NCBI GenBank assembly: GCA_963792585.1
Contig: CAWBWI010000001.1
Coordinates: 1,408,001-1,472,000 of the forward strand
Origin: Candidatus Eiseniibacteriota bacterium
Lineage (GTDB): Bacteria; Eisenbacteria; RBG-16-71-46; CAIMUX01; VGJL01
DNA length: 64,000 bases
Direction of reading: 5' to 3'
Below, in pieces: positions 1 to 64,000 of the stretch. The translations under genes were made by a program, and so were the position numbers. Every line of letters starts with the position of its first letter. Positions within the stretch are counted from its first letter, which is position 1. The notes beneath the pieces are model-generated. The model saw only the letters and a program-made list of their open reading frames with translations, searched no databases and was not told where the DNA came from.

Positions 1-204
1 CAGAACGTCGGTCGGCGCATCCTCCTCCATCCAGACGCGATTCAGGCGGCGGATCGTGCGTTCGCCGACGAGGACCACGTTGACCCCTCGCGGTTCTCCT
101 TCCGCATCCAGGATCCGGTTGAGGAGGAGGCGGATCTCAGCCCTATGGGGCCGTGCCCCTCGTTGTCGATTCGCGATCCCGAGCGGTCGGGCTTCGTTTC
201 GCAT
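1..204 (-). CDS. ybeY: rRNA maturation RNase YbeY (N-terminal part, runs off window)
   Basis: Manual translation from ATG 204: MRNEARPLGIANRQ...VNVVLVGERTIRRLNRVWMEEDAPTDVL, matching the YbeY 'LN...TDVL' motif. It follows phoH and the HD gene as in the conserved operon. Confidence 0.85.
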   Translation of the reverse strand, partial: MRNEARPLGIANRQRGARPHRAEIRLLLNRILDAEGEPRGVNVVLVGERTIRRLNRVWMEEDAPTDVL

Positions 205-2357
205 CGTCCTCCGGTCCCTGGTAAGCGGTTCGAGCGTGGAAGAAGGCGGCGAGGACCGGAACGAGAGCGTCCCGGATCCGGGCCAGATCGCTGAGCGTCA
301 GCTCGCTGTCGTCCAGATCACCGTCCGCCAGGCGTGTTTCGAGGACCTTCACCACGACTCCCTTGATCCGGCTGGGAGTCGGCTCCTCCAGAGCCCGGGA
401 CGCGGCATCGACCTGGTCGGCGATCATCACCAGGGCGGCCTCCCGGAATTGCGGTCTCGGTCCCGGATACCTGTACTCCTCCTCCCGGGCACCGGTGTCC
501 TGGCGCCGCGCCTTGTGCCAGAAGAAGGCCATCAGCGAGTTCCCATGATGCTGCCGGATTCCTTCCACCACGATGTGCGGCAGCTTCTCCCGCGCGGCGA
601 GCGCCACCCCCTCACGCACGTGGGATTCCAGGATCAACCGACTCATCGAGGGCGATAGCTTGTCGTGGGGGTTCCGCCGACCCGCCGAGATGTTCTCGAT
701 GAAGTAGCCGGGCTTCGCGACCTTCCCGATGTCGTGGTAGTAACCGATCACGCGCGAAAGGAGCGGGTTGCCTCCCCCGACACGCGCGGCGGTCTCCGCG
801 AGCGTGCCGACCATGAGAGCATGGTGGTAGGTTCCCGGCGCCTCGACCATCAACCGGCGCAGGAGCGGGCGGTTCAGGTCCGACAATTCGAGCAGGGTGA
901 TGTCGGAGCACTTCCGGAAGAGATGCTCCGCGAGCGGAATCACGAAGATCGCCAACCCTGCGGTCAGGATCGGGTTCGCGGCCGCAGCGACAGCGTCGCG
1001 CAGCAGATCGTGCGGCGCCTGAGAATGAGCCAAAGCGAGGGCTACGAGCGTGACCAGGTGCGCCGCCGGGACGTAGAGCACCAGCCGATAGAACTTCCCG
1101 CCGGTGCCGCAATCCGCGAACGCAGAAGATCGCGGTCACCGTGCCCACCCCGAGGACAGCCATGGTCGGCGCCCCCATTTCGGCGATCAGGCCGATCAAG
1201 CCCGTCAAAGCGAGTCCTACGACCAGGGCAAGGCGCTGATCGAAGAGCATCGCCACAAGGATCGGCGCCGCCGCCACAGGGGCCATCAGGGGAGGCAGAT
1301 CGAGGACGTGGAGGAAGAGACCGGATAGACCCATCACCGCCGCGCAGGTGTAGGAGAGGAGGGCCAGATCCCCGAGCCGCGTATAGATCTCCGGGCGCAG
1401 GAATTTCAAGTAGAAGGCGAAAGCGCCGACGGCGATGAGGAGCAGCAGCAGGCGCCCCACCCAACCACCAAGTTGCACCCACGGGGTGCCGATCTCGCGT
1501 TGCGCCCTCCAGTGGTCGTAGCTATTGAGCTTGCTCAGGAGTTCCGGAGTGATCCGCTCGCCCGCCACGACGATCCGCTCGCCCTGCTGAACGCGAAGGG
1601 CGATCGGGTCGACCCCCTCTCGCGCCGACTGTCGCAGATCCTCCGTGCCCTCGGCGTCGAAGAGGAGGTTCGGATGCGCAAACCGCGCAACGAGCTCCTC
1701 GAGCGGCGCCGGCTCGAGTCCTCGCGCGAGGGCCCGATTACGGGCGAGCTCACGCAGGCGCGAGGGCGTCTGCACCTGATCCCCGCTGAGACGACGGACG
1801 CCCTGAGCGTCCCGGACCTGGACTTCCGACCCGTCGCGGAGCATCGGTTCGATGCGTTCCTCGACGAGTCCGCGATCAAGCGCGTCCTGCAGCAGAGACT
1901 CGGCTTGGTCGAAGGTCGGTTGCGGGTCCTTTGCGAGCATGAGCCAGACAAGGAGGGTCTCGTTGAGTTTCACTTCCGGATCGAGCGCCTTGTGGCGCGT
2001 GCCGCTGCGCACCCGTCCGACCATCGAGCGGAAGTCGCCGAACTCCGCGAAACTGCGCTCGGAAATCGAGTCGGCGAGATTGACCGCAATCGGGCTTCCG
2101 GAAGCCGACGCGGCCCGCTCCTGCTCGAGGGAGCTCGGATCCTTCAAGACTGGGAATTCGAAGTCGGCGATCACCGTCCGCGGCGCCCGCTCTCCCAGGC
2201 GGAGCTTGAGCGCACCGCGACCGAATTGCGGAGGGAAGAGGGCGATTCCCGCCAGCAGCAGCGGCAGGAGCACGACCGCCCGCGCCAAGAAGGGGCGGCG
2301 GAGAATCGAGGCGCGCGTCCTCATCAGGAACGCGGGCCCGCCGACGCCGGGCTCCAT
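143..2357 (-). CDS. 7TM HD (HDIG) phosphohydrolase, PgpH-like cyclic-di-AMP phosphodiesterase family; one frameshift near 1095
   Basis: ORF 612..2357 gives the extracellular and TM region; ORF 143..1081 gives EAPGTYHH, YHDIGK and QHHG motifs. Removing one base at ~1095 restores RHRREFYRLVLY. Confidence 0.85.
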
Positions 2358-3340
2358 TACTTCTCCCCTTCGCGGGGCTGCTTGGTGTTGTGACGGTCGA
2401 AGGCGAGGATGATCTCCTTCACGAGCTGGTGCCGCACCACGTCCCGCTCCGTGAAGTACACGAAGCGGACCGATCCGATCCCCTGGAGGATCGGTTGGAT
2501 CTTCACGAGTCCCGATGCGTGCGGATCGGGCAGGTCAATCTGGGTCACGTCCCCGGTGATCGCCGCCTTCGACTCGGGACCGAGTCGCGTGAGGAACATC
2601 TTCATCTGCCCGAGCGTCGTGTTCTGGGCCTCGTCGAGGATCACGAAGGAGCGTGCAAGCGTGCGTCCCCGCATGTAAGCCAGGGGGGCGATCTCGACCA
2701 CCCCGAGCTGGATCAGGCGCTGCAGCTTCTCATAGTTGATCATGTCGTGAAGCGCGTCGTAGAGAGGACGAAGATACGGATCGACCTTCTCCTGGAGATC
2801 CCCGGGAAGGAAACCGAGGCTCTCGCCCGCCTCGACGGCCGGTCGCGCGAGCACGATCCTGTCGACCGCCTTATCCCGGAGCATCCGAACCGCCATCGCA
2901 ACTGCAAGATAGGTCTTGCCCGTTCCCGCGGGGCCGACACCGAAGACGATGTCGTTCGACCACATGGCGTCGACGTAGGCCGCCTGTCCGACGGTTCGCA
3001 CCCGAACGACCTTCTTGTCGCCGAAGAGAACGACGGCCGCTTCCGCGGTCGAGGCCAGCTCCGCTTCACCGCCGCCCTCGTCGAGTACCGAAAAGACGTA
3101 CGCCAGGTCCTCGTCGCCGATGATGTGCCCGGTGCGCACACGTTCGATCAGGAGTCGAATGACCTCCGTCGCCCGGGCGACGGCCGCGGCCTCCCCGCGG
3201 ATGTGCAGCGAGCCGTTGCGCATGAATGTGCCCACGCTGAAGCGATGCTCCAGGGCTCGGAGGTTGGAGTCCGCCTGTCCGAAGAGGTGGAGAGGGTCGC
3301 ACCCTTCGAGCGAGAGGCTCTGCTGCGATTCTTCCTGCAT
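2357..3340 (-). CDS. phoH: PhoH family ATPase
   Basis: GPAGTGKT, RPAVEAGESLGFLPG, LAYMRGRTL, ILDEAQN motifs. Confidence 0.95.
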   Translation of the reverse strand: MQEESQQSLSLEGCDPLHLFGQADSNLRALEHRFSVGTFMRNGSLHIRGEAAAVARATEVIRLLIERVRTGHIIGDEDLAYVFSVLDEGGGEAELASTAEAAVVLFGDKKVVRVRTVGQAAYVDAMWSNDIVFGVGPAGTGKTYLAVAMAVRMLRDKAVDRIVLARPAVEAGESLGFLPGDLQEKVDPYLRPLYDALHDMINYEKLQRLIQLGVVEIAPLAYMRGRTLARSFVILDEAQNTTLGQMKMFLTRLGPESKAAITGDVTQIDLPDPHASGLVKIQPILQGIGSVRFVYFTERDVVRHQLVKEIILAFDRHNTKQPREGEK

Positions 3341-3344
3341 CCGC

Positions 3345-3845
3345 CTACTTCGCCGGGATCGTCAGACGTATCCCCGGCTTCAGCGGGTCGGTGAACTTAC
3401 CAATCGCCGCCTTGTTGGCCTCGTAGATGTCCTTGGCCCGATTCGGAGTCGAGAAGACCGACTCGCTGATCTTCTGGAGGGAATCTCCGGCCTTTACGAC
3501 ATAGCTCGTCGTGGAGCGACGGGCGAGGCGCAGCTGGCGCATCTCGTTGTCCAGATCGCGGATCTGCGTCGTTAGCGCCACGTTCTCCTGCCTGAGGGCT
3601 TCGGCGGCCGTCGCGATCGAATCAGCGCTCGCGTTGTATCGCGCCGTCTCGGCCCGCAGGGCCTCGATCTCGCCCTTCGAGGGAGTTGCAGTACCGATCG
3701 CGATCGGCGCCCGAGAGCCCCTTGATCTCGTCATTGGTGTAGTAGTCGCCCTTCGTGACATCCGCCACCCGTCTCGGTATGGGGGTGCGCTCGCGCACCC
3801 GACGGCCAGAACGATCGGAAGAAGGATCCATGCGCCCCTCATCAT
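3345..3845 (-). CDS. LysM-domain lipoprotein with coiled coil (two compensating indels)
   Basis: Lipobox LAVGC; C-terminal YVVKAGDSLQKIS...IYEAN...LKPGIRLTIP is a LysM domain. The middle segment reads better in the alternate frame (DVTKGDYYTNDEIKGLS). Confidence 0.8.
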   Translation of the reverse strand: MMRGAWILLPIVLAVGCASAPPYRDGWRMSRRATTTPMTRSRGSRAPIAIGTATPSKGEIEALRAETARYNASADSIATAAEALRQENVALTTQIRDLDNEMRQLRLARRSTTSYVVKAGDSLQKISESVFSTPNRAKDIYEANKAAIGKFTDPLKPGIRLTIPAK

Positions 3846-4124
3846 TGCTTCGCGTTCTCCTCGGCCGGAGTCCCACCGACTTCCTTCTTCAACTGGTCGC
3901 GCTCCTCGGTCAACCGAGCGAGCCGCGTCTTGTTCTGCTCGAGGTTGAGCTTGAACCGATTATAGTCCGTCCTCTCCGCCTCGACATTGCCGCGCGCGGC
4001 GTCGCGCACGTCCGACGCCAGCTCGATCTGCGCAGGGATCATCATGCACGGCTTCGTGCCCGCCGCGCACCCGGCCAAACCGAGGAGTGTCAGGGCCGCG
4101 ACCCAACCCACGTTGCATCTTCAT
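3842..4124 (-). CDS. Small coiled-coil lipoprotein
   Basis: GGAGG RBS then ATG at 4124 (probable indel near 4108); lipobox LAGC; heptad-like C-terminus. Confidence 0.65.
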
Positions 4125-4167
4125 GCGTATCCTCCCAACGGCCATACGGCCGGTGCAACAGCCGATA

Positions 4168-4926
4168 CTATCCGAAGCGAACCTCGGTGACCACATAGGT
4201 GCCGCCCGAGCGCTGATCGCGCGTGATCTGGACGAGCCCGCCTGCGCCGCCTCCTCGAGCAGCTCGCTGAACGACCGGAACCCGTAGGCGCTCTCGCTGA
4301 AGGTCGGCTTCTTGCGCTTGATCGTGTCCTTGATCATCGAGGACTCCAGAGGACTTCCTTGTTCTCGCGCAGGAGCGCCCCGATCGCGTCGAGGAGGAGG
4401 TTGAAGGCCTCCTGCTTCTTCGACGGGAGCACCGCCCCCGTGGACGGCCTTCGCGGTCGTCCGGATCAAGTCCTCGTAGTAGAGGAACTCGTCGCAGTTG
4501 TCGGCCAGCAGATCGCTCGTCGCCTCGCGAAGCCCGAGCCCGATGACCTGCTTGTTGTTCTCCTTGAGCTTGGACACGAGCGGTGAGAAGTCGCTGTCGC
4601 CCGAGACGACGACGAAGGTGTCGAGGTGCTCCTTCGTGTAGCAGAGATCCAGCGCATCGACGACGAGCCGGATGTCCGCCGAGTTCTTCCCCGTCTGCTG
4701 GCGCGTGGGGATCTCGATCAGCTCGATCGCCGCCTCGTGCAGGTCTCCGCCGGTATTCCGAGTAGCGCGTCCAGTCGGCATACGCCCTCTTGACGATGAT
4801 CCGGCCCTTCTCGAGGAGCCGCTCCAGGATCAGTTGAACGTCGAAGGTCTTCGCCTTCTTCCCCCTTAGACCGAGGGCGATGTTCTCGAAGTCGATGAAC
4901 AGCGCGATCCGCGCTTCTTCCTGCAT
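4168..4926 (-). CDS. NYN domain protein (LabA/DUF88) with C-terminal OST-HTH/LOTUS domain; frameshifted
   Basis: IALFIDFENI, KRAYADW, GKNSADIRLVVDA, SGDSDFSPLV and YGFRSFSELLE motifs, split across ORFs 4168..5052 and 3960..4781. Confidence 0.9.
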   Translation of the reverse strand: MQEEARIALFIDFENIALGLRGKKAKTFDVQLILERLLEKGRIIVKRAYADWTRYSEYRRRPARGGDRADRDPHAPADGEELGGHPARRRCAGSLLHEGAPRHLRRRLGRQRLLTARVQAQGEQQAGHRARASRGDERSAGRQLRRVPLLRGLDPDDREGRPRGRCSRRRSRRPSTSSSTRSGRSCARTRKSSGVLDDQGHDQAQEADLQRERLRVPVVQRAARGGGAGGLVQITRDQRSGGTYVVTEVRFG

Positions 4927-4957
4927 TTCCTCTGCCTCTCGGCCGGATCTTCCTGCT

Positions 4958-6758
4958 TCAGGACGAGGGTCCCGAACCTTCCGCGATCCGGATGTGTAGG
5001 TCCCGTGAGGTCGGCCGGGTCCACCGGCGCGGGGGCGCCGTCCATCAGGCACATTGCGCTCGTCGTCTTCGGGAAGGCGATCGTGTCACGCATCGACGTG
5101 CGTCCTGCCATCAGCATGATGACGCGGTCGAGTCCGATCGCGATCCCTCCGTGTGGCGGTGCGCCGTACTGGAACGCCCGCAGGAGGAAGCCGAAGCGAC
5201 GCTCCGCCTCCTCCGCGCTGATCCCGGCGACCTCCATGACAGCCTCTTGAATGTCCCGACGGTGGATCCGGATGCTGCCGCTCGCAAGTTCGTACCCATT
5301 GAGCACGAGGTCGTAGAGCCGCGCGTGGACCGACAATGGATCGGTCTTGAGCTGCGGCAAGTCTTCCTCGAGCGGCATCGTGAACATGTGATGGCAGGGG
5401 ACGAGCCTGCCCGTCGAATCGTCCTTCTCGAAGAGCGGGAAGCGGTTGACCCAGAGGAACCGCCACTCCCGGCGTTGCCTCATCGGTGAGCCGCGACGCG
5501 CCGACCTTGGATGCGGAGGGCGCCGAGGGCCCGATTGGCGGTCAACCTCTTGTCCGCGACGATCGCCGATCAGATCGCCGTCGACCGCCCCGCTCGCCGC
5601 GACCAGGCGGGCCGCCGTCTCCGCGTCGAGGAACTTCGCAAATCCCCCGTCGAGCGCGCCGGCGGCCACGCGCGCCCGCGCAAGCCCCTTCGCGCCGAAC
5701 GGTTTGACGACCTCCTCGAGCTCGTCCTGCTCCTTGCGCGAGAGACTCCCCCCACCGGGAATCACGAATCCCTTGACGCATCCTCCCGACGCAAGGGCGT
5801 CGCGGAAGACCCGGAACTCGCACGTTGCGACCGCGTCGGAGAGGTCGACGATCGGCATCTCGAATCGAAGGTCCGGCTTGTCGGTCCCGTAGCGATCCAT
5901 CGCCTCCTCATAGGCAAGGCGCGGGAAGGACTCGCGGAAGGGTCACGCCGAGACAGCGCTCATAGAGACGCGCCATCAGCCCCTCGACGAGGGTGAAGAT
6001 CTGGTCCTCGTCCGTGAAGCTCATCTCGATGTCGATCTGCGTGTGCTCCGGCTGCCGATCAGCCCGCAGATCCTCGTCTCGAAGGCAGCGCGCGAGTTGA
6101 AAGTATCGGTCCGCGCCCGCGACCATCAGGATCTGCTTGTAGAGCTGCGGCGACTGCGGAAGGGCATAGAAGCTACCCGGATGGACACGACTCGGAACGA
6201 GGTAGTCGCGCGCCCCTTCGGGCGTTGGACGCACCAGCATGGGGGTCTCGATCTCCCAGAACCCATGCTCGTCCAGGTACTCCCGGGTCGTGAGCGCCAC
6301 GCGGTGGCGCAGGCCGAGGATCGACTGGAGGGAGTGCGAGCGCAGGTCGAGATACCGATACTCGAGGCGGAGATCCTCGCCGGCCCCGATCGTGTCGCCG
6401 ATGACGAATGGGGTCGTCTCGGCGACGTTCAGAATCTTCATCTCGGATGCGGCGACCTCGATTTCGCCCGTCGCGAGGTTCGGATTTGCCTCGAGCCGCC
6501 CGACGACCGACCCCTTGACCGCGATCACGTACTCGGAGCCGAGGGAACGCGCCTTCTCCGTCAGGTCGGAAGAGCCTTGATCGGGACGGCATACGATCTG
6601 GGTCAGCCCCCCGCGATCTCGCAGGTCGAGGAAGAAGACCCCGCCGTGATCGCGAACGCGATGCACCCATCCCGTCAAAAGGACCGCCTTGCCTGCGTCC
6701 GCGGAACGCAACTCTCCGCAGGTGTGCGTCCTCTTCCAACCGCCGAGACGATCTCCAT
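4958..6758 (-). CDS. aspS: Aspartate--tRNA ligase (several apparent indels)
   Basis: KRTHTCGELR, RVRDHGG, TPEGARDYLVPSR, ALPQSPQLYKQ, RDEDLRADRQPE, YGTDKPDLR, YGAPPHGGIAIGLDR and IAFPKT motifs; ends approximated across frames. Confidence 0.95.
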
Positions 6759-6760
6759 CG

Positions 6761-7135
6761 TCAGTCCCCCGTCCGTTTCGCGCGGGATCGCACCCGCGTC
6801 GACCATCGTGTCAGGATCGGTGCGAGAGCGGATCCGATCCCAGCGCCGAACAGATCCGCCGTCCAGTCGTAGAAACTCGAAAAGCGTCCCGGCACCAATG
6901 ACTGATAGAACTCATCCAGCGCGGCCACCGCGGCCGCCGCCGTCAGGGCGGCCGCCCAACCCGACGTTCCGGGCCGGCCGAACGCCCGGCGAAGCAGCCC
7001 GCCGAGCACCGCGTATTCCAACAGGTGCCACGCCTTGTCCGACCCAACCCACCCCCCCGGCGAACGAAGGTTCGGAATCGAGGAAGCGACCAGGATCAGA
7101 ACAATATAGACCGCGACGGGGATCCATCGAAGCAA
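6761..7135 (-). CDS. VanZ family membrane protein
   Basis: DKAWHLLEYAVLG, DEFYQSLVPGR and DWTAD motifs. Confidence 0.88.
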   Translation of the reverse strand: MLRWIPVAVYIVLILVASSIPNLRSPGGWVGSDKAWHLLEYAVLGGLLRRAFGRPGTSGWAAALTAAAAVAALDEFYQSLVPGRFSSFYDWTADLFGAGIGSALAPILTRWSTRVRSRAKRTGD

Positions 7136-7185
7136 CCGATCGCCGCCCGGTCGACCGGACTCTACCCCGGAAGGTGCGCGGGGGT

Positions 7186-7651
7186 TCAGATGCGCAGCTT
7201 CTCCTCCTCCTGCCGGATGATCGACACGACCTCCTCGGGCGTCTCGGCAGCGAGCAGGCCTTGCTGCAGATCGCCGGCATAGAGCAGGCGTGAGATCCTC
7301 GCCAGGATCCGAATGAAGCCGCCCCTTTCCTCGGGCCCCACGATCATGAAGACCAGCCGCACCGGTTTGGCGTCGAGGGCGTCGAACGGCAGATCTTCGC
7401 TGACGCGAACGAAGCTCACGGCCAGGGCGCGCGCGCCGGAGGTTTGCGCGTGCGGAATGGCCACGCCCCCGCCGATGCCCGTGCTCATGACCCGCTCGCG
7501 TTCAAGAAGGGACTGGGTCACCGCGTCGGGATCGGTCAGAACCCCGTCAGCGCCGAGGAATCCAACCATCTGCCGGATCAGATCCTCCTTCGAGGTCGAC
7601 CGGCAGATCCAGTCGGATCGAGTTCACTTGCAGGAGTTGCGACAGGCTCAT
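7186..7651 (-). CDS. PTS IIA component (PtsN/fructose-type); indel near 7600
   Basis: LLERERVMSTGIGGGVAIPHA and FDALDAKPV motifs; upstream MSLSQLL start at 7651 is in a shifted frame. Confidence 0.88.
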
Positions 7652-7777
7652 GATGGTCGGACTCGAGGGGCCCTCCGGGCTGCGTCGGAACGGTCCGGGA
7701 GCCCTGTGGGCCCCGGATGGAAAACCGCGTCGGACGGTAGCACCGGTTTGGGTTGTGTCAAGGTCGATCTCGGCGCT

Positions 7778-10700
7778 TCAATCGCCGATCGGAGTGCGGC
7801 CGATCCGGAAACGCGCCATCTTCCCCTTCAGACCCTTGCGTGAGAGTCCGAGGAGCGCGGCCGCGCGGCTCTTGTTCCCATCGCACACCTGCAGCGCACG
7901 CTCGATCGCGCGCCGCTCGAATAGCTCGACCTTGTTGCGCAGATCATCCCCGGCCGGCTCGGCTGTCTCCTCCCGCCCCTCGAGCACCTCCCTGGGGAGC
8001 AGTTCCGGGGTCAACACGACGTCGTCATCGGCGAGCGTGACGGCGCGGCGGATCGACTTCTCCAGCTCACGCACGTTGCCCGGCCAATCGTGGTCGAGCA
8101 GGCTCCTCCGAAATCCTCCCGACATCCCGCGGATCTTGCGTCCCGACTGTGCAGCAAACGACTCGACGAAGCATCCGGCGAGCAGCAGGATGTCGTCGTG
8201 CCGATCGCGCAGGGGCGGGATCTCGATCGAGATGTCGTTCAGGCGATAGTAGAGGTCCTTCAGGAATCGACCTTCCGCGACCTCGCTCCGCAGATCGGGG
8301 CAGCTCGTCGCACAGATGATCCTCACGTCGAGCCGCAGATAGCTCGTCGATCCCACGGGACGGATCTCACCCGAGTCGAGCAAGTGCAGGAAACGCCGTT
8401 GCACAGTGATGCCCGACTTGTCGATCTCGTCGAGGAAGATCGTGCCTCCCGCCGCTTCGGCGAGCAGCCCGTTGCGATCCTGCGTGGCCCCGGTGAAGGC
8501 TCCCTTCCGATAGCCGAACAGCTCGGCCTCGAGCAGGCTGTCGGGCAGCGCGGCGCAATCCACGGTCACGATTGGGCGGTTGCGTCGCGCGCTGGCCCGG
8601 TGGATCGCGTGCGCGAAGAGCTTCTTGCCGGTGCCGGTCTCCCCCTGGAGCAGGACCGTGAGATCCGTATCCCCGATTCGGCGGATCAGCTCGAGCAGGG
8701 CGATCATCTTGGAGTCCTGCGTGATCACGTCAGCGAGAGCGATCCCCTGCGTGAGCTTGCGCTCCTCCGGATCCTGGGTCGCCAGATCGAGCGCTCGGGT
8801 GATCTCGGCGGCGAGGAGCATCGCGTAGTTGCGCTCCGCGCGGCTCATGGCTCCGCGACCTCGATCGAGCTTGCGCTCGAAATGAAGCAGATGGGTCCGT
8901 CCGCGGACCGCGATCGGAATTGTGAATCGGCTGATCGGCCGCTCCGGGGAACCCGCGCTGACGATCGGCTTCAGGGCAAGACCGTCCAAGCGAATCCCCT
9001 CGAGCCCGAAGCGCTCAGGGCCGGTGGCACGGCGTCCGCGCTCGCTCTCGATTCCGCTCGAAGCGATGATCTCGAGCCCCTTCTCGTTCGGACGTGCCAG
9101 CATCGTCACATCGAGGTCCAACGCCTCGCGCAGTAGCATGAGGATTTCCGGAAGGCGCTCCCAGGCGCTCCCCCCCATGTCGAGGATTCCCTCGAGTCGC
9201 TCGTGAACCTCCAAACCATCCGGGCCCTCGTCCCCGGCCGAGACGCCCTCGGTGGTGCGAAGGCTCTCGTCCAGCAGTTCGACCCGGCGCGCCAGGATCG
9301 CGAAGGGCTCCGTCTCGGTGCAGAGTCTGCGCAGGGACTCGATCCGGGTGCGCGCGTCGTCGCGCCGGCCGAGCCTGATCAGACATTCGACTCGATCGCA
9401 CTCCACGAGCGCCAGCGGACGCCCCGCGTCGATCCGACGCAGGACCTCAGCCGCCTGGAGGAACTGGATCAGAGCCGCCTCGGGATCGCCCTGCACATCC
9501 AGGGCGATGCGACCAAGTTCCCCATGGGTGGTAGCGAGCGCCGGGACTTCCGCACGGGACCGGTGGCGGTCACAGAGCCCGGCGAGGGCCGCTCCCGCCT
9601 CCCCAAGTCTGCCGGTGCGCGCCCAGACCGTCGCCTGGCGGAGCAGCGCACGCTCCTCCTGGGCGCGATCCCGATCGTCTCTGGCCAACTCGAGGGCGCG
9701 GGCCGCTGAGCGCCCCGCATCCTCCCAGCGTCCGGCCAGCGCGGCCATGTCCGCTTCGAGCAGCAGAACCTCGACCATCAGATCGCCGCGGGGCGCCATC
9801 GCCTCGACCCGCATCCGGAACTGCCCCGCCAGCCTGTCGGCTTCATCGAGGCGCTCCTCGACGAGGTTCAGGCGTGCCTCTTCCAGAAGCAGGAGGCAGC
9901 GCTCGCGTTCGGGGAGCAGGTGCCCTTCAGCGGGCCGGCACTCGTCGAGCGCCGCGCGCGCCTGCTCGGTCATGAGCACCGCACGGGAGAGCTTGGCGAG
10001 CGCCAACCTGGCCCGCATGGTTCGCGTCGCGTCGCCCGTTTCGATCGCGAGCTTCAGTCCCCGTTCGAACGAGGCCTTCGCCTCGCCGTAGCGACCGGTC
10101 TTGGAAAGCACGATCCCGAGGTTCTGCGCAGCGCTGACGACGGTCGTATGCTCGCCGAGCGTTGAGGCCAGGTAGTAGGCGACGTTGTAGTGCTCGGCCG
10201 CCCGCTCCCAATCGCAGCGCAGCTTGTGCAAGTTGCCGAGGTTGGTGTAGCAACCGGCCAGGCGCTGAAGATCCCCGAGCTTGCGAAAGACCTCGAGTGC
10301 CTTTTCGAAGTGCTCTTTGGCGAGATCCGTTTGGCCCGCGCGAATATCGGCGGTGCCCAGAAGGTTCCTCGCGAGTCCGGCTTCCTGTTGCAGGCTCCCC
10401 TCGCCTAGCTCCTCCAGCGCGGCTGTCGCGTCCGCCCGCGCCGCCGAGAGCTGTCCGAGTTCGAGAGCCGCTTTTGCCGCGATCAGGAGTGCGCGCGCCC
10501 GCTCGTTGGTGGGTGTCGATCCGGGCGCATCGTCCAACGCGGCGCGCACGGCAGCGCGCCCTTCCTCCATCTTGCCCAACTGCACGAGACAGCGGGCCAT
10601 TCGCCAGGAGACAGCGAATCGATCCTCGGGTGAGAGATCGGGGGATTCCTCGACGTAGGCATGAAGCCTATCGAGGGCCTGTGCGGGCGACTCGAAGCCG

Positions 10701-10807
10701 AGGTCGAGATCAACGATCGCGATCAAGCGCTCCAACTCGGTAGCTCGATCGCTATTCGGATCTGCAGCGTCGGCGGGCCGTGCCCGTCTGTCGTCCTGAG
10801 GTCTCAT
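7778..10807 (-). CDS. Sigma-54-dependent activator: N-terminal TPR array, GAF-like region, AAA+ domain, Fis HTH
   Basis: TPR helices (NLLGT, TNLGNL, QNLGIV); GETGTGK, GAFTGA, FLDEID, DLYYRL, WPGNVRELE; GNKSRAAALLGLSR. Start uncertain (10807 or 10882). Confidence 0.92.
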   Translation of the reverse strand: MRPQDDRRARPADAADPNSDRATELERLIAIVDLDLGFESPAQALDRLHAYVEESPDLSPEDRFAVSWRMARCLVQLGKMEEGRAAVRAALDDAPGSTPTNERARALLIAAKAALELGQLSAARADATAALEELGEGSLQQEAGLARNLLGTADIRAGQTDLAKEHFEKALEVFRKLGDLQRLAGCYTNLGNLHKLRCDWERAAEHYNVAYYLASTLGEHTTVVSAAQNLGIVLSKTGRYGEAKASFERGLKLAIETGDATRTMRARLALAKLSRAVLMTEQARAALDECRPAEGHLLPERERCLLLLEEARLNLVEERLDEADRLAGQFRMRVEAMAPRGDLMVEVLLLEADMAALAGRWEDAGRSAARALELARDDRDRAQEERALLRQATVWARTGRLGEAGAALAGLCDRHRSRAEVPALATTHGELGRIALDVQGDPEAALIQFLQAAEVLRRIDAGRPLALVECDRVECLIRLGRRDDARTRIESLRRLCTETEPFAILARRVELLDESLRTTEGVSAGDEGPDGLEVHERLEGILDMGGSAWERLPEILMLLREALDLDVTMLARPNEKGLEIIASSGIESERGRRATGPERFGLEGIRLDGLALKPIVSAGSPERPISRFTIPIAVRGRTHLLHFERKLDRGRGAMSRAERNYAMLLAAEITRALDLATQDPEERKLTQGIALADVITQDSKMIALLELIRRIGDTDLTVLLQGETGTGKKLFAHAIHRASARRNRPIVTVDCAALPDSLLEAELFGYRKGAFTGATQDRNGLLAEAAGGTIFLDEIDKSGITVQRRFLHLLDSGEIRPVGSTSYLRLDVRIICATSCPDLRSEVAEGRFLKDLYYRLNDISIEIPPLRDRHDDILLLAGCFVESFAAQSGRKIRGMSGGFRRSLLDHDWPGNVRELEKSIRRAVTLADDDVVLTPELLPREVLEGREETAEPAGDDLRNKVELFERRAIERALQVCDGNKSRAAALLGLSRKGLKGKMARFRIGRTPIGD

Positions 10808-10827
10808 TCGCTCGCGCCTGTACTCGG

Positions 10828-11175
10828 CTATCGCTCGATGCCCAACCAGATCAGAACGGCGTGCAGCATCGGATCGGTCCAAACTGCCGACCGCCGAACA
10901 TCAAAGCGCGTAACGCGAGAACCGCCCACGGGATCCAGAGTCGGATCGTGAGGCGCCCGGAACAGGTTCGAGTAGTCATCCGGATCGCCACCATCTCCGT
11001 CGCCGCTGCCCGTGGGGCCACCCTGCGGCGGCTCGAAGTTGCAGTCGCCTCCGGGGTGACCGGGGGCCGGCTCCGCATACTCCCGCGACGCGTATGCGAC
11101 TGGGGCCGCCAGCGCGAGGCAGAGGACCGCAAGGCCGACTACAAAGAAGATCCAATGCGACTTACGAGGACTCAT
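10828..11175 (-). CDS. Small secreted Gly/Pro/Asp-rich protein (candidate signalling propeptide)
   Basis: GAGGT RBS; signal peptide MSPRKSHWIFFVVGLAVLCLALAAPVAYA; GDGDGGDPDDY core; hydrophobic tail MLHAVLIWLG. Confidence 0.7.
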   Translation of the reverse strand: MSPRKSHWIFFVVGLAVLCLALAAPVAYASREYAEPAPGHPGGDCNFEPPQGGPTGSGDGDGGDPDDYSNLFRAPHDPTLDPVGGSRVTRFDVRRSAVWTDPMLHAVLIWLGIER

Positions 11176-11235
11176 AGCGCACCTCGATCTTGAGGAACCC
11201 ACCCAAGGTTGCGGAAAGCAACCCTTCCGGTTAGA

Positions 11236-11264
11236 AGGTTAGACCTGCTCACTGTGGGTGTCAA
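11236..11264 (-). promoter_or_regulatory. Sigma-70-type promoter for the peptide/sigma-54 activator pair
   Basis: TTGACA-17 nt-TAACCT on the minus strand. Confidence 0.55.
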
Positions 11265-11431
11265 TGACGCGACTTATTGGGCGCGCCGACCCCCGGTTCA
11301 TGCTACAATGGTTCCTGCAAGTCCCACGCGCTGTTAGGATACTCGATGCTCGGACCGGTTGACGTTCCCCGGGGGAACTGCCTGTGGCAGTCTAGGTCGG
11401 ACCCCCGGCGCAACATTTTGGGGCGACATTT

Positions 11432-12775
11432 GTGAAGCGGGTATCCGTAGGCTATCGTGATTTATTACAACGACTTCTGCGGTTCGAGGCTCTGACGGAA
11501 GAAGAGCGGGCGGCGCTGGTCCGCGCCCTCGCTGATCCGGCGGGGCAGGACCTGCGACCAACGGCCCACCGCGTTGTCCGCGGGCTGATCCAGAGAGGCG
11601 TTCTGGAAATCGTCGAACGGGGTCCCGATCCGGAGGGGCGCCGCCTGCGGCTATTTCACCCCGCCTCCGGTCTCCGCTTCTCGATCCAGCTCGACGAACC
11701 GGAGTCGACGGAAACCGTCGAGGTGGTTCCCCTTCCCCTGAATCCGGAGGTCCTGCCGGCGTTGCGAACCGCACTCGTCCGACAGATCCTGACCGATCAG
11801 GGAGTTGTGGTGCTCAGCGATCGCGTTGCAGGACCGCGGGAAATCATTCAGCGGATGGAGCCGACCCTAAAGGCGGCGATCGAAGCCGAGTCGGTCCGGT
11901 TCGTACCCATCGACCAGCCTCCGGGTGACTACTGGCGCACGGGCACGCCGGTGGTTCCATGTCTCGCCGAGTCGATCCTCCGCGATCTCGCCCGCGCGCG
12001 CAGCTATGTCCTGCGGGTACGAGATCTCTCCCGACTTCGCCCCGACGCGGCGGAAACGCCATCGACCGGCAGCGCACTCTACATCGGGATCGGCGACGAC
12101 GCGGGCGGCTGGCGCGCCGTCGTCGAGATCCATGATCCCCGCATCGACGCGTTCTCTCCGGAGAGAATGAGCCTTGCCGTCCTGCTCGCCGCGCACTTCC
12201 AGAACCTCGTCGCCACCGCCGTTCGCCTGCAGTCGCTGATCTTCTTCGACTTCCTGACGGGCCTGTACAACAGGCCTTACTTCGAGGACCAGATCGAGAA
12301 GGAAATGACGGTCGCGCGCAGGCGCGACCAGAGCCTTGCGCTCCTGATCGTCGACATCGACAACTTCAAGCGGTTCAACACCCTCTATGGATACGAGGGC
12401 GGGGACCGGGTCCTCGTCACCGTCGCCTGCGTGCTGAAGGCGGAACTGCGCGCGAGCGACACGATCGCCCGCTACGGAGGCGAGGAGTTCGCCGTGCTGC
12501 TCGCACCCCCGGTCGGTGTCGAGGAAGCGCGCGTGATCGCCGAGCGGCTCCGCGCCGCCGTCGAGGGTGAGGCCTTCCAGGTTGCGACGTGGAGTGAGGA
12601 CTACATCCCGGAACGGATCACGGTCTCGATCGGTGGTGCGCTTCACACGCAGGACGGCCGCTCCATGCGTGAGATCTTCACCGCGGCGAACCGAATGCTC
12701 CTCGAGGCCAAGCAGATGGGGAAGAACCAGGTCCGATTCGTCGGCGACGGCGAGGATCGTCATCCCGACGCCTAG
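11432..12775 (+). CDS. GAF-GGDEF diguanylate cyclase
   Basis: [18 protein letters not shown] and RYGGEEF motifs with an RxxD I-site (RASD); upstream GAF-like segment; TGcTACAAT extended -10 near 11301. Confidence 0.9.
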
Positions 12776-15370
12776 GCTTCGTCCTCAGTACTCCAGACCC
12801 AGGATCCATCCGGACCCCTGTCGAGCATGATCCGTTGCCCCGCCCGGACCTCCCCCGCGAGCAGCTTCTTCGCGAGCGGGTTCTGCACCTCGCGCTGGAT
12901 CGTCCGCTTGAGCGGACGGGCGCCGAACTCAGGGTCATAGCCCAACTCTCCGAGTGCCGTCTTCGCGGCGTCGCCGACCACCAGCCGGACCGAGCGCGTG
13001 TCGAGTTGCTTCTGCAGCGCCGCGAGTTGCAGATCGACGATTCGGCGGATCTCCTGCCGGCCAAGCGCATGGAATATGACGATCTCGTCGATCCGGTTGA
13101 GAAGTTCCGGACGAAAGTGGCTGCGAAGGAGCTCGAAGATTTCATCATGCAATCGCGTCTCATCGAGCCCGCGCGATTCATGGATTCGTTCCGTGCCGAT
13201 GTTCGAGGTGAAGATCACAATCGCGTTCGTGAAGTTGACCGTCCGACCCTGACTGTCGGTGAGTCGACCGTCGTCGAGAATCTGGAGGAAGACGTGAAAG
13301 ACATCCGGGTGCGCCTTCTCGACCTCGTCGAAGAGGATCACGCAGTAGGGACGGCGCCGAACGGCCTCGGTGAGCGCTCCCCCCTCTTCGTAGCCGACAT
13401 AGCCGGGGGGGGCACCGAGAAGGCGCGCGACCGTATGGCGCTCCCCGTACTCCGACATGTCGATGCGGATCATCGCCGCCTCGTCGTCGAAGAGAAACTC
13501 CGCGAGGGCCTTCGCGAGTTCGGTCTTGCCGACTCCGGTAGGACCCAGGAAGAGGAAGCTGCCGATCGGACGGCCCGGCGCGGCGAGGCCGGCGCGACCG
13601 CGACGCACCGCATCGGAGACGATCCGGATCGCTTCGTCCTGCCCGACGACACGACGGCCGAGTTCCGCCTCCATGCAAAGCAGCTTGTCGACCTCCCCCT
13701 GCAACATCTTGCTGACGGGGATGCCGGTCCAGCGCGAGATGACCTCGGCGATCTCCTCGGGACCGACCTCCTCCTTGAGCATCCGCGGTCCATCGGCGGC
13801 GGAGGTGATCTTCGCCTCCGCCTCCTCGATCTCACCGCGCAGCCGGTGCGCTTCCCCGTAACGGATCTGCGCGACCCGCTCGAGATCTCCCGCGCGCTCC
13901 GCCTGCTCCTCCTCGACCTTGAGCGCTTCCAGACGGGCGCGCCGCGCGTGGATCGAGTCGATGACCGACTTCTCCTTCTGCCACCGCTCCTTCATCTCCG
14001 CTGCCTGCGCGCGGAGCGTTTCCAGCTCCGATTCGACCGCCTGCAGACGGTCACGACTCGCCACGTCCTGCTCGCGCCTGAGCCCTTCGCGCTCCACCTC
14101 GCGTGTGCGGATCCGGCGGTCGATCTGGTCGATCTCGGTCGGCATCGAGTCGAGCTCGATCCGTAGCCCTGCGGCCGCCTCGTCCATCAGGTCGATCGCC
14201 TTGTCGGGTTGGAATCGGTCGGTGACGTAGCGGTCGGCCAGCGTAGCCGCCGCGACGAGCGCCGCATCCTGGATCCGCACTCCGTGGTGGACTTCGTAGC
14301 GTTCCTTCAATCCCCGGAGGATCGCGATCGTATCCTCGACCGACGGCTCTCCGACGAGAACCGGTTGGAACCGGCGCTCGAGGGCGGCGTCCTTCTCGAT
14401 GTGCTTGCGGTATTCGTCGAGGGTGGTCGCCCCCACGCACCGCAGGTCGCCCCGGGCGAGGGCCGGCTTCAGGAGGTTCGAGGCGTCGATCGCCCCCTCC
14501 GCCGCGCCCGCGCCGACCAGCGTGTGGAGTTCGTCGATGAAGAGGATCACGGACCCCTCGGCCTCCTTCACCTCGCGCAGGAGGGCCTTCAGCCGCTCTT
14601 CGAACTCGCCCCGATACTTCGTACCCGCGACGAGCGCGCCGAGGTCGAGAACGAGGATCCGCCGATTCTTCAGACCCTCGGGCACGTCGCCCGCGACGAT
14701 CCTGCGGGCGAGCCCTTCCACGATGGCGGTCTTGCCCACACCGGGGTCGCCGATCAGGACCGGGTTGTTCTTGCGCCTGCGCGAGAGCACTTGAAGCACG
14801 CGTCGGATCTCGGTGTCCCTGCCGATGACGGGATCGAGTTCCCCTTTGCGGGCGGCCTCGGTCAGATCGCGGCAATAACGGGTGAGCGCCTCGTACTTTT
14901 CCTCGGGATTCTCGTCGGTCACGCGCGCACCTCCGCGAACCTCGGCGAGGACGCGCAGGAGAAGCTCCTCGGTCAGGCCGGCGCGTCTGCAGGCCCTCCC
15001 CGTCTCCCCCCTCCTTCACGATCGCCAGCAGCATGTGCTCGGTCGAGACGAAGTCGTCCTTCATTCTCTCGCGCTCCGCATCGGCCTCGTCGAGGACCTT
15101 GCGCAGCGCCGGATCGATGTAGACGTCCGCAGTTCCCGTGACGCGGGGCTCACGCTTCAGAAGATCGCGTTGAGCCTGCTCGATGGCCCCACGCTCGATC
15201 CCGGCGCGCTCCAGCAGTCGGGCGGGAAGCCCCTCGCGGTCGTCGATCAGCGCGAGCAGGAGATGCGCGGGGACCAACTTCTGGTGCTCATCCTCCCGCG
15301 CGATCCGCTGGGCCTGCTGGATCGCTTCCTGCGCCTTGACGGTCAGCTTCTCAGGGCGGAATCCGGCCAT
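12772..15370 (-). CDS. clpB: ATP-dependent chaperone ClpB (frameshift near 14995)
   Basis: Clp N domain ([15 protein letters not shown]), two AAA modules ([17 protein letters not shown]), long middle coiled coil, FGARPLKR. Confidence 0.95.
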
Positions 15371-15385
15371 GGCACACCTCACAGC

Positions 15386-18300
15386 CTATCGAACGCGCGC
15401 CAGCTTCTCGATCTTGGTCAGGCTCCCCTTCGGCGTCTGCACGAAGAGCTTGTAGAAATAGAGGCCGTTGCCGACCGCATCGCCGTCGGCGTCGGTCCCG
15501 TCCCAATCGACCGGGGGATCGCTCGCAAGCTGCCGGGATGGGAGGTTATCGAGCGTCTGGATCAGCTTGCCGCTCGTCGTGTAGATCTTGATCGTCACCC
15601 GCGTCGCCGGCTCACCCAGGAGATAGAAGATCGACGTCCGCTCTGCGAACGGATTCGGGACGTTGTAGAGATCGAGGATCTCGTGCGTCAACTCGGTCTC
15701 GACCCGCCGTTCGATCCGGTAGTCGAAGCCGTCCGGTTGAGCGATCTTCAGGCTCAGGACCGCCTGCCCCCCCATCGGGACGGGATCCAGCATCGTAATC
15801 CGCCAGGTGCGCGCACGCCCATCAACCGGATCGGATGGTCGCGCACGCACCGGAACGACGGTCCCACCCGCCCGCATCTCGAAGTCGTCGACCGCGAGAT
15901 AGCGCGGCGCGTCCACGTTGACCCGCACCGAATCTTCCTCGAGAACCCTCGCCCCATCGTCGAGCGTGGCCCAATCGCTCCCCGGCTTCTTGACCTGGAA
16001 GACGGCGTCGAGCCGCACGGGGAAGGTCATGGTCGAGATCCGGCCGTTCGCGTCCTCGGCGGAGAGGATAAGATTGTAGGTCCGCGGCATGACGGTCGTT
16101 CGATAGACCGCTCGGAAGTGGCGATCGTCGGCCCCCGGGATCACGGAATCGGGTTCGGCGACCCCGCCTACGTCCTGGATCGAGAGGGATCGCGCCCATA
16201 CCTCGTCGCAGACCTGGGCCGCGATGTCGATCGAGTCGCGATCGAATGGGAGAATGAGGGGTTGCCCCGCCTGTGCGGGCTGGCCGTCGATCGTCGCCGC
16301 GATTGCGGGCGGGGCGGCGTCCATGACGAGCCCCGGATCGCCGAACATCCCGTACGTGGCCGACATGCTCTTGTAGGTCAAGGATCCGGATCCCGAGGCG
16401 ACGAGGTCGCGCTTCGACGCGCTCAGAACCTCGCCGAGGATCCAGCGGGTGTGCCCCCCCTCCGCGGGGGGCGGCGGATCGATCGGCGGGCTGCGGAAGA
16501 ACGATCGCATCAGCGAGATACAGAAGACATCGCTCGACGGGATCCACTCGTATCCGCTCGAGGCGATCGATCCGATTCCCGCCCGGTCGTCTTCGGCTCC
16601 CGTCGAAGGAGGATCGTAGCCGAAGGCGATCAGGTTCTCGCCGATGCCGTCCCCTTTCCCGGGGAGGCCCTCGTTGAACGCCGCGAACTCGTTCAGGTGG
16701 CAGCCGAACCCCATGAAGAGGAAGGGACGGCCGAGATTCGATAGGAGGGAAACGTCCTCCCGGCCCGACAGTGGGGAGTGCCGGAAGATGTACTCGTGAC
16801 CCATGAGGCGCCCGTTCGCATGCCCCGTGTAGCTGACGATCAGGTGTCCCCGACCCATCGCCTGGAGCAGCAAATCGCGAACGACCGAGCCTCCGTACTC
16901 GAAGTTCGTGATCCAGTCGGCGCTCCCGTTGTACTCGACGCAGCGACCGGACGTGGGGTCACGGCGAGCGCAGCGGCCGAGCGCAGCGACCGTATCCATG
17001 TACGCGGCGACCGCGAACGAATCGGCCGAGAAGCCGCACTGAGGGCCTTGGTCGGCGATCAACGCCATCGACTCTCGACCCGTCAAGGCGAAGACGGCTT
17101 CGTCTCCGAACCCGGGATGGGGCCGATAGGCTTCTCCACCGAAGTCGATCCGGTTGCTCCAGATGTCATCGCCGACAAAGAGCGCGCGATTGCGCCAGGT
17201 ATCATCGGTTGCGAACGATTCATAGGCGAGGATCTTGGCGACGGTGCGCTCGAGTTCTTGCAGACTGCCCGCCGGAAGTCTCCCCACGTGCATGTCGGGA
17301 AGGAACGACAACCTCTCCCCCGTGCCGAGCAGGTTGTCGACGAACCACTGGTCCGTGGTGATCAGCTCCGGCCCCTGCCCCGCATACGACTGGGAGAACA
17401 TGGTCTGGGTCGGCACCCAGTCGGGAGCCGAGATCGCAAAGCCGTCCGTCTCCCCCACCAACGGGTTGTCGAAGACCTCCGTGGCGTCTCCGACGAGACA
17501 CAGGTACGAGGGGCCGGGCGTATTTGCCAGGAAGAGCGCCCGCAGCATGGAACGGATCGCATGCGGCCAATGGCGCCCACCCGAGAACTGGTCGAAGACG
17601 TCCTCGATCGGGGCCACGAGGACGGTGTGGCCCTGTGCGATGCGGTGGTCGATGAGAGGCTGGGCCGTCGGGATCCACGCGCGCGGAATCACCATGACAT
17701 AGTCCGCCGGACCCTGCGCGAGCAGGTCGGTTCCGCCTCCCATCACGATCGCGGACGGCTTGGGCATGGCGCCCGCGGCGATCACCTCGATGCGGCGGTC
17801 CTGACCGGTCAGGGCGAACTGCAGGCGCAAGCGCCGGTTGGGACCGGTACCTTCGACCTGGGTTGCGGGGTCGATCGTGAGCGCCTTCGGCGCGCGGGGG
17901 TCGGTCCAGTCGATGCCGATCAAATCGTCCTGCGGCGGTTGAGGAATCCGGTACTCCGTGGGACCGGTGAGGTCGACGGTGGCGATTCGAACGTCGCCGC
18001 CGCTGAACGTGGGCCGGCGCACGTAAGAGACATCGAAGGAGACGAGCGCCGCCCCCTCGCTCTGGGGGGGCTGCGTATGAATGAGCCGGTTGCCCGTCTC
18101 GTCGAGGGGCATGCCTGCGAGGTCCGTCGCGTCCGCCACGTACTGCTCTCGCCCCTGGTTGCCGAACACGATGGGCGTGCGCGGGAGCTGCGTCGCCTCG
18201 GCGAGGCCGCCCTGAGACAGAAAGAGCGCGACGCGATGGGTCCCGCTGACGGTCCGGATTCCCTGGAAGATGGCGGAGAGGCTCAGCGGCTCGACATACC

Positions 18301-19618
18301 CCGGGAGATCGAATTCGGCTCGATAGACGCCAGCGTCCCCCTCGCCGCTGTACGCGTCGCCCCCGTTCCAGTAGGCGTGCTTCGTTCGAACGGTGGCCAC
18401 GCCATTCTCCATGTTCTCGGGCGTGTCCAGATCCGCCGCCGCCCCCGGCTTCATGAAGACGTCCCCCTCCTTCTCGAAGTGGGAGGTCCAGGCGTAGGAA
18501 CTGACGGGGGTCAGGTCCGCGGCGCCGAGCCAGCTCGATTCGGTTTCCATCCGCGCATTGGCGCGGTCGGACCGGATCCCGAGCCAGTAGGCGTGCATTC
18601 TTCCGTAGCGCTTCAGATACCATGGCGCGTCCGGGAGACGGTCATAGATGGTCTGCCCGTAGAAGTAGAGGGCGTCCCCGTCCGTCCAGGTGTCCGAAAG
18701 GTCGGCGTCGACGATCGTGATCGGAACCTCGACGGTGTCCTCGGGCGCCGCGTCGTTCGAATCATAGAAGCGTTCGTACAGGCGCAGGCTCGACAGCGGG
18801 GCCGCGTCCGCGTCCCATCCGGCCGCGAGCAGGTCCGCATACTCGACCTTGCACGGACCGCTCGTGCGGATCTCAAGCTTCACGGTAGGGCCGATGGGCC
18901 AGCTGCGGCGAACCGCCCGCGCGGGTTGCTGGGGCGCAGTCATCCAATTCCGCGCTTGCGCCGCATTGAGGACGCTCATGTCGAGCGAGCGTTCCCATGT
19001 CGCGTCGTCCCGCTGGACGGCCACCCGCGACTCGCGCGGCGCCCCGCGGATGAAGCGGACCTCGATCTCGACGCGCCGCGCCACCCGGAGAACGCCGGTG
19101 GACGCGTCCCAGCGGGCGGGGTGGACCGTGATCGGCACCGCGCGCACATACCGTAACGCGGTGGGGGATCCGCCTTCGGCGGTGGCCGCGGGATAGCTTC
19201 CGCCACCGTAGATCGCGGCGTCTTCGCGCAGGGATTCGTGATAGGAGGGAAGATCGTCCGCGCTCTCTTCATTCCACGAGGGCGTGGCGATCGGAAGCGG
19301 GCGTATCCCATCCCAGATCTGCTCCTCGAGGGGATCGGCCTGCACCACTGCCGTCGCCCCGGGGGGAATCGCAATCCAGAAACTCGCTCGCGGAAGGCGC
19401 GGCTCGCCCGGGTCCCCGATCGGCGGCATGTCACCCACCACGACCGTCTGATAGCCGGGGTGCATCGCGTCCGGCACGACGGTCGCCTCCGGAAAGACGA
19501 CCTCCGCGCGGACCGCATCCTCGGTCGAGGAGAGCAGGCGGATCTCCTCGAAGGACCTGCCCCAGACCGGCGTGGCGGCAACGCCGGCCGCCAAGATGAC
19601 GAGGACGAACGATCTCAT
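15386..19618 (-). CDS. C25 (gingipain/PorU-like) cysteine peptidase with propeptide and C-terminal FlgD-Ig/T9SS-like domain
   Basis: Signal peptide MRSFVLVILAAG; GDPGEPRLP propeptide; ADYVMVIP, YLCLVGDA, VGRLP; putative catalytic YTGH and FGC; CTD NVPNPF...WDGTD..G..VGNGLYFYKL. Confidence 0.85.
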   Translation of the reverse strand: MRSFVLVILAAGVAATPVWGRSFEEIRLLSSTEDAVRAEVVFPEATVVPDAMHPGYQTVVVGDMPPIGDPGEPRLPRASFWIAIPPGATAVVQADPLEEQIWDGIRPLPIATPSWNEESADDLPSYHESLREDAAIYGGGSYPAATAEGGSPTALRYVRAVPITVHPARWDASTGVLRVARRVEIEVRFIRGAPRESRVAVQRDDATWERSLDMSVLNAAQARNWMTAPQQPARAVRRSWPIGPTVKLEIRTSGPCKVEYADLLAAGWDADAAPLSSLRLYERFYDSNDAAPEDTVEVPITIVDADLSDTWTDGDALYFYGQTIYDRLPDAPWYLKRYGRMHAYWLGIRSDRANARMETESSWLGAADLTPVSSYAWTSHFEKEGDVFMKPGAAADLDTPENMENGVATVRTKHAYWNGGDAYSGEGDAGVYRAEFDLPGYVEPLSLSAIFQGIRTVSGTHRVALFLSQGGLAEATQLPRTPIVFGNQGREQYVADATDLAGMPLDETGNRLIHTQPPQSEGAALVSFDVSYVRRPTFSGGDVRIATVDLTGPTEYRIPQPPQDDLIGIDWTDPRAPKALTIDPATQVEGTGPNRRLRLQFALTGQDRRIEVIAAGAMPKPSAIVMGGGTDLLAQGPADYVMVIPRAWIPTAQPLIDHRIAQGHTVLVAPIEDVFDQFSGGRHWPHAIRSMLRALFLANTPGPSYLCLVGDATEVFDNPLVGETDGFAISAPDWVPTQTMFSQSYAGQGPELITTDQWFVDNLLGTGERLSFLPDMHVGRLPAGSLQELERTVAKILAYESFATDDTWRNRALFVGDDIWSNRIDFGGEAYRPHPGFGDEAVFALTGRESMALIADQGPQCGFSADSFAVAAYMDTVAALGRCARRDPTSGRCVEYNGSADWITNFEYGGSVVRDLLLQAMGRGHLIVSYTGHANGRLMGHEYIFRHSPLSGREDVSLLSNLGRPFLFMGFGCHLNEFAAFNEGLPGKGDGIGENLIAFGYDPPSTGAEDDRAGIGSIASSGYEWIPSSDVFCISLMRSFFRSPPIDPPPPAEGGHTRWILGEVLSASKRDLVASGSGSLTYKSMSATYGMFGDPGLVMDAAPPAIAATIDGQPAQAGQPLILPFDRDSIDIAAQVCDEVWARSLSIQDVGGVAEPDSVIPGADDRHFRAVYRTTVMPRTYNLILSAEDANGRISTMTFPVRLDAVFQVKKPGSDWATLDDGARVLEEDSVRVNVDAPRYLAVDDFEMRAGGTVVPVRARPSDPVDGRARTWRITMLDPVPMGGQAVLSLKIAQPDGFDYRIERRVETELTHEILDLYNVPNPFAERTSIFYLLGEPATRVTIKIYTTSGKLIQTLDNLPSRQLASDPPVDWDGTDADGDAVGNGLYFYKLFVQTPKGSLTKIEKLARVR

Positions 19619-19944
19619 CTTCCCTCCTCCGGCCTCGCGGTCCGGCAGGCAAGGCAACCGCACCGATCCCTCAAGAACTCGAACGGATAGATCCCCGTGT
19701 TGTGACCATCGCCCCAAAGGAGACTGATCGCGTAGTTGCCGACGCGGTCGACGCGGCGCAAGCGGGTTGCATTCGGGGCGTTCTGGGTAAGGATCCGGAG
19801 CACACCGGGACGGTCCCGCTCGTCGCGGCAGGCTGCGCACGGGCAGAGAGCCCGCAACGCAACGAGCGGATAGCGGCTCTGATGACCGTCGGGCCACTCG
19901 ATCAGAAGCCCCTCCTCGGGATCGACCTCGAGCATCGGCTGCAT
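19615..19944 (-). CDS. DUF971 / gamma-butyrobetaine hydroxylase N-terminal-like Zn-binding protein
   Basis: WPDGHQS, LRALCPCAAC, VGNYAI and WGDGHNTGIY motifs. Confidence 0.88.
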   Translation of the reverse strand: MQPMLEVDPEEGLLIEWPDGHQSRYPLVALRALCPCAACRDERDRPGVLRILTQNAPNATRLRRVDRVGNYAISLLWGDGHNTGIYPFEFLRDRCGCLACRTARPEEGR

Positions 19945-20012
19945 GGGTGGTCCTCCTCCGGCGGCTGTGCGGCGCACCGATGGAGGGATCATCGCACCCG
20001 GACCCGGGTCGG

Positions 20013-21905
20013 TCAACGCGGGGCGGCCATCATGAATCCCGGTGACGGGAGCCCCTTTTCCCTCCGCTCGAAGACAGCCGTATCGAAGTCCATCCGGTCG
20101 ATCGCGACTCGGTCCACCTTGACGGGAACCTGAGGCCGAACCTCGGTGAGCAGGGCCGCAAGCGCTCGCTTCTCCCGTGCGGTCATCAACTCGCGCTCGA
20201 GTTCGCCTCGAACCTCATCCAGCGATCGCGTCCGCGCCGGCAGGATGTCATCGACCCGGATGACCGCGAAGTTGCCCCGATCGGCAAGCGGTTCGCTCAC
20301 CTGACCCTTGGAAAGGCCGAAGATCGCGGCGTCGAAACCGGGTGTCCGTCCATAGGTCACGAGCCCCAACCCCGTGTCGGGGGTGACCGCGATCAGAAGG
20401 TCCTGGCGATGCAACGCGCGGGCGACCGTCGAGGGAGCATCGCCGGCCCCGAGCCGTCGCGCCGCTTCCGTCGCCAGCTCGGCCTCCGGCACCGAGACGA
20501 CAACGAAACGCCGCCGCTCCGGGATTCTGTAGCTTGCGATCCGCTCTTCGTACAGCGACTGGATCTCCGCATCCGTGGGCCGGATCGAGGGGAGGATCTT
20601 TGCCCTGCGATAGGCGCGCCAGGTGACCCAGCGCCTCTGGTTCGTGATCTTCCGCTCGACCACAGGGTCCTTGGCAAGACCAAGGCGCGCCGCCTCCAGG
20701 AGCACCACCCGCTCGAAGAAGGCGTCGTCGCACAGGCCGATCACATCTCCGACGGTCTCGAATCGGGGCCAGACAAGGGTGGGCTGGAAAACGAGCTGGT
20801 CGATCACCTCGAGGGCGGAAAGGGTGTCCCCGTCGATCGTGGCGATGGCGCGACGGGCATCGGCTCCCTTCAACGGAGCTTCCTTCCAGAAGGGACCCTC
20901 TCGGGGCTCGTCGAATCGCACGTACGTCTTGTCGAGCTTCGGATCGTAGGTGCGCCGCGCCGTACGCGTTTCCCTCTGCAGGAAGTCACGCATCCACTCG
21001 GCCGAGTCGGGGTCGACTTTGAAATGGTACTGCGCCATCAGGTCATCGTGCATGTCCCGGGCCGCTTTCGGCAGCTGGCTTATCGCCACGCCCCGCAGGA
21101 TCCCCGGACGCTCGCTCTCGAAGGTCCCCCGCGGCGGACCGTTCCGGCGGGCCTCCACCCGATAGAGCGCGTGATAGTTCGGCTCGGGCAGTGGGGGTGA
21201 AAGACTCCCCGTGGGAAGCGACCAGAGGACCTCCTGCTGCTCGACGGGCAGGCGGGTTGCCCCGATCCAACCCAAGGCGCCCCCGACCACGGCCGTGCTG
21301 ACGTCCCTGGAGTACTTGCGCGCCACTTCCTCGAGAGGCTTCCCCGCCGCCAGCGCGGCGCGCACGGAGTCCATCTCGACCAGCGTCGCGGTCTTGATAA
21401 CCGAGAGCTTCAGCTCCGTCTCCATGCGGTCGTAGACGGCGCGCAACGTCGCATCGTCCATGCTCAGATAGCGCGGCAGCAAGCGTTCGCGGAGCGCTTC
21501 GCCGAGGCGCATCTCGGTGTTCATTTCGATCGACTGCAGATCCCCGGGCCGCAGGAGCGTGGAGTCGCGCATCGCCCACGCCTGCAAGGCGACCGTCCCG
21601 ATGTAACTCTCGAGGAATCGATGGAGGCTCGGCAGATCGGGTCGAAGCGTCGATGTGTCCGCCTCGGCCGCCGAGTGGAAGTCGGCCGTCAGATCAGCCA
21701 TGGTCAGCTGGATCGGCCCCGCCTCGAGGACGATCGCGTTCGGATCGGGGGCAGCGGGTCCTGCCGCACCCACCGGACCGGCGAGCGCGAGACCGAACAT
21801 GAGGATCAGGGCCGCGTTGCCGCAGACGGAACCCTTTGGTAGACTCCGCGCCTGACGCCCCCAACGGTCGCCGGGCGCGCGGCGCGCGCGGGACCCAAGG
21901 GACAC
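20013..21905 (-). CDS. Exported PpiC-type peptidyl-prolyl isomerase (SurA/PrsA-like, two parvulin-like domains)
   Basis: VARKYSRD...GGALGW and FDAAIFGLSKGQVSEP motifs; signal-like hydrophobic segment. Start uncertain. Confidence 0.8.
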   Translation of the reverse strand: MSLGSRARRAPGDRWGRQARSLPKGSVCGNAALILMFGLALAGPVGAAGPAAPDPNAIVLEAGPIQLTMADLTADFHSAAEADTSTLRPDLPSLHRFLESYIGTVALQAWAMRDSTLLRPGDLQSIEMNTEMRLGEALRERLLPRYLSMDDATLRAVYDRMETELKLSVIKTATLVEMDSVRAALAAGKPLEEVARKYSRDVSTAVVGGALGWIGATRLPVEQQEVLWSLPTGSLSPPLPEPNYHALYRVEARRNGPPRGTFESERPGILRGVAISQLPKAARDMHDDLMAQYHFKVDPDSAEWMRDFLQRETRTARRTYDPKLDKTYVRFDEPREGPFWKEAPLKGADARRAIATIDGDTLSALEVIDQLVFQPTLVWPRFETVGDVIGLCDDAFFERVVLLEAARLGLAKDPVVERKITNQRRWVTWRAYRRAKILPSIRPTDAEIQSLYEERIASYRIPERRRFVVVSVPEAELATEAARRLGAGDAPSTVARALHRQDLLIAVTPDTGLGLVTYGRTPGFDAAIFGLSKGQVSEPLADRGNFAVIRVDDILPARTRSLDEVRGELERELMTAREKRALAALLTEVRPQVPVKVDRVAIDRMDFDTAVFERREKGLPSPGFMMAAPR

Positions 21906-21930
21906 GATCTCAGGCAAGTACGGAGCGTGA

Positions 21931-22626
21931 ATGCCTCGTTCCGATAGTCTGTCCATCTTCTTCCCCGCCTACAATGATTGGGGCACCATAGCCAGCATGG
22001 TCGTGCTCGCCCACAAGGTCGCCGCCGAACTGACCGACGACTTCGAGGTGATCGTCGTCAACGACGCCTCGCCCGACCACGTATCCGAGATCCTCGAGGA
22101 ACTCTCCCCCCGATTCCCGCGCTTACGCACCGTAACACACGAAACGAACCGTGGGTACGGCGGCGCCCTACGATCGGGTTTCGCCGCCTCCACGAAGGAT
22201 TACGTCTTCTACACTGACGGAGACGCCCAGTACGACGTCCGCGAACTCCGGCTCCTCTGGGCCGAACGGGACGGAATGGACCTCGTGAACGGATACAAGA
22301 TCCGGAGGTCCGACCCCTGGTACCGGGCGATCATCGGGCGAGTCTATCACCATTTCGTCCGCTTCTGGTTCCGGATCCCGATCCGGGATGTGGACTGCGA
22401 CTTCCGGCTGATCCGCCGCCCGATCCTCGATCGGATCACCCTGACCGAGAACAGCGGCCTGATCTGCGTCGAATTCCTGGCCAAGATCGCCGAGTCCGGT
22501 GTACGGATACGGGAGGTTCCCGTCCATCACTTCCACCGGATGCACGGGAGAAGTCAGTTCTTCAATTTCGCCCGCGTTGCCCGCGTTCTCCTCGGAATGA
22601 CGGGGCTGTGGTGGAGGATCCGGTGA
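21931..22626 (+). CDS. GT2 glycosyltransferase (DPM1/ArnC-like polyprenol-phosphate sugar synthase)
   Basis: FFPAYN, VVNDASPD, NRGYGGAL, YTDGDAQYD and DVDCDFRL motifs. Confidence 0.9.
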   Translation: MPRSDSLSIFFPAYNDWGTIASMVVLAHKVAAELTDDFEVIVVNDASPDHVSEILEELSPRFPRLRTVTHETNRGYGGALRSGFAASTKDYVFYTDGDAQYDVRELRLLWAERDGMDLVNGYKIRRSDPWYRAIIGRVYHHFVRFWFRIPIRDVDCDFRLIRRPILDRITLTENSGLICVEFLAKIAESGVRIREVPVHHFHRMHGRSQFFNFARVARVLLGMTGLWWRIR

Positions 22627-22652
22627 AGAAGGAAGTCCATCTGGGGGGACGC

Positions 22653-23660
22653 ATGCTTGACGCGACCGGCCTGGCAGCTCGCCTACCGCGGCCGCGACGT
22701 ACTCGTCACGGGAGGGCTCGGCTTCCTGGGATCGAACCTCTGCCGCGCGCTCCTCGAGCTGGGCGCCCGGGTGACGGTCGTCGACTCGCTCCTGCCGGAT
22801 TACGGCGGGAACCTCTGGAACGTCCACGACATCGCCGATCGGATCCATGTGAACATCGCCGACGTTCGGGACAACCACTCGATGCGTTACCTCGTCCGGG
22901 GGCGGGAGGTGATCTTCAACCTCGCCGGACAGGTCGAGCCACATCGACTCGATGCGCGACCCATACACGGACCTCGATATCAACTGCCGCAGCCAGCTCT
23001 CGATCCTCGAAGCCTGTCGAAACAACAATCGGGAGGTGAAGATCGTCTACGCCGGCACACGGCAGCAGTACGGAAAGCCGCTCTACCTGCCGGTGGACGA
23101 GAAGCACCTGATGCAGCCGATCGACGTCAACGGGATCAACAAGATGGCCGGCGAGTGGTACCACATCCTCTACGCGAACGTGTACGGGATCCGCGCGACG
23201 AGCCTGCGCCTGACGAACTCCTATGGACCGGGGATGCTCCTCAAGCACGGGCGGCAGGGGTTCATTCCCTGGTTCGTCCGCAAGGTCCTGCTCGACGAGC
23301 CGATCGAGGTCTTCGGGACCGGTGAGCAGAAGCGGGACATGAACTACGCGGACGACGTCGTGCGACGCCTTCCTCCTCGTCGGGGCGACCGATGCGACGA
23401 ACGGCGAGGTCTACAACCTCGGCGGCCGACGAGGTCGTCTCCCTCGAGACGTTCGTCGAAGACGTTGCTCGAGGTGGCCGGGAGCGGATCGTACCGGATC
23501 GTGCCCTTCCCCGAGGAGGGCAAGCGAATCGACATCGGCGACTACTACGGCAGCTATGAGAAGCTCCGCACGGCCGTCGGTTGGGAGCCTCGCATCGACC
23601 TCCGCGAGGGACTCCGCCGGACCGTCGACTACTACCGGGCCCATGCGGCGCACTACCTGA
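22653..23660 (+). CDS. NAD-dependent epimerase/dehydratase (frameshifted)
   Basis: VLVTGGLGFLGSNL, FNLAGQ, GINKMAGE, LRLTNSYGP and EGLRRTVDYY motifs, across ORFs 22657 and 22952. Confidence 0.88.
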
Positions 23661-23674
23661 ACGAGGACGAACGC

Positions 23675-24793
23675 GTGAATCCGGTCGTGCCGATCGTCGA
23701 CCTGACCGCCCAGTATCGCGAGATCCGGGGCGAGATCGACGCGGCGATCGCCCGCGTCGTCGAGCGGGGTTGGTTCATCCTCGGCGAGGAAGTCCGGGCT
23801 TTCGAAGAGGCATTCGCCCGCTACTGCGGGGTCGAGCACGCGGTCGGCGTCGGCTCGGGCACCGAGGCTCTCCACCTGGCCCTCGTCGCGCTGGGAGCGG
23901 GTCCCGGCAAGGAGGTCGTCACGGCCGTGAACACCGCCGTGCCGACGATCTCGGCGATCTCGTTCACGGGGGCGCTTCCGGTCCTCGTGGACGTCGATCG
24001 CGCCGACGGCGACGATCGACCCGGAGAGACTCGACGCGTCGATCACTCCGCGCACGGCCGCGGTCGTGCCCGTCGATCTCTACGGCCAGTGCGCCGACTA
24101 CGATGCGATCCGCGCGATCTGCTCCAAGCATGGTGTTCCCGTCCTCGCTGATGCGGCCCAGTCTCACGGCGCGCGCTACGGCGACGCGCTGTCGGGATCG
24201 CTTGACGGAGGCCACCGCATTCAGCTTCTACCCATCGAAGAACCTCGGCGCCTACGGCGACGCGGGGATGGTCACGACCGACGACGGGGTGATCGCCGGT
24301 GCGCCTGCGCCGCCTCCGCAACTACGGCGAGCGGGAGCGCTATCACCACAGCGAGATCGGCTTCAACTCGCGTCTCGACGAAATGCAGGCGGCGATCCTT
24401 CTGGCCAAGCTCCCCCACCTCGACGACTGGAACCAGCGACGCCGCGCATGGGCTGCGCGCTACGAGCGAGAGCTCGAGGGCCTGCCCATCGATTGGATTC
24501 GAGAGGCTCCCGGCCGCACCCACGTCCGGCATCTCTGCGTGGCCATCGTCGAGGGGCGGGACGCCTTCCGCGCCGGCCTCGCCGAACGGGGGATCCAGAC
24601 GCAGATTCACTACCCGATCCCGATCCATTTCCAGGAGGCCTACGCGTTCCTGGGCGGCCGCCGGGGGCAATTCCCCGTGGCCGAGTTCCTCGCCGACCGG
24701 ATCGTGAGTCTTCCCCTCTATCCGGAGCTGACCAGCGCGGCCCAGGACCGCGTGATCGAGGAGGTGCGCGCATGGTTGCTCAAGCCCGCCTGA
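23675..24793 (+). CDS. DegT/DnrJ/EryC1/StrS sugar aminotransferase (frameshifted)
   Basis: GSGTEALHLAL, PVDLYGQ, DAAQSHGA, FSFYPSKNLGAYGDAG, NSRLDEMQAA and SLPLYPEL motifs; GAGGA RBS before GTG 23675. Confidence 0.9.
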
Positions 24794-25149
24794 CGGCCTT
24801 TCTGATCCTGCTCGGTGCCATCTGCCTGACGGTGACCGGCGAGCTGTTCCTGAAGACCGGCATGAACCGAGTCGGGACCGTCGGCCTGAGCGGGCTGCTC
24901 CAGTCGGCGGGACGCGCGATCGGCACGCCCCAGATATGGATCGGTTTCATCTTCGCCTTCTCGGGGGCGATGCTCTGGCTCGTGGTCCTCTCGCGCGTTC
25001 CCCTTTCCTGGGCCTATCCGATGCTCTCGCTCGGCTACATCTTGGTCCTCTTCTTCTCCAGGGTGACTCTCGGGGAGCACGTCTCGCCGACACGCTGGCT
25101 CGGAACCGTGATCGTCATCGCCGGGGTCTGGCTGGTCTATCGGAGCTAG
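24772..25149 (+). CDS. EamA/SMR small transporter (ArnE/ArnF-like flippase subunit)
   Basis: Four TM segments; GELFLKTGM, LSRVPLSWAYPMLSLGY and GEHVSPTRWLG. Confidence 0.82.
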   Translation: MVAQARLTAFLILLGAICLTVTGELFLKTGMNRVGTVGLSGLLQSAGRAIGTPQIWIGFIFAFSGAMLWLVVLSRVPLSWAYPMLSLGYILVLFFSRVTLGEHVSPTRWLGTVIVIAGVWLVYRS

Positions 25150-25152
25150 GCG

Positions 25153-25878
25153 GTGGAACCCGAGGAATACCGGCGGACCGCGGACGCGGAAGATCACCAC
25201 TTCTGGTTCCGCGAGCTGCGGTGGATCTGGCAGGGGCTGCTCGGCCGGCCCGCGCCCGGAGAGACCTGGCGCATCCTCGATGCGGGCTGCGGAACAGGCG
25301 CGAACATGCGCGCGATCGAGAGCCGCCACACGGTGATCGGGATCGATCGCAGCCGACTCGCGCTCGACATCGCCTGCACGAAGGTGAAATCCCCCCTCGC
25401 GTGCGCATCGATCCTCGCGCTCCCGTTCCGACCCGGGAGCTTCGATGCCGCAATCTCCACCGACGTGATCTACCACCGGGATGTCGGTGATGACGTCGCC
25501 GCCCTACGCGAGATCCGAAGGGTCTTGAAACCGGGCGGACGCCTGGTGGTCAATGTGCCCGCATTCGATTCCCTGCGCTCGGCGCACGATCGGGCGGTCC
25601 ACACCGCGCGCCGATATCGTCGGGGTATGCTCCGTGAGCGGCTGGGCGCAGCCGGATTCGATCCGGTCCGCGCCGTCTACTGGAACTCGATCCTGCTCCT
25701 GCCCGCGATCGCGGCGCGCCTGATCCGACGGGGCGGAGAGGGGTCGGACATCCGTACCCCACCGGAGCCGGTCAACGCGATGCTCACGGCCGTCGGAAGG
25801 GTCGATGCGACCCTGGCGCTCGCGGGGCTCTTTCCCGCCGGCCTGTCGATCGCCGCGTTCGCCCGGAGGGCGGATTGA
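25153..25878 (+). CDS. Class I SAM-dependent methyltransferase
   Basis: EDHHFWF, ILDAGCGTG, LPF...FD, RVLKPGG, VPAF and HD motifs. Confidence 0.9.
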   Translation: MEPEEYRRTADAEDHHFWFRELRWIWQGLLGRPAPGETWRILDAGCGTGANMRAIESRHTVIGIDRSRLALDIACTKVKSPLACASILALPFRPGSFDAAISTDVIYHRDVGDDVAALREIRRVLKPGGRLVVNVPAFDSLRSAHDRAVHTARRYRRGMLRERLGAAGFDPVRAVYWNSILLLPAIAARLIRRGGEGSDIRTPPEPVNAMLTAVGRVDATLALAGLFPAGLSIAAFARRAD

Positions 25879-27479
25879 AGCGCTGGCGGCTGCTGGTCTG
25901 GGTGCTCGTCGCGATCGCGCTGCGCTTCGCATTCCTCGGCTCGGATGGACTCTGGCTGGACGAGGGGTACACCGCCTGGATCGCGCACCTCCGGCCCGAC
26001 GAGCGCGCCGCGGCGCTCGCCCACGATGACGCCCCGCCCCTGTACTACTCGATCCAGAGCAGGATCCTTCCCCACCTCCCGCCCGATGAGGCGTCGGTAC
26101 GCCTCGTTTCGGCGATTGCGGGCGCCGCCGGAGTCGCCTGGCTCGCGGTCTGCCCGCCCTACGCCCTGGCCGCAGAGGCGTCCGTCGCATTCCTCGCGAC
26201 CGGCACATACGGGATCTTCTATGCGCGGCAAGCGCGCTCGTACGCCCTGCTTCTGCTCTGGGAGCTCCTGCTGATCACCTCGGTCGCCCGATTCTTGGCG
26301 GGCGGTCGAAGATGGCTCGTCGGGGTCGTCGCGGCGGAAGTCCTCGCCCTCTATACCCACAACGTCTCCGTGACCCTGGTCGTCGGCGCGAATCTGGCGT
26401 GGCTCCTGTGCGGCCGCCGGGACCCGGGAAGGTGGTTCGCCGCGCAGGCTGCGGCGCTCCTCCTCTGGCTTCCCGGACTCCTCCGGGCCCTGCACCAGTT
26501 CTCTGCCCACGCGAGCATGAATACCTGGATCGCCGACTTCTGGGGGCGGACCCCACTCGCGCTCGCCCCCCTCCTGAGTCTCGGCGCGATGACGAGCGGC
26601 ACGAGGATCGCCTCCGCCGTGCAGGCGGGTCCGTGGGGTTACCGAGGAACCGGGGCTACAATCCTCACCGTTCTTGCACTCGTCACGGTCGCCATCCTGC
26701 TCGCCTCCGCCTTCCGCGCGCCGACCAGGCGTCCCGCGATCCTGGCTGCATGCTTCATGATCGGGCCGCTCACCTCGCTCACCATCCTCTCCGCGGCAAC
26801 CTCGCCGACCTACGTCCTCGGCAGAACTGACGCCATCGCCTACGCGGGCTTCATCCTCTGGTGCGCGATCGGGCTCGGCGCCCTCCCCAAACCGGCCCGG
26901 TGGGGCGCCGTGGGTGTGTTGGGCCTCCTGACCGCCCTCGCGTTGGCGACGGGCTTCCCGGTCGGATCGCATGCCCGCGACCACGATCGAACGATCGGCA
27001 ACGCCCTGCGCGCCCAAACCCGCCCCGGAGACTGGGTTTGCTTCGTGGGACTCTCGCGGCCCTCAATCGACTACTACCTCTCGGGCGGACGGCCCGGCGC
27101 GGAGGATCATGCGATGGTGAAGATCCACTACCCGGCGGTCTCGGGTCGAAATCCCGCAGGGGACATGCAGACGCCTGCCGATAGTCTGCCCGCGTGGGAG
27201 GCCGAGGCCTACCGCCTGCGGGAGCGATTCGAAGCGTCGCACGGAGGAGCGTTCGTCTATGTCGGGCCGATCACTCCCGGCGCGCGGAGCGACTGCACCG
27301 CCGAAGATCTTCCCTACCCCGGCAGCATGCTCGCCTATGCCATGAACGGCCTGCGTCCCCTCTCACCCATCACGCGGATGCGCGGCGATCGGGTCGGAGT
27401 CGACTGGATCGCCTTCAGGATCGATCGCGATCGGCTCATCCCGAGGGAGGAACTGGGAGACATCGAGGCGCGACCATGA
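25875..27479 (+). CDS. GT-C membrane glycosyltransferase (GT39/ArnT/PMT_2-like)
   Basis: LWLDE, PPLYY, SVRLVS, QARSYAL and ALYTH motifs; many TM segments. Confidence 0.8.
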   Translation: MKRWRLLVWVLVAIALRFAFLGSDGLWLDEGYTAWIAHLRPDERAAALAHDDAPPLYYSIQSRILPHLPPDEASVRLVSAIAGAAGVAWLAVCPPYALAAEASVAFLATGTYGIFYARQARSYALLLLWELLLITSVARFLAGGRRWLVGVVAAEVLALYTHNVSVTLVVGANLAWLLCGRRDPGRWFAAQAAALLLWLPGLLRALHQFSAHASMNTWIADFWGRTPLALAPLLSLGAMTSGTRIASAVQAGPWGYRGTGATILTVLALVTVAILLASAFRAPTRRPAILAACFMIGPLTSLTILSAATSPTYVLGRTDAIAYAGFILWCAIGLGALPKPARWGAVGVLGLLTALALATGFPVGSHARDHDRTIGNALRAQTRPGDWVCFVGLSRPSIDYYLSGGRPGAEDHAMVKIHYPAVSGRNPAGDMQTPADSLPAWEAEAYRLRERFEASHGGAFVYVGPITPGARSDCTAEDLPYPGSMLAYAMNGLRPLSPITRMRGDRVGVDWIAFRIDRDRLIPREELGDIEARP

Positions 27480-29389
27480 AGGCGCGCTCCGTCTGGATCC
27501 TGCTCGCCCTCGCGGCGGTCCTTCCCCATCTCGCAGCGCTCGGGAACGACTTCGTATTCGATGATCGCGGCGTCATCGTGCACAACGAGACGATCACGGG
27601 CTTCGACCTGCGTGGGATCTGGTCCAAACCCTATTGGCCGCAGTTCGCGAACACGAACCTCTACCGGCCTCTGACCAGCACGACCTTCGCGATCGACTGG
27701 AAGATCGGCGCTGGTCACGCCGACGTCTTCGTCGCGACCAATATCCTACTTCACCTGGCCACAACACTCGCCGCCTTCGCCCTCCTGCGCCGGATGATCC
27801 CCACCCGCCGCGGCATTGCCGTCGCCGCGGCGTTGATCTTCGCCGTCCACCCGATCCACGTGGAGGCGGTCGTAGGGATCGTCGGCCGGGCGGAGGTGCT
27901 GGCGGCGCTCTTCACTCTGCTCGGCTATCGGATCTGGCTCGACGCCGAGAGAGATCGCTCCACGGGGCGCACACTCCTCGCGGCGGGCCTCTGGTGCGCG
28001 GCGCTCCTTTCAAAGGAGAGCGCCCTGGCATTGCCGGTCATGCTCCTGGCCCACCGGATGGGCTTGTTCTCGCCGGCATCCGCAACCAGGCGATGGCGCG
28101 CGGTCGACATTGCATGGCCGGCGGTATTCGCCGGAGTGCTGATCCTCCGCGCAGCCGCGCTTGGAGGACTTGCCGCGCCGCGTGCTTCCAGAATCGACAA
28201 CCCTCTCGCCTTCGTGGGGCCGCTCCAGCGGGCGCTTGGGGCAGGCGGGGTCTTCGCGAGGCAGGGTCTCCAGATCCTGACCGGTCGGGGCTTCTCGGCG
28301 GACTATTCGTACGCGCAGGTGAATCCCGGGCCGACGCTCTACGCGCTCGGCGCCGTCTGCCTCATCCTGATCGCGGCCGCAACGGCATGGGCCCTCACGC
28401 GCGGCTGCCGGTACCCGGAAGGCTGGGGCGTCGCCTTCTTCATCTCCTTCTGGATCGCTACGAGCAACGTGTTGATGCCGATCGGGACGGTCCAGGCCGA
28501 TCGCCTGCTGTATCTACCCCTTCTGGGACTGGCGACCGCCATGGTGGCCCTGGTTTCACGTGTTCCCACCCGCTGGCGCCAAAGCCATGTCCTTCCCGTC
28601 ATCTTCGGAATCTGCATCCTGTCCTTCGCCGTCGCCTCCGCCCGCCGAACGTCCGACTGGAAGAGCGATCGAACCCTCTTCGAGTCGGCCCTTCGCGTGG
28701 CGCCCCGCAGCGTGAAGGTGCGATGCAATCTCTCCGCGGTGCTTCTCGCCGAGAAGAACCCGAACGCCGCGCGGCGCGTGCTGGGCCTCCTCGAGCCGAT
28801 CGCCGCCCGAGCGCGCGGTTTTGGCCCCTACCTGCACTGGCAGGGAAAAGCCTACCTCTTCCTCGGCGAATCCGAACGCGCACGCACGATCCTGCGCGAG
28901 TCCCTCGCGTCCCGCGCCGATTCGGCGGAGGTGCTCGTGGAGCTGGGCAACATCGCGATCGCCGAGGAAGACGGCTCGGAAGCCCTCGCCTGCTTCGACG
29001 CCGTTGCGCGCACGGGACGCCTGGACGAACACGCGCGGATCGGCCACGCTTCAGCCCTGGCGCTCCTCAGCCGATACGACGAAGCCGCGACCGCGTGGTT
29101 GCCGATCGTGGCCGCGCTGCCTGATTCGATCCCCGTGCGGTCGGCCTGCGCATGGAATCTCACCGAGGCGGGTCGTGTTGGGGAGGCCGCCGCCCTCGTT
29201 CGCGAAGGGCTCGCGCGACGTTCGGACCCAAGGCTCTGGACTGCGCTCGCGAGGGCCCTCATCGCCGGCGCCGGAACCCCGGCGGAGGCCCGCGATGCCG
29301 CCATCCGTGGCGGGTCGAGCGATGCCGATCTCATGAACGAAATCGATCGCGCGGTCCGGGGACTTCCGCCACTGGAATCCAAGGAATAG
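27476..29389 (+). CDS. TMTC-like membrane glycosyltransferase with C-terminal TPRs
   Basis: FVFDD, YRPL, FAVHPIHVEAVVGIVGRAE, LSKESA, ADRLLYLP and WKSDRTLF motifs, then TPRs; ATGA overlap with the upstream gene. Confidence 0.85.
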   Translation: MKARSVWILLALAAVLPHLAALGNDFVFDDRGVIVHNETITGFDLRGIWSKPYWPQFANTNLYRPLTSTTFAIDWKIGAGHADVFVATNILLHLATTLAAFALLRRMIPTRRGIAVAAALIFAVHPIHVEAVVGIVGRAEVLAALFTLLGYRIWLDAERDRSTGRTLLAAGLWCAALLSKESALALPVMLLAHRMGLFSPASATRRWRAVDIAWPAVFAGVLILRAAALGGLAAPRASRIDNPLAFVGPLQRALGAGGVFARQGLQILTGRGFSADYSYAQVNPGPTLYALGAVCLILIAAATAWALTRGCRYPEGWGVAFFISFWIATSNVLMPIGTVQADRLLYLPLLGLATAMVALVSRVPTRWRQSHVLPVIFGICILSFAVASARRTSDWKSDRTLFESALRVAPRSVKVRCNLSAVLLAEKNPNAARRVLGLLEPIAARARGFGPYLHWQGKAYLFLGESERARTILRESLASRADSAEVLVELGNIAIAEEDGSEALACFDAVARTGRLDEHARIGHASALALLSRYDEAATAWLPIVAALPDSIPVRSACAWNLTEAGRVGEAAALVREGLARRSDPRLWTALARALIAGAGTPAEARDAAIRGGSSDADLMNEIDRAVRGLPPLESKE

Positions 29390-29458
29390 AGGAAGCCGGA
29401 AAGGCCCATCAAGGCCCTCCCGGCTCCGCTCAAGGGTTAGCCAGAAGATCGGGTCGAC

Positions 29459-30460
29459 CTACCGGAACAGAGACTTGATGACGCCCCAAGAGTTGTTCTG
29501 CGTCGGCACCGGCCTGCAGTACCAGTAGATGTCCGCCGAGTCGGCAGCGGCGGTGCAACGGTGTCCGGCACCGGCCCAGGAGGGATTCGTGAACTCGTTG
29601 TTCGAGCCGGCAGCACTATAGCGATCGTAGCAATAGCTCTCGGTCGCGTTCGAACAGTAGCGCGTGTTCTCATCCTGGAACAGCGCGTAGCAACAGGCCC
29701 CACACACGATCCCGGCACACGTCGTGTTGTCGCCCGCATAGGTTCCCTGATAGACCCCGTTAGGGCTCTCACAGGTGGCGGAGTCCAGGTTCTCGACACA
29801 AGTCCCCCATGACGTACAGCACGCGCCGCGAGCCGGAGGAATCGGGCAGGTGTTCGAGCCGGCCACACCCCATCGGACCGTTCCGAATCGGTCGACCACG
29901 TCCTCTATGGCCTCGCCGCCGCCAACCCCACCATCATCCACGAATCTCGCATCGCCGAGGGTGGGGTAGGCACCTGTCCCGAAGGTCGAGTTGCCGTCTA
30001 CCCCGATGACTGCGAACCAGTAGAACGGCCAGAAGTGCTCCGTCACGGGAGGCGAAAAGGACACGAGACTCCCGCGGGCCGCGTCTGGAAATCCATTTTC
30101 AGGCAACTCCTGCGAGAAGTTGGCCCCGCAGTGATCGGAATCCACTACATAACCCTGTCCCAGTGGGAGATTCGTATCGATCCCGAACTGGATCGCCGTT
30201 ACGGCGGGCTCGGCGCTCGCGTCAAACGCCGCTATGAACCAGATCACCGCTTCTTGCGCCTCGAACTCCTTGTTTGATTGCGTGACCAGCCCTGCACAAT
30301 CCGCCGGAATGGTGCTAACGCAATAATCCGCACCGAGTGTGTAAATGATGGCGTTGTCCGTGTGAACGAGCAGGGCGCCATTGTCGTTCTTGCCCGCCGA
30401 CGCTGGAGCACTGCAGATCACCGAGACTGCAAGCGCCCCGAGCAACATCCTCTTTACCAT
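29459..30460 (-). CDS. Secreted protein with GACC Cys-rich repeats and C-terminal SWGVIKSLFR tail
   Basis: AGGAGG RBS; signal peptide; NGALLVHTD N-domain shared with 30744; two GACC units. Confidence 0.85.
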   Translation of the reverse strand: MVKRMLLGALAVSVICSAPASAGKNDNGALLVHTDNAIIYTLGADYCVSTIPADCAGLVTQSNKEFEAQEAVIWFIAAFDASAEPAVTAIQFGIDTNLPLGQGYVVDSDHCGANFSQELPENGFPDAARGSLVSFSPPVTEHFWPFYWFAVIGVDGNSTFGTGAYPTLGDARFVDDGGVGGGEAIEDVVDRFGTVRWGVAGSNTCPIPPARGACCTSWGTCVENLDSATCESPNGVYQGTYAGDNTTCAGIVCGACCYALFQDENTRYCSNATESYCYDRYSAAGSNNEFTNPSWAGAGHRCTAAADSADIYWYCRPVPTQNNSWGVIKSLFR

Positions 30461-30680
30461 GGAGATCCTCCTTCTTCCGGCAACCCACTGGCAGCGGCGA
30501 GAAAAGCCATTTCTGGACGATTTCCGCGCACAACCGCAGTGTCCGACTCGGCTACCCCTCGCTGCCGCGCCGGTTTCATACTCCTCGGCGGCAGTATCCG
30601 TCACCCGGGCGGACCCGTGCAACGGAAAAGTCGGCACTCCGCACTGCGTTCTTGATCGTCAAGTGGCCGGCCGGAGAACG

Positions 30681-30712
30681 AGAGAGCCCGCCCCTTGCGG
30701 GGCGGGCTCTCT
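30681..30712 (-). terminator. Intrinsic terminator-like hairpin
   Basis: Perfect 14-bp inverted repeat AGAGAGCCCGCCCC / GGGGCGGGCTCTCT with a GCAA loop on the minus strand, downstream of the 30744 gene. Confidence 0.75.
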
Positions 30713-30743
30713 GTCAGGATCCACCGAAAGTCTGGTTTAGAGA

Positions 30744-31892
30744 CTAGCGGTAGTTGGCCTTGATCTGACCCCACGTAGCGTTCCGCGTAGGAACGATCGG
30801 GCAGGGGTTCGTAGGCTCACACGTCGAGTTGTCACCCTGGTACTGACCGTTCTGGCCGATGCACTCCGTCTCCGTCATGACCTGGCAGTGGCCCTGGTCA
30901 TCGAGGCAGCAGGCACCAGTCGCGGTCGGCGGCGGGCAGACGACCGTCTCGCACGTGGTGCCGGCACCCTGGGGGGCGCCGCCCTGCGCGGTGCAGTCGG
31001 CTGTCAGGATGAACTCGCAGTGGCCGTCCTGGAAGCAGCACGCCTCAGGAACAGGCGGGACGAAGCACAGGTTCGGGTCGCAGTCGCTCCCCGGGCCCTG
31101 CGCGGTACCACCGGCAAGCGCGCACTCCGTCGGGAGCACGAACGTGCAGGCGCCGCCCTCGAAGCAGCATGCCTCAGGCTGCTCGCACGGATTCGGATCG
31201 CAGACCGTGCCGTCGCCAAGGTACTGCCCCTGGCACGCACTCCGCGGGACCAACTGGCAGCTTCCATCCGGATAGCAGCAGGCACCCACAAGGGGTACCC
31301 CACCCGGGAAGTCGTTGTCACCCGTCCCGTCCCACCGGAGCGTACCGAAGTGGGTACAGAGGTCCTCGATGCCGGGGCTCGAGTCGTCAACGAACTTCGC
31401 CTCGTTGGTGCTCGGATAGGACCGAGTTCCGAAGTAAGCCGTTTCATCATCACGGGCCACAGCGAACCAGTAGATTGCATTGATGTGTTGGTTAATCGGG
31501 CCCGGGTAGGCAAGCACGGCGCCAAACCCGGTCTCCGGCCAACCGGTGTCATAAATCTCGAGGGGTCCATCACACGCCGCATAATCGGTGACGTATCCCA
31601 CGGGCAGGTTGTGTCGGATTCCAAACTGCACTGCGGTGACGCTTGGGCTCGCCTCTGGCAAGAAATACCAGAGTACCCAGATCATCTGCTCGCGGGCGAT
31701 TCCCTCGGTACCATTGGCATTGAAGCCAGTGCTATCCGTAGGCATCGCCGTTGCGCAGTAGTCCGCACCCAACGGCGTGTAGATCACGGCATCGTCGGTG
31801 TGAACGAGCAGGGCGCCATTCGCGTTGCGTCCCGCCGTCGCCGGGCTACAGATCAGGGCCAGAATGCCCAGCGCCAGTAGAAGTTTCTTCAT
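30744..31892 (-). CDS. Secreted protein with four (G/E)ACC Cys-rich repeats and C-terminal TWGQIKANYR tail
   Basis: GGAGG RBS; signal peptide MKKLLLALGILALICSPATA; repeats ACC..dG.C......C...GG..QG....C....C. Confidence 0.9.
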   Translation of the reverse strand: MKKLLLALGILALICSPATAGRNANGALLVHTDDAVIYTPLGADYCATAMPTDSTGFNANGTEGIAREQMIWVLWYFLPEASPSVTAVQFGIRHNLPVGYVTDYAACDGPLEIYDTGWPETGFGAVLAYPGPINQHINAIYWFAVARDDETAYFGTRSYPSTNEAKFVDDSSPGIEDLCTHFGTLRWDGTGDNDFPGGVPLVGACCYPDGSCQLVPRSACQGQYLGDGTVCDPNPCEQPEACCFEGGACTFVLPTECALAGGTAQGPGSDCDPNLCFVPPVPEACCFQDGHCEFILTADCTAQGGAPQGAGTTCETVVCPPPTATGACCLDDQGHCQVMTETECIGQNGQYQGDNSTCEPTNPCPIVPTRNATWGQIKANYR

Positions 31893-32067
31893 CGTGATTC
31901 GACCTCCCTAGCTAGCTAGCTGTCATACTCAAGTTTGCGTTGCTCCGACTCGCGCGTCTTGTCGGAGTTTGTACGAGACGTCCGTGCGTCTCCCCATCCA
32001 CCACCCCACCCACGTAAGACCGATCGGGCCCGGCGAAGAATCCCGTTCGATCGAGGGAACCTAGAAG

Positions 32068-32682
32068 TTAAGGGCAGTTCCGGAGGCCGCCGTCCCAGAC
32101 CCCACCGAACGTGGCGAAGTCGCCGACGTTCATCGCATTGTTCCCGTCGTAATCATGGCAACTGGCAGGACCGGTACCGTTCTGCCAAGCCTGACCGAAC
32201 GCCGAGAAGTCCGTTACGGTGATGCTCCTGGACCAACGACCAGCGACACCATTGTTGTCGAACGCCGCGTAATCCGGGCTCTCCACCGAGGTGTACTCCC
32301 GGATCGCAACGCCGTTCGCACGGATGGTGAAAGCACCGGTGCCCTTGTAGCAACCGCCACCAGGAATATTGAACGAAACAATGCCGGATGCATTGGTGTT
32401 GCCTGTCGTCAGGGCACCAGAGCAAAGAACGACCTTGTTGTCCACGATCCCACCGATTTCGATCACGACGACTGCGTTATTGATCGCAAGGCCAGAGGCA
32501 TTGCGAACGGTCACCGTGAAGGCACCGTAGGTCTCAGGAGTCGGGAGATTCGGAATCAACAGCAGCCGCGGACGGATCAGATTGTCCAGGCTTGTCTGGC
32601 AGTTCGAAGGATCGGGAACATCAGCAACCGCCGCCGAAGCCGCGATGCCGAGAAGACACAGAACGAAGATCAAGCGCTTCAT
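32068..32682 (-). CDS. Secreted protein with an Ig-like region and duplicated dockerin/EF-hand-like motif
   Basis: GGAGG RBS; signal peptide; DVPDPSNC, VTVRNASGLAI; SPD...VTDFSAF and HDYDGNNAMNVGDFATF. Confidence 0.8.
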   Translation of the reverse strand: MKRLIFVLCLLGIAASAAVADVPDPSNCQTSLDNLIRPRLLLIPNLPTPETYGAFTVTVRNASGLAINNAVVVIEIGGIVDNKVVLCSGALTTGNTNASGIVSFNIPGGGCYKGTGAFTIRANGVAIREYTSVESPDYAAFDNNGVAGRWSRSITVTDFSAFGQAWQNGTGPASCHDYDGNNAMNVGDFATFGGVWDGGLRNCP

Positions 32683-32852
32683 TCGGTTGACCTCCAAGTC
32701 AAGTTCAGAGTTGGGCAAGCCACTCTGGAAAAGGAGTCCTAAAAGTCTGTTGCAAGACAACGAGTTGCGATAGCCCCTGTGGGCCGGTCCATCCGTCTTT
32801 CTCAGCGCACCTCCTTCCCTAACATGCTCCACATGTTGGCTTGCACGTAGAC

Positions 32853-32881
32853 ATTGTACCAACAGGGGTCGGCAGGGTCAA
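32853..32881 (-). promoter_or_regulatory. Near-consensus sigma-70 promoter for the secreted-protein cluster
   Basis: TTGACC-17 nt-TACAAT with a TG extended -10. Confidence 0.7.
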
Positions 32882-32914
32882 GCCACAATTGCCGAGATTA
32901 TTCCGGGATAGAGG

Positions 32915-32943
32915 TTGACCCAGCGAGCAAGCCGCTGGGTCAA
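32915..32943. terminator. Hairpin downstream of tRNA-Val
   Basis: TTGACCCAGCG / CGCTGGGTCAA 11-bp stem with a 7-nt loop. Confidence 0.6.
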
Positions 32944-32950
32944 AATGACT

Positions 32951-33022
32951 TGGGCGAGACAGGGGTTGAACCTGTGGCCTCCTGCTTGTAAGGCAGGCGC
33001 TCCACCGTTGAGCTACTCGCCC
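32951..33022 (-). tRNA. tRNA-Val(TAC), CCA not encoded
   Basis: GGGCGAG acceptor stem, TAGCTCAACGGTGGAGC D arm, CCTGC-CTTACAA-GCAGG anticodon arm, ACAGG-TTCAACC-CCTGT T arm. Confidence 0.96.
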
Positions 33023-33343
33023 CCCGCGTCCGGACCGGCCGACCGGGAGCCTGGGGCTGCATCCGCCTTGCGGGCTCGCCGCCAAGATTCCCCACGGGAT
33101 CAGCCCTAAGTACCCTCCCACAATCAAGATCGGGGCAAACACCTTGTCGCCGACGGCCAGGAGGACGAACCCGAGAGCGACTGCGGCCCCCCCGGCTGCC
33201 AGGATCAGGAAGTTCCTTCTCCCCCATGGAATGTGAGCTTCCTCCCCGGCGCTGGGGCGCAGTTTCCTGGGGGATTCACCGGCCCCCGGGACCCGGCGGA
33301 TCCCCCGGCCGGTGCTGGAACCCTTCGACCTCGACGCGATCAT
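33013..33343 (-). CDS. Small two-TM membrane protein (DUF3098-like)
   Basis: PWGRRNFLILAAG...LGFVLL...APILIVGGYLGLIPWGIL; the 3' end is inferred across a probable indel. Confidence 0.65.
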
Positions 33344-34263
33344 TGTCCACCCCCTTGGGGCGCCTTCCCCGCGGCGGCCCGGCATGGATTCTCTGGCTCG
33401 CACCGGGATCCCGCCCCCCTGAAGATACCCTTCTGGATAAGGCAGTCCTTCTCCCGTAGCCTCTCGCAGACCGCATCCTCGAAGCAACATGCGCCCAGCG
33501 GGGCGTCCGGCCGGCACAGCTCCCATGAGCAGGGGGTACCTTCCCCGAACCAGACCGCGTTCTCGCCGTAGTAACCGGCCTCCTTTTCGGTCAACATCGC
33601 GCAGATGGTGTCCCGGACGCAGGCGGCCCCGATCTGCGAGCCGGGCCAGTCCATGACGGGCACGCGCCCTGGCACCCCAAAGCCAAGAACGCCCAGGTCC
33701 GCAATTGGTGACTCTACCGGAAACCGCGCCGTCGCGAAGCGCGAGGCGAACTGGGGATTCGGGTGGGGAATCACTTCGACCGTTCCCGGCGACGAGGCGA
33801 TGATGGCGAACCAGCCGAGCTCGACCACGCGCGAGGAGTCGATGTGCCCGGACATGGCGATCGCCATCCCTTCGCCGCTCGACGGCCAATCGGAGGTTCC
33901 GGCCTGCAGGACGTCATCTGCAAGCGCCCCAACGGAGGATCTCGATGCCATCGGAGTAGCGGATCGCCGAAGGTGACGGCCCCCAGCTCGGGGTTCGCGC
34001 TGTCGGGCCATGCCGCCATCAGGTAGGCGATTTGCGGCTTGGCCGAAGTGCCTCCGGAAACCATCGCTTCCGCCGGCGAAGGGTCGCAGAACGGCCACAG
34101 TACTTGGCGCCCTTCGCGTACTCGACATCGGGCGCCAGGGTGAGATAGAGAACGCCCCCGCGGTCGTCCGCGGGCCTGCGCGCGTCCGCACCCCCCGTCG
34201 TCGAGGCAAGGACAGACCATCAGCCGCGAACGCGAACCGCAGCAATCCCCCAACGCGACTCAT
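33340..34263 (-). CDS. Third, diverged paralog of the GACC-repeat secreted proteins (multiple indels)
   Basis: Across frames: GGVLYLTLAPDVEY..YC, AAWPDSANPELGAVTFG, LGWFAI, GVLGFG, GAAC and GACCFEDAVC...CEPENPC. Confidence 0.65.
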   Translation of the reverse strand: MSRVGGLLRFAFAADGLSLPRRRGVRTRAGPRTTAGAFSISPWRPMSSTRRAPSTVAVLRPFAGGSDGFRRHFGQAANRLPDGGMARQREPRAGGRHLRRSATPMASRSSVGALADDVLQAGTSDWPSSGEGMAIAMSGHIDSSRVVELGWFAIIASSPGTVEVIPHPNPQFASRFATARFPVESPIADLGVLGFGVPGRVPVMDWPGSQIGAACVRDTICAMLTEKEAGYYGENAVWFGEGTPCSWELCRPDAPLGACCFEDAVCERLREKDCLIQKGIFRGAGSRCEPENPCRAAAGKAPQGGGQ

Positions 34264-35281
34264 CGTCCATCCTCCGTCGAAGCACGCACCGCGCGCCGCG
34301 CCCGATTGTGTTCCGCAAGCGTCCTCGAGAAACGGTGTCCGCCGTCTCCGCCGGCCACGAAGAACATCTCCGTCCCCACTGTGTCAGGCCAGAGCACGGC
34401 CCGCAAGGCGTCCATCCCCGGATTGCCGATCGGTCCGGGGGAAGGCCCCGCAATCGGTAGGTGTTGTACGGCGAGATCGACCTCGAGATCCTGGTAGAGG
34501 AGGGGACCCGAGAACCGGGCCAGAGCATAGCGGACGGTCGGGTCCGCCTCCAGCTTCCAGCCGAGACGCAGGCGCCTCCAGAAGACCCCGGCGATCCGCG
34601 GCATCTCCGCGACCCGCGCCGCCTCCGCCTGGACGATCGACGCGAAGGTGACGGCCTGATCGGGTCCGATCCCCAGCCGCGCCGCGCGCTCGCACAGATC
34701 GGGCGTCAGCGCGGGCCTTCGCCTCGCGAAGCATTCTTCCGAGGGCCGTCGCGTCGGCTCCGCTCCTTCGGAAAGACGTAGGTGGCCGGGAAGAGATACC
34801 CCTCCAGGCGCGGGCGCGGCAGCACCGGCCGCGCGGATCCACGCTCGAGTCGCCCGCCGCGGGCGCGGAGCTCCATCGAGATCGATTTCGAGGGAGTCCG
34901 CCAGGATCTTCAGGATCTGCTCCTCTCGCCAGCCTTCGGGGATCGTCACCCGGGTCGTCTCGACCCGACCCGAGACCAGCTGCGCCATGACTTCCCGCGG
35001 CGAGAACTGCCGCGGGTGAGGCGATACCGGCCGTGCTGCACCTTCCGATCCATCCCGGCGCGACCGGCCCACCATGCCAAGCAGCCGGGGCTGACGGACC
35101 CAACCGGAATCGGCCAACGCCTCGGCAACGGACCGCAGGGACGCTCCGGGTGCCACGCGCACACGGCCCGGTCCCTGCTGCGAACGCCTCGGTGGGCGTG
35201 TCGAGTTCCGCGATAAGACCCACCGCCAAGAGCGCGGCGAAGAAGAGGAGGCCGCCGGCCGCGAGGGATCCAGCGCTTCAT
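34260..35281 (-). CDS. mltG: Endolytic transglycosylase MltG (frameshifted)
   Basis: RVTIPEGW, ASIVQAEA, IAGVFWRRL, LEADPTVRY, PGPIGNPG and HRFSRTLAEHNRA motifs. Confidence 0.9.
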
Positions 35282-35707
35282 CGGGGAAGGCTCTCAATGT
35301 AGGACTGCAGGAGAATCGTCGCCGCGACCTCGTCCACGGCTCCCTTGCGACGCCGCACCGCAGCCGGTGCGTGGCGGAGGTTTTCCTCGGCTTCCCAGCT
35401 CGTCAGCCGTTCGTCCCAGAGGATTACCTCGATGCCACGCGCACGCAGGCGCGCGGCCAGATCCTCGATATCGGGGACGATCTCTCCAGGTGAGCCGTCG
35501 AGATGACGCGGCAACCCCAGGACGATGGCGGCGGCCGCGTGCTCGGCCACCCGCTCGGCCAACCGCGCGGCGAGATCGTCGAGTCCTCGAGCCTGGAGGG
35601 TCGCAAGCGGATATGCGAGTCGCCCTTCCGGATCGCAGAGGGCCAATCCCCGTGCGGCGCCGACCATAGTCGACGCCGAGATAACAGCGGCTTCGCTCCG
35701 GATTCAA
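35278..35707 (-). CDS. ruvX: Holliday junction resolvase-like RuvX/YqgF (indel near 35650)
   Basis: LGVDYG, ALCDPEG, VLGLP, WDERLTS and VDEVAATILLQSY motifs. Confidence 0.9.
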
Positions 35708-36162
35708 ACGGAATGACCGCCGGGAGGTTTGCCGCCGTTCGAGCGCTTGGTCTTCAGCAGGCGGACGGTTGTTCCTGTGGTAGGGCGGATCTCGAAATCG
35801 ACCTTATCCATCATCTCGCGCATGATGAAGATGCCACGGCCGCTGCAGTTCATCAACGCCTCCGGAGTCGTCGGGTTGCGCGCGAGGACGGCGTTCAGGT
35901 CGAAACCGGGGCCGGAGTCATGCACCGTGATCATCAGCGCATCCGGGGTCAGATCGAATTGGAACTCGACGATCTTGGACGCATCTCTCTTGTGACCGTG
36001 CTGGATCGCATTGGTGCCCGCCTCGATCACCGAGATCGAAACCGCGTCGGCCACGTCTTCGTCGAACCCCATCTCGTCGTTGATCCCCTGCATGAGTCGA
36101 TCGAGGACCGACAGGAGCTCGAGGCGACTGGGGATCGAGAGGGTGATCACCTGCGTCTGCAT
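35704..36162 (-). CDS. Anti-sigma factor Ser/Thr kinase (RsbW-like)
   Basis: EAGTNAIQHG, DSGPGFD and SGRGIFIMREMMD motifs. Confidence 0.9.
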   Translation of the reverse strand: MQTQVITLSIPSRLELLSVLDRLMQGINDEMGFDEDVADAVSISVIEAGTNAIQHGHKRDASKIVEFQFDLTPDALMITVHDSGPGFDLNAVLARNPTTPEALMNCSGRGIFIMREMMDKVDFEIRPTTGTTVRLLKTKRSNGGKPPGGHSV

Positions 36163-36192
36163 CGGTACCCCATGGAATTCGGCGTCGGGCGG

Positions 36193-36552
36193 CTACCTCG
36201 AGGATGAGGCCGCCAACCCTTCGCGCCCTTCCCGCTCCGAGCCCACCACATCAAAGACCGAGTTCAAGCGGGTGATCGCCAGGATCGAAGCGATCCGCTT
36301 GGTGACCCGGGACAAACGCAGACGACAGCCCTTTTCACGCGCCGCCAGGTGTGCGCTGATGAGAAAACCGAGCCCGGTGGAGTTGACCCATGTCACCTCG
36401 GCCATGTCGAGGGTGATCTGCCGGGAACCCCGCTCGATGGCGGCCAAGAGTGCATTGCGGAATCCCAAGGAGTCTGGACCGCCCATCAACTGGCCGCTCA
36501 GGCTCATCGTGACGGCATCGCCGTCGATCTCCTGGGTGTGCCTCATCGCCAT
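36193..36552 (-). CDS. STAS anti-anti-sigma factor (RsbV-like)
   Basis: LDMAEVTWVNSTGLGFL and ILAITRL motifs. Confidence 0.88.
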   Translation of the reverse strand: MAMRHTQEIDGDAVTMSLSGQLMGGPDSLGFRNALLAAIERGSRQITLDMAEVTWVNSTGLGFLISAHLAAREKGCRLRLSRVTKRIASILAITRLNSVFDVVGSEREGREGLAASSSR

Positions 36553-36555
36553 CCT

Positions 36556-37521
36556 TCAGGTCTCGTCCGACAGCTCGCGCAGTAGGACTTCGATCTCCCC
36601 CGGTACCGGTGCCTCAAACACCCAACCCCGATGGTCCCGAGGGTGGCTGATGCTCAAATGATAGGCATGCAGCGCTTGACGGTTCAAGCGACGAAGCCGG
36701 TCGGTCCAGAGAAGGCGGGCCGCGGGGGCGATTCGCGGAAGGAAGGCGCGTCCACCCCCATAGGTCGGATCGCCAAAGACGGGGAAACCCGCATGGCTCA
36801 GGTGCACGCGGATTTGATGGGTTCGGCCCGACTCGAGACGCACCTCGAGCAGGCTGAGCGGACCGTATCCCCGGAGCACTCGGTAGTTCGTCCGGGCGGC
36901 GCGGCCGCCCTGGGCGACGACGGCCATCTTCTTGCGATCCCTTGGATCCCTTCCCATCGGGGCGTCGATGACCCCCTGCGCGGGGTTCGGCGCGCCCCAG
37001 ACGAGGGCGATGTAGCGGCGGCTCGCCTCGCGCCGGGCGATCTGCCCCTGCAGATCCAGATAGGCCCGGTCATTGCACGCGACAACAAGGAGCCCGCTGG
37101 TTTCACGGTCGAGCCGGTGGACGATTCCCGGGCGCTCCGGCGATCCGGGCCAAATCCGGTTGGGATGCAGATGGAGGAGTCCGTGGACGAGGGTCCCGTC
37201 GCGACGTCCCGCGCCCGGATGCACGGTCAGCCCCGCCGGCTTGTCGATGACGATCAGATCATCATCCTCGTGGACGATCCGCATCGCGATCGCCTCCGGC
37301 TTGAGGATCGACGGCACGGGCTCCGGAGGATCCACGCACACCGTCCACCCGGCGCGCAGCGGCAAGCCCGCTTTGATCGAGGCTTGTCCTTCGACCGTGA
37401 TGAGCCCGTCGTCGAGCCACCGTCGCAGGCGACTGCGCGATATGTCCGGAATCCGGGTTACGAGGAAGTGGTCGAGGCGTTGGCCTTCTTCATCCTGGCC
37501 GACGACGTAGGTCTCCGCCAT
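36556..37521 (-). CDS. rluD: RluA/RluD family pseudouridine synthase
   Basis: S4 domain, DKPAGLTVHPG, RPGIVHRLDRETSG and GRTHQIRVH motifs. Confidence 0.93.
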   Translation of the reverse strand: MAETYVVGQDEEGQRLDHFLVTRIPDISRSRLRRWLDDGLITVEGQASIKAGLPLRAGWTVCVDPPEPVPSILKPEAIAMRIVHEDDDLIVIDKPAGLTVHPGAGRRDGTLVHGLLHLHPNRIWPGSPERPGIVHRLDRETSGLLVVACNDRAYLDLQGQIARREASRRYIALVWGAPNPAQGVIDAPMGRDPRDRKKMAVVAQGGRAARTNYRVLRGYGPLSLLEVRLESGRTHQIRVHLSHAGFPVFGDPTYGGGRAFLPRIAPAARLLWTDRLRRLNRQALHAYHLSISHPRDHRGWVFEAPVPGEIEVLLRELSDET

Positions 37522-38006
37522 CAGGACGCCGCGCCGTCCGGCGCGACCTCCGGATCGTCCTTGCGGCGCAGCATGAGGAGGGCGAGAAGGCAGATGCCCA
37601 CCGAGACCCCGATATCGGCGACGTTGAAGGTCGGCCAGCGGTGGAAACCGATCCCCACGTCGATCCAGTCCACCACGGACCCGTAGGCGATGCGGTCCAC
37701 GAGGTTGCCGAAGGCGCCCCCCAGGATCAGGCCGAGAGCCAAGCTGTAGCCGGGGGTGCGGCCGCGGGGCGAACGGGCGATGCCCAGGATCAGGAGGATC
37801 GAGATGATGCTGAAGGAGATGAAGAAGAGCCGTCCTCCCTGGAAGAGACTGAAGGCCGACCCGCTGTTGCGGACGTAGATCAGACGGACGAAATCGCCGA
37901 TGAGACGGACGGCGGAGGCGCGGTGCGCGAGTTCGCGAACCACGATCACCTTGCTGATCACATCGCAGATGAGCACTGCGAGCGTGACGAGGGTGAGTCT
38001 TCGCAA
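37521..38006 (-). CDS. lspA: Lipoprotein signal peptidase II
   Basis: NSGSAFS, GGAFGNLVDR, VVDWI and WPTFNVAD motifs. Confidence 0.95.
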   Translation of the reverse strand: MRRLTLVTLAVLICDVISKVIVVRELAHRASAVRLIGDFVRLIYVRNSGSAFSLFQGGRLFFISFSIISILLILGIARSPRGRTPGYSLALGLILGGAFGNLVDRIAYGSVVDWIDVGIGFHRWPTFNVADIGVSVGICLLALLMLRRKDDPEVAPDGAAS

Positions 38007-38007
38007 G

Positions 38008-38388
38008 CTAGGTCGAGGGTCTGCGCTCCGCCTGCTCCTGGCACTTCAGGCATAGGCGGGCATGGGGGATGACTTCGAGCCTCCGGTGATCGATCTCCTT
38101 CGAACACGACTCACAGGCGCCGTAGATCCCGTCGGCGATTCGGGCTATGGCCTCGTCGATCTCGATCAGCAATCTACCCTCCGCGGAGGCCACGAGGAGA
38201 TCGTTTTCTCTCTCGATCGCGTCGGTCCCGAGATCGGCCATGTGGATCGAGTAGGCGGAGAGGTCCCCGGAGGCTTCGCGTTGCGTGCGCTTCAGGACGG
38301 AGCTTTCCAGCTTGCCGACGAACTTGGAGAGGCGCTCCCGCTCGGCGACGAGCTTCTTCTCGAAGTGTTTGAGATCCTTCTTGTTCAC
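38008..38388 (-). CDS. TraR/DksA C4-type zinc finger protein
   Basis: HMADLGTD and YGACESC...RLEVIPHARLCLKC; GGAGG RBS before GTG. Confidence 0.9.
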   Translation of the reverse strand: MNKKDLKHFEKKLVAERERLSKFVGKLESSVLKRTQREASGDLSAYSIHMADLGTDAIERENDLLVASAEGRLLIEIDEAIARIADGIYGACESCSKEIDHRRLEVIPHARLCLKCQEQAERRPST

Positions 38389-38429
38389 ACATTCCTCCAG
38401 CGGCGCGCCGATCCGTCTTCGGGCACTCC

Positions 38430-39266
38430 TCACGTGAGCCTGCTCAAGAGTCCCCCGATCAGCCGAGTGAGTCCGGGAGCGGCCTGTGCCGCCGCCGCGA
38501 GGATCCGGGGAACGTCCACCGGTTCCAGCGCATCGGGCAAGCATAGATCGGTCACGGCCACGAGCGCAGCCACCTTCATTCCGCCATGGACGGCCGCCAG
38601 GTTCTCCGGGATGAGCGACATTCCGACCACATCAGCGCCGCACCACCTCAGAAAACGGTACTCCGCACGCGTTTCGAGATTCGGCCCCGCCACCGCAACC
38701 ATCACGCCCTCGGTCAGGCGGATCCGCTCGTTCATGGCCACCTCGCGCACGATCGCGCGCAGACCCCGATCGTACGGTTCCGACATGTCCGGAAAGCGGG
38801 GCCCCAAACTCTCGTCGTTCGGTCCGATCAGGGGGTTGTCCCCCATCAAGTTGATGTGATCGGCAATCAGGACGATCTCCCCAAGGGAAAGGTTTGGGTT
38901 CATGCCGCCCACCGCACTGGTCGAGATGAGGGTCGTCGCCCCCAGCCCGCGGAGGACCCGGACCGGGAAGGTGACCTCCTTCATCGAGAAACCTTCATAG
39001 TAGTGGACCCGGCCGCGCATCAGGACGATGGGGCAACCTCCCCAGCGCCCGAAAACGAGCTCGTTCGCATGGCTCTCCACCTGGGAGTTCGGAAAGTGCG
39101 GGATCTCCGCGTAGGGGACCCGGACCTCCACCTGGAGCGCGTCGGGGAGGTCTCCCAGGCCGGTGCCGAGGATCACCGCGGCGCGCGGCTCGAACCCGGT
39201 GCGCGTTCGAAGGAGCGCCACCGCCTCATCGATCCGGGCCTTCAAATTCCGGTCACCTTCGCCCAT
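38430..39266 (-). CDS. punA: Purine-nucleoside phosphorylase
   Basis: ILGTGLG, GRVHYYEG, NPLIGPND, GPRFPDMS, GPNLETRAE and DVVGMS motifs. Confidence 0.93.
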   Translation of the reverse strand: MGEGDRNLKARIDEAVALLRTRTGFEPRAAVILGTGLGDLPDALQVEVRVPYAEIPHFPNSQVESHANELVFGRWGGCPIVLMRGRVHYYEGFSMKEVTFPVRVLRGLGATTLISTSAVGGMNPNLSLGEIVLIADHINLMGDNPLIGPNDESLGPRFPDMSEPYDRGLRAIVREVAMNERIRLTEGVMVAVAGPNLETRAEYRFLRWCGADVVGMSLIPENLAAVHGGMKVAALVAVTDLCLPDALEPVDVPRILAAAAQAAPGLTRLIGGLLSRLT

Positions 39267-39291
39267 CGGCTCCTCAATGCGGTCGCGCCTC

Positions 39292-40165
39292 TCAACGCGC
39301 TCCCTGCGTCGGGTCCTCTTCGTCCGCCGAGATCTCGAACAACCCCTCGGTGCGCTCGGTGTCCTCGGGACCGCGCGACTCGCGCTCCGGCTGTGGCGGC
39401 GTGTAGCCCGTGCCCCGCGTCGCATCGGCTCGCTCGGGGTTGGGTCCGCTGCGACCGAACCGCGGCGCTACCCGGGGAGGGGGACCGTCCTGGGGGGCAG
39501 GCCAGCGGCCGGGGGGTTGCGCAGTCGCGGCGGCGGCTGGCGAAGCCTCCGTCGTCGGTTCGACCTGCGGCGGCTGCGGCGGCCGGGCCGGGGCTTCGCC
39601 GGAGCTGCCGCTGCGGTGCGCGGCGCGGGGGCGGCGGGGCCGGGCGCGAATCGGCGCGTCGCATCCGGCTCACCAGCGCGGTGGCCTCGTCGTGCAGCTC
39701 GTCGACCCCCTGGAGGTACTGCTCGTTGCGATCGAGCATCTCCATGTGCGAGATCAGGAAGGTGCGCATCTGCTCTGTGTAGATGTCGCGCTTGGTCTGA
39801 AGTCCGCGGATCTCCTCGTTCATCCTGCCCATCCGATCGACGGCGTCCTGCAGGATCAACTCGGCGCGACGCTCCGCATCCTGGACCAGAAGGTCGGCGT
39901 CCCGCTGGGAGGCATCGCGGGCCTGGTGCATGAGCCGCTCCGCAGTGACGACCCCATCGCGGAGGGACTGGTCGAGGTTGCGGTATTCCGAGAGCCGGTC
40001 CTCGCAGTGACGCAGCCTCTCGGTCAGCTGGGCATGCTCCTGCAGCAGGCTCTCGTACTCGGTGGCGACGAGGTCGAGGAAGACGCGGACCTCCTCGTTT
40101 TCGGCCCCGCGGAAGACCGTTCGGAAGGTCTGATTCCGGATGTCGAGAGGAGAGATCTTGCCCAC
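39292..40165 (-). CDS. divIVA: DivIVA domain protein with long Pro/Ala-rich tail (indels in tail)
   Basis: ISPLDIRNQTF...FRG....EV..FL followed by coiled coil; plausible true end ...EGLFEISADEEDPTQGAR* at 39292. Confidence 0.82.
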
Positions 40166-40278
40166 GGTTCGCCCTCCTGGTTGCTGTTACCGCGCGGTCG
40201 CCCGCGCTCGCTGCCCTGTTCGGGTCGCGTCGGCTCGATCGCGACCTGGACCCGCGCCCGCTTTCCTGAAGGCCCGAT

Positions 40279-40307
40279 ACTATAGGAATGGCCAAACCAA
40301 CGGGCAA
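40279..40307 (-). promoter_or_regulatory. Sigma-70-type promoter for the divIVA-punA operon
   Basis: TTGCCC-17 nt-TATAGT. Confidence 0.55.
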
Positions 40308-40375
40308 GGGCAATTTGGTTCCCATTTTGGAGCCGCCGCGGCTGCCGTATACTCCCCCGCAGCACAGGAGGATCC

Positions 40376-41398
40376 ATGGAACCGGGACGACCGCGAGGGA
40401 TCGGGATCACGTTCAGCCAGCACATCGCCGAGGAGCAGAAGCTCTTTCCGGGCGCGACCGGCGGCTTCACGGCGTTGCTGCAGGAGATGATGGTCGCGGC
40501 CAAGATCATCTCGCGGGAGGTCCGCAAGGCAGGACTCGTCGACATCCTCGGATTGACCGGCAAGGTGAACGTCCAGGGAGAGGCCGTCCAGATCCTCGAC
40601 GATTTCGCGAATCGGACGATCATCCGCAACGTCCGGCACACCGGCCACCTGTGCGCCATGTCCTCCGAGGAGGACGAGGAACTGATCCTGATTCCTGCTG
40701 AGTACCCCCAGGGTCCATATGCGATGACCTTCGACCCGCTCGACGGCTCGAGCAACATCGACGCGAACGTCTCGATCGGGACGATCTTCTCGATCCACCG
40801 CAAGCGCTCACCCGGGGATCAGGGGCACATCGAGGACGTGCTGCAACCGGGCCGGGACCAGGTCGCCGCCGGATACGTCATCTACGGCTCGAGCACGATC
40901 CTCGTCTACTCGACGGGGCGCGACGCGCACGGCTTCACCCTCGATCCGACGGTCGGAGAGTTCCTCCTGTCGCACCCGGACATTCGAATCCCCGAGGGGG
41001 GCTCCATCTACAGCGTCAACGAGGGGAACTCGGGGGCGTGGGAAGCGCCGGCCCGCCGAATTGTCGACGGGCTGAAGGGCCGGGACAACCCGGCGGGGAA
41101 ACCGTATAGCAGCAGGTACATCGGGAGCCTCGTGGCCGACTTTCACCGGACCCTGCTGTACGGGGGCATCTTCCTCTATCCCCGGGACACGAAGAATCCT
41201 GATGGGAAGCTGCGTCTGCTGAGCGAAGCGGCGCCGATCTCCTTCATCGCCGAGGCGGCGGGAGGGCGTGCGACGACCGGAAGGAAGCGAGTCCTCGATA
41301 TCGTCCCCAGGGAGCTGCACCAGAGGGTACCGTTGATCGTTGGGAGCCCACGGGAGGTCGCCTGGGCGGAGCGGCACTACCAGGAGGAGACGGCATGA
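40376..41398 (+). CDS. fbp: Fructose-1,6-bisphosphatase class 1
   Basis: NVQGE, FDPLDGSSNID, RYIGSLVADFHR and GKLRLL motifs. Confidence 0.95.
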   Translation: MEPGRPRGIGITFSQHIAEEQKLFPGATGGFTALLQEMMVAAKIISREVRKAGLVDILGLTGKVNVQGEAVQILDDFANRTIIRNVRHTGHLCAMSSEEDEELILIPAEYPQGPYAMTFDPLDGSSNIDANVSIGTIFSIHRKRSPGDQGHIEDVLQPGRDQVAAGYVIYGSSTILVYSTGRDAHGFTLDPTVGEFLLSHPDIRIPEGGSIYSVNEGNSGAWEAPARRIVDGLKGRDNPAGKPYSSRYIGSLVADFHRTLLYGGIFLYPRDTKNPDGKLRLLSEAAPISFIAEAAGGRATTGRKRVLDIVPRELHQRVPLIVGSPREVAWAERHYQEETA

Positions 41399-41922
41399 AG
41401 GAGCGCGTGCACCGGTTGGGCATCGAGGAGGCGCAGGGCGAGACCCGGGCGATCTTCGACACCTACCAGCGAGAGCGGGGCAATGTCCCGAACATGTTCC
41501 GCACGATGGCCCATCGGCCCGAGATCCTGCAGTCGATGATCCGACATTTCCGCGCCGTGATGGAGCCGGGCACCGTGGGAGTTCGACTGAAGGAACTCCT
41601 CGCCGTCGCCGTCTCGGGTATCAATGGCTGCGCCTACTGACTGGCCTCCCACACCGTCCTGGCAGGACGGGCAGGTGCATCGCCGGACGAGGTCGCGGCC
41701 GCACGCGACGGGCACTACGAGGGTTTCGGCGACGCGGAGCGTCTCGCCTTGCGGCATGCCGCGGCGATGACGCGGGATCCGCACGCGATCACCGACGACG
41801 ATTTCGCCGCACTGCGAGCGCATTTCGATGAAGGACAGATCGTGGAGATCTCCGCGGTCGCGGGCCTCTTCAACTATTTCAACCGCTTCAACGACGCCCT
41901 GCGGGTTCCTCCGACGAAGTAG
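41395..41922 (+). CDS. AhpD/carboxymuconolactone decarboxylase family selenoprotein (CxxU), 175 aa
   Basis: ...VSGINGCAY-TGA-LASH... continues in frame with family-like sequence (ERLAL, FDEGQIVEI, GLFNYFNRFNDAL) to TAG at 41920-41922. Confidence 0.88.
41641..41675 (+). promoter_or_regulatory. Candidate bacterial SECIS element
   Basis: CCGTCCT-GGC-AGGACGG hairpin (41654-41670); the G-starting apical loop begins 20 nt after the UGA. Confidence 0.65.
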
Positions 41923-43232
41923 AAGACGTAGAGGGCTGTCACGAGGACCGCATTCCCGGTGGCGACGACGAACTCACGAAGCGCAATGGCGCGCCCGGTG
42001 TCGGGGCGGATGACTCCCGAGAGCCCTCCCCCGCCCCAGAGCAGTGCGCGATCGATCGCCCAGTCGTGGGTGGCCATGTTGACGAACGTCACGACCGCGA
42101 CACCCACGGCGAACCAGACCCATCTCTTTCCCCCACCCATCAGCAAAATCGAGAGCGGAATCAGGGCAAAGAGGTGGTTCTCGTGCATGTGGGTCATCCA
42201 GAAGAAGAAGCTGAACGCGATGCCGGCTGCACCCAGATACCAGACGCCGTCGGCCTCGGCCGGACGCGCCTTCTCCATCTTCCATGCCAGTACCGCCATC
42301 CACGCAAATGCAGTGCCGAAGAGGATCATCCCGACCATCGTCGGCGTGATGGGCCCCGCGAGCGGACGGTGCACGTCCCTCCAGGGAGCGAGCATCCACC
42401 AGAGATTGTGGGCATTGATCGAGGTGTACGGCATCAGGTCGACATCCCCGACGAGCCGGCGGAAGAGGAGCCCGACCCTGCCGGTCAGCAAAAACGGCGC
42501 GAGGACCACCAGACCGCTCGCCAGCCCTACGACCCCCCCCGTCACGAGACGCCGCCAGCCGAACCGCGCGAGGATCGCCAAGGCGATCCAGGGGAGAAAC
42601 GGCGCGGCCAGCGGCTTCATGAGGCATGCCAGCGCGGCCGCAGCCATTCCCAGGTGAGGCCGTCCCCGCAAGACCATCGTCAGCGAAAGGAGGATGAAAA
42701 AGACATGCACCGCGTCGGGCTGCCCCCAATAACCGGAGTCGAAAAGGACCCCGGGGTGGAAGAGGTAGACGAGCGCGGGCGCCCAACCGACCCAGGTGGG
42801 GCGATCCCCCCAGAGCCGCAGACGCGTGACGATCCAAGCGAGCAGGAGCGCGGTTAGAACGTCGAACAGCAGCGGGGGAATCTTCACGAGCAGCGTGAAG
42901 AGGCGTGAGGACTCCAGGTGAAGCCCGACCTCCGGGTCGACCCACGCGGCGATCCGTCCCGCGGGCGCCAGCAGGTATGCATAGAGCGGCGGGTAGTCGT
43001 AGCGCGCCTCGACGGAATCGATCGTCGTCGGGCCTGCGCCGGCGGGAGCAGGAGCGTCATAGACGGTATGAATACCGCGGACGCCGGCCACGAGAGCCCA
43101 GAGCTTGTAGGTGGACAGGTCGGGCGGAAATCCGGGAAGGACGCCCAGAGTGATCCGCACCGCCGCCAGGCCGATCAACAGCCAGGGCAGCCAGGTAGGT
43201 CTCCGATCCGGCTTTGTCGAGGTTGCGCTCAA
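41874..43232 (-). CDS. GT-C fold membrane glycosyltransferase (mannosyltransferase-like)
   Basis: DYPPLYAY, VKIPPLLFD, DSGYWGQPD, LMKP, SINAHNLW and THMHE motifs; many TM segments. Start uncertain. Confidence 0.78.
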   Translation of the reverse strand: MSATSTKPDRRPTWLPWLLIGLAAVRITLGVLPGFPPDLSTYKLWALVAGVRGIHTVYDAPAPAGAGPTTIDSVEARYDYPPLYAYLLAPAGRIAAWVDPEVGLHLESSRLFTLLVKIPPLLFDVLTALLLAWIVTRLRLWGDRPTWVGWAPALVYLFHPGVLFDSGYWGQPDAVHVFFILLSLTMVLRGRPHLGMAAAALACLMKPLAAPFLPWIALAILARFGWRRLVTGGVVGLASGLVVLAPFLLTGRVGLLFRRLVGDVDLMPYTSINAHNLWWMLAPWRDVHRPLAGPITPTMVGMILFGTAFAWMAVLAWKMEKARPAEADGVWYLGAAGIAFSFFFWMTHMHENHLFALIPLSILLMGGGKRWVWFAVGVAVVTFVNMATHDWAIDRALLWGGGGLSGVIRPDTGRAIALREFVVATGNAVLVTALYVFYFVGGTRRASLKRLK

Positions 43233-43339
43233 ATTCTCCCTGCTCCGCGCGGCGCGCCGGGGGGAGGTTATCACGCGTCGCTGGGTCTTGCAGCATGCCG
43301 CCGTGCGAGATCGTGGGTTTGAAAGGCTGCGACACGTCA

Positions 43340-45586
43340 TCAACGAAGGACGATGACTCGAGTCCTCCCGACGCGGTCGTGTGTCCTCAGGTGTGCGTGG
43401 TACACGCCATTGGCCACCGGTCTTCCGCCGCCGTCACGACCATCCCAATCGATGAACGATCCACCGCGCCGGCCCGCGACCCCTGTTATCCTGCGAATGC
43501 AGCGACCGGCCTCATCGTGAATGCTGAGAGACACGATCTCGTCCAACCCGAGACCTGATTCAAACCGAATTGGGCCTGAGGAGGGATTGGGGCGGGCCGA
43601 CAGGGCGATATCGTTGCCGGCGGGGACAATCTCCGGATCCCCGATCCCCGAGGGCGGCGACGGACAATGCAATGCTGCTACGGATAGGTAGGGTTGGTCC
43701 GCCAGGTAGACGTAGCCACCGGCGATGTCGATTCCCTGGCCACCGCCCATCGTCAACAACTCGCCGACGATCCGCGGGGACTCCGGTTCTCCTACATCGA
43801 CGATGTGAAGGCCGGCTGCCCGGTTGCTCGCGACATAGACGTAGTCTCCGTCGACGGCGAGCCGCATTCCGTAGACTCTTAGTTGGATGAATCCCACAAT
43901 GTGTGCCTGATTCGGCGACGTGACGTCGACATCGAAGAACCCGTTGTTCTTCCCGCTCACGTAAGCGTGATCTCCCTGAACCTTGACGGCGTAGGCTCCG
44001 CCGTCGATCGGAACGGTACGGATGACAGCCGGTGCCTCCGGAGTGGAGACATCAACGATGACCAGCCCCGTCGTTTCGTCCGTTACATAGACATAGGAAC
44101 CGGATGCGTCGACGCGCCGGGCGCTCTGTCCCGGTGAGGTTCGTACCGTCGCTACAACGGTAGGGTGCAGGGGATCGGCGACGTCGATGACGAAGAGGTC
44201 CGACCCCGCGACATACGCGTACGCCCCTTCCACGTCCAAATCCCAGGCGGGACCATTCACGCTTACGGTCGCCAAGAGCTCCGGATCCTCTGGATTCGCA
44301 ATGCGCGTAATCGAGACGCCGCCACCCCAGTTGGCGGTATAGGCGAAATCGCCGCGTACCTCGACCCCCTCGATGACGCCCGGAGGGTCGACGGTCGACA
44401 GCCCGCGCGGGTTCAGAGGATCGGAGATGTCGTAGATTCTGAGACCTTGGTTCATGCAGGCGATGTAGGCGATCGTGTCCTGTACTGCTACATCCACTGC
44501 GTCAATGGAATCGACAATTGCAAGGGGCACCACCATGCTCGGTTCGTTGGCGAGGTCGAAACACTCGAGGCTGTATTGATCGGCGACGTAGGCCATGGAC
44601 CCCTGAATCGCCAGATTCCAGCAGGTCCACGGGGTAGCATGGTCGCCAATGATCACGGGAGATGATGGGTCGGAGACATCCGCAATCGTAATGCCATGCG
44701 CACCGTCGGCAATGCAGGCGAACCTCCCATAGAGTGCGACGCCATTGGGGCTGCCAGGGGTGGCTATCGATCCAATCGATTCGAGCGGCATCCCTGGGCG
44801 GCTCCAGACGACTTGCAGGCCTCCTGGCCCGTCGCCAACGTAAACGACGTCACCGTCGACGGCCACTCCTTGAGCATAACCTGGTAGACTGAGCACTCCG
44901 TCTGCACCCGGATCGAATGGGTCCGTCAAGTCGACGCGCATGAGGCCCCTATCCTCGATCGCGAGATACGCTGAATTGCCGGAGACGGCGATATCCCAGA
45001 CCCAGCTCGGTGTCGTCAGCGCTGCGACGACTTCCGGAGCGACCGGGAGGGACACGTCGACAACCTCCAACCTCGAGGAGGCGAAGTAGGGTAAGCGCGC
45101 CTCGCCGACGTAGACCGCACTACCGGAGACTGCGACGGAGAATGCGGGGAGACTTGTCTGGAGCCCGGAGATGAGGACAGGGTTGCGCGGGTCCTTGATG
45201 TTGATGATCTGGAGTCCCCCGAACAGATCGGCAACAAAGGCGTGCCCGTCCTCGACCGCCACATCGGTTGCCGAACCCGGGGTATCCGCACGGCCCACGC
45301 GGACAGGGTGCCGAGGGTCCGAGATGTCGATGACATAGAGCCCCGAATCGGAGGCTGCCGCGTACACATAGTCCCCCCCCACCACCACTCCCATGATTCC
45401 TCCGGGATCAGGAATGCTGGCGATCCAATGGAGGTGATCGCTGTAGTCGCGACATTCGCCCTGAGCCGGCGTGGCCCATGTCAGAAACGACACAAGAAGA
45501 GCCGGTCCTAACATCAATGCGAAGTTCGGGCCCGGCTCCAAACGAAGTCCTCTAGATCTGTGGAAAAGGGCTAATTGGTGTGTCAA
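43340..45586 (-). CDS. Secreted LVIVD-repeat protein with FlgD-Ig/T9SS-like C-terminal domain
   Basis: More than 10 repeats of type YAYVA...GL.IvDvSdP..P; CTD ARPNPS...WDGRDGGGRPVANGVY. Confidence 0.88.
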   Translation of the reverse strand: MTHQLALFHRSRGLRLEPGPNFALMLGPALLVSFLTWATPAQGECRDYSDHLHWIASIPDPGGIMGVVVGGDYVYAAASDSGLYVIDISDPRHPVRVGRADTPGSATDVAVEDGHAFVADLFGGLQIINIKDPRNPVLISGLQTSLPAFSVAVSGSAVYVGEARLPYFASSRLEVVDVSLPVAPEVVAALTTPSWVWDIAVSGNSAYLAIEDRGLMRVDLTDPFDPGADGVLSLPGYAQGVAVDGDVVYVGDGPGGLQVVWSRPGMPLESIGSIATPGSPNGVALYGRFACIADGAHGITIADVSDPSSPVIIGDHATPWTCWNLAIQGSMAYVADQYSLECFDLANEPSMVVPLAIVDSIDAVDVAVQDTIAYIACMNQGLRIYDISDPLNPRGLSTVDPPGVIEGVEVRGDFAYTANWGGGVSITRIANPEDPELLATVSVNGPAWDLDVEGAYAYVAGSDLFVIDVADPLHPTVVATVRTSPGQSARRVDASGSYVYVTDETTGLVIVDVSTPEAPAVIRTVPIDGGAYAVKVQGDHAYVSGKNNGFFDVDVTSPNQAHIVGFIQLRVYGMRLAVDGDYVYVASNRAAGLHIVDVGEPESPRIVGELLTMGGGQGIDIAGGYVYLADQPYLSVAALHCPSPPSGIGDPEIVPAGNDIALSARPNPSSGPIRFESGLGLDEIVSLSIHDEAGRCIRRITGVAGRRGGSFIDWDGRDGGGRPVANGVYHAHLRTHDRVGRTRVIVLR

Positions 45587-47055
45587 GGGATCCTCACGAT
45601 CCGGAGCGGAGCAGCGTCCGCCTTCTCTAGTTTCAGAAAGTAAACGCCCGGTGAGAGGTCTCCGCCGATCCTCGACCCTTCGTAGTGACCGACGATTCGG
45701 CCACCGACATCGAAGAGGACGACCGGCTCCTTTTCGTGGCCTGGGAGCGTTGTGATCGACCGAAACGGATTCGGCCGGACATTTGGTCGCATCGTTGATC
45801 CCGCAAGAGGGAAATCCGGAACCATGGCAGACCCCAGAGTGCCGTCGGGCCCCGTCTTGATGATGTAGTTCGAGTCACCGGGCCCTCCGGAAGAGGAAAA
45901 TCCGCCTACGATGTACCCATGATCCCGTGTCTGCATCACCCCATACCCAACGTCCGTGTATCCTCCACCAGCTCCATACCGCCGCCTCCATGAAATCACG
46001 CCGTCTGGGTCCGTCTTCATGATATAGAGGTCGGATCGCGCGCCGTTCTCATTCATCCCACCGGTGAGGATAAGTCCCCCGTCACCCGCGGCCCTACATC
46101 CGTAAACCGGTTGCGTCAGTGGGTCCATCAGGATGCGGTCCCACAAGACATCTCCCGTCCGGGAGATCGCCACGAGATGGGGCCAGCTGTGGGCGGGCGG
46201 ATCGTCCGATGTACTACCAACCAGCACGTACCCGGTGGGCGTACGCTCGATCGATACCAACCGATCGGGGCCATCGCCACCATAATAGCGCGCACGATAC
46301 GGCAGGCCCGTCGAGTCCAGCCAAGCGACGAAGAACTGCTGTTGGAGCGAGCCCCCGACGTTCGCGTGGCCGGCGAAGACGAGGCCTCCATCCACTGATT
46401 CGATTACCCGGAAGCCCACCCCCTCGAATGTAAACACGAAGCTCCGCTTCCACAGCACATCTCCATCCGCGGCGATCTTCAGCAGGATGGCCTTCGAGTA
46501 TGCCGGGTAGTCCTCCCCCAAGTAGCCCGTGAGAAGAAAACCGCCGTCAAGGATCGGAGTCACCGAGGTCGCAAAGCCGGAGTCATCGCCTCCGTACGTC
46601 CGCTCCCAGAGCAGATTGCCGAGCGGATCGGTCCGGATCAGGAGCATGACCTCGTGGTCGGCCTCGAGTCGCCGATAGCCGCACATGACGAAACCGCGCT
46701 CCGTCAGGGTTTCCCGAACGCAGTAGACCCCGTCGGCAACTTCCGCCCCGTGGGTCCGGAACCAGAGGAGTTGGCCCCGGTAATCGATCTTCATGATGAA
46801 AGGGTTGTCGAAATCCGGAGAGCCGGGCCCGTACGAATTCGTATTCCCCACGGCGACGTACGCCAGATCCCCCGAGGGTTGGATGATGTCCTGGATCCTC
46901 TCGTTGTAGTCGCCACCGTACCGACGCTCCCATGTGATCTGGGCCAGAACGGGCCGCGGCCATGTCACAACGACCAGCAGCAGCGCGAGGTTTGCGAGAT
47001 TCTTGAGGAGCCGACCGGTGGGGTGCGTGGGGCGAGAATCGGCGTGCGGCCACAT
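45583..47055 (-). CDS. Secreted beta-propeller-like repeat protein with short T9SS-like CTD
   Basis: Repeats of type iktD..G..lW.r.yGG; C-terminal VRPNPF...LSPGVYFL. Confidence 0.8.
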   Translation of the reverse strand: MWPHADSRPTHPTGRLLKNLANLALLLVVVTWPRPVLAQITWERRYGGDYNERIQDIIQPSGDLAYVAVGNTNSYGPGSPDFDNPFIMKIDYRGQLLWFRTHGAEVADGVYCVRETLTERGFVMCGYRRLEADHEVMLLIRTDPLGNLLWERTYGGDDSGFATSVTPILDGGFLLTGYLGEDYPAYSKAILLKIAADGDVLWKRSFVFTFEGVGFRVIESVDGGLVFAGHANVGGSLQQQFFVAWLDSTGLPYRARYYGGDGPDRLVSIERTPTGYVLVGSTSDDPPAHSWPHLVAISRTGDVLWDRILMDPLTQPVYGCRAAGDGGLILTGGMNENGARSDLYIMKTDPDGVISWRRRYGAGGGYTDVGYGVMQTRDHGYIVGGFSSSGGPGDSNYIIKTGPDGTLGSAMVPDFPLAGSTMRPNVRPNPFRSITTLPGHEKEPVVLFDVGGRIVGHYEGSRIGGDLSPGVYFLKLEKADAAPLRIVRIP

Positions 47056-47118
47056 CTGAACATACCTCCGGGAGAATACGAATCGATGTCGGGAGGATCA
47101 CCAGATTTCTCGCCGGTA

Positions 47119-47146
47119 AGTATACGCTCTCGAGCCGCGGGGTCAA
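47119..47146 (-). promoter_or_regulatory. Possible sigma-70 promoter
   Basis: TTGACC-16 nt-TATACT upstream of the 47055 gene. Confidence 0.5.
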
Positions 47147-47181
47147 ACAGCCCCCGCGTCGCCCGGGAGATCGCCCCGGCT

Positions 47182-48729
47182 TCAGCTCTTGCAGTAGGGA
47201 GACTGGGTGCGGTCCTGGTGGACGCCGTCCCCGGCGGCGACCAGGGGGCGCTTCGCCTCCGCCGTGCGCCCGGCGGCCGAACCACGCCTGTAATTGAAGA
47301 GGAAGTGCTTCAAGGTCGTGGTGAAGTCCTTCACCGTGAACCTATAAGCGACGCACCGCTTCAAGTAGTAGCCGTCCACGATATCGCCGATCCATCGATA
47401 GAGGGCGTTCGGCTTCGTTTCCATGAACGGCCGCAGCACCGGATAGAGCCAGGGATAGTGGGCGAGAAGGCTGAAGAAACAGCGAAGGTTGAGAATTCTG
47501 TTCTTGTCCTTCGGCTCGTCGAAACGCAGAACGGAGTCGTGATAGTAGTTGCTGTTGAGTCGGTCGAAGTCGCCGTCGAAATAGCCGTTGTCGATCGCAT
47601 AGCGGGTCATCTCGAGCTTGGGATACGGGGCGAAGATCGAGGCGTTGGCGATATTGGGTTTGATCTTCATGTTGACTCGCAGGGTGCGCATCGCGGTCTC
47701 GAAGGTCTCGCCCGGGCAGCCGATCACGTTCTCGGTCAGCAGCTTCACCTTGTGCTTGCGATACAGCCTGGCTGTCTCGATCATCGACTCTTCGCTCATC
47801 TTCCGCTTCATGACGACGTTTCGGATGTGCTCGTCCCCCGACTCGACTCCGGCATAGACGAGTGATAGCCCCGCCTCGGCGAGCGCCTCGACCATCTCGG
47901 CATCCACGTTGTCGAACCGTGTGTTGAAGCTGAATGGGATCCGACAGCGTTTCGCATAGATGCCCGCAAACTCCATCGTCCACCTGCGATGGAGCGTGAA
48001 TACGTCGTCCACGAAGGCGACCATCCGGACCGGCACCCTCTCTCGCAGATCCAGAATTTCATCGCAGATCGAATCGGGGGTACGGGAACTGAAGACCTTC
48101 AGATCCCCTGCTTGCTGCCGGTAGAGCTGATTGTAGCTTTCGTTGAAGCAGTAGGTGCATTTGTACGGACAGCCGCGATGGGCCATGAAGTGTTTGATGC
48201 CGTGGTCGCGGAGGATCGGGTACTGGTCGTAATAGAGGTCGCGCGCCGGGTACGGGAGATCGTCGAGGTGACGGTTACGCGGGAGGACGGGGTTGTTGAA
48301 GACCTTCCCGTCCCGCTTGACGGTGAAGTTCGGGATGTCGATCGGCAATCGCTTTCCGCCCGCATCGAAGGCATCCGCGAAACGGAGGGATGACTCCTCC
48401 CCTTCGCCGAGGCAGACCGCGTCGGCGAAGTCGAGTTCGACCATCTCGGGGAAGAAAGTGGGGTGTGGCCCTCCCCAGATGGTCGGCAAGCCGAGACGGG
48501 CCTTCAGGAGGCGGGCGAAGGCGTAGTAGCCCTGGTGGCTGCCGGAAATGACGCTGAAGGCGGCCGCGTCGGCCCCGAAGGCCTTGATTCGGTCGATCGT
48601 TTCATCGGGCCGATCCCCGATAACGAACAGGGCGGACTCGTGGCCCCCGCGGCGCAACATGGCCGCGATCCCCGTGTTGCCCAAGGGAATAGAGAAGCGG
48701 ATCACGTCTTCTACGAAGGCGATGCGCAT
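47182..48729 (-). CDS. B12-binding domain radical SAM protein
   Basis: WGGPHPT, GEGE, RGCPYKCTYC, FVDDVF and GVESG motifs. Confidence 0.92.
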   Translation of the reverse strand: MRIAFVEDVIRFSIPLGNTGIAAMLRRGGHESALFVIGDRPDETIDRIKAFGADAAAFSVISGSHQGYYAFARLLKARLGLPTIWGGPHPTFFPEMVELDFADAVCLGEGEESSLRFADAFDAGGKRLPIDIPNFTVKRDGKVFNNPVLPRNRHLDDLPYPARDLYYDQYPILRDHGIKHFMAHRGCPYKCTYCFNESYNQLYRQQAGDLKVFSSRTPDSICDEILDLRERVPVRMVAFVDDVFTLHRRWTMEFAGIYAKRCRIPFSFNTRFDNVDAEMVEALAEAGLSLVYAGVESGDEHIRNVVMKRKMSEESMIETARLYRKHKVKLLTENVIGCPGETFETAMRTLRVNMKIKPNIANASIFAPYPKLEMTRYAIDNGYFDGDFDRLNSNYYHDSVLRFDEPKDKNRILNLRCFFSLLAHYPWLYPVLRPFMETKPNALYRWIGDIVDGYYLKRCVAYRFTVKDFTTTLKHFLFNYRRGSAAGRTAEAKRPLVAAGDGVHQDRTQSPYCKS

Positions 48730-48857
48730 CGTTCCTGCTCCTCGTTCCGGCCGTCAATATCGACTAATCATGATACCAGATCGGCCGATGGGAAGCGACT
48801 CTGGGGAGGGACGCCCCTAGACACTACCGGGGCGGAACCCGGGCAGGGCCAGACCGC

Positions 48858-50660
48858 TCAGCGCCGACCTTCGTAGAGCGCGGCGATCCGCTCGGCGTTC
48901 TGGGATTCCAGCGCGCTGCGGCGGACCTTCAGCGTCGGCGTGAGGGTGCCAGCCTCCACGCTCGGCGGCGTGTCGAGGAGATCGAAGTTGCGGATGCGCT
49001 CGTGCGGCGCCAGATCCGATGTCAGCCGGCGGACCTCCGTGCGCAACAGAGCCCTGATGTCGGTTCGCCGTCGCGGATCGAGCGCGTCCTCTCCCAGGTG
49101 GGACACGACCGCATCGCGCTCCACCACGAGCAGGGCGACGAGGAATGGCCGGCGGTCCCCGAAGACGACCGCCTCCTGGATGAAGGGACTCGCTCGGAGT
49201 CGATCTTCGATAGGTTGCGGGGAGATGTTCTTGCCGCCCGAGGTGACGATGATGTCCTTCTTGCGTCCGGAGATCGCGATCCGTCCGCCGGCATCGAGGC
49301 TTCCAAGGTCGCCGGTGTGAAGCCAACCTCCCTGGAGTGCGGCCCGCGTGTCCGCGTCGTTGTTCCAGTAACCGGCCATCACGCCCGGACTCTGCACGAG
49401 GATCTCCCCCTCCTCGGAAATTCGCGCCTCCACGCCGACCAGAGGCGAACCGACCGTGCCGGGTGCCCAGGATGAGAATGTGTTGACCGAGACGACCGGA
49501 CCGGCCTCGGTGAGGCCATAGCCCTCGAGCATCGTGATCCCCGCGCCCGTGAAGAAGAGCGTTTCCTGAATCGCCAGGGGCGCGCTGCCGGATACGACGA
49601 AGCGGATCTGCCCCCCGAAGCGCTCACGAAGCGCCTGGAAGAAGAGTCGATCCCAGAGCAGGTCGAGACCGCGCGGGGGACGCGGAACGCCTCCGGGACC
49701 GATCAAACCCGCGGGACCTTTGCGGCCGCGTCGCACGGCGGCGGCCTCGGCGAACCGGAAGAGCGTGGAGGCGATGACGCCCTTCGCGCGCGCAGCGCTG
49801 CGCATCCCAGCCAGGATGTTCTCGAAGAGGCGCGGCACGGCAAGCAGAAAGGTCGGGCGCACGAGGGCCGCATCGCGGGCGAGGGCTTCGATCCCCCGCG
49901 CGTAGGCGATGCTGACTCCCGCGGCGAGCATCGTATAGGTCGCCGTCCTCTCGAGTGTGTGCGCGAGGGGGAGGATCGACAGATGCCGGTCGCCGGGACC
50001 GAAGGGAAGGGTGGCCTGGATCGAGCGCGCATTGGAGATCAGGCTTGCGTGCGTCTGCACGACGCCCTTGGGGGTGCTGCTCGTCCCGGAGGTGTAGTGA
50101 ATCGTCGCCGGCTCCTCGGGGGCGAGCCCTTCCCGAATCACCCGAAGGGCGGTCCGCTCACCCTCGTCGATCGCGGGGCCTTCGAGGATCTCGCGAAGGG
50201 AGCGCACATCGACCGGAAGGTCGTCGCGGCGCGTGGAGTCCAGCACGTACAGGGCGGGAATGGAGCGGGCGGCCGGCCCGCTCGCCAGCAGACGGATCGC
50301 CTGCTCCGGCCGTGCGACGATCGCGGCCCGGGGAGTCGCATCTTCAACGGGATGGGTCAACTGGCCGCTTGGCAGGTTCGGGTAGACCGGCACGGTCCAG
50401 GCCCCGCAGGAGAGAATCGCCAGATCGCAGATGAGCCACTCGTACCGCGTCTCCATCATGAGGAAAACCCGGTCGCCGCGCCGCACGCCCGATGCCCGGA
50501 GGGCCGCCGCGACCCTCTCGATTCCCCCCCACCACTCGCGCGCGGTCACGGGGCGGAAGCCGTCCTCCCACGGAACCAGGAATGCGACGGCGCCGAGCCT
50601 GGACTCGACGGAACGCCACGCGAGTTCCGGGAGATTCGGCGCGCCGAAGGTGTCGGTCAT
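48858..50660 (-). CDS. Long-chain fatty acid--CoA ligase
   Basis: YTSGTSSTPKGV, LEGYGLTE, WLHTGDLG and GRKKDIIVTSGGKN motifs. Confidence 0.92.
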   Translation of the reverse strand: MTDTFGAPNLPELAWRSVESRLGAVAFLVPWEDGFRPVTAREWWGGIERVAAALRASGVRRGDRVFLMMETRYEWLICDLAILSCGAWTVPVYPNLPSGQLTHPVEDATPRAAIVARPEQAIRLLASGPAARSIPALYVLDSTRRDDLPVDVRSLREILEGPAIDEGERTALRVIREGLAPEEPATIHYTSGTSSTPKGVVQTHASLISNARSIQATLPFGPGDRHLSILPLAHTLERTATYTMLAAGVSIAYARGIEALARDAALVRPTFLLAVPRLFENILAGMRSAARAKGVIASTLFRFAEAAAVRRGRKGPAGLIGPGGVPRPPRGLDLLWDRLFFQALRERFGGQIRFVVSGSAPLAIQETLFFTGAGITMLEGYGLTEAGPVVSVNTFSSWAPGTVGSPLVGVEARISEEGEILVQSPGVMAGYWNNDADTRAALQGGWLHTGDLGSLDAGGRIAISGRKKDIIVTSGGKNISPQPIEDRLRASPFIQEAVVFGDRRPFLVALLVVERDAVVSHLGEDALDPRRRTDIRALLRTEVRRLTSDLAPHERIRNFDLLDTPPSVEAGTLTPTLKVRRSALESQNAERIAALYEGRR

Positions 50661-51607
50661 GGAATGGCCCGCGCGATGCGCTCTCGAAGCTCGGATGGGC
50701 CGCCCGCCATCACGATGAACGGATCCTCGGACCGCGTGGCGGCGACGACCAGAGACGTCTCTCTCCCGAGTTCCACCTGGACGCTCTGCAAGACGCGATC
50801 GATCCTACCGTAGAGGCGGGGTGCGCTCGAACGGAGACGGCGCAAGAAGAAGAGGCGCTCGGTCTCTTGCGCTTCAAGGGCGGAAACGCGCGTGGACTCC
50901 TCGGCGGCGATGGCGGATGCGGTCCATGGGAGCAGATCGTCCTCGTAGGCGCTGGCGAGCGCGAGCCTCAGGAACAGACGTTCCGGGCGCCGGTCGCGGC
51001 CGTAGTAGATCGCGGTATTCGCGAAGAGGCGATCGACCGCGTACGCGTGGCGGATCTTCCATAGCGGGTGCCCGGACGTCGCGGGCATCGCCGCGAGGGT
51101 GTGGGTTTGGAGATCCGTGAGGCTCGCGAATTCGAGGACCTCTTCCCAACGCAGGGCCTCGTCCAGACCGGCGATGTGACGGAAGTCGGAGATCGCGGCC
51201 TCGCCCTGCCACGCGGCGAGCATCTCGGGGGACGGGGCGCCGTCGGAGTCCTCCCATTCGGCATCCCCGAGCAACTCGGAGGAGATCGTGAGCACCCTCT
51301 CGCCCGCCGCCGGGCGCCCTTGCCAACCGATGTCGATCACGTGGCCGCGGGCATCGTCTCGGAGATCAACGCGGATCGAGTCGATCCTCGCCGCTGCGGC
51401 TGAATCGATCGGGAGCAGATCCCCGCGCCTCGAAGTCGTGGCCAGCCACGGCAGGAGTCCTTCGTTGATGAGGCGCCGGACGGTCGAGGCGCGCGCACCG
51501 GGAAGCTCGATCCAGACCAGCGTTCCCGCAATCGCCGGCGCCGCCGCCGCGAGGAGCAGGAACAACAGGATCGTGGTCTTCGCCGTCATGGCGATACAAG
51601 ATAGCAC
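50657..51607 (-). CDS. Hypothetical exported protein
   Basis: Signal peptide (ILLFLLLAAAAPAIA); ATGA coupling to the acyl-CoA ligase. Confidence 0.6.
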   Translation of the reverse strand: MLSCIAMTAKTTILLFLLLAAAAPAIAGTLVWIELPGARASTVRRLINEGLLPWLATTSRRGDLLPIDSAAAARIDSIRVDLRDDARGHVIDIGWQGRPAAGERVLTISSELLGDAEWEDSDGAPSPEMLAAWQGEAAISDFRHIAGLDEALRWEEVLEFASLTDLQTHTLAAMPATSGHPLWKIRHAYAVDRLFANTAIYYGRDRRPERLFLRLALASAYEDDLLPWTASAIAAEESTRVSALEAQETERLFFLRRLRSSAPRLYGRIDRVLQSVQVELGRETSLVVAATRSEDPFIVMAGGPSELRERIARAIP

Positions 51608-51643
51608 AGGTTCTGCGGCGTAGCTTGCCCCGGCCGGCGGTCG

Positions 51644-52780
51644 GTGTTAGCGTCCGGCGGCGTGATCCCCGTTCGGAGGAAATCGCCCCCCAGGATCGTC
51701 CACCTGGTCACCGATCTACGGCTCGGGGGCACGCAGCGAATGATCCTCGCGCGCGTGCGGGGGATTTCCGGTTACGAACATCATGTCTGGGCTCCCGCGC
51801 GGATCGCTTCGGGCCACGCTACGGATATCGTAGAGGAGCTGGAGGACGCGGGAGCTTCGGTCATGGCCGGCCGCAGCGGCCCCTTCGGCGCCGCGACGTG
51901 GCTCGCCAAGGCGCATCTGCGGGTGTCGCGGCTCGCCCCCGCGATCGTCGAATCGACCCTCTACCACACACACCTCGTGGCGCCGCATCTGGCCTCCGCG
52001 GGCAGAGCGCGCTGGATCCTGTCGAAGGAGAGCACGGATGATTGGATGAGCGCGGCCCAGGCACGAAGGGAGGCGGGCATCGCGACCCGCGCCGATGCGG
52101 TCGTCGCCGTCTCCCGCGCCGCCGCGGCTGCTCTCGAACGCGCCGGGACACCTGCATCGAACGTGCGGGTGATCCCCAACGGGATACCGCCGGGGCCTCC
52201 CTCCTGGAGACCTCTCGATGAAGGGGGCGCGGAGCCGATGATCCTTTTCGTGGGGCGTCTGGATCCCGCGAAGGGACTGCCCGAACTGATCGGGGCCGCG
52301 CGCCTGCTGCTGGAACGAGGATGCCGGATCCGACTGCAGATCCAAGGAGACGGGCGCGAGGAAGGACTGGTCCGCGATGCGATGGCCATTGCGCCGCTGG
52401 CGGGCCGGGCGCGGCTCATCCCCCACGCCGAGGCGGTGAGATGCGCGCCGCGGCCCGAGAGTGCCCCCTGCATCTTCGTGCTCCCTTCCCGCTATGAGGG
52501 ATTCGGGATCGTCTTGCTCGAGGCGATGCGTCTCGGGCTGCCGGTTGTCGCCACGCGCACGGGTGGCATTCCGGAGGTCGTGCGCGACGGCATCGAAGGC
52601 CTGCTCGTCCCGCCGCGCGATCCCGCCGCACTCGCGGACGCGATCACGCACCTGATCGAGGATCCTGCGCTGCGCGGCAGGCTCGCGGCGGCCGGGCGCG
52701 CCCGCGCAGACGCGTTCCGCGAGGATGCGATGTGCGCGGCGTGGGGGGCCATCTACGCGGACCTGGCCGGCGTCCCGTGA
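51644..52780 (+). CDS. GT4 glycosyltransferase
   Basis: GGTQR, VIPNG, FVGRLDPAKG and PSRYEGFGIVLLEAM motifs. Confidence 0.9.
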   Translation: MLASGGVIPVRRKSPPRIVHLVTDLRLGGTQRMILARVRGISGYEHHVWAPARIASGHATDIVEELEDAGASVMAGRSGPFGAATWLAKAHLRVSRLAPAIVESTLYHTHLVAPHLASAGRARWILSKESTDDWMSAAQARREAGIATRADAVVAVSRAAAAALERAGTPASNVRVIPNGIPPGPPSWRPLDEGGAEPMILFVGRLDPAKGLPELIGAARLLLERGCRIRLQIQGDGREEGLVRDAMAIAPLAGRARLIPHAEAVRCAPRPESAPCIFVLPSRYEGFGIVLLEAMRLGLPVVATRTGGIPEVVRDGIEGLLVPPRDPAALADAITHLIEDPALRGRLAAAGRARADAFREDAMCAAWGAIYADLAGVP

Positions 52781-53904
52781 AGCACGTTCAGATCATCACA
52801 CGCCTCATCGTCGGCGGCGCCCAGCGGATTGCCATCGAAACCGCCGCCGATTGCCGGGCCCGCGGAGACGACGTCCAGATCTGGTGCGGTCCTCAGACGG
52901 GACCGGAGGGAAGTCTCGCGGACGAGACCCGTGCGCGCGGAATCCCCCTCCTGATAGTCCCCAATCTCGTGAAAGAGGTCTCCCCCCTTCGAGACGCGGC
53001 TGCCCTGCGTTGGCTCGCCGCGCGGTTGCGGCGGGAGCGGCCCGATGTCGTCCACACCCATAGCAGCAAGGCGGGAATCCTCGGACGCCGCGCGGCGCGC
53101 TCCGCGCGGATTCCGCGTATCGCCCATACCATCCACGGATGGGGCTTCTCGGAGCGCACACCACTCCCCGCGCGTCTTGCCTTCATTCTCGTCGAGCGCG
53201 CTGCGGCCGGCTGGGCGGACCGATTGGTCGCCGTCTCCGAGGCGGTGCGCGCGGAGGGGCTTCGCAATGGGATCGGTCGCGCGGATTCATATGAGGTGGT
53301 CCGCCCGGGGATCGACACCGTGGCCTACGAGGATCTCGCTGCGATCCAAGCGCGCGGGCGGGCGCTTCGTGACGCGCTCGGAATCCCATCCGATGCGGTC
53401 CTGGCCGGGACGGTCACCCGTCTCTCCCCGCAGAAGAACCCCATGCGGATCGTGAAGGCTGCACGCGATCACAAGGATCTTCACTGGCTGATCGTCGGGG
53501 ACGGACCGATGCGCGATGCGATCGAGAGGGAGATCTCCCGTAACGGGCTCTGCGATCGAGTGCGCCTGGCGGGACTGCGAGAGGACGTCGCCTCGTGCCT
53601 TGCCGCGCTCGACATCTTCGTCCTCACCTCACTGTGGGAGGGGCTCCCCCTGACCCTGCTGGAAGCGAAGATGGCGGGGGTCCCAATCGTCGCCGCGCGG
53701 GTGGGAGGAGTCGACGAGATCCTCCCGTCCCCTCCTGCGGGCTGGGGATTCCCGGTTGGGGACGCGACGGCGTTCGACCGGGCGCTGGCGTCCTGCGTCG
53801 CAGCGCTTCCCGCCGCCCGCGAGGCCGCGCTGCGCGACCGCGCGACGTCCATGGAGGAGCACTCCCTGCGAAGGATGCTGGATCGTATCCACGCGCTTTA
53901 CTAG
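52777..53904 (+). CDS. GT4 glycosyltransferase
   Basis: ITRLIVGGAQ, HTHSSKAG, HTIHG and SLWEGLPLTLLEA motifs. Confidence 0.9.
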   Translation: MKHVQIITRLIVGGAQRIAIETAADCRARGDDVQIWCGPQTGPEGSLADETRARGIPLLIVPNLVKEVSPLRDAAALRWLAARLRRERPDVVHTHSSKAGILGRRAARSARIPRIAHTIHGWGFSERTPLPARLAFILVERAAAGWADRLVAVSEAVRAEGLRNGIGRADSYEVVRPGIDTVAYEDLAAIQARGRALRDALGIPSDAVLAGTVTRLSPQKNPMRIVKAARDHKDLHWLIVGDGPMRDAIEREISRNGLCDRVRLAGLREDVASCLAALDIFVLTSLWEGLPLTLLEAKMAGVPIVAARVGGVDEILPSPPAGWGFPVGDATAFDRALASCVAALPAAREAALRDRATSMEEHSLRRMLDRIHALY

Positions 53905-53962
53905 ACTCCCCTCATTGTTGAGGTTCGATGAGACCGGCACGCCCGGTAGGAGGTTTGCGTCC

Positions 53963-55240
53963 ATGCGTGGCACATTCGATCGTCAATCCGCCTTCGGAAA
54001 CGCGCTGCGGCAGTTCGACCGCGCCGCGAAGATCCTGAAGCTGTCCAACAACCAGATCGCGGTCATCAAGGAACCGCGCCGTGTGACCGAGGTGCGTCTG
54101 CCGGTCCAGATGGATGACGGGAGCATCGAGGTCTTCACCGGTTACCGGGTGCAGCACAACATCGCGCGGGGGCCGGCGAAGGGAGGCGTTCGCTTCCATC
54201 CCGATGTGAACATCGACGAGGTCAAGGCGCTCGCTTTCTGGATGACCTACAAGTGCGCGGTCGTGAATATTCCAATGGGCGGCGGCAAGGGAGGGGTCAT
54301 CGTCGACCCCGATAAGCTCTCCCTGGCCGAGAAGGAGCGTCTTTGCCGGCGCTACTTCGCCGAGATGATCGACCTCTTCGGGGGCAACCGCGACGTCCCC
54401 GCGCCCGATGTGAACACGGGCCCGCAGGTCATGGCCTGGTTCATGGACACCTATTCGATGCACCACCAGGACTATCTGCCGGAGGTCGTGACGGGCAAGC
54501 CGGTCGAGATCGGCGGCAGTCTGGGCCGCGAGACGGCGACGGCCGACGGGGTGACGATCTGCATCCGCGACGCTGCGCGGCATCTCAAGCTGGATCTCGC
54601 GGGCGCGCGCGTGGCCGTCCAGGGCTTCGGCAACGTGGGCAGCTACACCGCGCTGAACCTGCTCCGCGACGGCTGCAAGATCGTGGCCCTTGCCGATGTG
54701 ACCGGCGCCTACGTCAACCCGCGTGGGATCAACGTCGAGAAGTTCGCGGAGTACGCGCGGGCGCACAGGGGGAAGCTCAAGGGGATCGAGAAGGAGATCA
54801 AGGGCGTCCGGCTCCTCAAGGACGCGAAGGACATCCTGGAACTCGACCTCGAGATCCTCGTTCCCGCCGCGCTCGAGAACCAGATCAACGGGGACAACGC
54901 GGGCAGGATTCAGGCGAGGATGATCGCCGAAGGGGCGAACGGGCCTCTGACCACCGAGGCGGACGACATCCTGGACAAGATGAACGTCTTCGTGATCCCC
55001 GACATCCTCTGCAACGCGGGGGGCGTGACCGTCAGCTACCTCGAGTGGGTTCAGAACAGGATGGGGTACTACTGGTCGGAGCGGCGCGTCTACGAGGACC
55101 TCGAGCAGATCATGAAGTCGGCGTTCCGGACGGTGCTCGAGACGAGCATCCAGTACAAGGTCAACATGCGCATCGCCGCCTTCATCGTGGCGATCAAGCG
55201 CGTCACCCAAGCGGCGGAGCTTCGCGGGTTGTACGCATAG
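53963..55240 (+). CDS. gdhA: Glu/Leu/Phe/Val dehydrogenase (glutamate dehydrogenase)
   Basis: GPAKGGVRFHP, GGGKGG, DVPAPD, VQGFGNVG, EGANGP and NAGGVTVSYLEW motifs. Confidence 0.93.
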   Translation: MRGTFDRQSAFGNALRQFDRAAKILKLSNNQIAVIKEPRRVTEVRLPVQMDDGSIEVFTGYRVQHNIARGPAKGGVRFHPDVNIDEVKALAFWMTYKCAVVNIPMGGGKGGVIVDPDKLSLAEKERLCRRYFAEMIDLFGGNRDVPAPDVNTGPQVMAWFMDTYSMHHQDYLPEVVTGKPVEIGGSLGRETATADGVTICIRDAARHLKLDLAGARVAVQGFGNVGSYTALNLLRDGCKIVALADVTGAYVNPRGINVEKFAEYARAHRGKLKGIEKEIKGVRLLKDAKDILELDLEILVPAALENQINGDNAGRIQARMIAEGANGPLTTEADDILDKMNVFVIPDILCNAGGVTVSYLEWVQNRMGYYWSERRVYEDLEQIMKSAFRTVLETSIQYKVNMRIAAFIVAIKRVTQAAELRGLYA

Positions 55241-55296
55241 CGACGGCAGGTTCGCCCGCGTGATCCGGAGCGCCAGTCGCGGGGGCGCACGCAAGA

Positions 55297-55327
55297 AAGC
55301 CCGGAGGCGATGACCGCCTCCGGGCTT
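55297..55327. terminator. Terminator between convergent genes
   Basis: 13-bp stem AAGCCCGGAGGCG / CGCCTCCGGGCTT with a T-rich tail on the minus strand. Confidence 0.75.
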
Positions 55328-55349
55328 CCCACTTGAACCGAAGTTCAGA

Positions 55350-56261
55350 CTAGCGGAACAACGACTTGACGGCGCCCCAGGTCGCGTCCTGAACCGGGGT
55401 CGCACAGGGAATGCCCTCGTGCTTGCGGATGATGTTGTCACCGAAACCGGAAACGTAGACGAACGCGGACTCGTCGGAGGTGATGGCCGTCGTGCTGGAC
55501 CCAGCAGCATTGAAGGTCTGCGACGGGCTGTTGAACGGCGAGTCGTAGTAGCCGAGCTGGTTGGCACCGAAGTCGGCGATGAAGAAAGCGTTCAGGCAGT
55601 TGTCATAGTCGACACCCGCGAAGAAGCCGTACGCGACTTCCTGCGAGATCTGGGTCCAGGTGCCGCCCGCGTTGAGGGTGATCTGGTGGATGTACCCCTC
55701 GAAGTCACTCGCCCAAACGTCGCCGTTGGCGTCGACGGCGACGCCGATGATGGTGTTGATGTGGGCGCCGTTCGTGCATCCATTGCTCGCGCCGTCCAGG
55801 ATCCAGTGGTCGAGAAGCGCGCCGCTGACCCGATCGACCGAGTAGATGATGTCGTCGCTGAGGATCAGGTCACCCTGGTAGTCGGCGATCAACAGGCGAT
55901 TGCCGTCCACACAGGCGTCGTCCGAGAAGCCATCGGTGGTCAACCCGTAGGCCGTGACGTTGAACGTACGGATCACGGGATGTCCCGCACCGACGCTGAT
56001 CAGCGAGATGCTGCCGGTGCTCTCGTTGGCAACCCAGACACCGTTGTCGTTCGGGTCATAGGCGAGGCCGACGATGTTGGCGATCCCCGGGTTCCACGAG
56101 TCGATCTGGGTGCCGAATGAGCGGTCCGGGGCGCTGCCGCCCTGGCCGCCGATTCCGTTCGCCGTGCAGTAATCGACAAAGCTGCTGTACTCCGTGGCGC
56201 CAGCAACGCTGACAACCGAGGCCAGCAGGGACAGAGCGACAATCCAGTAGCACTTCCGCAT
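55350..56261 (-). CDS. Secreted beta-propeller (NHL/YncE-like) protein with C-terminal TWGAVKSLFR tail
   Basis: AGGAGG RBS; signal peptide; blade-like repeats (GLAYD..VWV, GVAVD..VWA, GVDYD, AITSD). Confidence 0.85.
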   Translation of the reverse strand: MRKCYWIVALSLLASVVSVAGATEYSSFVDYCTANGIGGQGGSAPDRSFGTQIDSWNPGIANIVGLAYDPNDNGVWVANESTGSISLISVGAGHPVIRTFNVTAYGLTTDGFSDDACVDGNRLLIADYQGDLILSDDIIYSVDRVSGALLDHWILDGASNGCTNGAHINTIIGVAVDANGDVWASDFEGYIHQITLNAGGTWTQISQEVAYGFFAGVDYDNCLNAFFIADFGANQLGYYDSPFNSPSQTFNAAGSSTTAITSDESAFVYVSGFGDNIIRKHEGIPCATPVQDATWGAVKSLFR

Positions 56262-56472
56262 GCGATTCCTCCTTGGTCTCCGAATGTTCACATTCGCTCC
56301 CGCGTGAAACCGGCCATGGCGCAGGAGCGGTTCACTGGGTGTGGCTTACACGCCCCCCCAAAGTGGTTGAAACATCATAAGCCCAGATGCATTCCGACTC
56401 AAGGGAAACCGTTGGTTACCCCGCTTCTATATTATCGCCAATTGCGGCGATATAATTGGGTGGATTCGTACG

Positions 56473-57600
56473 CTAAAAGCGTGGATATCCACTCAAAGAC
56501 TGCCACGCCCACTGGAACTCGACTCTCCGTTCGGGCGGCGCTCCCCGGACTTCCAGGACGCGGAACTTCGCGTAGTGCCCGTCCGCAGTGAGAATGGCGT
56601 ACACGGTATTGTCGATGAGTTGCGCTTCTCGAACCATGGGGCCGTCGTTCGGCATCGCAGCATCCCAGTCGGATCCCAGGACCTGAATCCCCGTCACGCG
56701 GCTCGTCCAGGAGGGGTCCCGATAGGAGAGTAGGTTGGGGCTCTTGATCCGAAGCTCTCCGGGACCGTCCGAGGGATCGCTGGTGCCCAGATACAGGTCG
56801 ATCCTCTCGATCTGGACGGGATCGAGCGTCTCCACGAGCCCTCCCGGCAGATGCACCCCTTTCGCTCCACGGCGGCTCGAAACCTCGTATAGGGAGCCGC
56901 TTCCGAAGCCGTCGAGCCGCGCCGCCGTGTCGATCTCCGGTCCCGCTTCGGACCGCTCGATCAATCCTTCGTAGTCGCGCCGCGAACGGAGGTGGATGAA
57001 GATCTTCTCCCCCGGCGTCACCGAGAGGAGCCTGTACTGCAGGCGATCGAGAGGTACCGGCGTCCGGAGGTATCGGGCGAGGGTTTCGGGGGGTGCGTCC
57101 AGAAGGGAATGGGTGGCGGCATAGACTTCGTACCCCGTCCAGTGCTCGACCGACGCATCCCGTGCCGACCGCCATCCGACGCTGACCAGGTTCGCCCCGT
57201 TGCTGAACCCGATCGAGTCGGGCGGCGCCACCCTCACCACCTCGATCGGCAGGGTCGTTGTGACCGTGTCCTCGAAGTCGGTGACCCATACCCGGAGCGA
57301 TTGCGGACCGATCCCCGGCGGGCTCACCCAGGCAACGGTGGAAAGCACGTTGCCGGAGGGAAAGCGCCCCGAGGAGGCCTCCCACCAGTACTTCATGAAC
57401 TCCTTGTCCCGGTCCCTGGCTTTACAGGCCGCGAAGATCTGCTGCGCGGCGAGGATCCGCGCGGGATGCGCTTCAACCGATAGGATCTCGGGAGGATTGT
57501 TCTCGGGGGGCGGGGATGGCATGGTCTCTTTCGAGCAGCCGAGAGGCAGGCACGCGAGAAGTGCAACGATCATGGGCCATCGCATCGGGACCGCCTTCAC
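56473..57600 (-). CDS. Lipoprotein with Ig/PKD- and FN3-like segments
   Basis: Lipobox LPLGC; NNPPEI..V.A.P, YWWEASSG and WTGYEVY. Confidence 0.75.
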   Translation of the reverse strand: MKAVPMRWPMIVALLACLPLGCSKETMPSPPPENNPPEILSVEAHPARILAAQQIFAACKARDRDKEFMKYWWEASSGRFPSGNVLSTVAWVSPPGIGPQSLRVWVTDFEDTVTTTLPIEVVRVAPPDSIGFSNGANLVSVGWRSARDASVEHWTGYEVYAATHSLLDAPPETLARYLRTPVPLDRLQYRLLSVTPGEKIFIHLRSRRDYEGLIERSEAGPEIDTAARLDGFGSGSLYEVSSRRGAKGVHLPGGLVETLDPVQIERIDLYLGTSDPSDGPGELRIKSPNLLSYRDPSWTSRVTGIQVLGSDWDAAMPNDGPMVREAQLIDNTVYAILTADGHYAKFRVLEVRGAPPERRVEFQWAWQSLSGYPRF

Positions 57601-57689
57601 CCCGGCTCCATGGTCGGAGTATGCAGCGGACCGGGCCCCAGGCCAAGCGGCACTTCGCGGCGGAGGGATCCGGCGGGGAGGTCCGGACC

Positions 57690-58112
57690 CTAGTGGGCCG
57701 GGCTCATCACCGTCGGTACGGCGGCCCGATGAGGCTGCCCCCCCCAGCGCGCGCGACGGATCATGAACAGGTTGAGGGCCGTGGCCACCCCGTCGCCGTT
57801 TCCGACCCGGGTGGCATGGCGCACGTTCGGCTCGACGGAGATCATCTCGCCCTTGCCGACGCGGATCGTCTGGCCCTCGATGACGAACTCGAGGGTTCCC
57901 TCTTCGACGATCGTGATCTGCTCTTGGGGATGGAAGTGCTCCGGAAAGTCCGTGGCGTCCTGGTACACACAGCGGACGACAGTGACCCGGTCGGTAGCGA
58001 TCACCTGCTGCTCGAGGAAGCGCTTGGCTTCGCTCGGCTCGACCCCTCGTAGGTCCTTCCAGCTGCTCAGCGTGTAGCGCCCGATGTGGGTGCGGTTGCC
58101 GATTCGCGACAC
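57690..58112 (-). CDS. Cupin domain protein
   Basis: FPEHFHPQEQIT.VEEG and PNVRH motifs. Confidence 0.88.
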   Translation of the reverse strand: MSRIGNRTHIGRYTLSSWKDLRGVEPSEAKRFLEQQVIATDRVTVVRCVYQDATDFPEHFHPQEQITIVEEGTLEFVIEGQTIRVGKGEMISVEPNVRHATRVGNGDGVATALNLFMIRRARWGGQPHRAAVPTVMSPAH

Positions 58113-58166
58113 AGTCCCTCTCCTCGCGTGAATGGTTCGATGCGGAGGGTGCCTCCTCCGCCGCAC

Positions 58167-58955
58167 CTATCGGCGCGAAGGGAGCCCTTCTGAAGAGGAC
58201 ATTGCGCGACGGGCAATTCCATCGATCGCCGAGACGAGTTCATCCACGCTGTCGGCGACCGCGTCGGGAGTTTCCTCGGGTCCGGCCGGCGGAATCCGGC
58301 TAATACTCTCCCTGCCCTGACTCTCGAAATAGAGGGCCTCGTACTCGCCGCGCGGCCGGTAGGCCTTCAGTTCGTGCGGAATGCGACAGAGGATGGTCCA
58401 CATCCCGACCGCGCGCGCGGGGGCGATGTCGTTGTCGGCGCGGTCGCCGATCATGACCGCCTCATTGGCCGCGCACCCTGCCCGGTCGAGAGCCCAGAGG
58501 TAGAGCTTCGGATCCGGCTTGCGAATGCCGACGGCCTCGCTGATCGCCCTTATCCGGATGAACGGCCCCAGGCCGACCTGGTCGAGGGCGCCGGAGACTT
58601 CTTTCAGTTGGTTGGCGACGACACCGATCGCGAAACGGTCGGCCAGTCGACGGACCACCTCATCCATTCCCGGGATAATGGAATGGCTGGCCATGTAGTC
58701 AGCGCGCATCTGCGAAGCGCAGCGGTGCATCAGCCGGTAGTGGCCCTCCTCACCGAGATACTTGCGGCCGAGAACCGCCCAGTGCTCCGGGCCACGGGTA
58801 CGGATCAGTTCCTCCCGCTCGGCGAGCAGATCGCGGAAGCTGAATCGGTAGCCGTGGGAGCAGAGCGCGCGGTGGAGTTCCCGGTAGAGCAGCGCCATCG
58901 CCGGGTCGTCATTCATCAGCACGTTGCCGATGTCGAGGAATACCCAGCGAAGCAC
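58167..58955 (-). CDS. HAD family hydrolase
   Basis: FLDIGNVL, KPDP and MIGDRADND motifs. Confidence 0.9.
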   Translation of the reverse strand: MLRWVFLDIGNVLMNDDPAMALLYRELHRALCSHGYRFSFRDLLAEREELIRTRGPEHWAVLGRKYLGEEGHYRLMHRCASQMRADYMASHSIIPGMDEVVRRLADRFAIGVVANQLKEVSGALDQVGLGPFIRIRAISEAVGIRKPDPKLYLWALDRAGCAANEAVMIGDRADNDIAPARAVGMWTILCRIPHELKAYRPRGEYEALYFESQGRESISRIPPAGPEETPDAVADSVDELVSAIDGIARRAMSSSEGLPSRR

Positions 58956-58962
58956 GGCGGAC

Positions 58963-60414
58963 CTACCGGACAGCCAGCACCGAGGCCCTCGCGTAGTCGA
59001 GCAAGCGTGTCACACCCGGAAGTCCCGCGTCGGGGCCGAAGCCGGCCCAGAGGATGGCGAACACGCAGACGGCCACGACAAGGGCGGCGGCAAAGCTCCG
59101 TCCCGCCTCCAGTTTCAAGATGGAAGGTCGCATATAGAGGGTCACCATCACACGAAGATAGTAGGCGACCGACAGCGCGCTGTTGAGCACGGCGATCACG
59201 ACCAGGGGCACGTGTCCGTGGTTGACGGCGCTGCGGAAGATCGCGTACTTCCCGAAGAATCCCGCCGTTGGCGGAATCCCCGATAGAGCGATCATGAATA
59301 CGCTCATCGCGATCCCCATGGCGGGATACCGCCAACCGAGTCCGCCGTAGTCGCCCATGTCGAGGTGCTCGTTGCCCTTTTCCCCGAAGGCGACGACAAC
59401 GGCGAACGCCCCGATGGTCATGAACGTGTAGGCGAGGAGATAGTAGAGGATCGCGGAGATCGCATCCGGATCGCCGGACGCGGCGTAGACGGTCACCCCG
59501 ACGAGGATGTAGCCCGCGTGCGCGATCGACGAATAGGCGAGCATCCGTTTGATGTTCGATTGGGTCAGGGCCGCCAGATTGCCGACCGTCATGGTGAGAA
59601 CGGCCAGCCACCAGAAGAGCTGGGTCAACGGGAGGCCGGTGAGCGCGCCGGTTTTGTAGGCCAGGACACGCAGGAGGGCGGCGAACGCGGCCGCCTTCAC
59701 CCCGGTCGCCATGAAGGCCGTCACCGTCGTCGGGGCTCCCTCGTACACGTCGGGAGTCCACATGTGGAAGGGCACCGCCGCGACCTTGAAGAGGAAGCCG
59801 ACGAGCAACAGCAGGTAGCCGATCTGCAACAGGGGCTCTGCTTCGGGCACCGCGCGCATCGCCGCCGTCAATTCCGTCGTCCCCGCCGCGCCATAGACGA
59901 ACGCGATTCCCAGAAGGAGGATCGCGCTCGAGAACGCCCCGAGCAGGAAGTACTTCAGCGCCGCCTCCCCGCTCTTCGCGTCGCGGCGGCTGTACCCCGA
60001 GAGGATGTAGACGGGAATCGAGAGCAACTCGAGTCCGAGGAATAGGATCAGCAGGTCGGTCGAGGAGGCGAAGAGGACCAAACCGGCGCTCGAGAAGAGA
60101 AGGAGCGCGAAGAAATCCCCCCGCATCCGGCCGATCCGCCGGAGATAGGGCTCGGAAAGGACCGCCGCCAGCGCGGCGCTGACGCAAACGAGCGCCGTGA
60201 CGAAGGTCGAGAAACGATCGACCGTGAGCCATCCGGCGCCGGCCGCATTTCCGCCGGTGACCGCACGCACGAAGGCCACGATGAGCACGAGCAAGGTCGG
60301 GATGCTCCAGGGAATCGTTCGCTTGCGTCCAAGGATCGTGTCGAGAAGGACGAGCAGGAGCGCACCGCCGGCCAGCACCAGGAAGGGGCCGCGTGGAAGC
60401 CACGAGAGGATCAT
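58963..60414 (-). CDS. nuoN: NADH-quinone oxidoreductase subunit N
   Basis: EAALKYFLLG, FKVAAVPFHMWTPDVYEGAPT and KRMLAYSSIAH motifs. Confidence 0.95.
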   Translation of the reverse strand: MILSWLPRGPFLVLAGGALLLVLLDTILGRKRTIPWSIPTLLVLIVAFVRAVTGGNAAGAGWLTVDRFSTFVTALVCVSAALAAVLSEPYLRRIGRMRGDFFALLLFSSAGLVLFASSTDLLILFLGLELLSIPVYILSGYSRRDAKSGEAALKYFLLGAFSSAILLLGIAFVYGAAGTTELTAAMRAVPEAEPLLQIGYLLLLVGFLFKVAAVPFHMWTPDVYEGAPTTVTAFMATGVKAAAFAALLRVLAYKTGALTGLPLTQLFWWLAVLTMTVGNLAALTQSNIKRMLAYSSIAHAGYILVGVTVYAASGDPDAISAILYYLLAYTFMTIGAFAVVVAFGEKGNEHLDMGDYGGLGWRYPAMGIAMSVFMIALSGIPPTAGFFGKYAIFRSAVNHGHVPLVVIAVLNSALSVAYYLRVMVTLYMRPSILKLEAGRSFAAALVVAVCVFAILWAGFGPDAGLPGVTRLLDYARASVLAVR

Positions 60415-61967
60415 CGCGCATCCCCCCCTTCCGGCAGTCGGGCCAGCGGAGGCGACGGCGCGGGCTCCGGCGCGATCGATGCGGTCTGCACGCGGCCCAG
60501 GGCGTTCGCCAGGGCCGGCTGCATCCGGTCCAGCAAGGTCCGCGGTTGGACCCCCATGTAGACGATCAGGATCAGGATCGGAAGCAGCAGGAGTCCCTCA
60601 CGCGGAGTGAGGTCGGTGAGGCCCCGATTCTCCTCGTGGCGCAACGGGCCGAAGAGGAACCGCTGCGTCAGCCAGAGCATGTACACCGCCCCCAGGACCA
60701 CTCCCGTCGTTGCGAGGATCGCCGCCGTGCGGTGGGGACCAAAGGCACCCAAAAGGATCAGGAATTCCCCCACGAAACCGTTCAGGCCCGGCAGACCGAT
60801 CGAGGAGAGCGTCACGAAGATGAAGACCGCGGCGAAGATCGGCACGCGCGCCGCGATCCCGCCATAGTCGGCAATCATCCGCGTGTGACGGCGCTCGTAG
60901 ATCATTCCGACGAGCAGGAAGAGCGCGCCGGTCGAGAGGCCGTGGCTGAGCATCTGGTAGAGTGCGCCGGAGAAGGCCTCCAGGTTGAACGAGAAGAGCC
61001 CCAACATCACGTATCCGAGGTGGCTCACCGACGAGTAGGCGACGAGCTTCTTGATGTCCTCCTGGACCATCGCGACCAACGCGCCGTAGATGATCCCGAT
61101 CACTGCCAGGGCGACCATGAGCGGCTGGAATGTGATGGCGGCCGTCGGGAAGAGGGGGATCGCGAAGCGGAGGAAGCCGTAGGTCCCGAGCTTCAGGAGG
61201 ACTCCGGCGAGAATGACGCTGCCCGCCGTGGGCGCCTCGACGTGAGCGTCGGGTAGCCAGGTGTGGAGCGGGAAGACCGGCACCTTGATCGCGAACGCGA
61301 GCCCGAAGGCGGCGAAGAGCCACCACTGCTGGCCCGCGGTCAGGGTCAGAGCCTGGAAATCGGAAAGATCGAAACCGCGCGATCCGGTCTGCCTGTAGAG
61401 GTAGAGGATCGCGATCAGCATCAGGAGAGAACCGACGATCGTGTAGAGAACGAACTTCACCGCGGCATAGATTCGCCGCGGTCCGCCCCAGACACCGATC
61501 AGCACATACATCGGGATCAGCATCAGCTCCCAGAAGATGTAGAACAGGAATAGATCGAGTGCCATGAAGGCGCCGAGCATCCCCGTCTCGAGCAGGAGCA
61601 GCATCGAGTGGAAGGCGCGAATCCGTTCGCCGATTCCGGACCAGCTCGCGACCACCACGATCGGCGTGAGAAGAGTGGTCAGGAGGACCAGGAAGAGCGA
61701 GATCCCGTCGATTCCCAGGTGGTAGCGGATCCCGAACATCCGGATCCAGACGATATTCTCTTCGAACTGCATGCTGGCGTCGGCGCGGAAGCCGCCGATT
61801 AGTTTGCACGAGATCAGGAACGTGGCCACCGAGACGGCGAGGGCCAGCCAACGGCACCAGAGGGGTCGATCCTTGGGAACGAGGAGCATCAGGATCGCAC
61901 CTGCGAGTGGCAGGAAGATGATCCAGGTCAGGAGTCCCGGTGCGGCGGTCATGGCGCCCCCCATCAC
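60411..61967 (-). CDS. nuoM: NADH-quinone oxidoreductase subunit M
   Basis: [17 protein letters not shown] and [15 protein letters not shown] motifs. Confidence 0.95.
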
Positions 61968-63943
61968 AGCACCACCCAGAGGATGATCGCGAGCCCGATC
62001 ACGATCACGGCCGCGTAGAACTGGACATACCCGGTCTGGGCGAGACGCACGACGTAGGAGCCGAAGCGGCTCAAGATTCCGACCAGGTTGACGAGGAAGT
62101 CGATCACGCGCACGTCCACGGTCTTCCAGAGCAGGGCGCGCGAGCCGTTACGGAGCGGCAGGATCACCGCCGCGCGGTAGGCCTCGTCGACGTAGTACTT
62201 GTTCGCGATCATCCTGTAGAGACCGGGGGCGTTCGCGGCTGCGCGCTCCGGCAGCTCCGGACGCTTCTGGTAGAAGAGAAGACCCACCAAGATCCCAGCG
62301 ACGGCCACGGCGAGCGAGAGGAGCATGAGGCCCCACTCCAGCGCGGCGCTCGCGTGGTGGACTTCATGACCCCCCTCCGCGTGTCCTGCTCCGAGGACGG
62401 GCGCGAGCCAGCCGCCGAAGCGATTGCCCCCCTCGACGATGAAGTTGGGCACCCCAAGGAAGCCGATCAGGACCGATCCCGCCGCGAGGACGATCAGCGG
62501 CAGGGTCATCGAGCTCGGGGACTCGTGCACGTGATGGCTCACGTCGTGCGACATCCGTTCCTTGCCGAGGAAGACGAGGGCGACGAGGCGGGTCATGTAG
62601 AAGGCGGTGAAGGCGGCCGTCACCACCGCGAGCAGCCAGAGCGCTTTCGGCAGCCAGGGCAGGACATCGTTCGGCCGGCTGAACACTTGCCAGAGGATCT
62701 CGTCCTTCGAGAAGAAGCCGGCGAACGGGAAGATCCCCGCGATCGCGAGCCAGGCGATCACGAACGTCCAACCGGTCCGGGGGATCCGTTTCAACAGGCC
62801 GCCCATCTTCCGGATGTCCTGCTCCCCGGACAGGGCGTGGATCACGCTACCGGCGCCGAGGAAGAGACATGCCTTGAAGAAGGCGTGGGTGACCACGTGG
62901 AACATCCCCGCGTCGAAGGCGCCGACGCCGCAGGCGAGGAACATGTAGCCGAGCTGGCTCACGGTCGAGTAGGCCAGCACCTTCTTGATGTCGTTCTGCG
63001 CGAGTCCGATCGTCGCGGCGAATAGGGCGGTCAGCCCTCCCACGATCGCGACGACGGTCAACGCGACCGGGGCCTGGACGTAGAGGAACGAGAGCCGGCT
63101 CACCATATAGACGCCGGAGGTTACCATCGTCGCGGCATGGATCAGGGCTGAGACGGGCGTGGGACCGGCCATTGCGTCGGGCAGCCAGATGTAGAGCGGC
63201 AACTGCGCCGACTTCCCCGTCGCCCCCATGAAGAGGAGCAGGCAAGCCGCGGTGAGGAGTCCGGGCGAGAAGGCGTGCGCGGCGGCCGCCGTCCGCAACT
63301 CCCCATAGGTCATTCCGACGCGCCCGGCCGGCGCGAGAGCCCAGAACAGGAGGAAGATCCCGAGCAGGAAGCCGAAGTCGCCGATCCGGTTGACGATGAA
63401 GGCCTTGTTGCCCGCGATGGTTTTCTCCTCGTCGCTGAACCAGAAGCCGATCAAGAGGAACGAGCAGAGCCCGACGCCCTCCCAACCGACGAACATCGTG
63501 ATCGGGCTGTCCCCGAGGACGAGCAGGACCATCGCGAACGTGAAGAGGTTCAGGTAGGCGAAATAGCGCGCATAGCCCCGATCGTGCCCCATGTAGCCGA
63601 GCGAGTAGACGTGGATCAGGGTGCCGATCCCCGTCACGAAGAGGAGCATCGTGGCCGAGAGCGGATCGAAGAGGAAGCCCGCGTTGACGTCCAGATGGCC
63701 CGCCGCGATCCAGGCGAAGAGGGTCTGCGTCAGGTGCCGGGATTCGACCGGCAGGGAGCGCAATTGCGCGAACGCGTAGACGGCGACGACGAAGGACAGC
63801 GCGGGTGCGAGGCACCCGATCGCCGAGACGACTCCCTTGCCGACGGCATGCTCTTTCCGCGTCGTGGACAGGCTGATGGCGCCGTTCAGGATGCTCCCGA
63901 CCAGCGGGAAGAACGGAATCAGCCAGAGATACCCGACGTCCAA
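61964..63943 (-). CDS. nuoL: NADH-quinone oxidoreductase subunit L
   Basis: [36 protein letters not shown] and HAFFKA motifs. Confidence 0.96.
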
Positions 63944-63954
63944 GTCTCCCCCTC

Positions 63955-64000
63955 CTACTCGTTCAGCGCGCTCAGGTCTTCCAGATCGACCGTCTCGCGA
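63955..64000 (-). CDS. nuoK: NADH-quinone oxidoreductase subunit K, C-terminal end only
   Basis: ...RETVDLEDLSALNE* directly upstream of nuoL; assigned mainly by position. Confidence 0.7.
   Translation of the reverse strand, partial: RETVDLEDLSALNE

Follow-up and report, generated by a model that had tools for sequence, protein, structure and literature searches.

A portable 16-residue C-terminal tail of secreted proteins as a putative miniature T9SS signal for small cargo

Three secreted proteins encoded in a 64,000-nucleotide stretch of a Candidatus Eiseniibacteriota genome (the window) end in the same short tail, here called the WG tail. The tail sits where relatives carry a T9SS domain, suggesting that it is likely to be an undescribed miniature export tag. 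On balance we favour the reading, drawn from sequence comparisons, that it is a portable T9SS export and processing signal of ~16 residues for small cargo, replacing the 80-residue C-terminal domain (CTD), and that it is probably cut by a second copy of the T9SS sortase. The window features that bear on the tail are as follows:

29459..29509, minus strand: WG tail of the 29459 protein (16 codons plus stop)
29459..30460, minus strand: secreted protein, 333 aa if translated from the likely ATG, with Cys-rich repeats and WG tail; its N-domain is cohesin-like by homology to the 30744 protein
30744..30794, minus strand: WG tail of the 30744 protein, with residues 374-381 modelled as a helix at a pLDDT of about 72
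30744..31892, minus strand: secreted protein, 382 aa, with cohesin-fold N-domain, four Cys-rich repeats and WG tail
32068..32682, minus strand: secreted protein, 204 aa, with Ig-like domain and C-terminal two-helix dockerin-like repeat
32951..33022, minus strand: tRNA-Val(TAC) inside the WG locus
33340..34263, minus strand: tailless paralog of the 30744 protein, frameshifted near 33916 in this assembly
34260..36546, minus strand: mltG/YceG, RsbW-like kinase and STAS genes, a conserved upstream anchor of the WG locus
43340..45586, minus strand: LVIVD-repeat protein with an ordinary FlgD_ig-type T9SS CTD (comparator)
55350..55400, minus strand: WG tail of the 55350 protein
55350..56261, minus strand: secreted protein, 303 aa, with a weak NHL-repeat match, an unrelated body and WG tail

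The initial annotation had described the three ORF ends as alike and identically spaced, and we observed the same, with the Trp nine residues from the stop in each. Scanning stop-to-stop ORFs with a regular expression, we found 116 in this genome that end in the K/R form of the tail, against ~1.8 expected by chance from the rate at internal positions (28 matches in 7.86 M). The helix motif reads [ST]W[GA]x[ILV][KR]xx[YF]R; the Lys, first taken as fixed, gives way to Arg in 39 of the 116 tails, the strict K form being kept in 77 ORFs genome-wide. The Trp lies exactly nine residues from the end in 106/116, and 106/116 also have a single terminal Arg, with no basic cluster of 2-5 residues. By a crude heuristic, signal peptides were called in 94/108 tail ORFs of at least 120 aa, compared with 218/291 CTD ORFs and 1086/2955 other genes. 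The expectation of many carriers, nearly all with the motif at the terminus and mostly with a signal peptide, was therefore borne out. An apparent internal WG motif at C3:137764 was set aside; its frame reads as non-coding.

The bodies that carry the tail fall into 37 single-linkage clusters genome-wide, the largest holding 65 of the 116, and include LamG, CBM9, NHL and cohesin-fold types. Within the window, the 29459 and 30744 proteins are paralogs (40% identity), so there are two independent bodies rather than the three unrelated ones first described; the 55350 body is indeed unrelated. The tail is kept in 48/54 homologs of the 30744 protein. By contrast, the 33340 paralog has no tail in any frame, and the intact orthologs in 7/7 relatives are also tailless; we therefore rejected loss of its tail by assembly error, and the earlier claim of a tailless paralog stands despite the frameshift. 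A Cys just upstream is present in all three window proteins (at -10, -10 and -9), as had been noted; genome-wide, only 77/116 tail ORFs have a Cys within -16..-5. We rejected the Cys as part of the signal, since it lies in the Cys-rich repeats and the tails of Poribacteria and Zixibacteria do not conserve it.

A predicted model of the 30744 protein places the tail in a helix rather than a strand. No transmembrane segment was evident in a 17-residue Kyte-Doolittle scan of the 116 tails (mean above 1.5 in 3/116; median best 17-residue value 0.26), in keeping with the annotation's view that the tail has no transmembrane helix. Its claim that the tail matches no sorting-signal model also held: NCBIfam gave no match on the tail at E<=1 for 4+31 proteins, and no NCBIfam or Pfam model covering the tail was found. 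Nor did the titles and abstracts searched contain a description of it. A gene near the locus, first taken as an oligosaccharyltransferase, is a SpoIIE/RsbU phosphatase. At most 0.12 of the locus words were present in raw sequencing runs. In four RNA runs, contigs of relatives cover parts of the locus, and expression cannot be read from them.

The relation of the tail to the T9SS CTD carries most of the argument. A local HMM identified a CTD in 297 ORFs of this genome and in 0/116 tail ORFs, and a single ORF combines a WG tail with a CTD-like fold; the two are almost mutually exclusive. A CTD-bearing homolog exists for 56/116 tail ORFs. In five best-hit pairs the CTD starts where the tail starts, and one has a CTD-type linker followed by the WG helix, indicating that the tail is a replacement for the CTD, in register, on homologous bodies. 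No match to TIGR04183, PF18962, PF13860 or the local CTD HMM was found on the tail. Cargo is smaller with the tail than with the CTD (median 240 aa vs 635 aa).

We also observed that the start of the tail resembles a PorU cleavage linker. A linker motif, x[AS][DGA][VA]x[DE], learned only from the CTD proteins of this genome, peaks at W-8 in tails of this genome, of the genome scan, of Zixibacteria and of family f8, and at W-13 in Poribacteria tails; in this genome the peak is weak (-5.8 vs a background of -8.9, SD 5.4). Published accounts, in the portions consulted, give the PorU cleavage consensus as X/(GSA)(VLI) (PMC4560394) or PT/GI (PMC11969387), or term the cleavage sequence-independent (PMC4804311). 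A canonical-type [GSAD][VLI] site occurs in 30/50 Poribacteria and 12/14 Zixibacteria tails (28/50 in Poribacteria for strict [GSA][VLI]), lineages where the window's PorU-like peptidase described below was not found. Tails of this genome have a canonical-type site in 8-9/116 and P[VLIT] in 78/116, and those of Krumholzibacteriota have a canonical-type site in 3/49 and [GSA][VLITN] in 29/49; the covariation is drawn from four lineages, of which two are presumably related. Three lipoproteins bear the WG helix without the P[TV] site, which fits export without cleavage.

A candidate tail-processing enzyme is encoded in the same window:

15386..19618, minus strand: PorU-sister C25 peptidase ("PorU-W"), 1410 aa, with Propeptide_C25, Peptidase_C25 and FlgD_ig-type CTD
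20013..21800, minus strand: SurA/PrsA-like PPIase upstream of PorU-W

PorU-W scores 167.6 bits against the PorU model (NF033707; cut-off 420) and 60.8 bits against PorU2 (NF052324; cut-off 450); the true PorU of this genome lies elsewhere (C1:875300; 569 bits, over the cut-off). PorU-W forms a separate clade, sister to PorU (tree support 100/99), and its His933/Cys973 dyad is invariant across 35 aligned orthologs. We found it in 101/101 Krumholzibacteriota (E<=4.5e-98) and in 179/201 genomes of this phylum. Same-strand WG genes that end no more than 1.5 kb upstream accompany 25/30 PorU-W loci in Krumholzibacteriota and 0/20 control PorU loci. No WG gene lies that close in the PorU-W loci of this phylum (0/28 within 1.5 kb); the distance is about 10 kb in the window and greater in close relatives. 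Searches of 6 Poribacteria and of the 30 best-scoring among 71 Zixibacteria did not find PorU-W, which rules it out as a universal reader of the tail; it would be at most a lineage-specific processor. The initial annotation had suggested a dedicated machine, possibly a T9SS variant with the C25 enzyme; domain swaps, synteny and cleavage-site covariation support a link of the tail both to T9SS and to the C25 enzyme, the latter within the limit set by the Poribacteria and Zixibacteria tested.

We next consider how widely the tail is distributed. A DNA pattern for it matches 190/201 genomes of this phylum, 101/101 Krumholzibacteriota and 61/61 Poribacteria, and 23/71 Zixibacteria show one conserved copy; the initial annotation had pointed to similar tails on hypothetical proteins of FCB-related MAGs, and the tail is present there. 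ESM Atlas returned only unnamed clusters for the Zixibacteria tail protein. Genome content shows that tail-bearing genomes also carry SprA-, PorV- and PorU-type genes. SprA matches were found in 40/40 genomes, 28 over the cut-off and 12, all Poribacteria, below it; Poribacterial SprA is divergent. In this genome SprA is frameshifted, with PF14349 over the cut-off, and there are 16 PorV-family matches. GldM gave matches in 0/20 genomes and PorP (PF11751) none in this genome, with controls silent for both, so that absence is not shown for either. Tail-less Zixibacteria also have T9SS, and the co-occurrence of tail and T9SS is therefore one-directional. Among the matches listed (157 domains), no PorV paralog was common to all tail-bearing lineages and missing from tail-less Zixibacteria. 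One PorV clade, again among the matches listed, comprises only tail-positive Zixibacteria and one Poribacteria gene; we rejected it as a universal reader because it has no member in this genome or in Krumholzibacteriota.

At the window locus, the N-domain of the 30744 protein has a cohesin fold (predicted model, pLDDT 91; VIA-align Z 10.9, rmsd 3.1 A, 129 aligned; Foldseek E 4e-4 to cohesin), and the top 18 rows of the fold search were all cohesin or cohesin-type modules. The neighbouring 32068 protein, whose place just upstream of the WG genes is conserved, has neither WG tail nor CTD; alignment and a predicted model give its C-domain two repeats of an Asp-rich loop and helix. Only weak Foldseek rows linked it to X-dockerin chains (5k39_B and 5m0y_B, E 0.03-0.04), and a wide fold search covered its Ig part only, with no dockerin among the rows. 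Pfam gave no cohesin or dockerin match for either protein.

Other explanations for the tail differ in how much of this evidence they accommodate. It could be an uncleaved docking peptide, dockerin- or SLH-like in role, whose receptor would lie at the surface or in the periplasm and might be a CTD-bearing carrier; cargo would then be held non-covalently or carried piggy-back. The TWG-K-I-K-A-L-F helix is invariant across 13 Zixibacteria proteins with identities to the first sequence down to 25%, Pro occupies the presumed P1' position in 85/116 tails, which is atypical for cleavage, the locus already uses a cohesin/dockerin-like pair, and tail genes show a mild tendency to lie near CTD genes (57/116 no more than 5 kb away; random genes, mean 40, maximum 54), all consistent with docking. 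We nevertheless consider docking unlikely, since it does not account for a linker motif that aligns in register with the cleavage linkers of CTDs, or for the tight linkage to a sortase paralog with an intact active site; moreover, inspection of short CTD ORFs, many of which look like frameshift fragments, brought to light no small conserved carrier with a CTD. A sorting signal for a non-T9SS machine, such as type II secretion or another envelope pathway, would reduce the CTD swaps to shared cargo, and would fit the failure of PorV profiling to name a T9SS receptor, a tail fold unlike any CTD and the divergence of SprA in Poribacteria. This appears rather improbable given the in-register swaps at the CTD linker, the near-total CTD exclusivity and the synteny with a PorU-sister enzyme.

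We give very little credence to a self-acting amphipathic helix that sticks proteins to membrane or LPS without a dedicated reader. The predicted helix does have W/I/Y on one face, basic flanks and a mean hydrophobic moment of 0.43 at 100 degrees; however, it is only 8-9 residues long, its W, G/A and K/R positions call for those very residues and not for just any hydrophobic or basic one, its distance to the stop is constant (106/116) with a conserved linker motif upstream, and it also occurs on lipoproteins, which are anchored already. A known signal (tripartite CTERM, short CTD or BAM beta-signal) or a one-family homology artefact is largely refuted and retains hardly any probability: the single cluster of 65/116 bodies and the alternation of the last residues (moment 0.62 at 170 degrees) are outweighed by the 37 body clusters of varied type, the lack of a transmembrane segment or a database match on the tail, the prediction of helix rather than strand and the absence of a description in the literature searched.

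If the tail is a miniature T9SS signal, a T9SS shuttle, probably drawn from the numerous PorV-family barrels, would recognise its predicted short helix once Sec export is complete, and SprA would then let the cargo through the outer membrane. Cleavage of the linker by a PorU-type sortase would follow, 5-7 residues ahead of the Trp (10-11 in Poribacteria), and the sortase would join the new C-terminus to glycolipid at the cell surface. Where the site is non-canonical (Pro or Thr/Asn), as in this phylum and in Krumholzibacteriota, PorU-W would make the cut, and at the window locus the tagged cohesin-fold cargo would provide the neighbouring dockerin-like protein with a scaffold at the surface. 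More tentatively, and a little short of an even chance in our view, the tail may represent a third T9SS signal class in several uncultured phyla, a bare peptide of cleavage site and nine-residue helix instead of a folded domain, with Eisenbacteria and Krumholzibacteriota having their own sortase cutting before Pro/Thr and a cohesin-dockerin surface scaffold; it would then be the shortest outer-membrane secretion-and-anchoring tag of the T9SS. A 16-residue tag doing the job of a folded CTD would change the view of T9SS cargo recognition, could serve as a compact surface-display tool, and would mark as surface proteins roughly 2-3% of this genome's genes, now annotated hypothetical. Eisenbacteria, Krumholzibacteriota and Poribacteria (sponge symbionts) have dozens of tail genes per genome; PorU-W is a testable enzyme, and Zixibacteria with one tagged protein and only PorU are a minimal natural test system. 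Even without the T9SS link, an undescribed multi-phylum sorting tag stays.

Among known systems, the T9SS type A CTD (TIGR04183/PF18962; in these phyla of the FlgD_ig type, PF13860), a substrate of PorV shuttling and PorU cleavage, is similar in being C-terminal on signal-peptide proteins with many unrelated bodies in the same genomes, at the same position on homologs and after a similar linker motif. It differs in being a seven-stranded beta-sandwich of 70-80 residues with motifs B/D/E, whereas the tail is a predicted helix of ~16 residues with none of these, on small cargo. In the BAM beta-signal, the final strand of a barrel ends in an aromatic residue; the tail ends in Arg (in Poribacteria, two residues after Lys), has non-barrel bodies and is a predicted helix. 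T9SS signals can shrink: the short CTDs of Prevotella intermedia, as described in the portion of PMC11969387 consulted, are still cleaved and glycosylated, and their consensus PT/GI resembles the tail start, but they have 40-51 residues, a three-stranded sheet and motifs B, D and E, none of which the tail has. The type B CTD (TIGR04131; no NCBIfam match on the tail at E<=1 in 35 proteins) shows that a second signal class can have a handling protein of its own, the cognate PorP/SprF shuttles often being gene-linked (PMC12618676, in part); it is a beta-domain of about 100 residues, and the gene linked to the tail encodes a sortase paralog instead. In the text consulted from these two sources (PMC11969387, PMC12618676), every known T9SS signal is a folded beta-domain of at least 40 residues, and the T9SS literature examined, some of it in excerpt, holds no precedent for a lone-helix signal. 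LPXTG, PEP-CTERM, GlyGly-CTERM and MYXO-CTERM, as far as the consulted part of 10.1101/2023.06.07.544157 describes them, are likewise short, C-terminal, multi-copy and found on secreted proteins, with invariant signature residues; the tail differs from such tripartite signals in having no transmembrane segment and no Arg cluster, and no intramembrane protease was seen beside tail genes in the loci inspected. PorU-W shares with PorU (NF033707, PDB 6za2) its domain layout, His/Cys dyad, own CTD and sister-clade position, and differs from PorU and PorU2 in scoring below both cut-offs and in its active-site motifs, with insertions. Surface-anchored cohesins (X-dockerin type II/SdbA) have an anchoring role, and the 30744 cohesin fold beside the Ig and dockerin-like 32068 protein resembles such cohesin-dockerin pairs, with the difference that the anchor here would be the WG tail rather than SLH or LPXTG.

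Translation of the three window ORFs that the initial annotation had described as sharing a C-terminal tail (29459, 30744 and 55350) gave the endings claimed. We searched the window's genome (G000; 5.4 Mb, 84% complete) for this WG tail, a peptide of ~16 residues, in every one of its 71,129 stop-to-stop ORFs; because the assembly looks frameshift-rich, counts in it are lower bounds. The strict motif lay 10-11 residues before the stop in 76 of 80 regex matches. Its K/R form had 116 terminal carriers, with Trp exactly nine residues from the end in 106; from its 28 matches at 7.86 million internal positions, 1.8 terminal ones would be expected. The consensus was x-[TV]-P-[TVI]-x-x-[TAS]-[TS]-W-G-x-[IVL]-[KR]-x-x-[YF]-R-stop. 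As anticipated in the annotation, most carriers have a predicted signal peptide: a permissive heuristic, rather than SignalP, was positive for 94/108 tail ORFs versus 1086/2955 other genes, and for 218/291 ORFs with a T9SS C-terminal domain (CTD). Several of the tail ORFs that it missed are short or frameshifted fragments. The Cys noted just ahead of the motif does not belong to the signal, being present in only 77 of 116 tails and unconserved in other phyla. Tail-bearing bodies formed 37 single-linkage clusters. The paralog of 30744 said to lack the tail, 33340, is frameshifted in this assembly, yet 7/7 relatives have an intact ortholog that likewise has no tail. Like other genes, aspS (window 4866-6711) and sprA (G000:C4:15479-21745) are split over several frames. 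In three tandem lipoproteins (G000:C2:291916-293914; locus L026:7916-9914), the WG helix is present but the P[TV] linker motif is missing.

A stop-anchored DNA pattern matched 190 of 201 genomes of the window's phylum, with a reversed control almost silent, and a looser pattern matched 22/22 low-count genomes on re-test. Scanning a genome collection with the tail pattern gave at least 128 loci; among the matches listed, named titles were mostly Eisenbacteria, Krumholzibacteriota, Latescibacterota and Poribacteria, and nearly all listed loci translated to ORFs ending in the tail. One listed locus, labelled Sulfurimonas, was a chance match on translation. The pattern was present in 101/101 Krumholzibacteriota genomes and, as the variant [AS]V-x-P-x-G-K-L-x-T-T-W-[GA]-x-[IL]-K, in 61/61 Poribacteria genomes. 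Zixibacteria had background counts, apart from one conserved copy in 23 of 71 genomes. Its carrier is a ~140-aa, single-copy secreted protein encoded directly after rex, with an invariant WG helix at its end; a profile for this protein matched 10/10 pattern-positive versus 0/10 pattern-negative genomes, with strong E-values.

L277-L286, L294-L296: Zixibacteria loci with the rex-linked tail protein, 13 translated

On balance, we read the WG tail as a miniature signal for type IX secretion (T9SS). A FlgD_ig-type CTD was found on 297 ORFs of G000 and on none of the 116 tail ORFs (local HMM). The two elements swap on related bodies: 56 of the 116 tail ORFs have a CTD-bearing homolog, the tail starts where the CTD linker starts in five best-hit pairs, and in one protein the WG helix follows a CTD-type linker. 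Median cargo size was 240 aa for the tail versus 635 aa for the CTD. The only ORF seen with both elements has a CTD/FlgD-like fold as its sole domain, then the WG tail and a nine-residue extension.

G000:C3:1272738-1273190, (-) strand: secreted 150-aa protein with CTD-like fold and WG tail, outside the 116-ORF set

By analogy with published accounts of T9SS cargo of types A and B (PMC11205867, PMC12618676), a shuttle would recognise the tail helix, the cargo would pass through SprA, and a cut before the helix would be followed by glycolipid attachment. Among 157 PorV-family domains, we found no tail reader. Alternatively, the tail could be a docking tag that stays uncleaved, which we consider unlikely, if worth weighing; that it serves a pathway other than T9SS is improbable.

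A six-residue linker motif, trained solely on 224 CTD linkers (mean score 7.4 versus 5.1 on shuffled linkers), had its peak eight residues ahead of Trp in four sets of tails and thirteen ahead of it in Poribacteria; the peak was weak in G000 tails because Pro is penalised. Published PorU cleavage sites include X/(GSA)(VLI) (PMC4560394) and PT/GI (PMC11969387); cleavage is also called sequence-independent (PMC4804311), and the linker motif is therefore suggestive only. Tails with a canonical-type site numbered 30/50 in Poribacteria and 12/14 in Zixibacteria, but only 9/116 in G000 and 3/49 in Krumholzibacteriota; tails of the last two have Pro or Thr/Asn instead. In this comparison, limited to four lineages, the type of site changes along with the enzyme, a sequence pattern that fits PorU-W, the window's C25 peptidase, being a lineage-specific processor.

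PorU-W scored 167.6 bits with the PorU model (cut-off 420) and 60.8 with PorU2 (cut-off 450). It heads an 11-member clade (100/99) in a 46-sequence tree, sister to PorU and Poribacteria PorU-like genes; His and Cys are invariant in the clade, and the dyad is intact. Matches occurred in 179/201 genomes of the window's phylum, where 28 of 29 fetched loci were assigned to the clade and one was unscored, and in 101/101 Krumholzibacteriota. The annotation's suggested link from the tail to T9SS and this enzyme is supported. In Krumholzibacteriota, a same-strand tail gene ends ≤1.5 kb upstream of PorU-W in 25/30 loci (22/23 of those with ≥1 kb of flank) versus 0/20 PorU loci; the 30 are those that scored best and include two HMM seeds, and related genomes do not count as independent cases. 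Within the phylum of the window, a tail gene adjoins PorU-W in 0/28 loci tested, mostly from the window's own order; all 18 regions retrieved upstream of PorU-W have tail genes, recognised by their tails, and in 13 the genes run in the order mltG, dockerin-like, tail. By contrast, all C25 genes placed for six Poribacteria, with two fragments excluded, fell outside the clade, as did the best 30 of 71 Zixibacteria matches (the remaining 41 had lower scores and were unclassed). That the clade was not found in these sets counts against a universal role.

G000 has SprA (frameshifted), PorU above cut-off and 16 PorV-family matches, and SprA matched in 40/40 genomes of four phyla, 28 above cut-off and 12, from Poribacteria, below. 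The divergent SprA-like gene of Poribacteria (G202 and 11 others) lies in ~2000-2300-aa frames in 12/12, below cut-off, and these bacteria also have 2-3 C25 genes of the PorU-like type and as many as 17 PorV-family matches; by contrast, PMC3909097 reports no structural Por secretion genes. Two ~1400-aa secreted G000 proteins weakly match one stretch of the SprA model.

G000:C1:1083564-1087742: weak SprA-like protein, followed by a WG gene and CTD genes
G000:C1:607623-611921: weak SprA-like protein

In six Zixibacteria loci, a few kb downstream of PorU, the PorV ortholog occupies open frames of 790-1070 aa, with a long N-terminal part apparently fused.

L474, L477, L478, L482, L484, L486: Zixibacteria loci with the apparently fused PorV ortholog

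A GldM search matched 0/20 T9SS-bearing genomes, with its control also silent; these phyla may have a divergent energising motor.

At the window locus we infer a surface scaffold. For 30744, fold comparison identified the N-domain as a cohesin fold (Z 10.9, rmsd 3.1 Å over 129 residues; Foldseek E 4e-4), and 19 G000 ORFs have the cohesin-like domain, of which 10 carry the tail at their C-terminus and 6 a CTD. The neighbouring 32068 comprises an Ig domain and two Asp-rich loop-helix repeats (model pLDDT 94), gave only weak Foldseek rows against X-dockerin chains, and has the tail in 0/67 homologs. Two more dockerin-like paralogs of 32068 adjoin another WG-tail gene (G000:C1:584343-586508).

We find it very doubtful that the tail is a self-acting amphipathic anchor. 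Its W-to-Y stretch was modelled as a helix with moderate confidence (AlphaFold2, 50-row alignment), and G000 carriers have no transmembrane segment at the tail, as first described. That it is a known signal is scarcely credible: in agreement with the annotation, at E≤1 zero NCBIfam models fell on the tail in two sets of 4 and 31 proteins, Pfam gave zero matches on it among 25 proteins, and we found no description of it in the literature, subscription papers and supplements being outside that scope.

Two secreted G000 proteins (C6:121506-123741) end in a hydrophobic stretch and basic cluster, PEP-CTERM-like by eye, and a tripartite system may therefore coexist. The WG tail has neither the transmembrane segment nor the basic cluster by which a preprint (10.1101/2023.06.07.544157) defines the tripartite CTERM class. 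As a miniature T9SS signal it resembles the CTD in its proposed working, whereas fold and length place it outside the type A, short and type B CTDs. Most likely, the tail is an undescribed signal feeding a known machine.
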